Below, piece after piece: positions 1-64,000 of a stretch of DNA of 64,000 nucleotides. The position numbers and the translations under genes are program-made. The DNA comes from Sphaerodactylus townsendi (taxonomy: Eukaryota), in assembly GCF_021028975.2 (NCBI RefSeq), contig NC_059435.1, positions 65,038,001-65,102,000 on the forward strand, read 5' to 3'. Each line of letters starts with the position of its first letter. Position 1 is the first letter of the stretch. Below the pieces are notes generated by a model. The model was not told where the DNA came from and did not search any database. It was given only the letters and a program-made list of their open reading frames with translations.

Positions 1-503
1 GCACTTTCATAGTTCTCTGGGCACCCACACAGGTCTCATACATCGTTAGCCAACTGATCCCATGCATGAAATGAAAGCACTTCTTTTGAATGCTGAGTGC
101 TGCACATTTATACCTACATTTATTTCAGGCTTTCCCCCAAACCCGAGAACGGGAATTCTGTCAGTTCAAATGCTGCTAGGTCCAGAATCCTGTATTGTGA
201 CAGGTTAAATGCATCCCTCCTATAAACTTTTGAAAAACAAGAGGAATGCTGCTGGATAAGACCAACGGTTCATTTAATACACCAATCCATTTCCTATAAT
301 AGCAAACCAAATGCTCCAGAAGGCCGACAGTCGCCCTTCCCCCAAGCAACTGTCGTGCAGAACTACCACTTCTGAATATTCACCCATCATTGCTAACAGA
401 GCCCTATTCCTTCATACATCGAAGCTGGAAAACTTTTCTTCCATTTTTCATGCCCAGACACTTTCCAAAAGGTCTGTCTTTCAAGACTTCCTCTAAACTT
501 TAA

Positions 504-952
504 GGCCCTTTCAGCACGGGTTTTAACAGTTTCTGGGACGGCAAAAAATGCCGGCCCCCAGGGAGTTGTTCGCATAGCGGGCGTGGCAAATATACAGCCG
601 CCGCTTTCCCATTCGCCTTCAGCGAGGTTTACGGAAAACGGCGGCTTCCAGCCGCTGCCATGCAAACAGCAGCGGCTCGAAGGCACCATCCCTCCCCCTG
701 TGACTGGTTGACCTACCGTCTCTGCGGCCGTCCGGCACGTCGCCGAGGCCTGGGGACGTGCCCCCCTGCCCTGCGATGCCGGACTGGTCGCACAGGGCAG
801 GGGGGTGTCCCCAGGCCTTGGCAATGCGCCAGACGGCCGCAGAGACAGTAGGTTGACCGGGCGACAGCGCTCCGTGGCGCCGTCTTCCCGGTTGTTTCTG
901 GAACCGTACACGACGCCGACCCAACCCTCATTGTGGCCGTGCAGAAACGGCC
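504..952. mobile_element. PIF/Harbinger-type MITE with long internal hairpin
   Basis: TIRs GGCCCTTTCAGCACGG / CCGTGCAGAAACGGCC; 3-bp TSD TAA (501-503, 953-955); internal palindrome with ~65-bp arms at ~710-853; homologous to 4535-5066 and 51305-51734. Confidence 0.85.
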
Positions 953-1197
953 TAAGAGTTCACGAATATACTTGCTGACCCCATGAAGGAAATAAGCATA
1001 CCTCCTAATTGTGTGTAAAGTTTGGGAAGACATTTTCACTTACATTAAATAGTTTTCTTTTCAAATATGTAGCACTCGACTATTTATAATATAATGAGAG
1101 GTATTTTTGAAACAAAAACTGTTGATAAGGAGCATAATGTCTTTATCTTGTACCTGGAAGCAACCACAGTCAAGAGGTGCATACACAGAAGGATTCT

Positions 1198-4101
1198 TTT
1201 TTAAAAAAATATTTTTATTGATATTTCGGAATTATTACAGATTTATAATGTGTACTTTATATACATCCTCCATATCTTTTCCCCCCTTTTTTTTCCTCCC
1301 TCCTTCTTCTTTCCTTCTCTTCTTTTAGATGCGCAGCAGCAGGTCCATTCTTTTCAATCTTCTTGTCCATTTTTCTTCTGTAATTCCAATTTCATTTAGC
1401 CAGTCTTTGAATTCCATCCAAATCTCCTTCATGTCCTTTTGTTTTTCTTGCCATATTTGATTTCTTGACATTGTGTCGAAAATTTCTAATTGTATTTGCT
1501 CCCATATATATTCCAACCATTTCTGAATTGTCCAGATTTTTTTGTCCTTCCCCCCCAATGCTATTACTGCATGGGCGGCTCTGATCATGCATTTGAAAAC
1601 TTTTCTTTTTCTTTAGTTCTACGCATAATATGATCCACCTTTATACCTATAAATAGTAAATCTAGTATTTATCTTTGTATTTTTTTACCTTTACATATTA
1701 TTTCTTTCTATGTATTTTTACTTCACATTTTCCCATAGATATTTTTTTTACTTCTCTTGTAGCCATTCTAGCCAATAATATGGGTATAGAGCATTGCATT
1801 TTTTATCTCCATTAATGCCAACATTTCGGACTGAGTCCCACTTATCATATATGCCAACTGTTCTCTCGTGTTCTAGTACTCATTTTAATATTAATTTCTT
1901 CTCTAGTTCTGCATGATTTATCTATTTTATTTTATTTATATTATTGTCTATAGTCCTTTTAATAAGCTCTATGTCTTTTCTACCTCCATCTTGTTGCCAT
2001 TTCTTCCATTATGATTCTTATCATAAATCCTTGATCTTCTATCATGTTTTTGTATAAAACACCTTAAGATTTGTCCTTTCTTTCCCCTCTCTCATATATT
2101 TTTTATACAACTTTTCATTATACACTCTTCCCTCCCTCCCTGGATAAGGCTTTTGTCTTTCCTCAGATTCCTCTTAATAGTAAATCTCAGCTTTTCTTTA
2201 CCTCCTTTCTTAAAAAAATTTGGAAACGGTATTAATTCTCCTCTTTCATTGTACAGTTGTGCTACCTTTTGTATATTCCTTTGTCTATGTAGAGATCTTA
2301 TTAAGCTTGTGTTCCTTCCTGTCCAACCATGCTTCAAGGAAGTGGTGTCAAAGATCCAGTAAACCCTGGCATCCATATTTTCCTTCCATTTCTCCCAGCA
2401 TTTCCATTGATACCTTCTCTAGGTCTTTTTTAATTTTTTTTGTCTTTTCTATTTTGAACAACTTGAATATATTCCAAAGCTACCTCGTGTTCAAAATTTA
2501 TTTTCATTTTCTAACTTCATCCATCTGTCTCTCTTTTTTTATCTATTTGAATTCCCATCAAACTTTTATTTGAAATGCCTCGGTGAGTATTCCTGTAATT
2601 TTGGGAGCCCCCAGCCCATTAGTTTTTTTAGACATATAAACTATTTTATTCATCACTCTTGGTTTCTTTTTGATTAAATGCCCATAATTTAACCTTTTTC
2701 TTGTCCCATTCTTCAAATTGTTTCTTCTTAATCTCTAACGGGCAAAGTACCTAAATAGATAGAAGAGTTTTGGCATTATAACACATTTTTAATGCTACTA
2801 TTCTCTTTAGAAATAGATAGGTTCTTCTCCTCGCCACTCCTTTAATTGTTTCATATTTTTTTTTCCATATTACTTCGTAATTATATTTAAAACATCTTTT
2901 CCTTCTTGTTTGTTAATGTTATACCTAAATATTTAATCTTCTTTTTCACCCATTTCCTTCCCTGGTAGTTTTTTTTCTATATTTATCTCTAGGATTTCAG
3001 TTTTCTCCATATTAACCACCTCAAAACCAGAATGCTTCTTTAAGGTCTTCTAATATTATTTTTAATTCTTTTTAAAGTTTCTACAGGATTAGTTGTTATT
3101 AGTAATGGTAAATCATCTGCAAATAAATTTATTCTTATTTCTTTTCTTATTGATTTTATAACTTTTGATCCCACTGTTATTTCTGTAATTCTATCCGCTT
3201 AGATATTCCATTGTTACTATGAATAATGATGGAGATAGCGGACATCCTTGTTTCACACCTCTTTCTATCCTCTTAATTTCTTCCCGGCTCATCCATTGTT
3301 TTATCATAATCTTTGCTTTATTATTTTTGTATAATTCTTTTAATATCGTTATTAATCCCTTTCCAAATCCGGTCTGTTCCATTATTTGGAATAAATATGC
3401 ATGGCTAACTGTGTTCTAACAATGCTTTATAGACATCTAATTTTATCATGGCATATTTTTTTTATCCTTTCCATGTTCCATCACATTCAATACATTTCTT
3501 ATGGGATAGTTAATATCTCTCATCTTTCACTTAACTGCATTGATCTTGACCAATTATTTTTGGTAATATTGCCTTTATTCTATTCGACAATATTTTAGTA
3601 AATATTTTATAATCCTGGTTTAGTAAACTTATAGGTCTATATGATTCAACCTGTTCTGGATTGCGTCCTGGTTTTAATATAGTGATTATTTCTGTTTCTC
3701 TCCATGTTTCTGGTATTTTCTGTCCCTTTAATATCTTATTATATAACCTTTGTAATTCAGGTATTAATATTTCTGCCATTTCTTTGTAATACTCTGCTGT
3801 AAATCCATCTAAACCAGGAGACTTGTTGTTCTTTAATTCTTTTATTACTAAGCCTATTTCCTCTTGTGTTATATCTTCCTCCATACTTTGTTTCTCCTCC
3901 TGTGTTAGATCTTTTTTATGTATTTCTTCTATCCTTTCTGTATCTATCCTTTTAAATAATTTTTGATAGAACTGTGCAAACGTTTGTCTAATTCTTATGT
4001 TTCCTGTTATTCTTTCATTGTTTTCACTTATTATTGATTTAACTCTTTGTTTTTCTTTGTTTTTCTTTAAATAATTGGCTAGTTGTTTCATTGACTTTAT
4101 A
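1198..4101 (-). mobile_element. 5'-truncated, frameshifted L1/Tx1-clade LINE (ORF2 RT and C-terminal part)
   Basis: Minus-strand RT motifs KSPGLDGFTAEYY, YRPISLLNQDYKIFTKIL, GVKQGCPLSPSLF, FADD (~3112-3123); AATAAA and A-rich tail at ~1198-1220; 15-bp TSD ACACAGAAGGATTCT (1183-1197, 4102-4116). Confidence 0.93.
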
Positions 4102-4534
4102 ACACAGAAGGATTCTATACTGGATATCTATTCAGATATCTAATAGCCCAAGGGTTACAAGTTTCATACCCTTTGGATTTGTGCTCAACACATCAAAAAC
4201 ACATGCAATCAACAAAAACTCCTCTACTTACTTCCCAGGTGTGCCACAGTCTTGTTCCCCAGGTATGTTGCTACCTTTGAGAAAGGGGGAATAAAAATGC
4301 GAAACTTTCTCACTTTCGAAACGATCTGGGTTTACCAGAATGTTTAGGTTTTCCACTTCTCTCACATTCCAGCCAGCTAAATAAGTAGAGATACAATGGT
4401 AGATTGTGTGATACTTTGGCTGCAGCATATGCTTGGAGAATAAGTTTCCCTACATATTCTCATCTACCTGCTAGACAGCCTTTCATACTGTGGATCCTGA
4501 CATTTTATTGACCTCCTTCCCATACACACACTAT

Positions 4535-5066
4535 GGCACTTTCCGCACAGGCCAAATACAGCACCCTGGGGACAGCAAAAACTCCGTCCCCAGGGAGCTG
4601 TTCGCATGGGGGGCGCAGCTGCTTTGCAGCTGCGCCACCCTCACTCCTCCCCGGCGGCACGAAGCTGCCGTTTTCCCACCTTGCTCCCCGAGTGAGGTTT
4701 TTGGAAAACGGCGGCTTCCAGCCGCTGCCGTGCGAATGGCACCGGCTGGAAGGTGCCATCCCTCCCCCCTTTGCCCAAGCGACCTACCTTCTCTGCGACC
4801 GTCTGGCGCATTGCTGAGGCCTGGGGACACACACACCCCTGCCCTGCGACTCCGGAGCAGTCACGCAGGGCAGGGGGGGCATGTCCCCTGCACTTGGCAA
4901 TGCGCCGGACGGTCACAGAGACGGTAGGTCGATCGGACTACAGCGCTCCGCAGTGCTGTCTTCCCTTTCGTTGCTGGGACCATTCATGCAAATGGTCCAG
5001 GGAGGGGGGTTGGGTCGGCGTCATGTATGCCAACCCAACCCCCAGCGTGGCCGTGCGGAAACGGCC
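4535..5066. mobile_element. PIF/Harbinger-type MITE (same family as 504-952)
   Basis: TIRs GGCACTTTCCGCAC / GTGCGGAAACGGCC; TSD TAT both sides; same internal hairpin at ~4782-4930. Confidence 0.85.
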
Positions 5067-5539
5067 TATGGGGGGAAAATCTTGAATGTTTTATAGTGAA
5101 ATCTCCCCAGCGAGTGCAACTGGTAAGAAGCCCCTACTTGACCGGAGAGTTATTTTTCTTGCATATAATATTATGGCCACCAAATGAACCACTTGTCCTT
5201 AGTTTAGTTTTTGCCTTACATAATGAAAGCTCGATGTTTGATTAATGAGTGCTGATGGTTGTCTAAGGGGTTTGTTTTTTGTCACCTATTTGGGTAGAAG
5301 ATGAAGAGAAACAGTTTGGGCAATCTAAAAGTAGCCAGCATAGAAGACTGGAAATTTCAACATTTTGCAGTTGGCTATACTAGTACACCCTAATTCTGTT
5401 TGCTTTTTGGAGGAACCAATATTGTTTTAAAGAGTCATTCTGTTTTCCTGGGTACTAGCTCAATCCCTTATGTCCTACTTGCATATTTGTATATGCAAGT
5501 ATATATTTTCTTTACATTGCAACTTGCATATTTGACAGT

Positions 5540-5878
5540 CAGCATGGTGAAGGGGTTAAGAGCAGGTGGACTCCAATCTGGAGAACAGGGTTTAATTCCC
5601 CACTCCTCCACATGAGTGGCAGAGTCTTACTTGGTGAACCAGATTTACTTCCCTATTCCTACATTCCTGTTGGATGATCTTGGGCTAGTCACAGTTCTTC
5701 AAAATTCTGTCAGCCCCATCTACCTGACAAGGTGTCTATTGTGGGGTGAGGAAAGGAAAGGAATTTGTAAGCCCTTTTGAGTCTCTTTATGGGGGTATAA
5801 TGTTAGGTATGGGGGTATGGGGAATGGGGGTATAATGGAGAATGGGGGTATAAATCCAAACTCTTCTTCATCGTCTTG
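5540..5878 (+). mobile_element. tRNA-derived CORE/MIR-like SINE (Squam3-like)
   Basis: A/B-box-like head, CTTGGGCTAGTCACAG core, ATAAATCCAAACTCTTCTTC tail; ATGGGGGTAT repeated near the 3' end. Confidence 0.8.
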
Positions 5879-5881
5879 TAA

Positions 5882-5961
5882 ATACATATACATATACATA
5901 CATAATACATAATACATAATACATACATACATACATACATACATAAACCATATATATATAT
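5882..5961. repeat. (TACA)n/(TACATAA)n/(TA)n compound microsatellite
   Basis: Directly visible. Confidence 0.9.
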
Positions 5962-6399
5962 AGTTAAAAAATGAAATAACTATCCACAAATTTAATTCAA
6001 GGAACTGAACAATAACTGGGAGAGAAACTATCCCAAACTTTTTAACATTAACAAACGTATTGAACTTTTTAAATTCCAGATTCAGCTGGACTTCACTATC
6101 TCTCTTTGCCACTAGAAAATATAGAAGTGGTTATATGATACCCTTTTGTAAAAGGTCCTATATGGCAGATAGCAGGGGTTCAAGTAATGAGAACTCTGAT
6201 GCAATAGAAATAGTACCAGAAGATATTTTAGCAAAGTCAGTGTTATAACTATGATACATCACTAAGAATATGCTAGAGACAGTTGTGATGGAGGTCCATT
6301 GCTCATAGAAGGGTGCCAGTTTATCCCCCACCCCCCAAAAGCCACAGTGTGGCATGAAGATTTGCCCCATCTAGTCAAATCAACAACTTTTGTCCTTGT

Positions 6400-7380
6400 T
6401 GCAGGTCCTATAGAGATGGGGACTGAGGTGACCTAGGCTTATGTCTAGAAACTGTGCCCCTGGACTGGGACCCAGATTGGAGGGGCTGGTGAGATGAGTA
6501 GTGTGAGGGCACGTACCTGGCATTCTTCTGAGGCTGAAGTTGGACAGCAGGACCCATCTAGCAGCGAGACCTATATGCTTGAGAGGCCTGCATTTTATCA
6601 CCAGAGATGTTGCCATTTGTTTGTTTGCTTCATTTGTGCTAGGGTATCATCCATCTTGGAGGAGAAATCATTGCAAGCCCTTGAAAGAGATGTCCTTGTC
6701 TCTAGCCCTTGTCTCTGATGGAAGGGCAGTAAATTGCAGCCAAGCATCCCTGCACAGCGTGATGGCAGAGGCCACGGCACAGGTGGAACAGTTGGTCACG
6801 GGGTGGTCCGTGTTCACCTGCAGTTGGCAGAGTTTAATTGCCTCTGCTTGCAGAAGCTTGGCCAAAGACCTCTGGTGGTCCTCTGGGATAAGATTAAGGT
6901 AGGCTGACATATGGTCCCATTAAAATAGCTGATATGCAACCATTATGGTCTGGTAAGTTAACAATACACATATGTAAAGCTGAGGGAGAACAGAACCATC
7001 ACCCATGGCATCCAGCTTGTGCCTCTCTTTATTAGTTGATGCAGTGTTTACTCTGCCTTGATCTAGTTGGTGCTTCTTCAGCAATGAGGGAGGAAGAAAC
7101 TGGGTGTATGAACAAAATAAAGAGGATATCTTTCTACCGGACCTTATACATATTTTCCACCTTCTGTGAAACTAATGGGATAGTGAAAGATTTTTTCTCA
7201 GACATTGCATGATCCAAAAAGTCCTCCAGCATTGGGAAGGTGACCAACGCAGGGGCTTTGGAGTATACAATATTAAGGACTTTATTATTTGGCTTTGGGG
7301 TCAGTGCCCCCAAGCTCCATGTCAAAAGGCATGACCATGTAAGGAATCTATTAGGAACAGAAGCACCAATCTTCATTTGG
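6400..7380 (-). mobile_element. Degenerate DIRS-type retrotransposon gag/ORF1 (LAP2alpha-like) remnant
   Basis: Minus-strand peptides FPMLEDFLDHA..KVENMYK, HKLDAMG, MVAYQLF*WDHMSAYL, VASAITLCRDAWLQFTALPSETRARDKDISFKG, FSSKMDDTL resemble vertebrate DIRS gag (recalled motif ..SAVALRRHAWLR..LP.E.R.RIEDLPF.G..LFS..TD.TL); stops and frameshifts; boundaries approximate. Confidence 0.7.
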
Positions 7381-7403
7381 TGAAGAAACCCAAACAGTCC
7401 CCT

Positions 7404-7718
7404 ACATGAAGCCTGCTGGGTGACCTTGGGCTGTCACAATTCTTCAGAACTCGCTCAGCCCCAACTACCTCACAAGGGCTCATTCCGCGCATGCAGAATA
7501 ATGCACTTTCAAACTGCTTTCAGTGCTCTTTGAAGCTGTGCGGAATGGCAAAATCCACTTGCAAACAGTTGTGAAAGTGGTTTGAAAACGCATTATTTTG
7601 CGTGTGCGGAAGGGGCCAAGGTGTCTGTTGTGGGGAGTGGAAGGGAAAGAAGCTTGTAAGCTGCCTGGAGTCTCCTTACAGGAGAGAAAGGTGGAGTATA
7701 AATCCAAACTTTTCTTCT
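7404..7718 (+). mobile_element. 5'-truncated Squam3-like SINE interrupted by a MITE
   Basis: SINE body CCTCACAAG|GTGTCTGTTGTGGGG is split at 7476/7618. Confidence 0.8.
7477..7617. mobile_element. 141-bp Harbinger-type MITE nested in the SINE
   Basis: ~37-bp imperfect TIRs GGCTCATTCCGCGCATGCAGAATAATGC / GCATTATTTTGCGTGTGCGGAAGGGGCC; TSD AAG (7474-7476, 7618-7620) duplicates a single AAG of the SINE consensus. Confidence 0.85.
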
Positions 7719-8008
7719 GAATTATGCACAGCACAGGTAAGATGTTCTGGGGATGTCTTTAAAAAAGATGCCCTTAATTTTCAGTTTGGACAGCATGAAC
7801 AAAAAAGGTGTCAGAGGAGAAAGGCTGGACCATTAAATCTCCACTGGACCATTAAATTGCCTTGTCAGTTTCATCTGCCACTGGCACCTGACATTTTGTG
7901 GTGCAGCAGGGATTCTCTGTTGTGCCTGCAGCTTTTTGCTTAAGGTTTTCCTGGGACGTTTGCTCTGCAGGCTCTGATCCTGGGCACCTGTTCAGCCCAA
8001 AAAGTTCA

Positions 8009-8337
8009 TGCGTGGTGTAGTGGTTAAGAGCAGGTGCACTCTAATCTGGAGAACCAGGTTTGATTTCTTGCTCTGCCACTTGAGCTGTGGAAGTTTATAT
8101 GGTGAAACAGATTAGCTTGTGCACTCCAACACATGCAAGCTGGGTGACCTTGGGCTAGTCACAGTTCTTTGGAGCTCTCTCAACCACACCTACCTCACAA
8201 GGTGTTTCTTGTGAAGGGGGAAGGGAACGGAGATTGTAAGCCCCTTTGAATCTCCTTACAGGAGAGAAAGGGGGGATATAAATCCAAACTCCTCCTCCTC
8301 CTCCTCCTCCTCCTCCTCTTCTTCTTCTTCTTCTCAT
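8009..8337 (+). mobile_element. Squam3-like SINE with (CCT)n(CTT)n tail
   Basis: TGGTGTAGTGGTTAAGAGC head, core, trinucleotide tail. Confidence 0.85.
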
Positions 8338-8361
8338 CCTGCAATACATAGCCCCCCTATT

Positions 8362-8553
8362 CAGTGGTGGGATCCAAAAATTTTAATAATGGGTTCCGAT
8401 GGTGGTGGGATTCAAACAGTGGGGCCACTGCACACAAGCACCCCCAGTCCCTATTGGGCAGGGAGGTTGCTTTAGTAACCCCTTCTCGGCACTCAGAAAA
8501 AATTAGTAACCACTTCTAGAGAAGTGGTGAGAACTGGTTGGATCCCACCTCTG
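8362..8553 (+). mobile_element. hAT MITE, 192-bp form
   Basis: TIRs CAGTGGTGGGATCCAA / TTGGATCCCACCTCTG; 8-bp TSD CCCCTATT; near-identical to 43442-43633. Confidence 0.92.
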
Positions 8554-9921
8554 CCCCTATTTTTTAAATTTTTGATGAGCTGTCTTCAAAGACACGAACA
8601 CACACATATGAGAAGTGCTCTCAGTAGTTGTCAGTAGTTTTGTGCTCTCACAATAGGACAACTCGAGCAGAAATAAGGCATCCTGAAGGAAAAAATAAGG
8701 CATGTTGGGGAAAAAGCTGAGTGGAGTTCCTCCCCAAGACATCTTTTTCCCTATCCCCAAGACATCTCATTTCTGTTATGCAGAATCAGTCCACGTGTCT
8801 GAATAGTAGCAGACTGAGGGGAGGCAAGGAAGGTATTGCCTTCAGGCTCTGCTTGATTCCAGGAAACATGACCACCCATTGCTGGAAACAAGAAACTAGC
8901 CTGGCTGGACTTTTCATCTCAGCCAGCTGGGTTCTTCTGATGTTCTGTAACAACAGCAAGTTTAATGTGGCTTTCAATCTTTAACTTGCTCGCCCTCCAT
9001 ACAAGATTGCATCTCCCTGGGAAACATTGCGAGGATTTGAAGATACCTGTCCAATCCTCATAACCTCATGTTTGTCTGCAGGAACCTGGACTTGGAGCTC
9101 ACATTTTGATGTAAAATGACCAGTCCTTTTTTATGCTCTGCAGAAAAAGTGCAACCCCTCCGTCCGGAAAGGTGACAGGTTACTGCAGGGAGTTAAAACC
9201 TGGCCAGTTGTTACACCTTTGGCAGTCTCCACCGAAAGTGCCTTTTTTACTCTTTGAATTCTGCTGGCAGGTTAATGAGAGTGCAAAAGGTCTTTATCGC
9301 AGCTTCAAACCCCGCAAATTGCAGCGCAGCCAAAAGAAAAAAGCCCCCCAACGATACCACTTGATGTGCAAAATCAGATCAACTTCAAAGGGAGAGAGAC
9401 CTGCTTGGCTGCCATGAGTAATTTCTTCCCTTCCTGGTGATAACAAACGCGAACCGTTCGGCATGGATTCCGCTCCCGTCTTTCTTTGCTGAGACCTGCG
9501 GATGACTGGCCTCCCGAGCTCCAGCCTCTCTCTGCGTACAGCCGCACCGTCAGCAGCCCTTTTCCCGAAAATAGGACAAGAGGGGATTAGAAAAGAAATA
9601 TTGCAGCAGAAAAACTCTGGTGTCTCACCTGTATGGGCTGGGGATTGCATTTGTGTCCTGCTTCAGTGCTTTTAAGAATCTCCTGTATTTCAAATATTCA
9701 GTAGCTGGGCTCCTCACCATCGCAAACCAGCAGAGCGAAAGAGTGGACTACCTAGGCAAGAATGAAGAGAAGGTGGGGGGGGGGAGGGGTCACTGCTGAG
9801 CAATGACAATTTGCACTTGGGTTTCTGGCATTAGAGGGCAAGATGACAGCGTGACTCTCAGGAAAGACTGAGTTCCAAACCCTTTTTAAAAATGTAGTCC
9901 TTGTTACTTCATGATATCACC

Positions 9922-10439
9922 CAGTGGTGGGATCCAAAAATTTTAGTAACAGGTTCCCTTGCCAGCCCCCCCTCAGCAAAGGGGGCAGAGGCGTACCTGG
10001 GCAAACCTGAGCCCTGGGCAAAAACTGAGTTGGATGCCCCCCATGGGCAGCCACCCCCACCATGACCCCCCAAAAATTTTTTGCACCAGGTCATTTCTAA
10101 ATCATCATCACATTATAGAAAATGCCCCAACTCACAAATCTGAACCCAGCAATGGTGAAACACACAGGTTCTTTGATAGAGACTGGTGAGATAAAAGGTA
10201 CGAAAGGCTGAGAATCAGTGAACTGCAGTACCTGAAAGGGATTAACCCAGTTCAGGGAGTTACAGTATTAGTCGCAATTGATATATGGAACCTTCACGTT
10301 CAAAGGCAGGATGCCTCTCGGGGAGGCGAGGGCGTGGAGGTGGAAGAGCGGACCCAATTAGTAACCCCCTCTCGGCACACACAAATAATTAGTAACCCAC
10401 TCTCGGGAACTGGCGAGAACCTGTTGGATCCCACCTCTG
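9922..10439 (+). mobile_element. hAT MITE, same termini, 518-bp form
   Basis: Same TIRs and TTAGTAACC subterminal motifs; flanks ATATCACC vs GCTAGACT do not form a TSD. Confidence 0.85.
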
Positions 10440-10504
10440 GCTAGACTGGAGTACAGTTGCCAAGTGACCAGAAAACGAACCTGTCTTGACCTGTGCTTTT
10501 GAGA

Positions 10505-10789
10505 AAAAGAGGAGGAAAAGTTTGGATGTATACCCCACTTTTCTCAACTGTAAAGAGACTCAAGGTGGCTTGCAAGCTCCTTTCCGGTCCTCTCCCTACA
10601 GCAGACACCTTGGGAGGCAGGTGGGGCAGAGAGAGTTCTGAGAGAACTGTGATGGGCCCAAAGTCACCCCGCAGGTTTTATAGGTAGGAGCAAAGAAATA
10701 AGCCTGATTCACTCACGTGAAAGAGTGGGGGATTCAATCCAGTTCTCCAGATTAGAGTCCACCTGCTCTTAACCACTACACCTCACTGG
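10505..10789 (-). mobile_element. Squam3-like SINE
   Basis: Reverse complement of the SINE consensus (GCTCTTAACCACTACAC head). Confidence 0.8.
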
Positions 10790-12317
10790 TTTCAGGAATA
10801 CAGTTTCAGGTATACAAATTGGCTGCTGGAGCTTTTTACAGCTAGATTTGCCAACTACCACCAGGAGAGAAAAAAAACACTTTATGCCTTTAACAGGCAC
10901 TTACAGCCCAATCCAGACCTCTCTGGCGGGCGGGGATGGCACTGCTGCAGAGGCTACCCTGCCACCTGCAAAGGGCTTCTTTGCGGTGCGGGAAGCTCCC
11001 CCCGCCCCCCAAGTCAGCCAATACCGCCCAGTTAAAATCCTCCATAGTGGATTATGAACATATGCCACAAAAAAAACATGGCGTACATCTTGAGGTTGGG
11101 TCTGTCAGCGTGCAGGGGCTGAGAGGGAAACGGAAGCGGACTACAGTCAGCTCCGCCCCCTGGGATGACCCTTGTAGACCCTTTGTACACACACTGGGGC
11201 AATCCCTCTGTGGCAGCAGGGCCGGGGAATAATGGCAGTCTCCAGGGTGGGGCACCTTGGAGCTGTGCAGTACTTGCCTGCCTGTATGCCCCCCCAGCCT
11301 GCATTAGGCAACTCCAGATGCTTTTCATTTTTTTTTTCAGCCATAAGAAAATGAATTCCAGATCTAGACCGGATCTAAGATTCATCGAAATCAGGGTGTG
11401 CTTCTGAGTAATTGTGGTGGATACGAGCAACAATCGCAGCCCCCGCCAGTTGTCAGTACATTTTCTGAATGTGTTTTTTTTTTAATTAAAAGTTACCCCA
11501 GGTACAAGCCAATGATGCTTCAGGGACAAAAAAAAAATTGAAGGGCCTCCTTCACAGGAACTAAAGGGGATGAAAGAGGTTCCCCTAAGCAGGAGTTTGT
11601 TGTTTTCTGGGGTCTGAATGCAGATGGAGCAGAGATCATTTAAGTGTTAATTATTTAGCAAAGGGGGCTCTTCACTTCTCCCCTTGTCTCTGTCTTTCTA
11701 ATTTTGCTTCTAGCTAAAATTCCCCAGTAAAATGATGTACAAGTATGTAGAAATGCACTCCATTCACACAGGATTAGGCTGAAAATGTCACAGAATTCTA
11801 TATTTTGAATTATGTTTTTTACAGTTTTTAAACTGTATCCAATGTTGCTTTGAAATTGAACTTCTGGGGCAGTACAGTGCGTAGAACTGATAGTTTGTTC
11901 TGGTTCACAGCCTGGAGCTGGCAACCCTAGCCAAGCCTGGCCTCAATGAGTCCTCTCCCAAGACCAAAACAGCCCTGGAAAGAATCCTGTCCCTTTCCTC
12001 TATCCTTTACTCACTAAAACCTAGCCTGGAGTGCTAATGTTACCTAGCAACAGCCACTGAGGGAATCTGTTTGTTAAAGCTACAGGTGCTCCTTTTATCA
12101 TTTTGGAGTTTTTAAACTCCCCAATGTATATATTTTAGACTTTAGGGTTTTTTTTTCAGGTTTGTAGACATATCTGCCCATTTTCTGCCCATCTTGCCTT
12201 TTCCAAGTTCCCACATAGTTAATCTTCTGGGTCCGCTTGCTCCTGGCTGTTGTGACTGCCTGGGGCAATGGCCTAATGGGAACTTTCCCTGTAAGTTAAA
12301 TGGCTAATTTTGCTCAT

Positions 12318-12633
12318 GAGAGCCAATGTGGTGTAGTGGTTAAGAGCAGGTGGATTCTAATCTGGAGAACTGGGTTTGATTCCCCACTCCTCCACATGAG
12401 TGGCAGAGGCTTATCTGGTGAACCAGATGTGTTTCCACACTCCTACACATTCCTGTTGGGTGACCTTGGGCTAGTCACAGTTCTTTGGAACTCTCTCAGT
12501 CCCACCTACCTCACCTGGCATCTGTTGTGGGGAGAGGAAGGGAAAGGAGTTTGTAAGCCACCTTGAACCTCCTTACAGGAGAGAAAGGTGGGGTAAAAAT
12601 CTAAACTCCTCCTCCTCCTCCTCCATCTTCTCC
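12318..12633 (+). mobile_element. Full-length Squam3-like SINE
   Basis: GAGAGCCAATGTGGTGTAGTGGTTAAGAGC head, GGTTTGATTCCCC B box, (CCT)n tail. Confidence 0.88.
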
Positions 12634-12919
12634 TAAATCTCAGCCAGACTAACTTGTCCCCTTTCTGCACAGAAACGTTCTCTGTGAACATTCTGATAAC
12701 TTTGCCCCTAAAGGAGGTCATAAGTATTTCCCACTGTCATCCACGTCAGCCGATGAGTGCTAGCACTCCACTAGCACAATGTGAACGAATCCAAACACTT
12801 CATCAGATACTTTTTAAAAATAAAACACAGAAATCCTAACTTCTGTTGGTGAATTTCAAGGAAATGATGGACTGACTTGCAAAGTCTGGCAAAAGTCCCA
12901 CTTATTAGAAATGGAAATT

Positions 12920-13106
12920 AAGCCGTCTTTGACCATCAAGACAGCTTGGCGGGTGGGTTTTCAACCCAGGCAAGAGGTGCTCAGAGGAGGTTTGCCATTG
13001 CCTGCCTCTGCGTCACATCTCCCAGCCAAAAACTTGCCAGAGTTGGCCGTGCATGGCTTCTGAGATCTGACAAGATCAAGCTAACCTGTGCTATCCAGGT
13101 CAGGAC
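12920..13106 (-). mobile_element. 5S rRNA-derived SINE with RTE/Sauria-like body (degenerate)
   Basis: Minus strand reads CCTGACCTGGATAGCACAGGTTAGCTTGATCTTGTCAGATCTCAGAAGC (5S-like), then AGGCAATGGCAAACCTCCTCTG. Confidence 0.6.
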
Positions 13107-15239
13107 AAATTAAGCATACCCGATCAGAACTAACGGGACGTAAAAGTAGTTACTCAGTGAGATACCCTCCCTTGTTTTTCTAGAACTGCACAATCCAGCA
13201 ATATCTGTAAGGGGTAACATGAACAACAACAACAAAAATGTGCATGCTTTTGCAGACACAGATTTGCTGAGAGAAGGTTGGCCAAGGATTTTCTCAACAA
13301 GCTGTTTCAATTCTTGAATCCCCCCCCCGGCCCGCCCGCCCCGCTTACTATTCAGGAACTTGCTTTGAGAGAATGAGAATAGCAAATTCAAGCAGATGCC
13401 CAAACATAGATCTGCCTGTGCAGACTTTCCTCCAAGGAATTCACGGTGCTACAGGGTTCCTCTTTCCAATTTATTATCACAACAACCCTATGAGGCTGGC
13501 AAGGCGGAGAGAGACTGGCCCCAGGTCACGCAGTGAGCTTCATGGCAGAACAGAGATCTGAATTCAGATTCTAGTCAGACCTTCTAACCTCTGCGCCATT
13601 CTAGCTCTTGTATCTGTAACCCATCTTTTTTTTTCTTTTGAACAGTTGCTGAATTTCCATGCAGACAGCTGTTTCTAATGGTCTTTATTTCCCATTCTCT
13701 TTGCTTCCCTAATTCTTGATGGCTCGATTTCCTAACTGCAGCAGTTTCGGGCCTCTCTCCCCACCCCACCAACATTTCTTTTCAGACTTCATTGTGAACT
13801 AAGCAAAAAGGTCTCTCTTATAACCTAATTACAGTCTCCGTGGGGGATGATGGAGCCATAGTGAATTTCCCCCAAGATTAAATCATTAAAAAAAACTCAT
13901 CTCTGTGTGTGCGCGTAAGTTTTCCCCAGTATTATCCCTCCTAACACAGTGCAAACAATGAAATAGCTAATGCAAGAGACAAAATGATGACAGCATTTCC
14001 AGATCTGTGTTCCAGTTAGATTGATAAAGTGATCAGATCTAAAAAGAGGGCAAAGTTCTTCACTCTTTAAAAGTTGTGCCGAATTCAGCAAATACAGTTT
14101 GTAACGCAGGGGGCGGGAAAAGCTGCACCATTGGAAAGAGCCTATCATTTCTTGCTACCATAACATCTAGAATGGTGAGATTTGTCATTTCTGTGGTTTA
14201 AACTAATGGAAACCAGGGCTTTGAGAAATGCAGAGGATGTAGCTTTTCACACTGTCCCGAGAGAAGCTGCAGCTTATGAAATCCCCATCTATGTCACCAT
14301 CCAAGGGATCGGATTCAGAGCACTGTGACTGCACCATGTCACAGAATCCATGCGTCTACAAGGCTGCTGTGCCTTTAATAGTTAAGTAGCAGGAGAAGTT
14401 TAAGGAAGGGCAACTTCTCACTCTTTGAATGACAAGCTACAGTGCTGATATCTCCTCCCTGCACTCTTTAACAGGAGCGTTCTCCCCTTTTTTATTTATT
14501 CAGCTTTTCTTTTCTTTTTTGCCTTTTGCCTTCGACCTCCCTATTTTGGAGGGCGAGTGGATTACAGAGAGAGCAACAGCCACCAGACTGACAATAGTTT
14601 TTTCCTCATTCCGTATCAATTAACCCCTTCTTCTCTGCTCTTGCGCTGTGTATAAAAGACGCTTCACATGGAAGTTTGCTTAAGAAGTCAGGACAACTAC
14701 AGTTCGTTTGGGGGTTTTCTTCTGTGGGGCTTGGTGACACTCCTGTTAAAGCTGCCACCTTATTTGGAGTTCAGGGCAGATTTTTCTATAAACTCAGTTC
14801 TTTAAAACATGGTCAGGTTCCGGCTGAGGCCTGTAGCCACAGTGGTGCCAAAGGGGGCTGTGTCCCATTACTCATTTGTCATGCTACTCCAATCAGCACT
14901 GGGGTTGGCATCAATCTTTCAAGTGTAAATCCTCTATGTTAAAAAAAGGCGTGAATCCTGTCATAAGTCTTCCAAATGTGAATTCTCTATGCTAGAACTG
15001 GCTAGAACAGAATCAGCAGTTAGTGTCCAAATTTTAAAAGCTTGGGATGGCGGCGGCGGCGGGGGGGGGGGGGGGACAAAGGATGTCTGAAACTTTTCTT
15101 GCACTTTGTAATCCAAGGCCCTGCTTATTAGATCCTGAGATTCAATTACATCACTTTATACTATGCATATACCTTGAGCCTCCAGTACAAAATGGGCACC
15201 TAAAGAACAAAGCACCAATAATTTTTTTCAAAAAGAATG

Positions 15240-15506
15240 TATTGTCGAAGGCTTTCGTGGTCGGATTCAACTGGTTGTAGTGGGTTTTCCGGCCTGCATG
15301 GCCGTGGTCTGGTGGATCTTGTCCCAAACGTTTAGCCTGCATCTGTGGCCGGCATCTTCAGAGGCGTATCACAGAGAGAAGTGTGTTGCACACGGTGTCC
15401 AGACTTCTCTCTGGGATACACCTCTGAAGATGCCAGCCAGAGATGCAGGCACAACGCTGGGTCGACCAGACCACGGCCACACAGCCCGGAAGACCCACAA
15501 CAACCC
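15240..15506. mobile_element. Fold-back Penelope-derived element with two opposing degenerate hammerhead motifs
   Basis: Inverted arms ~15273-15381 and ~15402-15506; CTGAAGA-TGCC..GGC motif on both strands; direct repeat AAAGAATG on both sides (15232-15239, 15511-15518). Confidence 0.8.
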
Positions 15507-15579
15507 AAATAAAGAATGATGGGCTAACCATCCCTGTGTCCCCCCACCCCACCCCCTTGCAAATTTGCTGGCCAGGCGG

Positions 15580-16600
15580 CTATTCTGGCTGCAGATTGGC
15601 CGGACCAGGCTTCTAACAGATCCCCTCCAGCACAGAGCTCCCTTCTTTTCCGACCAGGTCCCGGGCATCTCCATCATCAGCCCAAAGGGGAGCTGAGTTT
15701 GCAAGCTGGCAGGCAGGCGAGGGGCGGGGGGGGGGGCTGCCGGTGATGTCAGAGCCGGGAGGCGGCGGTGATTGGATCTAATTAGGCTTTGCAGCAGCAA
15801 ATAAGCGCGCCGCCTGCCCAGATTGGCCTCAAAGTGGCTGGCGGAGCCAAACAGCTGGCAGCGAGAGGTGCAGGGGAAGCAGCGAAGAACAACAACAACC
15901 CACCCAAAAACAAGAGCCAGAAAGTCCGGCAAAGCCGGTGCAGCCGCAGCCCTGCTCGAGCCAGGCGGGGCGGAGCGCGCGAGGGGCAGCTTTCCCCGGC
16001 AGGGGGACCAGAGTTCCCGGTCAGCTGGGTCCCCCCCAGCCCCGATTTGCCTCTACCTGTGCAAAGTCCAAGACGGGAGCTTTTTAAATGCGCTGAAGCC
16101 CAGGCGGGGCAGCTCTTCGCAACTGCAAGCCCCGCAGAGCTGGGGAAGGAAAGTCCGCAGCCGCCGGGCAGAAGAGCATCTCCCCCCCCCCCCCCCCGGC
16201 AGAGACTGTCCCCCTTCCTTCCGACCGCGGCTATGACTTCCGTGCTGGGGACCAGCAGAGCCTCGGGGGGTCCGAGCGGCCAACTGCGAGGCAAGTCCAA
16301 GCGGAGGAGGCGGAGGCGATGCAAGAGGAAAGGTAAGCGCCGCGGGGGGGGGGGGGTCTCTCTTTTTGGCCGGCTGGGGCGCCTCCTCGCCCCCCCCCCC
16401 TTGCTGTCTTTTGGCCGCCCTGCTTGGAGGCTGACTTGTTGGAGGGGCCCAAAAATATAAAGTGCGCCTTTGCGACTCTTTCCTCCCCGGGTTGTGACTC
16501 TTCCTGGCTCGGGTTGCGGACGGGCGTTTGCAGAAATTCCCCCGGGCAGGTGCGGATGGGGAGCCGGAGCGTGCCTTATAAAAGGGATCAGATTTTACTC
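15580..16600 (+). promoter_or_regulatory. ADARB2: CpG island / promoter and 5' UTR of ADARB2
   Basis: GC- and CpG-rich non-repetitive block around exon 1; inverted CCAAT boxes (ATTGG 15595, 15771, 15822), GC box 15721-15729, TGATGTCA 15744-15751; TSS cannot be placed from sequence. Confidence 0.8.
16233..16332 (+). CDS. ADARB2: ADARB2 (ADAR3) coding exon 1, arginine-rich R-domain
   Basis: [33 protein letters not shown]+G aligns without gaps to the recalled human ADAR3 N-terminus [33 protein letters not shown](D); 100-nt phase-1 exon ending AAG|GTAAG; lies in a CpG island. Confidence 0.93.
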
Positions 16601-19600
16601 TAGATGGCTCTAGAAAACCCACTGGGAAGGGAAGGGTAAAAAACGCACGCACCTTTTTTCTGGTCTTCCCATGTGCTGGGATCCAAATAACCCAGGTCCC
16701 ACTGCACCTGGCAAGGAGCACAGGTGTTTCCTTTGACCCTGCATGACGGGAAGGGGGGGGGGGTAGCTGGAGCCATCCAAAAGAGCATGAAAGGCAGCCA
16801 GGATTTTAATACCACTTATCTCCATCCGATTTGCTGGTAGGCGCATACTTTTGCTGAGCCTGGCGTGCCACATGGCTCTTCGACTGTGCACAAACGAAGG
16901 TGCGCAGAGCATCGCTTCCTACCTGCCCGGATCCCAATCTCAGATGATATTTCCAAGGAGAAGATGTGGAGAGGGAAGCATCTTCCTGGCTGCCAGAAAT
17001 GCAGGGGAGGGGAGATGTGAACCCTCCGGTGTGCTGACTGGCAGGTTGCGCATAGCAAGCTGGCACTTCTGCGCCTCGTGGTGAATAATTTCGCCCAGGT
17101 TTGTGATATTTAAAGTTTGGGAGTGCATTAGCGCCGCTCCAGTTCTCGGAGGCGACCAAAATTCTATAAATGGGAGAAGAGCAATTATCCTAATCCAAGA
17201 AGAGAAAGAGCGGAGCTTGTGAGTGTCATAGGAAGCTGAAAGTCTGCCAGGAGATGAAAGGTTCTCTCAAAGCTGCCCTGTTTTCTCATAAAGGAAGGAT
17301 AAGATGTTGCAGGCAGATTGCTAATGCTTGTCTCCACTGTTGCTCTTAAGATACTCAGAATAGTTGAAAGTGGAGTAATTGACAAGTGCAAGGTAGAACT
17401 CTAGTTCGTGAAGGCAAATGCACTCAGCCGCCAAAGACTCCTGTCGGAGCAGTAAATTCCACCTCGTCTACACTTGTCATTGTTACAGAGGTCTTAGATA
17501 AGTTTCTGTCAGCTCACTCAATCACCTCGAGACTGATCTTTTTGTAGCTGTGATAAAAAACGTTTCTTTCCACCTCCGGATATTAAGCGTTTCCGATGGT
17601 TCGTGGCCTAAAATATCAATTGCACGCAGTGGCGTTTCTTAAATTCTGTTCTTTCAGATCCGGCATATGCTTGGCTGAATTTTTGGGGAACATTTAGGGG
17701 AGCTGCTCTGAGTGAGCCAAACCTTTCTTAAGTTGTGTTGCACATGTACTTTTCTTTCTTTTCAAGCATTCCACAGCAGTGAGTGACTTGTAGCCAAGTT
17801 AACCAACATGTGTATGGACAGGAATGGCAATACATCCATCACTGTTAAATATGTCATGTTAACATATTTGGCTGCCCTCTTTAAAAAAAAAGTCTTATTT
17901 TTTTATTCTATTTCAAAAGAAGCTTCTGCAAGTAATAATTGAAATGTCAATTAGGAGAAAAACCTAACGTAATTTTTAAAAATTTGTAGTAAATTGAACT
18001 CTGAAGTTTCACTGTTCCATTAAACCTCTCATATATTGTACTGAGCAAATTGGTGCTTAAATATTCAGGGATTATGGATTTTGCCTGTACTTCTGGGTAT
18101 CCTGAGTGCCTGTATCAGTTTGATGTGCTTTCTAGGAATTTTAAAACATAATGTTATTCTGCACTTGGCTTTTGAAATGAATCAACAATGAATTTCAGCC
18201 CAAATTCCACTCTTGGAATGTTTTGCATGTAGATTTCACTGGGTAACTCTGTTTTTAAGCCTGTAAGTTTGAAAACTCTGTAATGAACATTCAGTCCATC
18301 TTTAATATTTCCTTCTGCCTGTCTGCAAGTGCTCTTGCAAGGAGAAAGGATTATTATTGGAAAGCATCAATGTGATTGTTTGGGGCAGCCGCCGTTGGGA
18401 TTAAGTTATAGGTAGCTCCAAGCATCAATAACTATATGAGTGAACTATCAAACTTACTTCTTTGAAATAATTATATTCCAAAGTGCAAACTTCTGTGAAC
18501 AGTTATTTGATTTTCTGCCTTTGGGAGTGTACTGGTTGCAAAGACTCCTTTGACAGTTTCTTTTTGGAGATGCACAGAACCATGCTTGTAAAAATATATC
18601 GTTTCTGTCTCTTGGCAATAAAAACTGCAACTTAAAAACACATTCTGAAGGTAACCTGTTGAATTTGCTAGTTTTATAATGGCATACAGCAGTATTGGAA
18701 CAGACCCTGTTGTCACTGAAAGAGGTGGTATAATTTCATTTTTCAATTAAAAAGATGATTTGTTTAATGATAACCGTATACAAGGCAAGCAAGTACAGAT
18801 AATTGGTTGCAAGAATGAATGAAGTTTTTAAGCATCCCTACAGGATAAAACACCAACTAAATTTTGCTGTTTTCCTCAGTGTTTTCTGATTGTATCAGAA
18901 CACCATCTTTAAATGACTTGTAATTATTTCTATACTTACTGCACTCTAAGGTATATTATACTATTTATAGTAGATTTTGTCAATTACTCTTTTAATAAGT
19001 AAGCTATCTAGAATCCATTTTTTGAGATGTAAATGTCCACTTCTCACACACATACAAACAACATTTGCTGAGTCCATACTAAATTTAAGCCTGGCTTTGA
19101 AGGGTGTAAGAAAATGAAATATACAAACTAGTTGCTCGGATAACAAACGCTTGTGGATTACATACAGAAAACTGGACATTCCTTTTCAGTTGTCTAATGT
19201 AATGCTTTCATCTATCACATTGTAAAGGTGTGCTTGTATTTAATCAATAATGATTGACATGACTCTGAGGAGGCTGATGTCTGTCTGATTATATAGCTTG
19301 TTTTTTTGCCCTGTAGGATTTCTCCCTCTCAGTTTTATGTTTTAGTCTTGCAGCATACACCTCCGATGTATGGCTCTGTTTTGGTTTTTTTCCCCTTAAG
19401 CATTTTGTTAATAGGAATTGGCTGGCAAAGAGTTAAAGTGAAGTCATGTTTTATGAATAGCTAAAAATCAGGATATATTCAGAATTAAAGGATTTTGCTA
19501 CAGCAGTTTTTTTTATTTCAGTGGCTAATTCAGAAATTTTGCCACGTGATGTGTACTGTCTACAGATATTTGATCATTGTTTTGTACTTGGGGCACGATC

Positions 19601-22600
19601 CAGCCAAATCTGAACCTAAACATCCGCTGATGTTTTGTTCTCTTATAATCAGTGGGAATTGAAAGTGCTTAACTTGAGTTGCTGGATCATGCTCTCACTA
19701 AAGATCTTACTGGGGGTTTTATGGTGACTCAAAGTGTGATTTTGAGCCTTCAAGAGATGCTAAAAATCAAAACATTAACAAATGTCTATATTGCACTGCA
19801 GGTGTGTGTTTCTGTACACCAGATTTTTAAACGCACAATTTGAAAGTAGGCCGCACTTCAAAAAGGAAATGCATATGGATTAGGGCATGTTGCTTGCTAC
19901 CAATTTATCATAAGGCAAAAAAAAATGGCCTCCTGTTTAGAACTGTTGGTACGTAGTTGTCATTGAGGAATATATTTGCAATAACAGTCTGAAAAATAAA
20001 CATCTTGTCCTCTAATTCAACATGAATGTTACTGTTTCTTAAAAGCTTCCTTAAATAAGTTCCAGTATAAAAAATGGTTGTTTTGTGATGTTTTGTATAA
20101 TTGTACTAGTTCCTTTGTAGTTCCTATTTTAATGCCTATGTATTACATATGTTAGCATTAGTAAAATGGATTCACAGACTTGAAAGAATTTGCTCTTTAA
20201 TATGTACTAGCTTTTAAAAACATAACCAGGTTTTATTTTTATGTTGAATTCGCCCCTCTATCCCAAAGTAATAATCCAGACAACTAGAATAAGAGAGGCA
20301 GCCTGAAATTCAGTTTGTACAAAATAGAACGAAACCCATTTAAAGACCAATTTAAAAGACAATGTGATTATTTTGGGGACGAAAACACTTGAAGATGATG
20401 GAATCTTCATGCGCAGGTGTTGAGAAACTTTCAGCTACTGGTAAAATGTACCAAAGCAAAGAAAGTAATTCTTGAAAATATGGAGGTTGGAATTTTTCCT
20501 TGCTTTCTTATTTAGTACTTCACAATAGCAATTAAAATGACTAATTGTTTGGAGGGAGGGGGTCCTCCATTGTTAGACTAGATCTGAGGTGGTGAGAAGT
20601 AAACAAAAAGTGGAATGTTGCATTATGGAAGAGAAAGAGGAGCAGGTGTAAAATACGTGTCTTGAGAAATGAGATTATAATATAATGGCAGTTTCCATGA
20701 AGACTAATGAAATTTCAAGACAGTGTTAAATATGACACTGTTGAGCTTGCGTGGATTTCCATTGTCCTGTAATACCAAGGAAACAAATGTGTATTTTCCA
20801 TCTTGAGCTGAATTCAGGGACAAACGTTCCCTCCTACAACAGGCTCCTGGCTCGATTCAGACCGTGCTTTGGTTATCTTGCTTCCCTCCCCCCCCCTGCC
20901 CCGGCTGCTTGTGGAGAAAGATTGGATTTGGTGATAAAATGAAAATTGATTAAAACTTTACATCTAGCATCTTATTTTGAGCATCTTTTAACCCGCCATC
21001 CCCATCCTATGATTTTACCTCTGATTTCTAGTCACCTGTAGTAATGGCAGTAATTTGAGATTGTATCAAAAGCATTAGCTGCAATGGCTGAACTTAAATT
21101 TAGAATGAGGGGGAGAAAATATAGAACTCATAACTATGTATCTACACGGTGGTGAAGTATTACATAAATAACAGAGCTGCCTCTTTCTAGCAAAAAATGT
21201 CTAAATGGGGAAAGCTGGATGGGATGTAGGAGAGCAGTGAAATGAATCATTCTACTATTAGCAAAATATATATTTGGCCTTCAGGTTAAAATGTGTATTT
21301 AAAGGAATGAATTGCATATTTGATTACTTGTACAGTTCTACCTGCCAAATTGTATTAATTTGATTCCCAATAAAAAGGTGTTCACACTTAACAGGTTTAG
21401 GGTGGTGTGCTCCTCTTTTATTTTGCATGCCTTTTAAAAAGTGCTTGGAGACCAGTAACAGTCTGGCTTTTAAATTTTGTCCTCCTTCCCTTCTTAGATC
21501 ACCTGAAATCTCCCCCCCCCCCACACACACACACATATACCCTTGTCCTAGCTACTCACACGTAGAGCATATTTTAATTGAGATGAATGAAGTATTTTAA
21601 GGACCTGATGCTGGATTGTCTGAGCTGGTACTGACACGTGTGAAACCGTACATTGTTGAAAATGAGAGGCTGTATGAAAATGCCCAACGAAAGATCAAAG
21701 CCATATTAAGGGGGGGGGGCTGTGGGTTTTCTTACCCGTATTTCCTTTTTTTACAGCTGCATGTAATTTTTATGAGAAAAGTGGTTAGTAAATGGTAATA
21801 TTTAGAACAGTACAGTCTTTTCCTATTAACTCTTTATGAGATTGCATTACAAAGAAGTGTTACCCATTAGCAGCACAATGGATAGAACAACAACATACCC
21901 CTGACAAAACAGAAATGAACTACTGGATTGAGAAAATACATCCTATAAAAATCTCTTTTAACAGTGGAGGAGTCCTCCCATTTCCCCCCTAAATTCCCAT
22001 CCAATGGCCTTTTCTGTCACTCAAAGCAGCTTTAAACGTTTGTAGTGTGTATTTGCAAAATAAGAGAATAACTGTGTTCAAGAGTAAAGAAAAATACTTT
22101 AACCAGACGAAATATCCCTTGCCAGACAGACTTAATTATTGTGAGTAGCAATGAAGTTTTAATTCAGTCCCTTGTTTATAAAGATATAATAACTCCACCG
22201 TCTCCACAGCTTTTTACAAGCTTGTTGTGTTTGTAAGAGATGAGTTATCTGGATAGAAAGAGTCTTGATACGCATTGGCAGATCCATCATTCTAAAAGGA
22301 CCCGCGACGATCTTGCTGTGTTCTTCTGTAAAGTCTCTAGTTCCCATTCAAGTTGCACGATTTCTGATATAGAAAATACACGGATTGTATTCCTCCTTTA
22401 TCTCACCTTTTCCCGCTGGCCCTCTTTGTTTAAAATTCTAACAACCTAGCAGGTCTTGCAAGAAGCAAGTTGCAGTGATGGATGAAACATAGCAATTTGC
22501 TCATTTCTCAGTAGCTTGTGATCGTGTTCGTTATTCTCCCGGATAATATGCATTTAGTATGAATGTGTCAAGTAATTTTGAGAGCTTATGTTTGGTTTCT

Positions 22601-25600
22601 TAATGTCGCTCGGGTGAAGAGAAGGCTTTCTGGGTTTTCTTATTTGTGTGCTTGTTTTGATATACATGTGTAAAATTGCATTGTTGAAGCCTAAATTAAT
22701 ACAGTCATTGCTCAGGATGAGGAAAAGCAACTTAACTGAAGGAGTATCGTAGGAAATTTGCAGCCTTGGTTAGAAAAGTAGCTGAATGTTAGCTCATAGG
22801 AGACCTGAATGAAAAATTATGTTGAATACTCTCAAAGAGTGATTTGTTAATAGGTTGGTTTGCCCTTGTTAGAGGATGCCCTTCTGTTAAAGCGGCTAAA
22901 GAAATAAAGGGGATGAAAATGGTGTGCCTTGTATTCTTGGGAAAAGTGCACCTTATGACATTGTAGGTAGGTTCACAAACAGTGAGGATCTACAGAGCAG
23001 GTGAATTGGGGGTGGGAGGTCAGAAGAACAAAAGAATAGTCACCAGTGCTGGGGAACAAAGGACCAACTCCAGTGCTCCATGAGGCTCTGGGGTCCGGAA
23101 ATAGCTGGGGCCACCCTGTTCAGGATTGGTGACAATTCCGGCAGTGAAGAGAATGCTGCAGCCACTTGGCTGGAGCAAAAGATGATACAATTAACTGTTT
23201 TCTATTTCCTGCTGGCTCTGAACTGAAGGGATGGGATGCACAGGCATTAGCGTAGGTAGGAGTTATTGGTGAGGATAATGAGAAACTTGTTTACTGATAA
23301 CATAGTACCTTGTGCAGTCCAAGCCACAGCAGCACGGTGGAATAAATACATAGGATGTGGCGCACCAACGGTCATGTATCAAGCTCAAGGTCATGGCAAG
23401 GGCATTATAGCTGTTCTGAGTTAACCCAGGATGTTACTGGGCTCAAAGAGATGTTCTTGCTGAGTGTAGTTTTGAGGTTTTGCCCAAAGCTAACGTGAGA
23501 CAAGGTAGACACGGTAGGTGGAGCTGGGGATGGTCTATCTACGTGGCACCCTAAAGCCTTTTTGGGCGTTACTGAGCGTGATGCTGCGCTGCTGACCTAA
23601 GAGACAGCAGGGAGGGTTTTCTGAGTGGAATTGCAACTGATGTGCTGTGATAGGGACAGTGATGCTGTCTCAGCTGCTTGTGATGATGCAATGGCCGTGT
23701 TATCCTGTTTCAGCTTAGCATATCTAGAAGAGAGTAATATTTGCGCCTAAAAACCCTCATATTTTGTGCCAGGAGTGTCTGCCTACAAAGAACCTTCCTG
23801 TATAAACAGATCATCATTATTGTTTTCCAGGGTCTTTTTGCACTTTACTGTCAGGTGGTTACAGTTGAACAGGCAAGGGCAAAGTACTCCCAGGTGAGGA
23901 AACTGGCAGCTGATTGCATTTCTTAGAAAGTGGTCAAGGCTGGTAGGATCTGAGAATACACAGTTAATTCCAGACATTCAAGTTTTCTTTGGACTTTTGT
24001 TTCTCGACTACCAGGACAAACCGCTTTTGGGGGGGAATGCAAAGGAGTTGCAAGTTAAAAGGAGAGAGAAATCCCAAAGTGACAATGTAGACACAAACTA
24101 TCCTCTGAAATACTGTAATTTTCCTATCTGGTGTGTGCTTTACTTTAGGGCTTCAGTGGGGGGGTTGTCCTCGTGGGTCTCCTCTTTCTACACAAGTAGG
24201 TGTAAAATGCAAGTTGAAATCTCATTCAGTTACATCCTCACCATCTTTCAACTGATGAAGTATGCTTTAGCCCAGGAAAGTTAATGCTACAGCAAATCTG
24301 TTGTTCTTTATGGTGTCATAAAGCTCCATTTTTGTGTTTGCTGCAACAGAGTAACATAGCTACCTACCTGGAATTTGCTTCCAATGCAGTAAAGTTGCAG
24401 TGACTGATCTGTGAGTTACTGACAAGTTATGTTAATACCTGTGTGTAGACTTGAAAATGGTGGCACAATGTGTCAGACATCTTTTGCGGCTACGGCTCTT
24501 CTTTTCCATAAGGAGCACTAACCTAACCTTCAATTCTAAATTAACAAATAAAATGTGAAGCTAAACAGGTTTGATACAGAGGGCTTGGGAGAGAGTGTGA
24601 GTTATACGATGATCAGTCTCAAGCTGCAGACTATACAAATATAAAATCTGTGTTTCTTAGCAGAGGAAGTTTTTCATAATTATTAGCAGTGTCTCTGCAA
24701 GCATAAATGCAGCAATAGCTTCAGATAATCAGAGGAATGAAGAAGTTTCCTGGGAAAGAGAACGGAGTGGGTCGGATTGCCGAGTTCTATTTTCTGAGAC
24801 ATTGCAAAACAGTAATGGGGCATTATGCACTTTACGTGGCCAAGCCATTCGAGGCAGAGTTGCACCCTTCTAAACCCATTAATTCAATTAGACTTAGAAG
24901 GATGTAGCTATTTAAGATGTTGCCATTGATATTTAAACTGTAGAATCCTCCACCCCTGTGTTTTAGACATGAACCTGAGTCAAGACACCTCTCTGAATGA
25001 TGCTTTAAGGCTACGTAAGGTGAATGTTCTGTTCAAGTGAATAGAAGCAGACAGACTCACTGAGATTATTTTCTGAGCGAGGCACTAATCACTGTCAGAT
25101 ACAGTGACTAAAGTCATAGCTGTACAATGCAGTTGCCTTCATAAACCATGGTTGGGTGATCTTGTTGAACGGGTTGGTATTGGACCTTCAAATCAAAGTG
25201 AGCACAGCTGTAAAGAAGAACAGAAAACTCAGTCCATTTCGTTTCCACTTTGGGCTAATTTTGTCTTTTAGTCATTGTCTGAAAGCTTTAGCATATGACA
25301 TAAATACACAGTTGACATGTATTGCAATAAATGCCCCGACTACCATGGGTATCATCTGTTGTGAACATCTTCTATGGAAGACCTACTAAATGTTGAAAAA
25401 GCATAGCCACAGCAAGGTTTCTGTGGTTTCTAGAGGTCTCAAATAACAGAAATTAAAACTTGTCCATACTTCTTTGCAGTTTAAGTGTGGACTGTAAAAT
25501 ACGTTAAGTCGATGTGGTATGCTACTTAGGTTATCTAGTTCATGTTCCCACTCTGCCATAAAGTCCACTGGGTGACCTTGAGACGTTCATCCACTTTATC

Positions 25601-28208
25601 CTATTTTGTAGGGTTACTGTGAAAGCATAATGTGGGGAACGTGGATGGTTCGCGGCCATAAGCTAATCAGAGAATGGGTAGCATAAGAAAAAAAGAATGC
25701 ATGTTGAAATATGGGTTGTAAAAAATTGAAATTGCATAAGGACAGTGGCAAGTTGGAAACAGGAAGAGCTGAAAGTAAAGTAGTTCAAGAACCTAATTAT
25801 GTGGCGCTCACTGATATAGATGTTGCTACTATTCCCCCCCCCCCCGTATCCCCACTCCCCACCCCGCCAGTCATTACCAGCTCTTTGAATGGTTAGATTT
25901 ATATGAATGGTAACTTAGAAGCCAGAGAGGGATTGGAAACATTAGAGGTCTCCATTGTTAAGCAGAGCAGACAGTAATTAGATTGCACCTTCGCGCTTGC
26001 TGTTTACATCTTAAGTTTAAAGGGGAAAGCAGGAATAGATGTTCCCTAATGTCATTGACAGAAGATTTCCCTCCAGCTACAAACTGCTACACCAGACATA
26101 TTGATTGATCTGTGTGGTACCATTTATTTATGCTAAGCATCTGATATTTGTTTCTGCAGTCTGGTCTTTCAAAACCATGATAATATTTGAAACATTGGCA
26201 TCCCCTGCATGGTTTTAAAGCCACAAGCTATCCAGGCGACTTAATTTATCTTGGTCTCAACTGTTTGCAAAAGCAAACGCTGCTTGTTCAGTGCATAGGA
26301 TGAGCACATTTTTTCGCTTAAAAAAAAGACAAACGAGGCAAAGATCTTTAGAGTCTTGGTTGTGATTGTCTCCTTCTTTGGAAAACCAGCTTTGCACCCT
26401 CCCATGAATATAGGCAAGGTCAGATGCATGTATCATGAGAAAAGAATGATGTTGGCATTTCCCTGGTATGTGTTGGATCACATCATTTCTGTAGCAATTT
26501 CAGTGAAGACTTCACAGTGAAGGCTGCTTCACTGCTCTTTCTCAAGAGTTTATCTTAACACCAAACAGGTTTCAGGTTTTCCAGGACTTTTCTTCAGACT
26601 GAATGTTAAATAAAGGTGTGGGGTGCCTCATGACTCTGCAGATTCAGGAAGCAGAAGTCCTGCAGATTCAGGAAGCACTGGAGCTCAGGACAGAGTTGGA
26701 ATTGTGCATTCTGAACCTAGAGGGAAAATGAGAACAATTATAAATTGTTATGTAAAGGAACACCGAATTTCTTCTAGTGGTATATATGTTTAAAGAGGCA
26801 TCATGCATGATCCATTGTCCTCTTTGACTCTCAACTCCTGAGTAGTACAGCTGTCATAACAATTTTTGTAATGATGGCTTGCCCCTCCCAGGAGTCTTGG
26901 GTTTCAGTTGCTGGAGTATCCCTGTGCATGACCTTATCTGGCCTAGTAGGCAGACCCAGGCAAGTTTCATGTCTCCACAAGACAACTGCCCCACAAAAGA
27001 TATAAAACTTGTGGAAATTTGGAAGACACACACACATTTTTAAAAGCTTTTTTTTTTCCAGAGGGACGAAGAGAAATCTCGAGGAAATGCCTTAGTTTTT
27101 CTCATACAAAATTGCAAATAGACAAAACACTTGAAAGCTGAAAACTATCACGACCTATGCTACTTTAGCACATGAATCTGAATTTTGCCCATCAGAGCAG
27201 TAGAAGAAAAAGCAGAAAATTTTAAAAAGCAAATTTAAGCACAAATAATACTTGGACGGAAACAGTCTCCCACCAATGAGACTACTAGCATTTTTGGATG
27301 TTAGTGTTTTCAGTGCTAGCTTATCAGACCTTTAAAGTAATGTGTTAACATGTTGTTGCCAGCATAGTTAATATTTAAATAATACATGTATCTTTGCAAA
27401 TATATTGCATGTGGCAGAGTCTGCAGTGATGATCAAGGTCACCTTGGCACCTGCTATACCTTTTCTGTTGCCCATCAGGTGTGTTTAGGAGGTTTTTGGG
27501 GCCAGGCAGGGGCATACAGGGTCCAAATGGCGCCCAGAAACCAAAAACCTTCCAGGTGCCCCCCACCATGGAATCCCGCTTACTCGCACAGTGTCTCATC
27601 CCCCTCATTCATTCACCCTTTCCTTTCCCCTCAGGCTCTGATGCTCGGCTTCAGGGAAGCTGCCACTCAGGCAGCCTGTCTCTATGACTTACTTAAAAGG
27701 GCAATGCTCCTAAGATTGCTTAAGCCCCACTGGGGCCAGGTAGGGCTTTTGCCCAGCAAGGTTTCTAACTGACTATTGGAGATTTCATTAGCTGTGCACA
27801 TTTTTTTTTTGCATAGTGCTTTGGCAGCAGCTACCTCCACAGCACTGAAGTTACTGAAGTTAAGCTGTGGCTATCATTTTGTGGCTTCCATTATGTGGCA
27901 GCCATTTGGTCACTGTGCTCATTTTGCAACATCAGAATCAGAATACCAAATGTGACTGCAGACTCAGAAAGGTTGGGGACCCCTGGTCTACAGCATACAT
28001 AGGAATGATCGTTATTCAATTTATTTACTGTGTTCACCATAGTTGGCCTTTTTAGTTACGATTCACAGCAGGTTATGCAGAAAGTCAATGTAAACAATAA
28101 TATCCAATAGATTGTTAGGCATTTCCAAGCTACGCATTTTGAATTACTAAAACCTTGAAAGACGTTTGGTTTGGAAAATTTTGAAAAAGCGTTTCACTCA
28201 CTCTAGAC

Positions 28209-28513
28209 CAGCCATTCTCAACCAGGGTTCCTGGGGTGCCGTGAGCATGTCCCAGGGGTACTGCGGCAACACTACCGCCCCCCTCATTTTTGTGGTGTCT
28301 CCCACCGGCGCCAGCAGGGACATGGAGCTGGCCCATGGGGCAGGGCCTACCACAAGGTCAGCAGCCACCACCACCCCCAGTGCTACCCTTCACCCTAGGA
28401 GGGGAAGGTGGGGTGTGTGCAAGCAGGGGCAATGGGAGGGGAAGGTGGAGGGTGGCAGCAGGGGTACCGTGAGGTCAAGGTTACCCTGACCTCGAAAAGG
28501 TTGGGAAACACTG
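28209..28513. mobile_element. hAT-Charlie-type MITE
   Basis: TIRs CAGCCATTCTCAACC / GGTTGGGAAACACTG; perfect 8-bp TSD CTCTAGAC. Confidence 0.88.
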
Positions 28514-29008
28514 CTCTAGACAGTTTTTACCACGAACATCCCAAATTTCCAAGTTTTTTAAAAGTCTGTGCAAGGGGGTTTTCCAAGAATTTTCTGAGCC
28601 ATCCCATCTCTGTGCCCCTGTCAGGTCAGGCTTTTCTGGAATACACAGCGTGAGCTGAGTAGCTGACCATACAGGAAGAAGCCCCAGAAGTCCCAATCCT
28701 AAGTAAAGCTACATCCTTCTGAGCCTTTTGTGAACTTACAAGGGTACAGCAGGTATAGTGGTTATGAATGTTGGAGCAATACTTGGAACACCCAGGTTTT
28801 GTTCCCCTCTCCTCCACAAACAACCGTGGGAGTTAGGTGAAGCTAAGATGGCGTGACTTGCCAAAGGCAACCCAGGCAGCTTCCACGGCATGAGTGAGGA
28901 TTCCAATGTGGATCTCTGATTCTTGTCCGGCAGTCTATCCTCTACACCACACCTGTCACACCATTTTTCTAAATATGTTTCTTCCTCAGTGGGCTTATGA
29001 CCCAACTG

Positions 29009-29303
29009 GCAGCAGTGGCGTAGGAGGTTAAGAGCTTGTGTATCTAATCTGGAGGAACCGGGTTTGATTCCCAGCTCTGCCACTTGAGCTGTGGAGGCTT
29101 AATTGGGGAATTCAGATTAGCCTGGGCACTCCCACACATGCCAGCTGGGTGACCTTGGGCTAATCACAGCTTCTCGGAGCTCTCTCAGCCCCACCTACCT
29201 CACCGGGTGTTTGTTGTGAGGGGGGGAGGGCAAGGAGATTGTAAGCCCCTTTGAGTCTCCTACAGGAGAGAAAGGGGGAATATAAATCCAAACTCTTCTT
29301 CTT
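29009..29303 (+). mobile_element. Full-length Squam3-like SINE (young-looking subfamily)
   Basis: CAGCAGTGGCGTAGGAGGTTAAGAGC head to ATAAATCCAAACTCTTCTTCTT tail; older MIR-like copies at ~28790-28955 (-) and ~29310-29530 (+). Confidence 0.88.
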
Positions 29304-30204
29304 ATCATGAGTCATGGTGGTGTAGGGGCTAAGAGAGTTGGGCAAGTATCTGGGAGACCTGGGCTTGAATCTCTGTTTGTCCCATGGAAGCTCACTGGGT
29401 GACCTTGGGCCAATCATGCTCTTTCAGTCTAATTCACTTGACAGGATAAAATGGCGGAGAGGAGAATGATGTTCATTTCTTTGGTTCCCCATTGAGGAAA
29501 AAGGTGGGATACTGATGAATTAAATAATAAATGAAGTGTAAGGTTCCCATTATTAAGCTCTACTTTTCTCTTTTTAAGAATTGATTGCATTAGTGTCCAA
29601 GTACCAAGCCATCTAGCAGATATTTACAAGAAGAATTGGTTTGCTGATCTTTCAGGGGGAAAAATGTGTGTGTTTGTGGTGGTGGGGTGAAATGGCTTAA
29701 TCTGTAGAGCTAATTTCCATTCTTGGCAGCACAAAATAAAAATCAGGAAGTAGTAATTTAGTGAGCCGTATGTAGTAGTGGCTTTTGTTTCATAATGAAA
29801 AATAATCTCACTGCAGAGGATAAATTATTTTGCCTCATTTGTTTAGACGCAAATCCTCCCAGGGCTTTGCAAAATGCTGACCTAAGGTACGTGTGGAAAG
29901 GGCACAGCAGAAGCTGCCTGAGTCTATTGCAGTTTTGTCTGCACAAAATATTCGCAAAAACCACAAGGCCTCTGAAACAGCTACTATCATCACAGTAGGT
30001 AGTTATTAAAACAAAGTCTTGCAAATCACCTTCCAACCCCCAACGCATGTATAATTCACATGGTATAATTGTCTTTGCTTGCAACTACTCTTCATCAGAA
30101 CTGTTCTGACATTCTTGCCTGGTATTCTGATAAAACCCCAAGATCTTCCCTTTTTCCTTTTTATTTTTTGGGTATATGTGTAGGGAAACGCCATCCCTAT
30201 TCTA

Positions 30205-30844
30205 CAGGGGTCCCCAAACTTTTTAAACAGGGGGCCAGTTCACTGTCCCTCAGACTGTTGGAGGGCCAGACTAAAAAAAACTATGAACAAATTCCTATGC
30301 ACAAATGATTGTGAAATGTTTGATTTCACCTTTCAGCCTTTCTGTCATGGTCTACTTTTAGAACAGTGACCAAAATATGTCAAGTGCAGGGTGGGCTCCA
30401 AATATTGTTGAGGAGGCTGCGGAATACCTTCCCCTGTAAAAACAAAAAGCAGAACTTTCCCAATGAAACATTCCATCTAACCCAGGATCAGGTATCTTCC
30501 TGGGTTCTTTCCTCCCTAGCAGCCAGCGAGCGATTCGCCAGCCTGGCTGATGCCAATGGGAGTGAGGCGGAACAGAAAGCCTGAGAGCAACACATGGAGT
30601 AGCCGAGAGGGAAGGGCGGAGCAGGCGTTGCCACATGTAAGGTTTCCAACTCTGGGTCAGAAAATTCATGGAGATTTGGGGGTGCCATCATGTAACTGCA
30701 ATGAACAGCCGTTGGGGCCGGTTCCTCCTCTCCCTCGAGCCCCCACTGCACATGAATGGAGCCATCACCGCCATCCCTGGCGGGCCCGATAAATGCCTTC
30801 AGGGGGCCACATTTGGCCCCCGGGCCGTAGTTTGGGGACCCCTG
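30205..30844. mobile_element. Non-autonomous hAT-Charlie element (OposCharlie/OC1-like ends)
   Basis: TIR CAGGGGTCCCCAAACT at both ends; perfect TSD CTATTCTA (30197-30204, 30845-30852); family name from recall. Confidence 0.85.
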
Positions 30845-31352
30845 CTATTCTATTAAGCCTGAAGGAAGAACAAAGAAAGACGATGACAACATGAACAAAC
30901 TCTGGTTTGTTTGCAGTGAAAAGAAACCTGGCTAATTCCCAGGCTTGCACGTCTTCTCATCTCCCCTTCTGCAGTGTCAATATCAAGAAACTTCCTGGTT
31001 TAGAAAGTCTTCCGTCTAACTTTGTTCATTTGTTAGTTTTAATTTAGTTGACTTGTTGTGATGTCTGAAGTCAAGCACTTGAGCAAATCAGGTGTCTGGT
31101 TCTGGTGGGCTTTCCGGGCTGTGTCGTTGCTTGTCCATTCTGGTTTAGAATCCTACTTGCTGGGCAAGAACCAGGCCCAGTTTTAACATGCAGAATCTGA
31201 GAGCATCTTCGACAGTATTGAAAATAGCAAGGGAATTATGCATTGCCCCTGCAGGAAGTAGACTCACAGCAACTAGAACTTGCAAATCGTGGGGTAGGCA
31301 AATATAAAGACGTTATAACCAAAGTAGTCAAAGGTCGGAAGTTGCTTGCATC

Positions 31353-31941
31353 CAGAGGTGGGATCCAGCAGGTTCTCACCAGTTCCCGAGAGTGGGTTAC
31401 TAATTATTTATGTGTGCCGAGAGGGGGTTACGAATTGGGTCTGCTTTTCCGTTAGAAATTCCATTAGGTCCAAAAATCATAAAGTCCTGTTGTTTCCTAT
31501 GTGGCTGGTTAGCGAAGGTAGAAAACGGGATAATTCTCCCTGTTGGGCTGCTTAAAAAACATGTTTTAGTAATATGGTAAAGTTCCTTGTTCAAGGAAAG
31601 TATCCTTCTTTTGATTTCTAGAAACAAAATTAAGTATTTGGAAGTATTAAGTATTAGACAGGCAGTCAATTAGAGGAGAAGTAGTTGTTTCTGTTGGCAG
31701 TAGGCAATAGGACTTGCTATAATGGGTTTAAATTATGGACAGAAAGATACCAGCTGGAAATTAGGAACTTTTTTTTTACAGTAAGAGTTTTTTACAGTCA
31801 CAGAGAAATTATTAATGCCCAGCCCTTGGAATGCCCGGCCACGCCCCCGTCGTGCCCCGCCCAGCCCCATTGGTGCTACGCCACTGTTTGAATCCCACCC
31901 CCATGGGAACCTGTTACTAAAATTTTTGGATCCCACCACTG
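31353..31941 (-). mobile_element. hAT MITE, 589-bp form, containing a CR1 fragment
   Basis: Same TIRs as 8362-8553, reverse orientation; perfect TSD CTTGCATC; internal CR1-like ORF2 C-terminal peptide at ~31685-31795. Confidence 0.9.
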
Positions 31942-32666
31942 CTTGCATCTCTTTCTGTCTGTAATGTTAAAAGCCATCTTTGACACACATGCCTGGCGAA
32001 TCTCCTGGAAGCAGAATCCACTGACTTCTGCCTCTCACTTTCTCTTGGCTTTTCAAGCCGCGTGAACCTGTCACTCCGGTTCTTTCCAGCCACTTGCCCA
32101 GATACCTCTTAAGAAGGCCATGAATAAGGAAAAGCACTTTGTGGATGATGGGTCACTGGAGCCAGAATTTGGCTACCCTTTGTCGTTGGTGTGCTATCAG
32201 TAAACGTGGTACTTTGCAGAACGATATAAGAAAAAAAAAGACAGGTTGATCTTAAAATTCAGCAGTGGGGAAGGCAAGCGGTCAGGAGGAGAAAATCGGA
32301 AATGGGAACCAAGTTGATTGGGGTGAATAATACTTAGAACTTTTTGGATGTCCAGCAGAGGAGCATGTGTATAAATGTGCTTTTTTTTTTTTTGGTTAAG
32401 GACTCACTTTCAGTGGCTTTGTGTACGTTCAATTTCCCTTTCTGTAAAGAGGTAAAATTAATTGCATAGGGATTGTTAGTCATGGGCCTGACAAAGGGGG
32501 CTTTAACTCATGAAAGCTTATACCCCCCAAATCTTGTTTTTAAATTTATTTTATTAAATTTCTCTAACAGCCCCTTCCCTTCTGGGCTCAGGGTGGTTCA
32601 CAACAAATTATAAAAACAACATAGTATAAAATAAGCTATAAAATTATAGAACAATGCATTCAGTTT

Positions 32667-32950
32667 AGAAGAACAGTTTGGACTTATCCCCTGTCTTTCT
32701 CTCCTATAAGGAAACTCAAAGGGGCTTACAATGTCCTTTCCCTTCCTCTCCCCACAAAAAGACACCTTGTTAGGTAGGTGGGGCTGAGAGAGTTCCAAAG
32801 AACTGTGAGTAGCCCATGGTGACCCAGCAAAAATGTAGGAGTAGGGAAACAAATCTGGTTCACCAGATAAGAGTCCACTGCTCAGGTGGAGGGTAGATAA
32901 TCAAACCTGGTTCTCCGGATTATAGTCCACCTGCTCTTAACCACTACATC
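32667..32950 (-). mobile_element. Squam3-like SINE
   Basis: Reverse-complement match to the SINE consensus. Confidence 0.82.
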
Positions 32951-33042
32951 CTGAACAACTAAGATGGCAAACCTTCCCTTTCCATTGAGCTCACCAAGAC
33001 TATAAAAAATAGGGGGAGGGTGGAAAAATATCACCTAATAGA

Positions 33043-33322
33043 GGGCATTTCCCCACTCTTCATGATCCCCCCATACCGCGCGCTGCTCTCAGCGCGCGGC
33101 ATCCCTGGCGCGCTCCCAGGCGTCCCCGCGACCCCACACTCTGCGTGGGGTCATCAAAAGGCGCAGTTTACAAGAGCACCAGGGATGCCGCACACTGAGG
33201 GGGCGTGATAACAGCAGCATCGGGGCGGCTACGCTGTCACCGCCCCTGTCGTGGGGAGTGCCGGGGGACCCCCGCTACTTGAGGAGAGTAGCGCGGGGCT
33301 TAAGGTAAGTGGGGGAAGGTCC
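33043..33322. mobile_element. Harbinger-type MITE (CCCCACT subfamily)
   Basis: 15-bp TIRs GGGCATTTCCCCACT / AGTGGGGGAAGGTCC; TSD AGA; CpG-rich; related to 61642-61917. Confidence 0.75.
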
Positions 33323-34632
33323 AGAGAGAGTGGGGGTGGTGGGGGGAGGGGAGGGGAGGGGAGGGGAGGCCAAAGATTATAAGTATTGCTGCCACAAGCA
33401 TATGCCTGGTGGCTCAACTCTGTTTTACGGGCTGTGTGGAAGTGAATTAGATTCCATAGGCCCTGCTCTCATCAGACAAAGCACTCCACCAGGCTGGGGG
33501 TTGAGCCAAAAAGACTCTGGCCCTGGTTGAGGCCAGCTGGACTTCCCTTGGGTCACTGATCAGAAGTAAATTATTACTCAATTACTAGAGTGTCTTCAGG
33601 GGATGTAACAGGAGAGGCAATCTTGTAGGTACTTTGGTCCCAGACTTTTTTAGGGCTTTGTACATCAGTACTAGAACCCTGAATCCACCTGGAGCCAGTG
33701 CAGCTGGAGGAACACAGGTTGGATGTGTCAGAACCACAGGGGTGTAGAAAAATTTGTATCTGTTCAGCAGTATCTGAACAGTAAAGCTCAGAAGCGTGGG
33801 TTAAGTAAGGGTGTGATTGTGAACCCCGAAAGAAAGCCTCTTGCTTTTGATGATTTGATTTCCAACATTCGACACCACTTATGTTCTCAGCTACAATAGC
33901 CAGCCAGCCATCCTCATAAAGGTACATTTACAAATATTAGCTTCCATGAACTTTACTTCTGCTCCTCCTTGTATTCAACAGGCAGTGTTTTCCTAGTGAA
34001 GGTTGACTACAGTGGAAAATGTTATGGATTAAGAAAGCTGGAAAGTTTCCTATATGTATAAATACACAAATTCTCTTCTTTTGATGTTAGTGATGCCAAC
34101 CGAAATACAAAGAGTTGATTCCAAAAGGGCACATGCCCTTGCAACCCAAAACAGCAGAAGGAGAGATTAATACTAGGGTTTCTGCCTTGAGTTTCAGAGG
34201 GAGACCTGCAAAATATTTTGGTTGCACATTGAGACAGTTTAGTGCATTTTTCCAGCACTGTCTCCTTGAAAATTTACTCCCAATAATGTAGATTAAGGTA
34301 TAAATTGCATTTGAGCCACCTTAATGCATATTCATCAGATGAAAGCTTAGACAATTATTCTGATAGTTTATCTGCCAGATGTCTGTTTTATGATTTAGCA
34401 GACACTTGATTTGACAGAATAATCCCTGGCAATTTTTTTTCTGGGTTTACATACTTATTTTCTGAGAGGGACCTATTGTATGAAGAAAAAACGAGACAGC
34501 AAGCATGTCTGAGGATGATTGCATTCTGTTTGTTAATATTGTTTTGCTTTTTATCACGTTTTAAAACCTTGGGAAAACTTATCATGAGGGCAAAATAATG
34601 TCTCCCAGGGTGAACAGTGAACCCCCTACCTA

Positions 34633-34876
34633 AAGAAGAAGAGGAGTTTGGATTTATACCCCACCTTTCTCTCCTGTAAGGAGACTCAAGGTGACTTACA
34701 AGCTCCTTTCCCTTCCTCTCCCCACAACAGACACCTTGTGAGGTAGGTGGGGCTGAGAGAGTTCCGAAGAACTGTGACTAGCCCAAGGTCACCCAGCAGG
34801 AATGTAGGAGTGTGGAAACACATCTGGGTCACCAGATAAGCTTCTGCCACTCAGGTGGAGAATTGAAGAAATCACA
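34633..34876 (-). mobile_element. 5'-truncated Squam3-like SINE
   Basis: Consensus match; flanking direct repeat CCTACCTA (34625-34632, 34877-34884). Confidence 0.85.
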
Positions 34877-35544
34877 CCTACCTACAGTCCAGATGAAAAA
34901 AAAACCTAGCTTTAGTAGGGCACAGTCTTGTTTCTAAAGAGGTGTTTTATCACGTTTCTTTCCCTAAATAGCGGAAGAAGTGGAAGGGATGTTAAGTTTT
35001 CACACCTGTTACTTCATGTTAGGTTTGATGAGAACTCTGATTATGCATCAAGAAATATGCATTGTGGTTTGTAGCAAAGCAGGCATTTGGATAACAGACT
35101 CTCAGGCTGAGTGAACACTTGAATGGAAAGGAGAGCGCGAGCATCAGTGTCTCCGTTAGTTGGGTTTGAAAACTGCAAGTGCAAAGAGAAAGATGCTGTT
35201 TGCAACAACGAATGCAAAAAAAAAAAGCAGCACCACTGTAAGCAAAGAAATGATTTACTGAAAAGCTGGAAGAGATTTCCGAGAATATCCAATGTGTTTT
35301 TCTCTTGGGAAATTTGCTCGTTAGGCATCTCCCCAATACACGGTTTTTGTGCTTTAAAAAAGAGTTGGAGAATTCAGTTAAAAAGAGTTAAAAACAGTAG
35401 TCAGCCCTCCGCCTATTTCTGAAATGGAATAGTCCAGGAAGTGTTTGGCTACCTACTCTTATTGTTCAGGTGAAGGTAATCTAGCCCATAATGACAGTGA
35501 TCTCTGCATGGCAAAGGCGATTGGGTCTAATACGCTAAACAGAG

Positions 35545-35825
35545 AGCCGGCCTAGTGTACAGTGGTGGACTCTATAATCTGGAGAATTGGGTTTGATTCC
35601 CCACTCCTCCGCATGCACAGCGGCCTCTTCTCTGGATTTGTTTCCCTGCCCCTCCACATGAAGCCTGCTGGGTGACCTTGGGGCAGTTCTCTCCGAACTC
35701 TCTCAGCCCCACCTACCTCACAAGGTGTCTGCTGTAAGGAGAGGAAGGAAAGGAGTTTGCAAGATGGTTTGAGACTCCTTATGGTTGAGTAGTGTTGCAT
35801 AAATCTAGGACTCAACAACAAGTAG
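35545..35825 (+). mobile_element. Squam3-like SINE
   Basis: GGTTTGATTCCCCACTCC B box; GGGTGACCTTGGG core. Confidence 0.8.
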
Positions 35826-37342
35826 CCTCTTATTCTATCCTCTTCTTCTTCTATGGGAAGTGAGAATTCCCATCTCTTTCATACCATGTGACAAGCTTGG
35901 AACGGAGAGGCTGGATTTAAGAACAATTGCCTGTCCCTTCTTTCTTTGGAACTTCCCTCTTTTCCTTCCATTCCTGCATTTTACTTGTGCCTCAAGTGTG
36001 AATTTCTTGTGCAGGTTCTGAAGTCCAGGAGGATGTTAGTTTACGATGACTTGTGGCAGTGGCGGTGGGGGGGGGGGGCATAAGAGGGCAGTCTCCCCTG
36101 TTTTTGCCCTTATGTCTTACTTGGTTCCCAATTCTTCCCAACTGAGGAAGACAGCCCTGCAACTCAGAAGCTTGGCAGTCTACCAAACATAACTGGTTGG
36201 CAATCATCTGTTATATACCTGATAATATCCATAGTAATGCAAACACACGTATTCTGGTAATGTGAACATTGCCTGACATTGTAGAATTCAATTAAAGTTT
36301 GGCCCTGGGCTGCAAAAGGAGCCCATTTGACGCGCTTTTTAATATTAGGAATTAATGTCTGAGGTTAGAATTTGGCTTGTAAGTGTTTTAATTATCTGCC
36401 ACAGGCCTTTAATGCAAAGCCATCGTCAACTTTCCTTTTAAACATTCATGCTTTTTTTTTTCATTCTTAAGTAATTCCTTCAAACTACCTTTAGCCTCTA
36501 ATGTGTCACCTCCCTCTTTTTCGCCTTCCTTTTAAAAATTCTTTTTACTCTGTTGTGTTAATTGACAGATTAATTAGCAATTTGAGGTGCAGTCTTCCCC
36601 TCCCCCCCCCCCATTCAAGCCATTTATAACCTTGGCAGAAAAGCTGAGATGGAAATTCAGCCCGGTAATTAATCTCCTCATATCTCACATTCTTCAGGAA
36701 AAGGATTTTTCCTCATCCCTTTTTTTTTAATCTGGCCATTCAAGAGGCTCATTCACAACAGCAGGTTCTCCTGAGGAGGAGGAGGAGGAGGAGAAGGAGA
36801 AGGAGAAGCTGGACTCTTCCTGCCGATCACTCAGCCACTTGAACGTTTTCGCTACCTACCGTGAGTAGTGATTCCAGGACAGATGCCAGAATGAACATCC
36901 AGCTCTTTTGCCAGCCTGACACATAACAGGTGTTGGCTCGCAGCAAGCCTTTGCATATTACCTGAACAGCAGGTGGAATCTGTGCTGGTGGAATCAGTGT
37001 TCCAAGATCCAGCGCCCCTCTCTTCACACCCTCAGTCGAGGTAATTGTCAGGGAGATCAAGGCTCTCTGAAGGTAATATTCCCACAGAAAAATTTAAGAT
37101 CGGTAGAGAAAGGAGCTGACTTGTCAGTCTGCTGCAGTTTGAGTTGAACAGTTTCAAGAACAGCCTCGGCTGCAGAAGGAGACTCTGTAGTTGCTAAGAA
37201 TGGCACACGTTTAAGGGACGGTTCACAGGACACTGTCTATGGATGAGCTCAACTCTTACTTTGCCCCTCGCTCACACCAAGGGCCAGTCAAAACTGACTT
37301 TCCTCTGGACTGTCCTTAGCCCACATAGCTATTTTGTGTTCT

Positions 37343-37610
37343 GGTTGTGGTGGGTTTTCCGGGCTGTGTGGCCATGGTCTGGTGGATCTATTCAGGCCAG
37401 CCGAAAGTGAGTGCAGACTGTGGCTGGCATCTCTAGAGGTGTATCTAGAGGACATAGTGTGTGTAGCTAGCTCTCCTCTGTGACACACCTCTGAAGATGC
37501 CAGCCACAGATGCAGGCAAAACGTTAGGAACAAGATCCACCAGACCATGGCCTCACAGTCGGGAAAACCCAACACAACCAGATGAATCCGGCCGTGAAAG
37601 CCTTCAACAG
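37343..37610. mobile_element. Fold-back Penelope-derived element with hammerhead motif
   Basis: Inverted arms; + strand CCT-CTGAAGA-TGCCAGCCACAGATGCAGGC-AAAA-CG-TT-AGG (37488-37528); TSD TATTTTGTGTTCT / TATTTTGTTTTCT. Confidence 0.82.
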
Positions 37611-37755
37611 TATTTTGTTTTCTTTCATTTGAGGGCTAATAACAGCATGTGGGTGAATTTCATGAAACCACCTGGGGGCCAGGTTACGCCCCCTCTTACA
37701 CACAGATCTGGGACGTTTCTGGCTACTGATAGTGTTGGGAAAACACAGGGAGAAG

Positions 37756-37860
37756 TTTGGGTGCTGTGTGGTTTCTGGGCTGTATGGCCGTGTTCTAGCA
37801 GCATTCTCTCCTGACGTTTCGCCTGCATCTGTGGCTGACATCTTCATTGCCTTCGACAAT
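37756..37860 (-). mobile_element. Internally deleted Penelope-derived element with hammerhead remnant
   Basis: Minus strand TGAAGA-TGTCAGCCACAGATGCAGGC-GAAA-CG-TC-AGGA (37809-37846); TSD ACAGGGAGAAG (37745-37755, 37861-37871). Confidence 0.8.
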
Positions 37861-38092
37861 ACAGGGAGAAGCTGTTCACAGTCCTTCTAGATTCTCGTGT
37901 AATATAAATGTATAAGAGTTCCCCAGAACTTATGCTGCAGTGGAAGTTGTACAAGTCACTAAATCGAGACAATATTACTTCCTTCATCAGAGCCCTCAGA
38001 AACGGGGGGAAAAAATCTGGAGCTGCCTCTGCTGAGTCACAAGACTCATTTTTTTCTTTTTTTAAACTACCACTGCATTTTGGGGTCTGTAG

Positions 38093-38477
38093 CAGTGGTG
38101 GGATCCAAAAATTTTAGGTTCCCATGGTGGTGGGATTCAAACTGTGGTGTAGCGCCAGTGGGGCTGGGCGGGGCATGACGGGGCGTGGCCGGGCATTCCG
38201 GGGGTGGGGCATTATGGGGCGGGGCTGTGGCAAGGACGCAGCCGCTGTGCCGGTCCTTGGGTGGGAAACGAATGCACGCAGGCGCAGGCTACCACGCACG
38301 CCGGTGCACCTCCTGCTAGACTGCTTCAAGTTCTGCGTGCTACTGCTGAGAGGAGGGGCGTAACTAAGGCAAAAATCACGTGGCAAAATCACCAATTAGT
38401 AACCCCTTCTCGGCACACACAAATAATTAGTAACCGACTCTCGGGAACCTGTGAGAACCTGCTGGATCCCACCTCTG
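38093..38477 (+). mobile_element. hAT MITE, 385-bp GC-rich form
   Basis: Same TIRs as 8362-8553; left flank GTCTGTAG; right TSD disrupted by a partial TIR duplication. Confidence 0.88.
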
Positions 38478-39503
38478 GTCTGGATCCCACCTCTCTGTAT
38501 TGTCTAATGGTATACTGTAAACTTCTAGGGGCAAGGACTACATCATTCTAATGGCTGATGGATCATCCTTCAGTAGCACTAATGTCCTAATTCCATTCGT
38601 CTATCCTCTTATGCCTACAACACCATTTAAATTAATTGGATGCTACGTTTTTAAATATTTCATCCTTCTCCCCAGACCCATAATATTACATTTTTGTGCT
38701 ATTTTCTGTAGTCTAAACCATACAATTAAAATCCCAAAGTTTTCTTTTTCTGTAGCCTGAGAAGATGGATGGTCCTCAGCTTATCATGCAGATGTGTACC
38801 AGGTGTAGGGATGCGCTTTGTCCCTTTTTGGTCGGCTTCGACACTGTGCCAGCAGTCACAAGGGCACGCGCGATGCTCCTGTGATGCTGTGTCTGCTTGA
38901 GGACAAACTGGAATAAATATGAATCCAATATTTATTTCCTTGTTTCTTTTTATAGTACTTTAAGTCACTGTTTCAATCTCCTGCTTGGAGAGCCAATAAG
39001 ATTTATCCGCCTAGGAAGAACAGGGTCCTCTCCAAATGTCCCATAATTTATGTAGCAATTACTGTTTACTTGCTACCAAAGCAAAACCACTTATGGATAT
39101 GTCACAGCAAGGAATGGAAGCTTCTAATTCAACTTGAGACATTTCCACGGGGGACTGTGCAGGCTTTAAAAGGTTCATTTCGCTGAGAACTGCCTCTAAA
39201 GGCCTTCCCCTTGTTCTAGTTGGTGTCAGGCAAGAGACCCAAAAATGTCCCCTGCTTTGCACTTACATCCAACTCAGACTCTAAAACCACGTTTTCGTAA
39301 TCTTTTTCTACGCAGTTGCGTCTTAGGATGCATACGGTGGTTTACTGGGGGAGGGCTGACTAGTGGATGACTTCTATTGATAGAGTGGGCTTGTTCAAAA
39401 TGTCCCTCCTAACCTCCCTATAATTTCTAGTGGCCGGAGGATGCTTGGAGATCCTGGGTCACAGGGCAGCACAAAGGAAGTAGGCCAGAGTTTGTTCACT
39501 AGC

Positions 39504-39793
39504 AGAAGAAGAGTTTGGATTTATATCCCCCCTTTCTCTCCTGTAGGAGACTCAAAGGGGCTTACGAACTCCTTTCCCTTCCCCCCTCACAACAGACACC
39601 CTGTGAAGTAGGTGGGGCTGAGAGAGCTCAGAAGAACTGTGACTAGCCCAAGGTCACCCAGCTGGTGTGTGTGGGAGTGCACAGGCTAATCTGAATTCCC
39701 CAGATATACCTCCACGGCTCAAGCGGCGGACCTGGGAATCAAACCCGGTTCCTCCAGATTAGAATGCACCTGCTCTTAACCACTATGCCACTG
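39504..39793 (-). mobile_element. Full-length Squam3-like SINE
   Basis: Reverse complement of the 29009-29303 subfamily. Confidence 0.88.
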
Positions 39794-40959
39794 TGCTCCA
39801 TTCTCGGAGCTGCCCCCCCCCCCCAATACCTTTTTACGGACAGTCATGGATCCACACCTTGTTTTTACTGAGATTTATGTCAATCCGCACATTTGTGAAG
39901 TTAAATGAAGAAAAAAATAATGTCTGAAAGCCCTTTGTGGTGTTCCACGCTCAGCACCCTGGTTGTATTTATGGTTGTGAGAAGTTGGTCTCCTTGTTAA
40001 GTTTGCATTAGAGGGGAAGGCACCAAAAGAAGATGATTGATGAAGCTGAAGTCAGTGGGATTGAAGATGGCAGCGCCTTTGCTGTTCTGGGGTTTTGCCG
40101 CTCAACATTGTGACTTGGGGCAGATTATGACTGTTCTCCCAGCATTTTTTCCTCTCTAAAAACAAGATGTAATCACAGGGGCTGCAGCTTAAAGAGGGAG
40201 TCTGGCAAAGAGAGAAGGAGAGAGAATATTTAACTTCCATCTCTGCTGCCGCAAACTGCCACCACGCTGATGGAGGAACTGCAAATCTTCCATCATTTTA
40301 TCCCTATGTAGATATAATTCTTAACTGTAGTTATTTTTATTGACTATGATGAATGGAATGTCCCCGCCATATGTCGACACAGCTGAGGTTTTTTTCCTGT
40401 CCCCGGGTGCAAGATGCCTCCTGGTCTCCCTCCTGGCAGCGCTACGTGGTCTGACATGCTTATTATATCTAAAGATCTGAATCATGGTTTAAAATTGGGG
40501 CAAACCATGGTCAGAAATGCACAAAACAAGCCACGGCAAACAGCAGTTCTCCTTTTATCTTTGCTCTTTTTCTTGTAGCATCCTGTTTCTCTATATGGGT
40601 GGGGGGAGGGCTAGAAGTTAAATCAGTTTCATTGTATGGTTGGGATTTCAACCAGGGGCAACAAGTTATAGTTAGTGTTAACCACGGTTAAACGTGATGG
40701 CTGCACCAGGCTGTTATCAGACCCTTTTGGAATCTCCTGTGAATTTCAGTTCCAGCTTAGGACAGAGAGATCATTTTTCCTCCCGGAGCTGTTGAAAAGC
40801 ATGGATGGCTCTCTCAGTATTCAAATCACAAAGAAGTGTTTCATTTCAAATTGAAATGGCTAACAAAACATGTATCAATATAAGGACGTGTAGGGCACAA
40901 ATGCTTCTGGTGCTGAGGAAAATTAATAAAGCAACTCATTAACATGAGTGCAGCCTGTT

Positions 40960-41007
40960 TCTCTCTCTCTCTCTCTCTGTCTCTCTCTTTCTCTCTCTCT
41001 CCTCTTT
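40960..41007. repeat. (CT)n microsatellite
   Basis: Directly visible. Confidence 0.9.
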
Positions 41008-41161
41008 CCTAATTCATTGCCACAGATCCTGATTAACTGTAAAATATTCCCAGGTTTAGGACACACTGTCCTCCACCAAAGGCTTTAGCAGGGAAAGGTT
41101 ATTAGCATTGAATGGGGGCTGTCCTCTCTGGAGAGCGCTGCAGATAAAATGACCAGGGAAA

Positions 41162-41326
41162 NNNNNNNNNNNNNNNNNNNNNNNNNNNNNNNNNNNNNNN
41201 NNNNNNNNNNNNNNNNNNNNNNNNNNNNNNNNNNNNNNNNNNNNNNNNNNNNNNNNNNNNNNNNNNNNNNNNNNNNNNNNNNNNNNNNNNNNNNNNNNNN
41301 NNNNNNNNNNNNNNNNNNNNNNNNNN
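41162..41326. other. Assembly gap (165 N)
   Basis: Run of N. Confidence 0.99.
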
Positions 41327-41931
41327 TCTGGTGTAGGTAAAGGCAAGGAGAGGAGCATATGGGTGGCCGCGTAATTTTCGCTGTGTTTGTGTTTGCCTGT
41401 GTGAAGCACTAAACAAAGGTCTGCAATTGCAGCTCTTCATTTAGGTCAATTCCCTTTTATTTCTCCCTCTTGGAAGAAAAGAAAAAAGAAGAAAAATGTT
41501 GGTTGTTTAACTAGCACAGACCTGCAGTGCGCTGCTTAGGAATAGCATCACATTGTTGTGTGTGAACTAAAGCGAAGGGAGTGCAGAAACAATAACAGAC
41601 AAGTTAATAAAAGAATTATCAAGTTGTATTACAGCGAGGCAGGGACAGATTAAAATGAGTCTGATTAAGTTTTTGGACATTATGCTCCAGGTAAAAGATT
41701 TTTTTTTGTGGCCATCATTGCAGCTGACTTAGGAAAACCCCGTAGGGTTTTCAAGGCGAGAGACATTCAGAGGTGGTTTTCCAGTGTCTGCTCCTGCATC
41801 ACGCCATTGGTATTCCTAGGAGGTCTCTCATCCAAATACTTGCCATGGTTGAGGTGAAGGGTGTATGACTGGCTCAAGGTCACCCAAAAAGGTTCCACAG
41901 CAGACTGAAGAGTCAAACCTGCGTTTCCCTG

Positions 41932-42194
41932 AGAGCAGCAGTGGCGTAGTGGCTAAGAGCAGTGGCTAAGAGCAGGTGCACTCTGATCTGGAGGAACCGG
42001 GTTTGATTCCCAGCTCTGCCGCTTGAGTTGTGGAGGCTTATCTGGGGAATTCATATTAGCCTGTACACTCCCACACACGCCAGCTGGGTGACCTTGGGCT
42101 AGTCACAGCTCTACAGAGCTCTCTAAGCCCCACCCACCTCACAGGGTGTTTGTTGTGAGGGGGGAAGGGCAAGGAGATTGTAAGTCCCTTTGAG
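41932..42194 (+). mobile_element. Squam3-like SINE, 3' tail missing, AGTGGCTAAGAGC duplicated in the head
   Basis: Consensus match; 13-bp tandem duplication in the A-box region. Confidence 0.85.
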
Positions 42195-43441
42195 GCTTTT
42201 GTTGTTGGAATGGTCATCTCTATGAGTATTACTTTTTAAATTGTGTATTTTTAAAAAAATCATATTGACACTGAGTTCATATGTTTGATTTTATTAATAG
42301 AACTGGCGATGAATTTCGAAGAATTTGTGTTCGTTTTTTCTACTGAATATAATTTTTATTTAAAAATTAAACTACACGTCTGGAGCATTTTTATTTTGTA
42401 AGAATTAAGGGGGTTAAGAGTGGGCAGTCCACCTTTGTAGTTATGGTTTCTGGGAGGGGGGACTTTTAGCCCCTTACTGTGAGTTTGGCAGGATGTTAAA
42501 AGGAAAAGGGGGGTCATGTATTTTTATGTGGTAAAATGTAGGTCTTTACCAAATGGTAGATATTCCACATATTTGAATTGTCATACATATTAGTAATCTG
42601 TAGCTGGAGTGGTATCTTCCTAAAATATGAAGAATCATTGGCTAGAATCTTCTGTACCTAAATGTTTTTCCAACCTTGTCTCCATTGCTTCCAGGTTTTG
42701 CAGTGTCAAATGCCATCAATATTCAGTGAAATATTTGCATTTTTCTGAAGCATTTGGCAGGGAGGTGATATTTTATGCTTACCAAGAAATGGTACCTCAA
42801 CATCTCTAAAACTGTATTGTTCATGTATCAAATGATGAAGAAGGCAGGTTAAGTATGGCAAATCAGTCATTCCAAACCGTAGAATTGCATGACTGACATT
42901 ATTTTTTCCCCTTTCCGCAGAGATGATGCACACTGGTGAATACAACCGAGGTTCCATTTAAAACGGAATAAAGCAAAATTTAAATAAAGAACGTCCACAG
43001 AAAATGTAAAATATTCACTGTTGGGGGTCTGTATTATAACGGTCATTAATTTCTGTGAAGGTAAAAATTGGCAGGTAAAGACAAAATGGTGCAGCTGGCA
43101 TAGACCAAAAAGTGGAACTCATGTTATTCAGTACCATCAGTGAGCAGAAGTGAAGCGACACTAAGTACTGTAGAACCTTCAGGTCTCGTTCAGAGTTCAC
43201 GACACTCACATAGCTACTTGGAGCAGTATAAGGAGGACGGTGCCAATGCACCACCTCCATCACTGGATTCTGGCAGCACTGAAGCATTGTGGGGGCTTTG
43301 TCACCTCCTGTGCTGCTGAAGGTTGGGTTTGAGCAGAGACCCTGGAGCGGTGCTCGCATTTCATAGGTTGGGCTTGGCATCTTCCTGGTCACTGCTAGTT
43401 CAGGAGGCATGTCATGGGTGTGTTTCCTTGAGGGGGACAGC

Positions 43442-43633
43442 CAGTGGTGGGATCCAAAAAATTTAATAACAGGTTCCGATGGTGGTGGGATTCAAACAGT
43501 GGCGCCGCCGCACACACGCACCTCCAGTCCCTATTGGGCAGGGAGGTTGCTTTAGTAACCCCTTCTCGGCACTCAGAAAAAATTAGTAACCACTTCTAGA
43601 GAAGTGGTGAGAACTGGTTGGATCCCACCTCTG
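43442..43633 (+). mobile_element. hAT MITE, 192-bp form
   Basis: Same TIRs; perfect TSD GGGACAGC. Confidence 0.92.
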
Positions 43634-44328
43634 GGGACAGCCATCTTGAACCATCTTGGGGAAGGGTTGTGGCCCAGTCAGGCAGCATCTGCTTTGCAGG
43701 CAGGAGGTCCTCCATTCAGTTCCCAGCATTACCAATACAAAAAGGATCAAATTGCAGGTAATGTGAAAGACCTGCCTTCGCTCAGAGACCAGACTATGCA
43801 GTATTGACCTTGCCAGACCATTTGTTTAACTTAGCATAGGGAAAGTTACTGTGCTTAAGATGCCTTTAGCCATTACATTTCCAGGGATATGGGAGCAAAC
43901 TCTTCCTAAGGTGCATAGCGACATATTATTTGTTCTTGCCTCTAAGGCCTCCCATTTTTATGAAACCACAGGAATCTCCTTGGCCTAGCAGAATCGGGAG
44001 AATTGGACAACTTAGGGCTTAGTTGAAAGGGAGTGAGCACACTCCTGTAAACTTTTATAGAACACTGTATAAACTGAAGGGAAAGATCTTTGTCCCAAGT
44101 GATGATAAGAGAAGGAAGAGTCATCTGACTGCCAAGAAGGAATCTGTGAACAAAGGAAACTCCTTGGCAAGCTTCCAGTAACTGGAAAGAAGGCTGATGG
44201 AAGGACCAGAACACAAGGGAAGGCTGTCTGTGAAAGATCTGATTTTTATTCTTGGCATCAAAAGTTATGTGAAGGTAAAAAGAACATAAGCAGAATTCTG
44301 CTGGTTCAGATCAGTGGTCCATCTAGTC

Positions 44329-44532
44329 CAGGGGTCTGCAACCTGCGGCTCTCCAGATGTTCATGGACTACAATTTCCATCAGCCCCCCGCCCCCATGGA
44401 CGGCCGCTGTGACGCTGGAATCCACCCACAAACAGCATTACTTTCTATGGTATTTAAACGCCAGTTGGCCATGCTGGCAGGGGCTGATTGTAGTCCATGA
44501 ACATCTGGAGAGCCGCAGGTTGCAGAACCCTG
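44329..44532. mobile_element. Palindromic hAT MITE inserted in an old CR1-tail fragment (~44281-44660)
   Basis: Long TIRs CAGGGGTCTGCAACCTGCGGCTCTCCAGATGTTCATGGACTACAAT; perfect TSD ATCTAGTC. Confidence 0.9.
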
Positions 44533-46398
44533 ATCTAGTCACAGAGTGGCCATCCAGTTCCTCTGAAGACCCAACAACAGGGAACAGAGGCCAAGGCCTT
44601 TCACTGATGTTACCTCCTGGCACTGGAATTCAGAGGTTTACTGTCTCTGAACAGTAAGTCAAATACTAGTCTCTTTCTTGAAATTCTTCCAAAGGAGAAG
44701 CTGTTTTTGACTGAATTTTAGGTATTACTAAGACAGCTAAGGTGTCATTAGTTGTCAGTATTTCCAGCTTTCCTCGCATGATCCAAGTCCAGGAGACATC
44801 AAAGATTGCCTTTTCTCATATTAATTTACCTGAACCTTCAGAGACTCTGTAGGGTGTGCCTTCACCATCAAAGGGGTGGGGGGGGGGGAAGGTAATGGCT
44901 GCTAGTGCCTTCTGAGCAGAGACCCGAAAGCTACGAAGTTCTAGTCTCTAAAAGAGAACTGATCCTCTCACCCCTGACCCCGAGAGCAAGAAAACAAACT
45001 ACCATCTGCCACCGTATGTCTTTTGAAGAATCAGCAGCAACTTGATGCCTTCCCCCACTATGCAGACAATGAAATATAACTATACTGTATACACACTGAT
45101 TATCTAAATTGGTTCTTTGTGACAGGATTGTTCTGCGGCACGGACCCACCTGTTCTATCCTTCGGAGTTCCCATGTTTAAAAAATAGGTTTCCTGAAATA
45201 CTTGCTCCTAAGACATATTGTGTCCCTACATTTGGCAGCTTTCTTGAAAAAGAATGCAGTACTTGAGGCTGTAGGTAAGTAGAAGAAAAAGCTTTTCTTT
45301 TTCTGTAAAATAAATGCTACTTTAGGGCCAAACCAACATGAAAAATAAGAAATATGAAGATGAACTGCTCAGAGTAGGTTGACATCTATTATGGAACGGA
45401 AAAAGGAGGAAAGAGCTAGCCCTGGAAACTCTGACTAAGGCTGGCCAAGGTCCATTAGCTCATCTTTTACTGGTAGACATCTTGGATCTGGCACATCTTA
45501 AGCACTAATACTTATACTAGCGCTACAGGTGAGAAATGTGGATTGGCTAATCCATTTGCTAAGGCGCTGTGGTTCTGTTTATATCTCTCTCTGAAAGCTT
45601 TTCAGAAAAACCCTTTATCAACCAATATTCAGTTCAAAAATGTAGAATGCATACGATGGCTCAAATGGCAGTATATGAGAGAGAAGTTTTGGAACCGGAT
45701 CAAAAGCAATCAAATTGCATGTTGAAAATATGGAAATGAGAAGAATCTGAATCGGTGGCAAAATGGAAAGGAATTAGAAATGCAGCAAAGCTGTCTGTAA
45801 ATATTTAGAAGGAAGCAGATTTAAGGAGTTGGGTGAATAGGACAGCACTGAAGAAACCAAGCTCGTTTTCTCTTGGCAAATAAGAACTGGGGGAGAATGT
45901 TCAGCTTAACAAAAGCCTTTATCACAACAGCAATGACTTAATTTTATTAAATGAACTGAGGCTCAATTTGTATCTGATGTGAGTTCTGAGGTTGTGTGGT
46001 TGCACAAGTGATGGTCTGCATAAATGTCATTCCGTGAGAGAAGCCATTTGCATGAAAGCAATTTCCATACAGTGCAGTCAGTTTTAGCCACATAATTGCT
46101 AGAGTTTTTTTTTAATTTAGACAGATTACCACAAGAATTTTATAAGGTGTATGGCTGAAATTGTTTGAATTTCAGAAGAAGCTACTTGCCACAACCTGCT
46201 TCCCATACGGAATGAGATCCGAGCTTTCAGGTATCTACCTAGTTAGAGGTACAATAAGGGCTAAAAAGTTACTAGCCTATATGAATGATAACCAGCCATC
46301 CTGCCCGTACGCACCTGTGCCTTATGAAGATCAAAATAATCACGTTTTGTTAAGGTTGTATCATGGTTACCTGAAAGAGAGTTTTACTCACTGTAGGT

Positions 46399-46546
46399 CA
46401 GTGGTGGCGAACCTATGGCACTCCAGATGTTCATGGACTACAATTCCCATCAGCCCCTGCCATCATGGCCAATTGGCCATGCTGGCAGGGGCTGACGGGA
46501 ATTGTAGTCCATGAACATCTGGAGTGCCATAGGTTCACCACCACGG
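46399..46546. mobile_element. 148-bp near-perfect palindromic hAT MITE
   Basis: Symmetric about TGGCCAA|TTGGCCA (centre 46472/46473); TSD CTGTAGGT / TTGTAGGT. Confidence 0.92.
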
Positions 46547-47100
46547 TTGTAGGTGGTCCGGTAAGTGTCTGTGTAAAAGTGTGGTGTAACATATGCAATT
46601 CCCCTCAAGGGGGAGTTGAAGTAAGGAAGGAGCAGCAGTTTGTGTGACTGTTAAGGCTAAGCTTCTCTATGTTATGGAGTGCAAAATGTGTATAGGTATC
46701 TACAAAGCAGATCTGGGTCTGACAAAAATTGCCTCCCATGACTACATATACATGGTTTCTCTTGGGAAACCACTGGGCAATGGACAGTGTTAATTTAAAA
46801 TAGCAACCAAATTCATTCTTCTCAAGTGGAAGAGTGTTCTGCTGTTTCCAAATTTATTTGTGCTCTGGTGGACCTTCAGCCTTGGGAGAACTTATTCCAT
46901 GTGAAGCACTGCCCAAGACCTATATCTACATGCAGTTGGAGATACTGTGCACCCTGGCATTCAAACACACTATGCAGGTGGCTGATGTTAGCCAGTGTGC
47001 TGCAGTGGTTAGAATGCTGGGTGAGAGTCCAAGAAGGCCATGTTCAATTCTCCATTATGTCATGATACTCTCTGGGTAACTTGTGGGCACCACACACTTA

Positions 47101-47716
47101 AGAACATAAGAACAAGCCAGCTGGATCAGACCAGAGTCCATCTAGTCCAGCTCTCTGCTACTCGCAGTGGCCCACCAGGTGCCTTTGGGAGCTCACAAGC
47201 AGGATGTGAAAGCAATGGCCTTCTGCGGCTGTTGCTCCCAAGCACCTGGACTGTTAAGGCATTTGCAATCTCAGATCAAAGAGGATCAAGATTAGTAGCC
47301 ATAAATCGACTTCTCCTCCATAAATCTGTCCAAGCCCCTTTTAAAGCTATCCAGGTTAGTGGCCATCACCACCTCCTGTGGCAGCATATTCCAAACACCG
47401 AAATGCATGCGTTGCCGTGAAGAAGTGTTTCCTTTTTATTGACAGTCCTAATTCTTCCCCCAGTTAATTTTCAGTGTATGCCCCCTGGTTCTAGTATTGT
47501 GAGAGAGAAAAAATTCTCTCTGTCAACATTTTCTACCCCATGCATAATTTTATAGACTTCAATCATATCCCCCCTCAGACGTCTCCTCTCTAAACTAAAG
47601 AGTCCCAAACACTTCAGCCTCTCTCATAAGGAAGGTGCTCCAGTCCCTCAATCATCCTCATTGCCCTTCTCTGCACTTTTTCTATCTCTTCAGTATCCTT
47701 TTTGAGATGTGGGGAC
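47101..47716 (-). mobile_element. CR1 LINE 3' fragment inserted in an old MIR-like SINE
   Basis: AGAACATAAGAAC tail, CCATCTAGTCCAG, and antisense ORF2 C-terminal region (CTAAACTAAAGAG, GCCCTTCTCTGCAC); flanking CACTTA repeat. Confidence 0.85.
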
Positions 47717-48233
47717 CACTTAGCCTCACCTCACCAAGTTGTGAGGATAAAATAGGAAAGGGAGGAACCACGTTAGCTGTTTTGTGCTCTTTAGAGGAAC
47801 GTTGAGCAGCAGAGTCGCCATCAGAAGTGTACAGTGAATTATGTATGTTCGGTGTATTCTGATTTAATCACATTACATTTGATGGACGTGCTAAAAGAAT
47901 ATCAGCATTTTAAAAGGACAGGTAAATTAGAAAATCCAGCAGCCTCAAGAAAATCTACTTGCTTTTCATCTGATAAAAGTACCGGTAGGTCTGTGTTTTA
48001 TGCTGATCACATTAATAGCATTTGTTTTTGGTCCTCGCTAATAAAATCTAATGGTGAGTTGAGAATTAGAGAGGGGTAGGGTCTTCCAGCCATTTTTTAA
48101 AAGAATTTTTTAAAAAACCACTGAGCTATGTCTGTAAGTTCTAAGGTTATGCTAACTAAACTAACTACATTTGTTATTAATGTATACAATATGTGTATTA
48201 ATATATCTGAGATATTTAAAAGACATAACAAAT

Positions 48234-48723
48234 TGTAGTCAGTCTTTATATGGTATGAATGAGGAACCTCAGCTTGTGGGTTCTGTGGGGCAGAACCTGG
48301 AATGAGTTTGCAACAACAATTTTTAAAAACAAAATGGTTTACTTTCTTAACACATAACAACAAACATCAACATTTAACATCACATTTGAAGGTCCTGTTC
48401 AGGTTGCATTTTCAAGTCCTTATATTTACAGTCTACTGATACTGCCAAGTCCAATTCTTCTTTGCAAGTGGGTTGGCTCCTGAAGACTCCAAGGGCTTGA
48501 TGAACAGGCTTCAACATGATGAAGGTTTCCAGGAGAACTCTCACCCATTACAAACATAAAAAGAAACCCTTAACAAGGTGTTAAGGGCTTATAGAAATCA
48601 AGGTCCGAGTCTGGTAGCCTTTGTCTCCAAAACTAAGCATGAGGTCTGCTGCCCCCCCGCACAATTTGAGTCTCCACCTCCCTTGACATTGGATCAACCT
48701 ATCTCCTGAGCATGGGGGTTACA
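48234..48723 (-). mobile_element. Candidate solo LTR
   Basis: TGTA...TACA termini and a minus-strand AGTAAA in an A-rich context; no clean TSD. Confidence 0.35.
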
Positions 48724-50758
48724 AATGCAGTTGGTCAAGATGTCTGTAGGGCAGACTGTTTGACTTTCTTTCTCCCACGCTTTGGGAAGATAATTCTTAG
48801 GTTTATACTTGTATTTCTGTTCATCTTATGTTTCAGTTGGTATCTTTAAATTCTATTTTTTGATGTTTTCTTGGATACATTGTATTTTAATAGTTGTCTA
48901 ATGTTTCTTGTAAGTCATTTTGAATGCTTTTATGGGAGAACGACAGGAATAAGTTATGGCCACTGGACACTGCTCTCTCTCGTTCCTTGAGTCTTCCCAT
49001 TCATCTCAATAAGTACATTCAGTTTTCAATGGAACAGGTCAAGGGAACTGAGATTTCAGTTTGGAACAGGGGTTTATTTCACTGTCCTACGTAGGGATTT
49101 ACAAATATCCAGATATGTACACAGATCATAGGTCTACCCAGTTCTCTGGTGTATCTGCCTGGACACAAGAGTGCCCCATTGCAAAAAAAACAACAACCAA
49201 TCCACAAGTCAAACAAATCTGTGCTGAGATCAGCTCTGTCCATTAAAATCAGTTAGGAAACTGAGTTCAGTGTTATATCACCAGGCATGTCAGCAGTGAA
49301 AAGCAACTAAATGAGAGCTCATACTGACAAAACATTAAAGCAAAAAGGAACTAAAGAGAGCACAGTCATACAACGAAGTTTGCCAAATTGCCCACTTCGA
49401 TGGTGCTGGCCCCCAGCAAAAAGAGAGAGGGATGGCATTATGTGATGCAGTGACATCATTTCCTGGTACTTACCTGGAAGTGACGTTTGATTCTGATTTT
49501 GACAGCCTGTGTTGCCCCCACCCCAGCTTCCTGCCCGTGACAAGATGATAACCCTAAGTATAACCCTTCTCTACACACTGATCTTTCTTGCCAAATCCAG
49601 AAAAAACTGTTTATTGAGAAATCAGAAGTGTAAAGAACCAACTTCTGAGGTTGCACTTTTCATGATGTTTGACGCATGCTTGTTGGTATCATGGGGTCCA
49701 TTCTGCAGACACTGCAAACTGTGGTTTATGCAGCTTAAGTTGTATGCATCATATGAAAAAGGCTAGCAGCATTTCTGCTTAGCTTTTCCAATCATTGCAG
49801 GGAGTTTTTTTCCCCTCTTCTCTTCTTATTTTGTGCTGCAATCACAGAAATTCCACCTTGCCTGCTGAGCCAAGGACACCTACCAAGCAATTTAAGGTAT
49901 TAGCAAGTTGAGGGACCTTGTAATTAAGGGATAAATAGGACAAGTGCCCTATTTCACCTGGCAGAAATCGAATAGGTGAGTGAATAAAATAACAAGGCAT
50001 GCTGTGTTGACTTTTCCCTGGGTAACTGTCAAGGTTTACTGCAAGTCTTCTGAGATACGAGTCCTGGAGATCATCTAAGTACCCTGGGTCACTTGGGACC
50101 ACTTCATTCAGAATCAGCTGGTGTGTAGGTGCAGCAAGCCAAGCAACAACTGAGTATTTTCACAAGGGCAAACTAATCCTGGACAAAGGTTTTGACATTT
50201 AATCATTGAATGACTGAGAAGAAGGCAACTTTAGCGGGGCACATGAATTTTGAGACGATTCAAGTTTGTAGTGTATGAAAAGTCAATAGTACTGAGAAGT
50301 GGTTTCCGGTGATTCTCTTCACTTCCAGGAAGAGAGCAGAGTTGTGTGTCCAAAGAAATATATCCATGGACACTACCCACAACCAAGAGGAGAACACATG
50401 GGATTAGTTGAAGAGTCATTCAAAACTACATAAGATCTCCATTTTATCATATAGTATGTACATTTATCTTCAGGAGAACCCCTATCACGACCTGAAGGAC
50501 CCATAACCATAGGTAGTTTTGATTTGGATAATCTCCCGCTTGAAATGGGATAATCTGTTCAACACCCTGCTTGGCACCTGGCAGAAAAGGGCAGGCATCT
50601 TGAATAACCGGGAGGAGTAAGAATTAATGTACTTCTAAAGGCTGGTATTATTTTGCTATTTTCAAACTAGCTAATCTGTAAGGAATGTTGCTTCAGATGT
50701 TTAGCTTGCCCACATGCATGGCCCATCTGAAGTAAATGAGAAATTTCTTCTGGATCTA

Positions 50759-51038
50759 AGAAGAAACGGAGTTTGGATTTATATCCCACTTTTCTCAACT
50801 GTAGGGCTCTCAAAATGACTTACAGACTCCTTTCCCTTCCTCTCCCCACAGCAGATACCTAGTGAGGTAGGCGGGGCTGAGAGAGTTTCGAAGAACTGTG
50901 ACTAGTGCAGGGTGACCCAGCAGGAGTGGGGAAACAAATCTGGTTCACCAGATAAGACTCCACCACTCATGTGTAGGAATGGGGAAATCACACCTGGTTC
51001 TCCAGATTAGAGTCCACTGCTCATAACTTCTACGCCAT
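50759..51038 (-). mobile_element. Squam3-like SINE
   Basis: Reverse-complement match. Confidence 0.82.
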
Positions 51039-51304
51039 GCTTACATTGGTTTGTTTGAATGTATGTTTCAGTGGTCCTTATTATGAGCTATTGAAAAGCT
51101 GTCGATTCCTTTGTAGAAGTGGAACACTTAGAAGGGGCAGAGATGTTGGTCATGTCATTGTGCCTATCACAGTCTATGCTTCTGCTTTTCCTGTGTTCTG
51201 TTTTCTCCTACCTAGTGTAGAACGTGGTCAAATATCCAGGAATCTGTGATGATATAGACAGAACACATTTGCAAGGACATCCGAGTTATCCAAATCCAAT
51301 CTAG

Positions 51305-51734
51305 GGCCCTTTCCGCACGGGCGGATTATGGCGCCCTAGGGACGCCACTTGGGAAGCGAGGTTTATGGGAAATGGCGGCTTGGAGCCCCTGCCATGCGAA
51401 CGGCAGCGGCTCCAAGGTGCCCTCCCCCCCTTCCGCCCTCTACCTACCGTGGCCGTGGCCGTCCGGCGCGTCGCCAAGGCCTGGGGACATGCCCCCCTGC
51501 CCTACGATGCTGGAGCACTCGTGCAGGGCAAGGGGGGGGGTGTCCCCAGGCCTCGGCGACGTGCCGGATGGCTACAGACACAGTAGGTCGGCTGAGCTAA
51601 TGCGCACCATGCCTCGCCTTCTTCCCGGTTGTTGCTCTGGGACCGCTCATCATAATGGGCCTGGCTCAGTGGGGTCGGGCGTGGGAATACGCTCGGGAAC
51701 CCAAACCCCATCAGCCAAGTAAGCAGAAATGGCC
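51305..51734. mobile_element. PIF/Harbinger-type MITE (family of 504-952)
   Basis: TIRs GGCCCTTTCCGC / GCAGAAATGGCC; TSD TAG/TTG; internal hairpin ~51442-51588. Confidence 0.82.
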
Positions 51735-53039
51735 TTGGTTTTATTTATTTATTTATTTAACCCCCCCCTCCCCCACCCATCCTCAAGGGGCTCAGGGCGG
51801 CAGTAAGGACTTCTTTCACACGTTTCAACTGGGTAGATGGACAAGACAGATCGTGCACTTAATTAAGCTTCTCATCCCTCCTTACTTTCGCATCTCAAAA
51901 GGTTATTGAGGTAGCAACATTTTTATTTGCAATGCTGTAAGCAGCATTGTCTTAGGGGAAGTATTGGGGTTCCGGGATGCAGGACTCCTTTTGTATGCGC
52001 TGTGGTGTATGCGAGCTGAGCATGAATATGCTCTTAAAGGCCGATATTCTTTTCAAGTAAGATGTCTGGCAAAAACCAGGCACAAATATGCTGACCCAGG
52101 AAAGCTGTGAGCTTCCAGGAATCCCTGCTTGTAAAGTTAAACAACCTGATGCCTTGTTAGGTATCTACTTTCGGTACACAGCTGACACCATCAGACCTTA
52201 TTCCTGGTTTCCTACAAATTGGCTGCTTGTCTACTTTTCCCCCCCACAAGTTCACAGCCTTAGAAGTGCTCAGACGAGGATCATTATAAAAATTCTTCCA
52301 CCTTCGGCTTTCTTAGCCTGCCTTCCAGTGATATTATTCTATTGATGAACTCCATATAGTTAACACCATTCATTTTATTCAAAAAGATGCTCTCTTTACT
52401 TCATTCCTCTTGCATTATTATCTCTGTCTCTTTAAACTCATTTAATGAAGTTTCTACTTCATGTTGTGCAAGTTATTTTGAATAAAATGTATTAGGCATT
52501 AGGACTCCATTCGTAATTTTCATGATCACCAGATAAAATGTCTGTCTAGTTTTAACAGAATAGTTTGAATATACCGGGAGCATCATCCGATGCAGAATAT
52601 CAGAGATTTCAGCAGACTTCATTATTTGTTCCATCTGGCAGTATTAAATTCAGATTGTATTGTGTTTTATCCAGGGCTTTATCAGGGTCCCATTCTTTTG
52701 TAACCTAATTTAGGGGCACTCCGATGCTGAACAGCAACTTCCAAATATTTTAATAAAATATTAACAGAGCTTCAGTGTTCAGTTGGTTCATTAGATAAAA
52801 CCTTTTTATTGACTTCAGCGTGCACTTGATTAGTTTTGCAGCCAAAGTTCTTTTAAAGGTCATTAATTTTCTTAACAGAAGTTCTTATTTAAAATTGCTG
52901 GGGTAGGTGCTGTATTTAACTAACCAACCCCCACCCCTCCATACAGATGGCAATGCCTCTTCTAAGATGCCTCTTCTGAGATTTAACATGTCTGCCATCT
53001 TTTTAAAAAGTTTTGAAAAACCTCCAGAGCCATGGTTAA

Positions 53040-53412
53040 TTTATATTTATTTATTTTATTTATAATCAGTTTTGTATGCCGCCCCTCCCCCGAAGGTCTC
53101 TGGGTGGTGAACAACACAATAAACAGACAATTGTATTAAAACCCCATTTTAAACAGCGGATTAAATAAAATTACATCCAGCATAAAACTTCATAAACCCA
53201 CCCTGGAAAGGAGGGCCCTCATAGAAATAAAGGGGCCCAGAGTGTAAAGGGGAGGGGAAAGGGGGAAAGGGGCGCACATCAGCGGCCGGCCCCTCCAAAA
53301 GCCCGGTGGAACAATTCAGTCTTACAGGCCCTGCGGAACTCTCCAAGATCCCGCAGGGCCCAGATAGCTGGTGGTAAAGTGTTCCACCAGGCAGGGACCA
53401 GGGCTGTAAAGG
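53040..53412 (-). mobile_element. L2-like LINE 3' fragment
   Basis: (ATTT)n tail, GCCGCCCCTCC, and antisense C-terminal coding-like segment GTTCCACCAGGCAGGG. Confidence 0.6.
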
Positions 53413-53914
53413 TATCCATCTTTAACTTTAACATGATGAAATCTTAGGCAGAATTACTGTATTTTTCACTGAGTTTGGACTGGAATGATTGTGCATAGGA
53501 TTACACTGTGCAACTCGAATGGTCTACTAAGGGTTTTTGATTCAGCTGGCAGCTTTCCCTTCTTTAAAAAGGTCTGACTTGATTTCAAACCTATAAAAAA
53601 GGAACAGAAAATGTGAGGGCACTTTTCCAGAGTGGACAATGCCTGCAACTACATCTAGAAATCTGTCTCCTATTCAGAAGCTTGCCCTTGATTTCCTTGG
53701 GAGTAAGTCCTGTTTGCATTACAATACAGTGCATATTGATTCATAAATAAGTCCAATTGAATTCAGTGAACCTTCATTCTTGGGAAATTTGAATGGGTCA
53801 GCCCTTTGACTTCATAGTGAGCACAATTTACCCACCACCACCATGGAAAAACTTCTTCCTATAGTGATTCACTGGAGTCCAAAGCAGAGCTGAAGGTTAT
53901 CTAACTAGAAATTG

Positions 53915-54037
53915 GCGAAGGCTTTCACGGCCGGATTCAACTGGTTGTGGTGGGTTTTCCGGGCTGTGTGGCTGTGGTCTGGTGGATCTTGAACAAAATC
54001 CACCAGACCACGGCCACACAGTCCGGAAAACCCACCA
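53915..54037. mobile_element. Fold-back Penelope-derived element with the centre (ribozyme region) deleted
   Basis: Arms join directly at GGATCTTG|AACAAAATCC; perfect 13-bp TSD TAACTAGAAATTG (53902-53914, 54038-54050). Confidence 0.82.
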
Positions 54038-57000
54038 TAACTAGAAATTGTTTGTCAGGAGGCATAGATATAAGGTAGTATACAGTTTCTTTCTTTCTAT
54101 CTATACTAAAGCAATTCATTTAGAGTTGGAAAAGGCTATATATGAAAGGACAGGAGACCTGAGTTCAGATCCCCACTCAGCCATGAAACTCACTTGGGAG
54201 ACGAGTGTCATGAGCCTTCCCTGGTGCAGATGATTGAAAGCCATGCGGACCACATGTATGACTTGAGCATCCACAGATATGGAGGCATCAAAAATGTGTA
54301 GAATGAGCTGAGCTAGAACCAATAAATTCCATCAGTTCAATGAGTTGGACCCACACCTGCCTTACAAGAAAGGAAAGGGGCTTCTGCTCATGGGAAGAAA
54401 TGAGGCACATTTTCCAATTTGCTCTTGATACACAGCTTTCCTTTTGCTTCTTTACCATGCTGTTCCCAAGTATCCCCTGGCCCACAGGGCGAGGAATGGA
54501 TCCTGCTAGTCCAAGTAGACAGAACCAGATTTAATTGTCTAACTGGGTATATTTGCAGATTTATCATAGTCAACTATGATTCCTTTCTCATGGCTAGCAA
54601 AGATTCCTTCGGCTTTTTAGAATAACGAACATTTTTGGTGGTGGTTACTTCTCTCCATGGATACCTTTGGCAGTGGGTACCTTTTAACAATAATGAAAAT
54701 GTTTTGCAAAAGCCCCCCCCCCCCCAGCTATAGATTCATGCTTATGTGTACAACCTGGTTGAAGAATCATAAAGCATTATATTTTTGTGTCATTCACTTT
54801 GCCCCATGAATATCTCCAGCTGTTTTCCCTGTCCAGCGTTCTTGTTACTGTAGTTCATGCCAGCCGACAAGAAATATTGGTACTAAGGAGTGACACCTTG
54901 TGGATTCTTCTCACTTGTTTACCTGCCTTGATGTCTCTCTCCCCTCTCCTCCTTTTCCTGCAGGCCTATAAAAATAATTTCTTACGGAGACGCTTACTCT
55001 TGCTCTGAACTTCTATTGTAATAGACACTGACCTTTGAAACCATCAGGCCCACAGAGGCAACATTATAGACTTTAGATCCCTGGGTGCCCCTTAGCTGTC
55101 ATAATGAAGGAAGTTTACTGTGGGAAAGTGAATGGCGCCAGCATGTTTTGAACCATATGGTAATTATCTGCTATCTGTGCAAAAGATATAAAGCGTTGTT
55201 TACCGGTTGTGAAAAGAGCATCTGAGAAGGGATTCCCTGGAGAAGTTAGGAAGAGAGATTTGGCACAGTGGCTGCTCTTCAGATGGCTGGTAATAGACCC
55301 TATAAATTTGGAATATGCTGTTGTTAATCAGCAGAGATTGGAGACGGTTGGCTCATAATGTTTCAGCTTAAAGGGGCAGGTGATTGTCTTGCCAAGCTGA
55401 GGTTCCCCCCCCCCATAACTGTAATTGAATTATGCAAATGGCTTGTGTGGGGGGAGAACAGAAATGTGGGAAATGATGTTCTTAACTCTTTGAAATCAAC
55501 AGTGCATTTAATAGAGTGCAGGGAAAATCCCTGCTGATAAAACTGGGAAATGGATTTTTTTAAAAAAAGAAAGAAAAGAGAAGAGAAGAGAAAGAAATAT
55601 ATTAAAAGGAACTTTTCTAAATGACAGAGCTCTCCTATGCTCATTTACGCTTTTTGAATGAGCATAATTCAAGTGGAAGCTTTTTCCACTTGCTTGCAAG
55701 GATCGCACAATCTGTTTCTGACAACGTCGCTTCTGACAAAGGAGGAAGAAATTGCGGCCATGCTTGGAAGGGGAGCCCCACCACAGTGCAGAATTCCAAA
55801 ATGTTTAATTCAGGGTGTTAAATTATTCGGAAAAAATGGCCAAGTCTCATTTGAACAAATCTCCTTAAACCACTTTAGCATCTTAATAACTAGAGAATGT
55901 GTTGTGAGATTCCAGCAGCACAATTTAAGGGCTTGTCAGGCATTTTCACTAATATTGGCCTGTGTGCTACAGTAGACAGGCAGAGCAGCCTGAAGCTATT
56001 GGTGATAAATTCCATGGCAATCTTGTTCTCTGCCAGGATTTATCCGAGCCAGTAGGGATAAGTGATGCTTTTTTTTGTTTACCACTGATTTTTTGGCAAG
56101 GAGTTTCTATGATAATTGAGCTCATCTTATCGCAGCATTCTTCTCATTCACCTATTGACTTGAGAATAGGAAATAAAGGCCACATTCATTGCCATGTCAT
56201 GTCCCCACAGAGGCTTTTGTTATTTCCCCATTAAGCGTCAGTTTCCCCAAAGTTAGCATGGTTTTAGTTCATTGTTAAGTCTTCTACAGGAGGGTATTTT
56301 AGTTAGCCCCTTTCCCTTTAAGATATTTCCCAATAGGCAGGTTCCTTTCTTTACCCAGCAATCCCCTGTTTTAGTTCTAGCCAGTCAATCAGAGTGAGGT
56401 GCTAAGGGTAGTTGGAGACTGGAATATCTCAGTGATACATACATATTACTATATCGTGGTCCATAGGACACTTTTAGTGAAGTTTCTAACTGCAAAGCTA
56501 GAACTGCTAGACAAAGAACTGGAAAAGGAAACTGGAAAGCTGAAGCAAGACACAGTGGACTCTTCTTGAAAGCAACTCAAAGAGCAAGACAGCAGACTAC
56601 AGCCTTTCCAAACCTTGCCCTCAAGACAAGCAAGTACTCTGATTTAGATAGACCCAAGAGAGGAGTTAGGGTCTTGATTCTCTCCAGTAATAAACCTATC
56701 ATATGAACTGTTGAACCTGGCTTGTGTCTCTCCCACTCTGTCCTCGCCAAGTACAGGATACCAAAAATAGATTCACTTGGGGGGCAGAACATGCCACGTG
56801 ATGACATTTACTATTTGGGAGATGGTCATGTGTATATACAAGTCTCAAGAGTGTTAGTGCTAACATATTTCCTATGCTCAGAAATGTGTCCAATCATGAT
56901 TGTCATGAATTTGCCTTCCTACTGTACTCTATGTATCTGAATGGAACTCAAGAATTTTTTTGCATGTACCATCAAGAAAAAAAGGGGATATCTTAAATCT

Positions 57001-58874
57001 GCATTTAAGTCATTTGCAATAATGCAACACCTTTTGTGTAAAAACCACTCCCCACCTTTCAAAGTGTGCGTCTTGTATTAAAGTGGACTTTCTTTTTGGC
57101 CAATACAATATATATATATATTTGGAAGAAGGACCCATGTAATACTTTTATTAGAAATCATCTGGTTTTTGAGTTCTCCCTCTGAGCTGGAGGACATCTT
57201 TCTGGGTAATTCCCACCATTGACTGGAGGCAGGAGCAAGATCTTTCTGTTTTTTGTTTCCAAGGATTCCTCAGTTCTGTTCCTGCCTTACGGGAGAGCAG
57301 TAACTTGTTGCTTATACTATATAGGACAACTTTTTGGGACTCTAACTCTTCATGATTGACACCAAACCAGTTGACCTGCATTTGTGTTTTCCACCTTGGA
57401 ACTGCTTGTTGCTCTGGTTAGTTGCCAGCCAGACTGCAACAGTGACTCTGGGAGGTCCCAGAAAATTTTCCTCCATCTTAAAGGGAGAATGACCATTGGT
57501 ACCTACCTGTGAAATGTCCTTCTCTTCTGGATGTCAAAGGACATCTTGCCCTCCCCATGTCATCGACTTTAGAAGACAGACAACAATCAGAATGCATCTA
57601 TGTGGATGTTCTGATTAAGAGTTGTCTCATGTTTGACAAGGTTCTTGTTAACTCTACAACTGCTTATGCTTGTTCTATTTTAATTGTTTATATGTTTGAG
57701 TGTTATTTACTTTTAATAGTTCAAACATTTTCTTACGATATGAATACAGCTCTTGGGAGTCTCGGAACTGAGGAATCCTGGGTAACTCCCACAGAAAACA
57801 GGAAACAAAAGGTTTCCTTGGTCAATGGGAGACAGAAATGAGAGCTTTTGTTTCCTGTTCCTGTTTCCTGTACCTTCCATAGTACCAATGATCATTAGAG
57901 AACTCTTCTTAATTCTGGTTTTTAAAATGGGGGGGGGCATACTTTTCTTAACACCTCTTGTCTACATATGTAGACAGTCATCAGGTTTACATTGACAAGT
58001 GTAGAGCTATAATCTGGTTGAACTTTTTGACCTTCTGGGGAAAAGAATGGGAAGTGAGAATCTCCAGTTGAAAATATTGACGAAATTTCTCTTGAATACT
58101 GGTTTTATTTGTTTATCTAAAAATGCTATGCGTGTTGTAGATTACACTTCACTGATTTGATGCAAATTAGTGCTGTTGGATCAGCATCTCAGCCTGTTAA
58201 CATTTTTTTAAATATAGGTTTTAGACTTCCAGTTCTGAGATTATTCTGTCTTGCAATAAACAGATCAGTTCACAGTTTGATTCTTCTTTCCCTCCTCCCT
58301 TTAAAAAAAAGGGGGGGAAGCAGAGTCGATTTTCATACACAAGAAGAGAGCACGCTTCAGCACATAGAGGGTTAATTTTTGTCTCTGTCTTAATCAGCAG
58401 GGACCTTTAGTTAGCAAGAGGGTGCCAGTTCATTTGCAGAGCACATTGAGCGGCACACATCCAACAATCAAAACCTGCTTTGTGAGCATCTGGGAGCTTT
58501 TAATTGAAAACTTGAAACTGCTAGATTTGACGCTTCATTTATTCAAAATACTATAATCCCACCTTTCCACAACTGTTCAGTGTGGCTCATGATATTATTA
58601 AAACAGATATCTGCAAAGGCACCGCATAATTAAATCTATACATGCAAAAGCATTCCAAAAACATAACAATCGGCACAAAGTTCATATAAGCTTGAAAGTG
58701 ATTTTGGTTTCTGTAATTTATTTGGTGTAAATTAATGTGTCCCTATTGAGAGTAGCCTGTGGGTAAGCCATTTTGAAATTTCATCTGTAAGCATAATTTA
58801 AAGGGAAGTTGGGGATCAAGGGTTGAGTGGGAACAGAGATTGTTGAACTCCACCGGTCCAACACACTGGAGTTA

Positions 58875-59066
58875 TCCAATGTATTGCCGAAGGCTTTCAC
58901 GGCTGGAATCGCTGGGGTGCTGTGTGGTTTCCGGGCTGTATGGCCGTGTTCTAGCAGCATTCTCTCCTGATCCTCTGAAAATGCCAGCCACAGATGCAGG
59001 CGAAATGTCAGAAGAGAATGCTGCTAGAACGCAGCCGTACAGCCCGAAAACCACACAGCACCCCAT
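58875..59066. mobile_element. Fold-back Penelope-derived element with near-intact hammerhead motif
   Basis: Inverted arms; + strand TCCT-CTGAAAA-TGCCAGCCACAGATGCAGGC-GAAA-TG-TC-AGAA (58971-59013); TSD ACTGGAGTTA (58865-58874, 59067-59076). Confidence 0.82.
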
Positions 59067-59154
59067 ACTGGAGTTAGACTTCCAAGATCAGTTGCCAATA
59101 GCTTCCCAAATCAGTTATTGTTAGATCAGAACGTACTAGATACCAGTGGATCCA

Positions 59155-59259
59155 TTCCTATCAGCTTTCTTACCAGCATGGCCAATTGGCCATGCTGACA
59201 GAGGCTGATGGGAATTGTAGTTCCTGAACATCTGGAGAGCCGCAGGTTCCCTACCCCTG
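59155..59259. mobile_element. Truncated palindromic hAT MITE (family of 44329/46399)
   Basis: CATGGCCAATTGGCCATG centre and complete right arm; most of the left arm is missing. Confidence 0.8.
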
Positions 59260-60555
59260 GGTTAGATCTATCTGCAGATACTGTACACAGCCTTAGAAGC
59301 AGAGACAAGTTGTGAATCTAGAGAAACTTCACAGGACAGTGGCAAGCAGGCAACCATTCAGTTATTTACTGCATAAACATTTACAATACAAGTGGAGTTA
59401 TGCAGTTGTTGATTCAGCACTGAGCAAGACTTTCTTAATTCCGCAAAAAAAAATGTGAAAAAGCTTCTATCAAAAGAAACAAGTGACCCATAGTGCCTTG
59501 TTTTGCAGAAGCTGGTAGAATGGGTCATCAAATGTGGGATTCCCACATATATACGCATTAGTGACACCAACTACTTCAAAGCATATTAAGGCAAAGATAT
59601 TCTCCTTTCCTCCAGCCCTGAGAGCTACATGTGCATTTGTGGCAGTCTGTAAGTAGCAGATAATAAGAAGGTTCAGGACATTATACCCAATGAGCTACAT
59701 CTTGCTTTTCTTCAAAGAAGATTATTGAGCATAGCCAGAACATTAAGCTATCAAAATCTTTGTAAATAATTTTTTTTCCCCTAATGCCTTAAGGCCTGGA
59801 TCCTTCCGGTCACTTCTCCCTGATTAGAATCATTTTGCTGTGATGGTGTGACTTCAGAGTCTGTAGTATGAGGATGGACGCTCTGGCCTATAAAAGCGAA
59901 TGGCTCACAAAGCAGAGATCATCAAATGAACTCGGCCTGGTGGGTAATAAGAGCAGCTCTTTCTCTCAGGTTAGTGATCTGCTCACTTGAGCAGATTACT
60001 GTGGGCCTCTTAAAAAAAATCGGTGAAAGGACAGTCTTGGGCAATAACTTTGAGTTTAATTGATCTGTAACAATAAATTTACTCATGTGGTGATCACCAT
60101 GTTTGAGGATGTAAAGAACACTTTAATGATGCCAACCCCAGGAAGGTTATACCTTTTTAGTAAATAGACTGTGAATAACGAATGGCTAGAAATATCTTAA
60201 TCCTGCCTTTTAAGTGTAGTTGTACTATATCTGTTCTCAATCCCGTGTACAATGGAATGGTCAAAATTTTTTAATCTATGTCATATTTTTATAAATGAAG
60301 TGTGATCTTAGAATGTAAAACTACTCATAGACGGCATGTACAACTCTTTTAAATTTAATAACGGTTTTGTATACCTTATGCCAATAAAGGTCTATTGTGA
60401 TTGTGATTGCCAACCCCAGATTAGTTTAAAATTAGCTGCTTCCTGTGAAGACTGTTGGGATACTAGGGAGACTTTCTTATACCTTTCCGCTAATCTTAGG
60501 TAAGAGGTCTTCCTAGTTTTAGACTCGGGATGAAGTAGTCCTCTTCAAGCTATGC

Positions 60556-60857
60556 CAAGGATGGCAAACTTATGGCACACCTGTTGAAGGTAACTCACCA
60601 GGAGGTTCTGAGTAACATGCTGTGCTCACCAACACCTGGTAGCTATTCTCCTTGTTTGATTCGTTTGATTCATTGTTGTAATTATTTGACAGTTCTTTAT
60701 ATAATACATAACACCACACATGATTGCACTAGATTTTCAAAATAAATTTCATATGTAAAGAATTGTCTCTCTTTAGTTTGGGTGGGGGGTGGAGACATGC
60801 CAGCAGTGGCAAGTAGGAATTTTTGACCTACCGAGTCCAAAAAGTTCACCATCACTG
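60556..60857. mobile_element. Old hAT MITE
   Basis: Degenerate TIRs CAAGGATGGCAAAC / GTTCACCATCACTG; partial TSD. Confidence 0.5.
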
Positions 60858-61641
60858 GTCTATGGCATTTTGATCTGACATTGCATCTTTAGCACCTGTG
60901 CTGATCAATTTTGCCTGGCCATTGTTGCTTCAGCACTGAAAATGTCCATGAACATTCTGTATCATTCCATAGCCAGTGATAGCAGAAAAATACTTTTGGT
61001 CTTCCAGAGAACACCAGGTCCAGTCTTTCTTCGTGCCACTTGTATAATGCTTTCACTGCAGGCTTCTAAATGGGTGCTCAACACTGTGTTGTAATATGTA
61101 TTTTTGTGCTGACACAGTCTCATTGTTGAATACATTGGATTGATGAGCATTGCTGATTATTGGCTGTGTTTTGTAGTAAGTTGTTAGGCACCTTCGCCTC
61201 TTAAGAGGTAAGGTAAAATATGGACTTTGTAAAATACAAAGGAAGTGACTACCACTTACAGAGGACAGAATGTAGCCTTTAGTAATGTGGTATTTACTTC
61301 AGTGGGAATATTTGACATTTTTCACTCCAAAGAGAATCAAAGCAGCTTACAACATTTAAACAGTACAATAAAAAAATTCAGTTTAAACAAAACAGAAAGT
61401 AACCAACTATAACTTGGGATGAATATGAATTTATGGGACAACTAATTAAAGGCCCCAGGACTTGAGCCACAGGCTACAAGCCAAAGGCTTCTTTCCTTTT
61501 GGCTTATACCTTTGACCATACACAAGTCATATGCCTGGAGATAGGAAGAACAGGTGGGAAAGCACACATTTAAAATGTTGTAGATGGCAGCCATAATGAG
61601 TGCAGATAGCATTCCTTGGTTTGCAAGTGTTATCTTACTTT

Positions 61642-61917
61642 GGGCCTTTCCCCACTCCCACCTTCTACTGCGGCTGCTTTCGGTTATTTAAGTAAGCGAA
61701 GATTCCCGCGGCACTCCCCACTACGAGGCTGGCGACAACTGGCAGCTGCCCCGAATTGCTTCCAGCTATCAGCATTACATCATTCCTGGCACTCCTAAAA
61801 ACGGCGCCTTTTGATGACCCCGCGCTGTCATGGGGAAGCCCAGGCGCAAGCCAGAAATTACGCGCAAAGTGAGTAGCACGCAGCAAAGGTGGTAGAAGGA
61901 AAAGTGGGGAAACGGCC
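61642..61917. mobile_element. Harbinger-type MITE (CCCCACT subfamily)
   Basis: TIRs GGGCCTTTCCCCACT / AGTGGGGAAACGGCC; TSD TTT. Confidence 0.78.
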
Positions 61918-62914
61918 TTTGATTCATAAATGTTGGAGGGTATACCCTCATGCCTCCCTGACACACACACTGAACATTCATTTTCTTAACTTAAATACTG
62001 CATTTTGAAGACCCACCCCTGGATTCAAGGCATTCCTCCAGCTCCCAGTTTGATTCACATTTGCAATTAATAGGGCTACTGTGAGGGATCAAGTATTAAT
62101 TATAGAAAGCTTTTTACAGTACAGTCCTCTATGCACACAAAACCTTTTCTGTCACAAAATTCCTGCAAAATTCAATGAGACTGACTTACAAGTCAACACG
62201 TGTAGGATCTGGCTGAACCTTCAGGGAATGAACAGTCAACGACAGTCTGATCTTGGCGCAAGAGAATATTACAGGTGTCTACAGTAAGTCGAATCTGCAG
62301 GGTAGAAAGAATGTGATTTTGTTCTGTCATAGTCTGTATTTGGTATGGTTTTTGAAGGCGCATCTTGTCTTATTGGCAAGGCTTGCGCACAGATGTGAGA
62401 CATTAACATAGTGGATAATTGGATATTGCAAAAGAATTATCCAAATGTAAGTGACTAATGGGATAATAACCCCAGCTGATGAGGCCTACAGCTCTCCATC
62501 TTTCAGAGGAGGAGGAAAGTAGCTATAAGACAACAGTAATCCCTTGAATTGTACTGAGTATTTCAGTGGATTATGAGGAAAATTCACTATATATGTGTAT
62601 GTATTGGTATACCCTGAGCATATCTAAATTTAAATTACACTGTATCTACAAAAACTTCTAAGCCCCAATACTGTTAATCTCATGTACGCGTGTGTGTGTG
62701 TGTTTGAAGTCTGGCAGCATTGTCTTTTAAAACAATAAATCAGAACAGTAACTTTAACTTCTCTAACTTTTGGTATTCCTTTCTACAATCACTCTGTCTT
62801 GAAATACCTGCATGTTGAGAATTCTGGCAGAGTTCTGCGATGAACACTTAAACTTCTTCTAGATGAGATAATTCATTTGGATCAACTTTGAATTCTTGTT
62901 TTTAGTTGAAAACC

Positions 62915-63075
62915 AGCGAAGGGAGATGGTGAGCTTCCCCTCTCAGGCAGTCTTCAAGTAACAGCTGGACAAACACTTGCCAGAGATACTCGAGTCTAGG
63001 CTGATCCTGCATTGAGGAGAGGGTTGGACTAGATGGCCTGTATTGCCCCTTTTAACTCTGTGATTTTGTGATTCA
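62915..63075 (+). mobile_element. CR1 LINE 3' end
   Basis: GGGTTGGACTAGATGGCC..CCCTTTTAACTCTGTGATTTTGTGATTC terminal motif. Confidence 0.8.
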
Positions 63076-63843
63076 TGTGTCAGATCAGGGCAGGGACACT
63101 AGGGCCAACCTTTCCTGTCCCTTCAGTTTCTTGAAAAATATCATGACATAGCATGACCCCTCCCAAATCCCTGCTATTCGCTGCAGGAAGGAAACATTGG
63201 GTTGGATCTGGACAATTCTCCTTATCATAGACTCTGTTGCACATGACTTTTGTCCATGCAGGTTCTGTGATTCTCCAAGGCATCCTTTTTTGGGAGTCAA
63301 ATAACACCTCCTCCATTTTCTAACCTATGGAAAAAGCTGGTTGGATCCAATCCACTGTAAGCTTCTTACATATGTTCTTCTGATTACAAAAGTTTGGCAG
63401 GGAAAAATATCAAGAAACTAGATCCTTCTCCTTCCTTGATCGGCTTTCCTCTGGGTTGGATTTTGTTTTTGTTTTGCCATCAAGTCCCAGATGACTGATG
63501 ATGAACCCATAGCTACTGTTAATTAGGAATAACACGGGAAAACCTCTAATTAAGGGTACTTTTACATCTTGTCTAATTTGATCCTCAGTTCTCAAATGGA
63601 TTGGCAAGAGCTGATCCGTTGTTCTTGTATCCCATAAGAACTGTGGGTGCATACAAACAACATTCCCTTACAGTGGGTTGTGGGGAAAGTGACTGTGATG
63701 AGTGAGGGGTGTTAAGGGGTGTTTCTCTCCTCCCCCATTCATCTTATAGGAACTAAGCCATGACCCTGGGAAATCTGTAAATAGAGCTACCTGTGTGTGT
63801 GTTTTTTTAAATATCAGGTATCCAAGGATGGGAGACCATAGAA

Positions 63844-64000
63844 CAGTGATGGCGAACCTTTTCAAGACCGAGTGCCCAAATTGCAACACAAAACCCACTT
63901 ATTTATCACAAAAGTGCCAACACAGCCATTTAACCTGAATCCTGAGGTTTTAGTTTAGAAAAAATGGTTGGCTCCAAGGCATGTGTTACTTAAGAGTAAG
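63844..64000 (+). mobile_element. hAT MITE left end (cut by the window edge)
   Basis: Starts CAGTGATGGCGAACCT, a hAT-type TIR related to others in this window. Confidence 0.65.

What the first reader, a model, noticed from the sequence alone, without database searches (positions are those of the whole stretch)
15240..59066. Family of short fold-back Penelope-derived elements carrying head-to-head minimal hammerhead ribozymes
Seen: five 105-270 bp elements (15240-15506, 37343-37610, 37756-37860, 53915-54037, 58875-59066), each flanked by its own 8-13 bp direct repeat. Each is built from inverted arms, only one of which carries the tail GGCCGTGAAAGCCTTCGACAATAC. The copies give the consensus UCCU-CUGAAGA-U-GCCAGC(CACAGAU)GCAGGC-GAAA-CG-UC^AGGA, a type I hammerhead: stem I UCCU/AGGA, stem II, and a stem III reduced to the palindrome ACGU. 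There are two subfamilies (GGTTGTGGTGGG.. and GGGGTGCTGTGTGG..). Established: Penelope-like retroelements carry minimal type I hammerheads with palindromic stem III, thought to cleave as dimers, and can insert with inverted pLTRs. Inference: these are either repeated, extremely truncated inverted-pLTR insertions or a self-propagating retrozyme-like non-autonomous family. In either case a ribozyme is encoded on both strands and the RNA carries its own antisense inhibitor. Every copy here has at least one core lesion.
Basis: partly seen in the sequence, partly recalled or inferred. Interest (0 to 1): 0.85.

Follow-up and report, generated by a model that had tools for sequence, protein, structure and literature searches.

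The report
Dead truncated Penelope retrotransposon insertions
The five short elements are real. They are ordinary, old, dead stubs of a Poseidon/Penelope-like retrotransposon of the kind characterised in the green anole, and their inverted arms and one-sided tail follow from a published insertion mechanism, not from a new self-propagating ribozyme element.

Summary
Five insertions, each flanked by a target-site duplication, carry the hammerhead box and a one-sided tail of about 34 nt, where chance predicts none.

The arms are colinear with the published Anolis Poseidon_Ac consensus, from about 27 nt before its ATG to nt +84. The tail matches its nt ~85-118. That is the stretch between the two internal reverse-transcription start sites mapped in vitro by Frangieh et al. 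2024 (PMC11167929), whose enzyme nicks and extends both target strands.

In all five copies the outer ends are fixed: +84±2 on one side and about +115 to +123 on the other. The inner junctions all differ. This is the opposite of what a fold-back unit that copies itself would show.

In e3 and e5 the inverted arm holds template sequence that the direct arm lacks, so the arms were made as two separate cDNAs.

Only e1 and e2 carry head-to-head hammerheads. e5 and e3 have one each (e3's is cut at its 5' end), and e4 has none. Every motif has a core lesion, and Rfam reports no hammerhead.

The hammerheads lie on opposite strands, so the elements are not retrozyme-like. The copies end at +118 to +123, short of the 172 nt of ORF that the enzyme needs in vitro, so they were probably immobile from the moment of insertion.

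First-stage notes from other windows of this genome describe similar elements. This is a known phenomenon of low interest.

The parts
15240..15506 (-). e1, subfamily A. Tail 15240-15272. Direct (tail) arm to about 15385. Inverted arm about 15395-15506. The central ~20 nt are not palindromic. Damaged hammerhead motifs lie on both strands (about 15320-15368 minus, 15417-15462 plus). The duplication is 15230-15239 / 15509-15518.
37343..37613 (+). e2, subfamily A. Inverted arm 37343 to about 37450. Direct arm about 37455-37580. Tail 37581-37613. Damaged hammerhead motifs lie on both strands. The duplication is 37330-37342 / 37611-37623, overlapping the tail end by 3 nt.
37756..37860 (+). e3, subfamily B. 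The inverted arm 37759-37846 covers template nt about -5 to +84. It is joined directly to a 14-15 nt piece of the tail end, 37847-37860 (template about +105 to +118). The arms do not overlap, so there is no fold-back. One hammerhead on the minus strand is cut at C3. The duplication is 37742-37755 / 37858-37871.
53909..54040 (-). e4, subfamily A. Tail plus direct arm 53909-53990 (template about +36 to +118). Inverted arm 53993-54040 (about +34 to +84). The junction is 2 nt. There is no hammerhead in either arm. The duplication is 53902-53915 / 54038-54051 and overlaps the element ends.
58875..59066 (-). e5, subfamily B. Long tail plus direct arm 58875-58972 (template about +28 to +123). Inverted arm 58968-59066 (about -10 to +84). 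One hammerhead on the plus strand has G8 replaced. The duplication is 58862-58874 / 59064-59076.
31098..31124 (-). A doubtful 27-nt fragment resembling the outer end of a subfamily A arm. No duplication was seen around it.
   Evidence: nhmmer E = 0.17

Best explanation
Each element is one independent, extremely 5'-truncated insertion of a Poseidon/Penelope-like retrotransposon. The two families are relatives of Anolis Poseidon_Ac.

Inferred mechanism: the element's GIY-YIG/RT protein nicks both target strands a few to 14 bp apart, and each freed 3'-OH primes reverse transcription inside the element's RNA. One strand starts at the distal start site (about +115 to +123 of the ORF). The other starts at the proximal site (about +84). 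The ~34 nt between the two sites is therefore copied on one side only, which is the 'tail'. Both cDNAs run towards the 5' end of the RNA, stop early in or near the hammerhead region, and are joined by repair. The result is two head-to-head arms with a junction specific to each locus, framed by one target-site duplication.

The hammerhead is a passenger. It sits at the ORF start inside the copied segment, so it appears on both strands only when both arms are long enough.

The copies end at the RT start site and lack the downstream part of the RNA element the protein needs. They are therefore probably unable to move again, and they have since decayed.

Shown here: the anatomy, the homology, the fixed outer ends and the variable junctions. 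Taken from the literature: the two start sites and extension of both strands in vitro. Inferred: that the two strands use different start sites in one event, and how the cDNAs are joined.
For: - Homology to Poseidon_Ac. Its published consensus begins ATG...; the window arms align with it base for base from the CUGA box to about +84, and the tail aligns with nt ~85-118 (aligned by eye at about 80% identity). The translated arms match its N-terminus without gaps at matching positions, 46% and 57% identity.
- The predicted cut site is 26 nt after the ATG, as the paper states for PAc.
- The paper's Fig. S2 legend places the ~34-nt tail at nt 85-119, between the two RT start sites. The enzyme cleaves and extends both strands.
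- Outer ends sit at the same template positions in 5 of 5 copies, and each copy has exactly one tail.
- One duplication frames each whole element.
- Inner ends all differ: about -27, -23, -5/+105, +34/+36 and -10/+28.
- In e3 and e5 the inverted arm contains template sequence that the direct arm lacks.
- Craig et al. 2021 describe an inverted 5'-truncated copy plus a one-sided 30-40 bp tail as typical of PLE insertions.
- The minimal RNA template needs the first 172 nt of the ORF, and the copies stop at +118 to +123.
Against: - In vitro the paper saw no difference in start-site use between the two strands. Independent choice would therefore also give fold-backs with no tail or with two. Exactly one tail in 5 of 5 copies (at most 0.03 under independent choice) needs a coordination that the paper does not describe.
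- e1 and e2 have similar overall lengths (267 and 271 bp) and junctions only about 4 nt apart. At 20-25% divergence a common fold-back ancestor for this pair alone cannot be strictly excluded.
- No genome-wide sample of copies could be obtained.
- No autonomous partner lies in the window.
- The nucleotide alignment to Poseidon_Ac was made by eye, not computed.
Confidence: 0.8

Rival explanations
1. The elements are a non-autonomous fold-back unit family (retrozyme-like or SINE-like). A roughly 270-bp palindromic element would be transcribed and retrotransposed as a whole by a Penelope enzyme, with hammerheads used for processing.
For: e1 and e2 are nearly the same length, with junctions within about 4 nt of each other and ~20-nt central segments that are about 53% alike in the direct orientation. 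A 2026 preprint argues that animal retrozymes derive from PLE pLTRs. First-stage notes from other windows of this genome mention similar ~250-bp palindromic copies (unchecked).
Against: - Across the five copies the outer ends are constant and the junctions vary. Unit retrotransposition with 5' truncation predicts the reverse.
- Informative sites in e1 and e2 give no arm-specific shared ancestry: 2 unit, 1 per-element, 1 cross. The two inverted arms are no closer to each other than inverted arms are to direct arms.
- The hammerheads lie on opposite strands, so no transcript holds two in sense. Retrozymes are tandem direct repeats.
- A fold-back transcript buries the motif in a hairpin of -160 kcal/mol.
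- The copies lack ORF nt +119-172, which the template needs.
- All motifs are damaged.
Confidence: 0.07
2. The elements arise by snap-back (hairpin) synthesis. A single cDNA primed at the distal site would fold back on itself and self-prime the second strand, producing the inverted arm.
For: e4 has only a 2-nt junction, and e1 and e2 have short palindromic centres. These are compatible with a hairpin turn.
Against: - In e3 and e5 the inverted arm carries template segments that are absent from the direct arm (-5 to +84 against +105 to +118, and -10 to +27 in addition), so it cannot be a copy of the direct arm.
- In e4 the inverted arm is the longer of the two.
- A snap-back copy has no reason to stop at +84, whereas an RT start site is mapped there.
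Confidence: 0.06
3. Each element is two unrelated insertions in opposite orientation that landed at the same spot at different times, or the inverted repeats arose by chance.
For: e2 and e3 lie only 143 bp apart, each with its own duplication. Clustering of separate insertions therefore does happen here.
Against: A single duplication frames both arms in 5 of 5 copies, and no arm has a duplication of its own. The orientation is always head to head, with the RT-start ends outward. The arms of one element belong to the same subfamily. Chance expectation for the motifs is 0.
Confidence: 0.02

Closest known systems
Poseidon_Ac (PAc), the Penelope/Poseidon-clade PLE of Anolis carolinensis (Repbase consensus; Frangieh et al. 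2024, PMC11167929)
   Same: A hammerhead overlaps the ATG, with the cut site 26 nt after it. The N-terminal coding sequence is colinear with the window arms. An AC-rich stretch precedes about +84, and the ~34-nt tail between the two RT start sites ends in the conserved GAAAGCCTTCGACAA motif. Targets are duplicated.
   Different: The window copies are about 80% identical to PAc (aligned by eye) and fall into two other, older subfamilies. Their box reads CUGAAGA where PAc has CUGAGGA. They are stubs of 105-271 bp with no RT/GIY-YIG ORF. Their own autonomous masters were not found.
Canonical PLE insertion architecture (Evgen'ev & Arkhipova 2005; Arkhipova 2006; Craig et al. 2021, PMC8557442)
   Same: Strong 5' truncation, an adjacent inverted 5'-truncated copy forming inverted repeats, a 30-40 bp tail at one end only, and a hammerhead in the pLTR.
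   Different: The window copies are the minimal extreme: both arms are 15-135 nt long and there is no tandem pLTR.
Minimal PLE hammerheads (Cervera & de la Pena 2014, PMC4209133)
   Same: Type I topology, a bulged base 5' of a 6-bp helix II, and helix III reduced to a short palindrome, so that activity is expected only as a dimer.
   Different: Every copy here has a core lesion. Helix II has an A-A mismatch. No Rfam hammerhead model reports them.
Animal non-LTR retrozymes (Cervera & de la Pena 2020, PMC7229834; Li et al. 2026 preprint)
   Same: Both are short non-coding sequences derived from PLE pLTRs that carry type I hammerheads.
   Different: Retrozymes are tandem direct repeats whose two same-sense ribozymes excise a unit RNA that circularises. 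The window motifs lie on opposite strands and the junctions are locus-specific.
L1 twin priming (recalled from my own knowledge of the L1 literature, not checked here)
   Same: Both ends of a staggered target break prime reverse transcription, which yields an inverted 5' segment inside one duplication.
   Different: In L1 the second primer anneals at a variable internal site and the two segments are adjacent and non-overlapping. Here both primers start at fixed internal sites 34 nt apart, and the arms usually cover the same template region.

Membership tests
Penelope-like elements, Penelope/Poseidon clade (as truncated copies) | Sequence homology to a PLE with an RT plus GIY-YIG ORF | tested here: met
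   The arms and tail are colinear with the start of the Poseidon_Ac consensus (by eye). The peptides are 46% and 57% identical without gaps at matching positions.
Penelope-like elements, Penelope/Poseidon clade (as truncated copies) | An RT and GIY-YIG endonuclease ORF present in the copy | tested here: not met
   The copies are 105-271 bp stubs. The window has no PLE ORF. The only RT remnant, at 3191-4091 on the minus strand, has a weak RVT_1 hit and looks like a LINE. Absence of the ORF is expected for 5'-truncated copies.
Penelope-like elements, Penelope/Poseidon clade (as truncated copies) | A 30-40 bp tail at one end only, bounded by the two RT start sites | tested here: met
   Four copies have a 33-39 nt tail and e3 keeps only the last 14-15 nt of it. 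In 5 of 5 it is on one side only. The boundaries match nt ~85-119 of PAc.
Penelope-like elements, Penelope/Poseidon clade (as truncated copies) | An inverted 5'-truncated copy next to the direct copy, within one target duplication | tested here: met
   described as typical
Penelope-like elements, Penelope/Poseidon clade (as truncated copies) | An AT-rich target with a 5'-ATT-3' nick motif | tested here: inconclusive
   The duplications are AAAGAATG, TATTTTGTGTTCT, ACAGGGAGAAG, TAACTAGAAATT and ACTGGAGTTA. Some are AT-rich and contain ATT, but five sites are too few to judge.
Hammerhead ribozyme (type I, minimal PLE variant) | An intact catalytic core (C3 U4 G5 A6 N7 G8 A9 ... G12 A13 A14, A15.1-U16.1, H17) | tested here: not met
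   Each of the six motifs has at least one replaced or missing core position.
Hammerhead ribozyme (type I, minimal PLE variant) | Recognition by the curated covariance models | tested here: not met
   No hammerhead family was reported at gathering score over the whole window, or at E<=10 over the regions of e1, e2/e3 and e5. The only sub-threshold hits are hairpin-shaped miRNA models.
Hammerhead ribozyme (type I, minimal PLE variant) | Self-cleavage | not testable with these tools
   The homologous PAc motif cleaves only with protein present in vitro. Minimal PLE hammerheads cleave weakly as dimers.
Retrozymes | Two or more hammerheads in the same orientation (direct or tandem repeats) bounding a unit RNA | tested here: not met
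   Where two motifs exist (e1, e2) they lie on opposite strands. There is no tandem copy in the window.
Retrozymes | Circular RNA of unit length | not testable with these tools
MITE / fold-back DNA transposon | Symmetric terminal inverted repeats with a duplication of fixed length | tested here: not met
   The ends are asymmetric (one-sided tail), the duplications vary in length (10-14 bp at <=1 mismatch; 8 bp exact for e1), and e3 has no inverted repeat.

The most novel reading that the evidence does not exclude
The five copies may carry in vivo footprints that the published in vitro work did not see. There are two.

1. Exactly one tail in 5 of 5 two-armed copies suggests that the two target strands use the proximal and distal RT start sites in a coordinated, asymmetric way. 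In vitro there was no strand preference.

2. Nine of the ten inner arm ends fall between about -47 and +36. Three of them lie within 6 nt of the hammerhead cut site (+30): both arms of e4 and the direct arm of e5. [quoted passage not shown]

If a genome-wide census confirmed this, such stubs would be a natural record of ribozyme action during Penelope retrotransposition.
Probability: 0.15. Interest if true: 0.5.

Novelty: already known. Interest (0 to 1): 0.13.

Why it matters
It matters little beyond annotation. These copies should be masked as truncated Penelope/Poseidon insertions. They should not be read as a new ribozyme element, as miRNA-like hairpins (they draw sub-threshold miRNA hits), or as regulatory palindromes.

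Their modest value is as genomic corroboration of the internal-initiation, two-strand model of PLE insertion. They also suggest a cheap genome-wide test: histograms of arm ends and counts of tails per insertion. That test would show whether start-site choice is coordinated between strands and whether hammerhead cleavage shapes the template in vivo.

Tried and rejected
- **Rfam.** The whole window at gathering score and three sub-regions at E<=10 reported no hammerhead. The only hits are hairpin-shaped miRNA models below threshold, which I take to reflect the fold-back shape.
- **The look-up of sequencing runs.** There is therefore no read-based census, no expression data and no species identification.
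- **The search of protein representatives with the 39-aa e2 peptide.** This gave two hits. Both are spurious ORFs over solo (one-armed) related copies on short contigs of one ENA metagenome assembly (L001, L002). They show that the module and tail motif occur in another DNA sample and that solo copies exist, but they give no full-length element.
- **Metagenome DNA scans.** The tail pattern had 0 hits. The hammerhead-box pattern had 1 hit (L003), which matches only 25 nt inside what looks like a microbial gene, so I treat it as chance.
- **The search for homologous proteins.** Two blank searches with the e2 and e3 peptides. This is uninformative because of the tool's word and length limits.
- **Autonomous partner in the window.** The ORFs of 150 aa or more include no PLE RT or GIY-YIG.
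- **Rejected readings.** Unit fold-back family, snap-back synthesis and two separate insertions; the reasons are under rival explanations.
- **Steps not taken.** I did not run a computed nucleotide alignment to the Poseidon_Ac consensus, because that would have meant typing a long sequence into a tool. I aligned the first ~118 nt by eye and computed only the short peptide comparison.
Full report

Yes. The five elements read as described.
- The 27-nt hammerhead box occurs 5 times at up to 3 mismatches, and the 24-nt tail occurs 4 times. Shuffled sequence gives 0 of either.
- Each whole element is framed by one direct repeat of 10-14 bp with at most one mismatch; e1's exact core is 8 bp.
- BLAST confirms two subfamilies, e1/e2/e4 and e3/e5.
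- An nhmmer census with a profile built from the arms finds nothing else in the 64 kb apart from a doubtful 27-nt piece at 31098-31124.
- The assembly gap (41162-41326) is more than 3 kb from any element or duplication, so nothing depends on it.

Some corrections are needed.
- Head-to-head hammerheads exist only in e1 and e2.
- e5 has one motif, e3 has one cut at its 5' end, and e4 has none.
- e3 is not a fold-back, because its two arms cover non-overlapping parts of the template.

**2. What the arms are**

Frangieh et al. 2024 (PMC11167929) supply the Repbase consensus of Poseidon_Ac (PAc) from Anolis carolinensis.

Its first 118 nt align by eye, base for base, with the window arms at about 80% identity. 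The same ATG lies inside the CUGA-box/helix II junction. The GAAACGUC^AGGAG segment is shared. An AC-rich stretch ends near +84, followed by a segment ending in GAAAGCCTTCGACAA.

The translated arms match the PAc N-terminus without gaps and at matching positions. Identity is 46% over 39 aa for e2 and 57% over 30 aa for e5.

The predicted cut site is 26 nt after the ATG, exactly as the paper states for PAc. The arms are therefore the pLTR/ORF-start module of Poseidon-like elements from two families other than PAc itself.

No RT/GIY-YIG ORF lies in the window. The RT remnant at 3191-4091 on the minus strand looks like a LINE.

**3. Anatomy in template coordinates (A of the ATG = +1)**

Every element has its RT-start ends facing outward and its template 5' ends meeting in the middle.

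Outer ends:
- The tail-less arm ends at +84±2 in 5 of 5 copies.
- The other arm ends at about +115 to +123.
- The extra TCCAATG at the left of e5 is templated: PAc reads ...ACACATTGAAC at that position.

Inner ends:

| Element | Inverted arm | Direct arm |
|---|---|---|
| e1 | about -27 | -31 or further |
| e2 | about -23 | about -45 |
| e3 | -5 | +105 |
| e4 | +34 | +36 |
| e5 | -10 | +28 |

**4. Mechanism**

The paper shows several things in vitro.
- The PAc protein nicks and extends both target strands.
- Reverse transcription starts at two adjacent sites inside the RNA.
- The genomic ~34-nt tail (nt 85-119) is the sequence between those two sites.

Craig et al. 2021 list an inverted 5'-truncated copy and a one-sided 30-40 bp tail as standard features of PLE insertions.

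The simplest reading of the window copies follows from this. One strand primes at the distal site and the other at the proximal site. Both cDNAs abort early, and repair joins them inside one duplication.

Several observations rule out the alternatives.
- Fixed outer ends with variable inner junctions are the reverse of what a unit that is transcribed and 5'-truncated would show.
- In e3 and e5 the inverted arm holds template sequence missing from the direct arm, and in e4 the inverted arm is the longer one. The inverted arm is therefore not a snap-back copy of the first cDNA.
- No arm has its own duplication, so these are not double hits at one site.
- For e1 and e2, the pair with similar size and junctions, informative sites show no arm-specific shared ancestry (2 unit, 1 per-element, 1 cross). 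The two inverted arms are no closer to each other than inverted arms are to direct arms. The central ~20 nt of the two elements differ far more than the arms do.

**5. Ribozyme and retrozyme ideas**

The motif has the published minimal PLE form: a bulged base before a 6-bp helix II, and helix III reduced to a 4-nt palindrome, so it is expected to act only as a dimer.

No Rfam hammerhead model reports it at any threshold tried. The weak miRNA-model hits reflect the hairpin shape.

In e1 and e2 the two motifs lie on opposite strands. Any transcript therefore has one sense motif plus its complement, and e2 RNA folds into a hairpin of -159.9 kcal/mol (z = -13.7).

Retrozymes need same-sense tandem ribozymes, and that feature is not met here.

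The in vitro template requires the first 172 nt of the ORF. The copies end at +118 to +123, so they probably could not be copied again.

Arm-to-arm identity of about 68-91% indicates old insertions.

**6. What remains open**

One tail in 5 of 5 copies is more regular than independent start-site choice would give (at most 0.03). In vitro no strand preference was seen.

Nine of the ten inner ends fall within -47 to +36, and three lie within 6 nt of the cut site. With five copies these are only hints. They define the 'novel case' and the census proposed as the next step.

**7. Other sources**

First-stage notes from other windows of this genome describe what appear to be the same kinds of copies. 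They are unchecked, and I used them only as a sign that the family is dispersed.

Two related solo copies on ENA metagenome contigs (L001, L002) show that the module and tail motif occur in another DNA sample and that one-armed copies exist.

Attempts to obtain reads or further copies failed.

**Verdict**

This is a correct observation of a known phenomenon. Novelty: already known. Interest: low.

Noticed in passing
window 15400-16800: A GC-rich, CpG-island-like block (GC 0.60-0.69) lies directly beside e1. It has long overlapping ORFs on both strands, and none hits Pfam. It may be a promoter or first exon of a host gene, in which case e1 sits at its edge.
   Followed up: partly
window 3191-4091 (minus strand): Remnant of a reverse transcriptase ORF with a weak RVT_1 hit (E = 6.7e-05, below the Pfam cutoff). 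It looks like a LINE, not a Penelope element, and is broken into at least two ORFs.
   Followed up: partly
window 4490-5100: A second GC-rich stretch with overlapping ORFs of 70-145 aa in several frames on both strands. I did not examine it further.
   Followed up: no
window 37613-37756: e2 (subfamily A) and e3 (subfamily B) are separate insertions, each with its own duplication, only 143 bp apart. This could be chance or a local target preference.
   Followed up: no
window 31098-31124: A 27-nt fragment resembling the outer end of a subfamily A arm, with no visible duplication (nhmmer E = 0.17).
   Followed up: partly
L001:545-680 and L002:500-640: Two short contigs of one ENA metagenome assembly (ERZ27260066) each carry a solo copy of a related Penelope module. 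The hammerhead box looks intact, and at least L001 ends in the same conserved tail motif. This is presumably DNA of an unidentified animal in that sample.
   Followed up: partly
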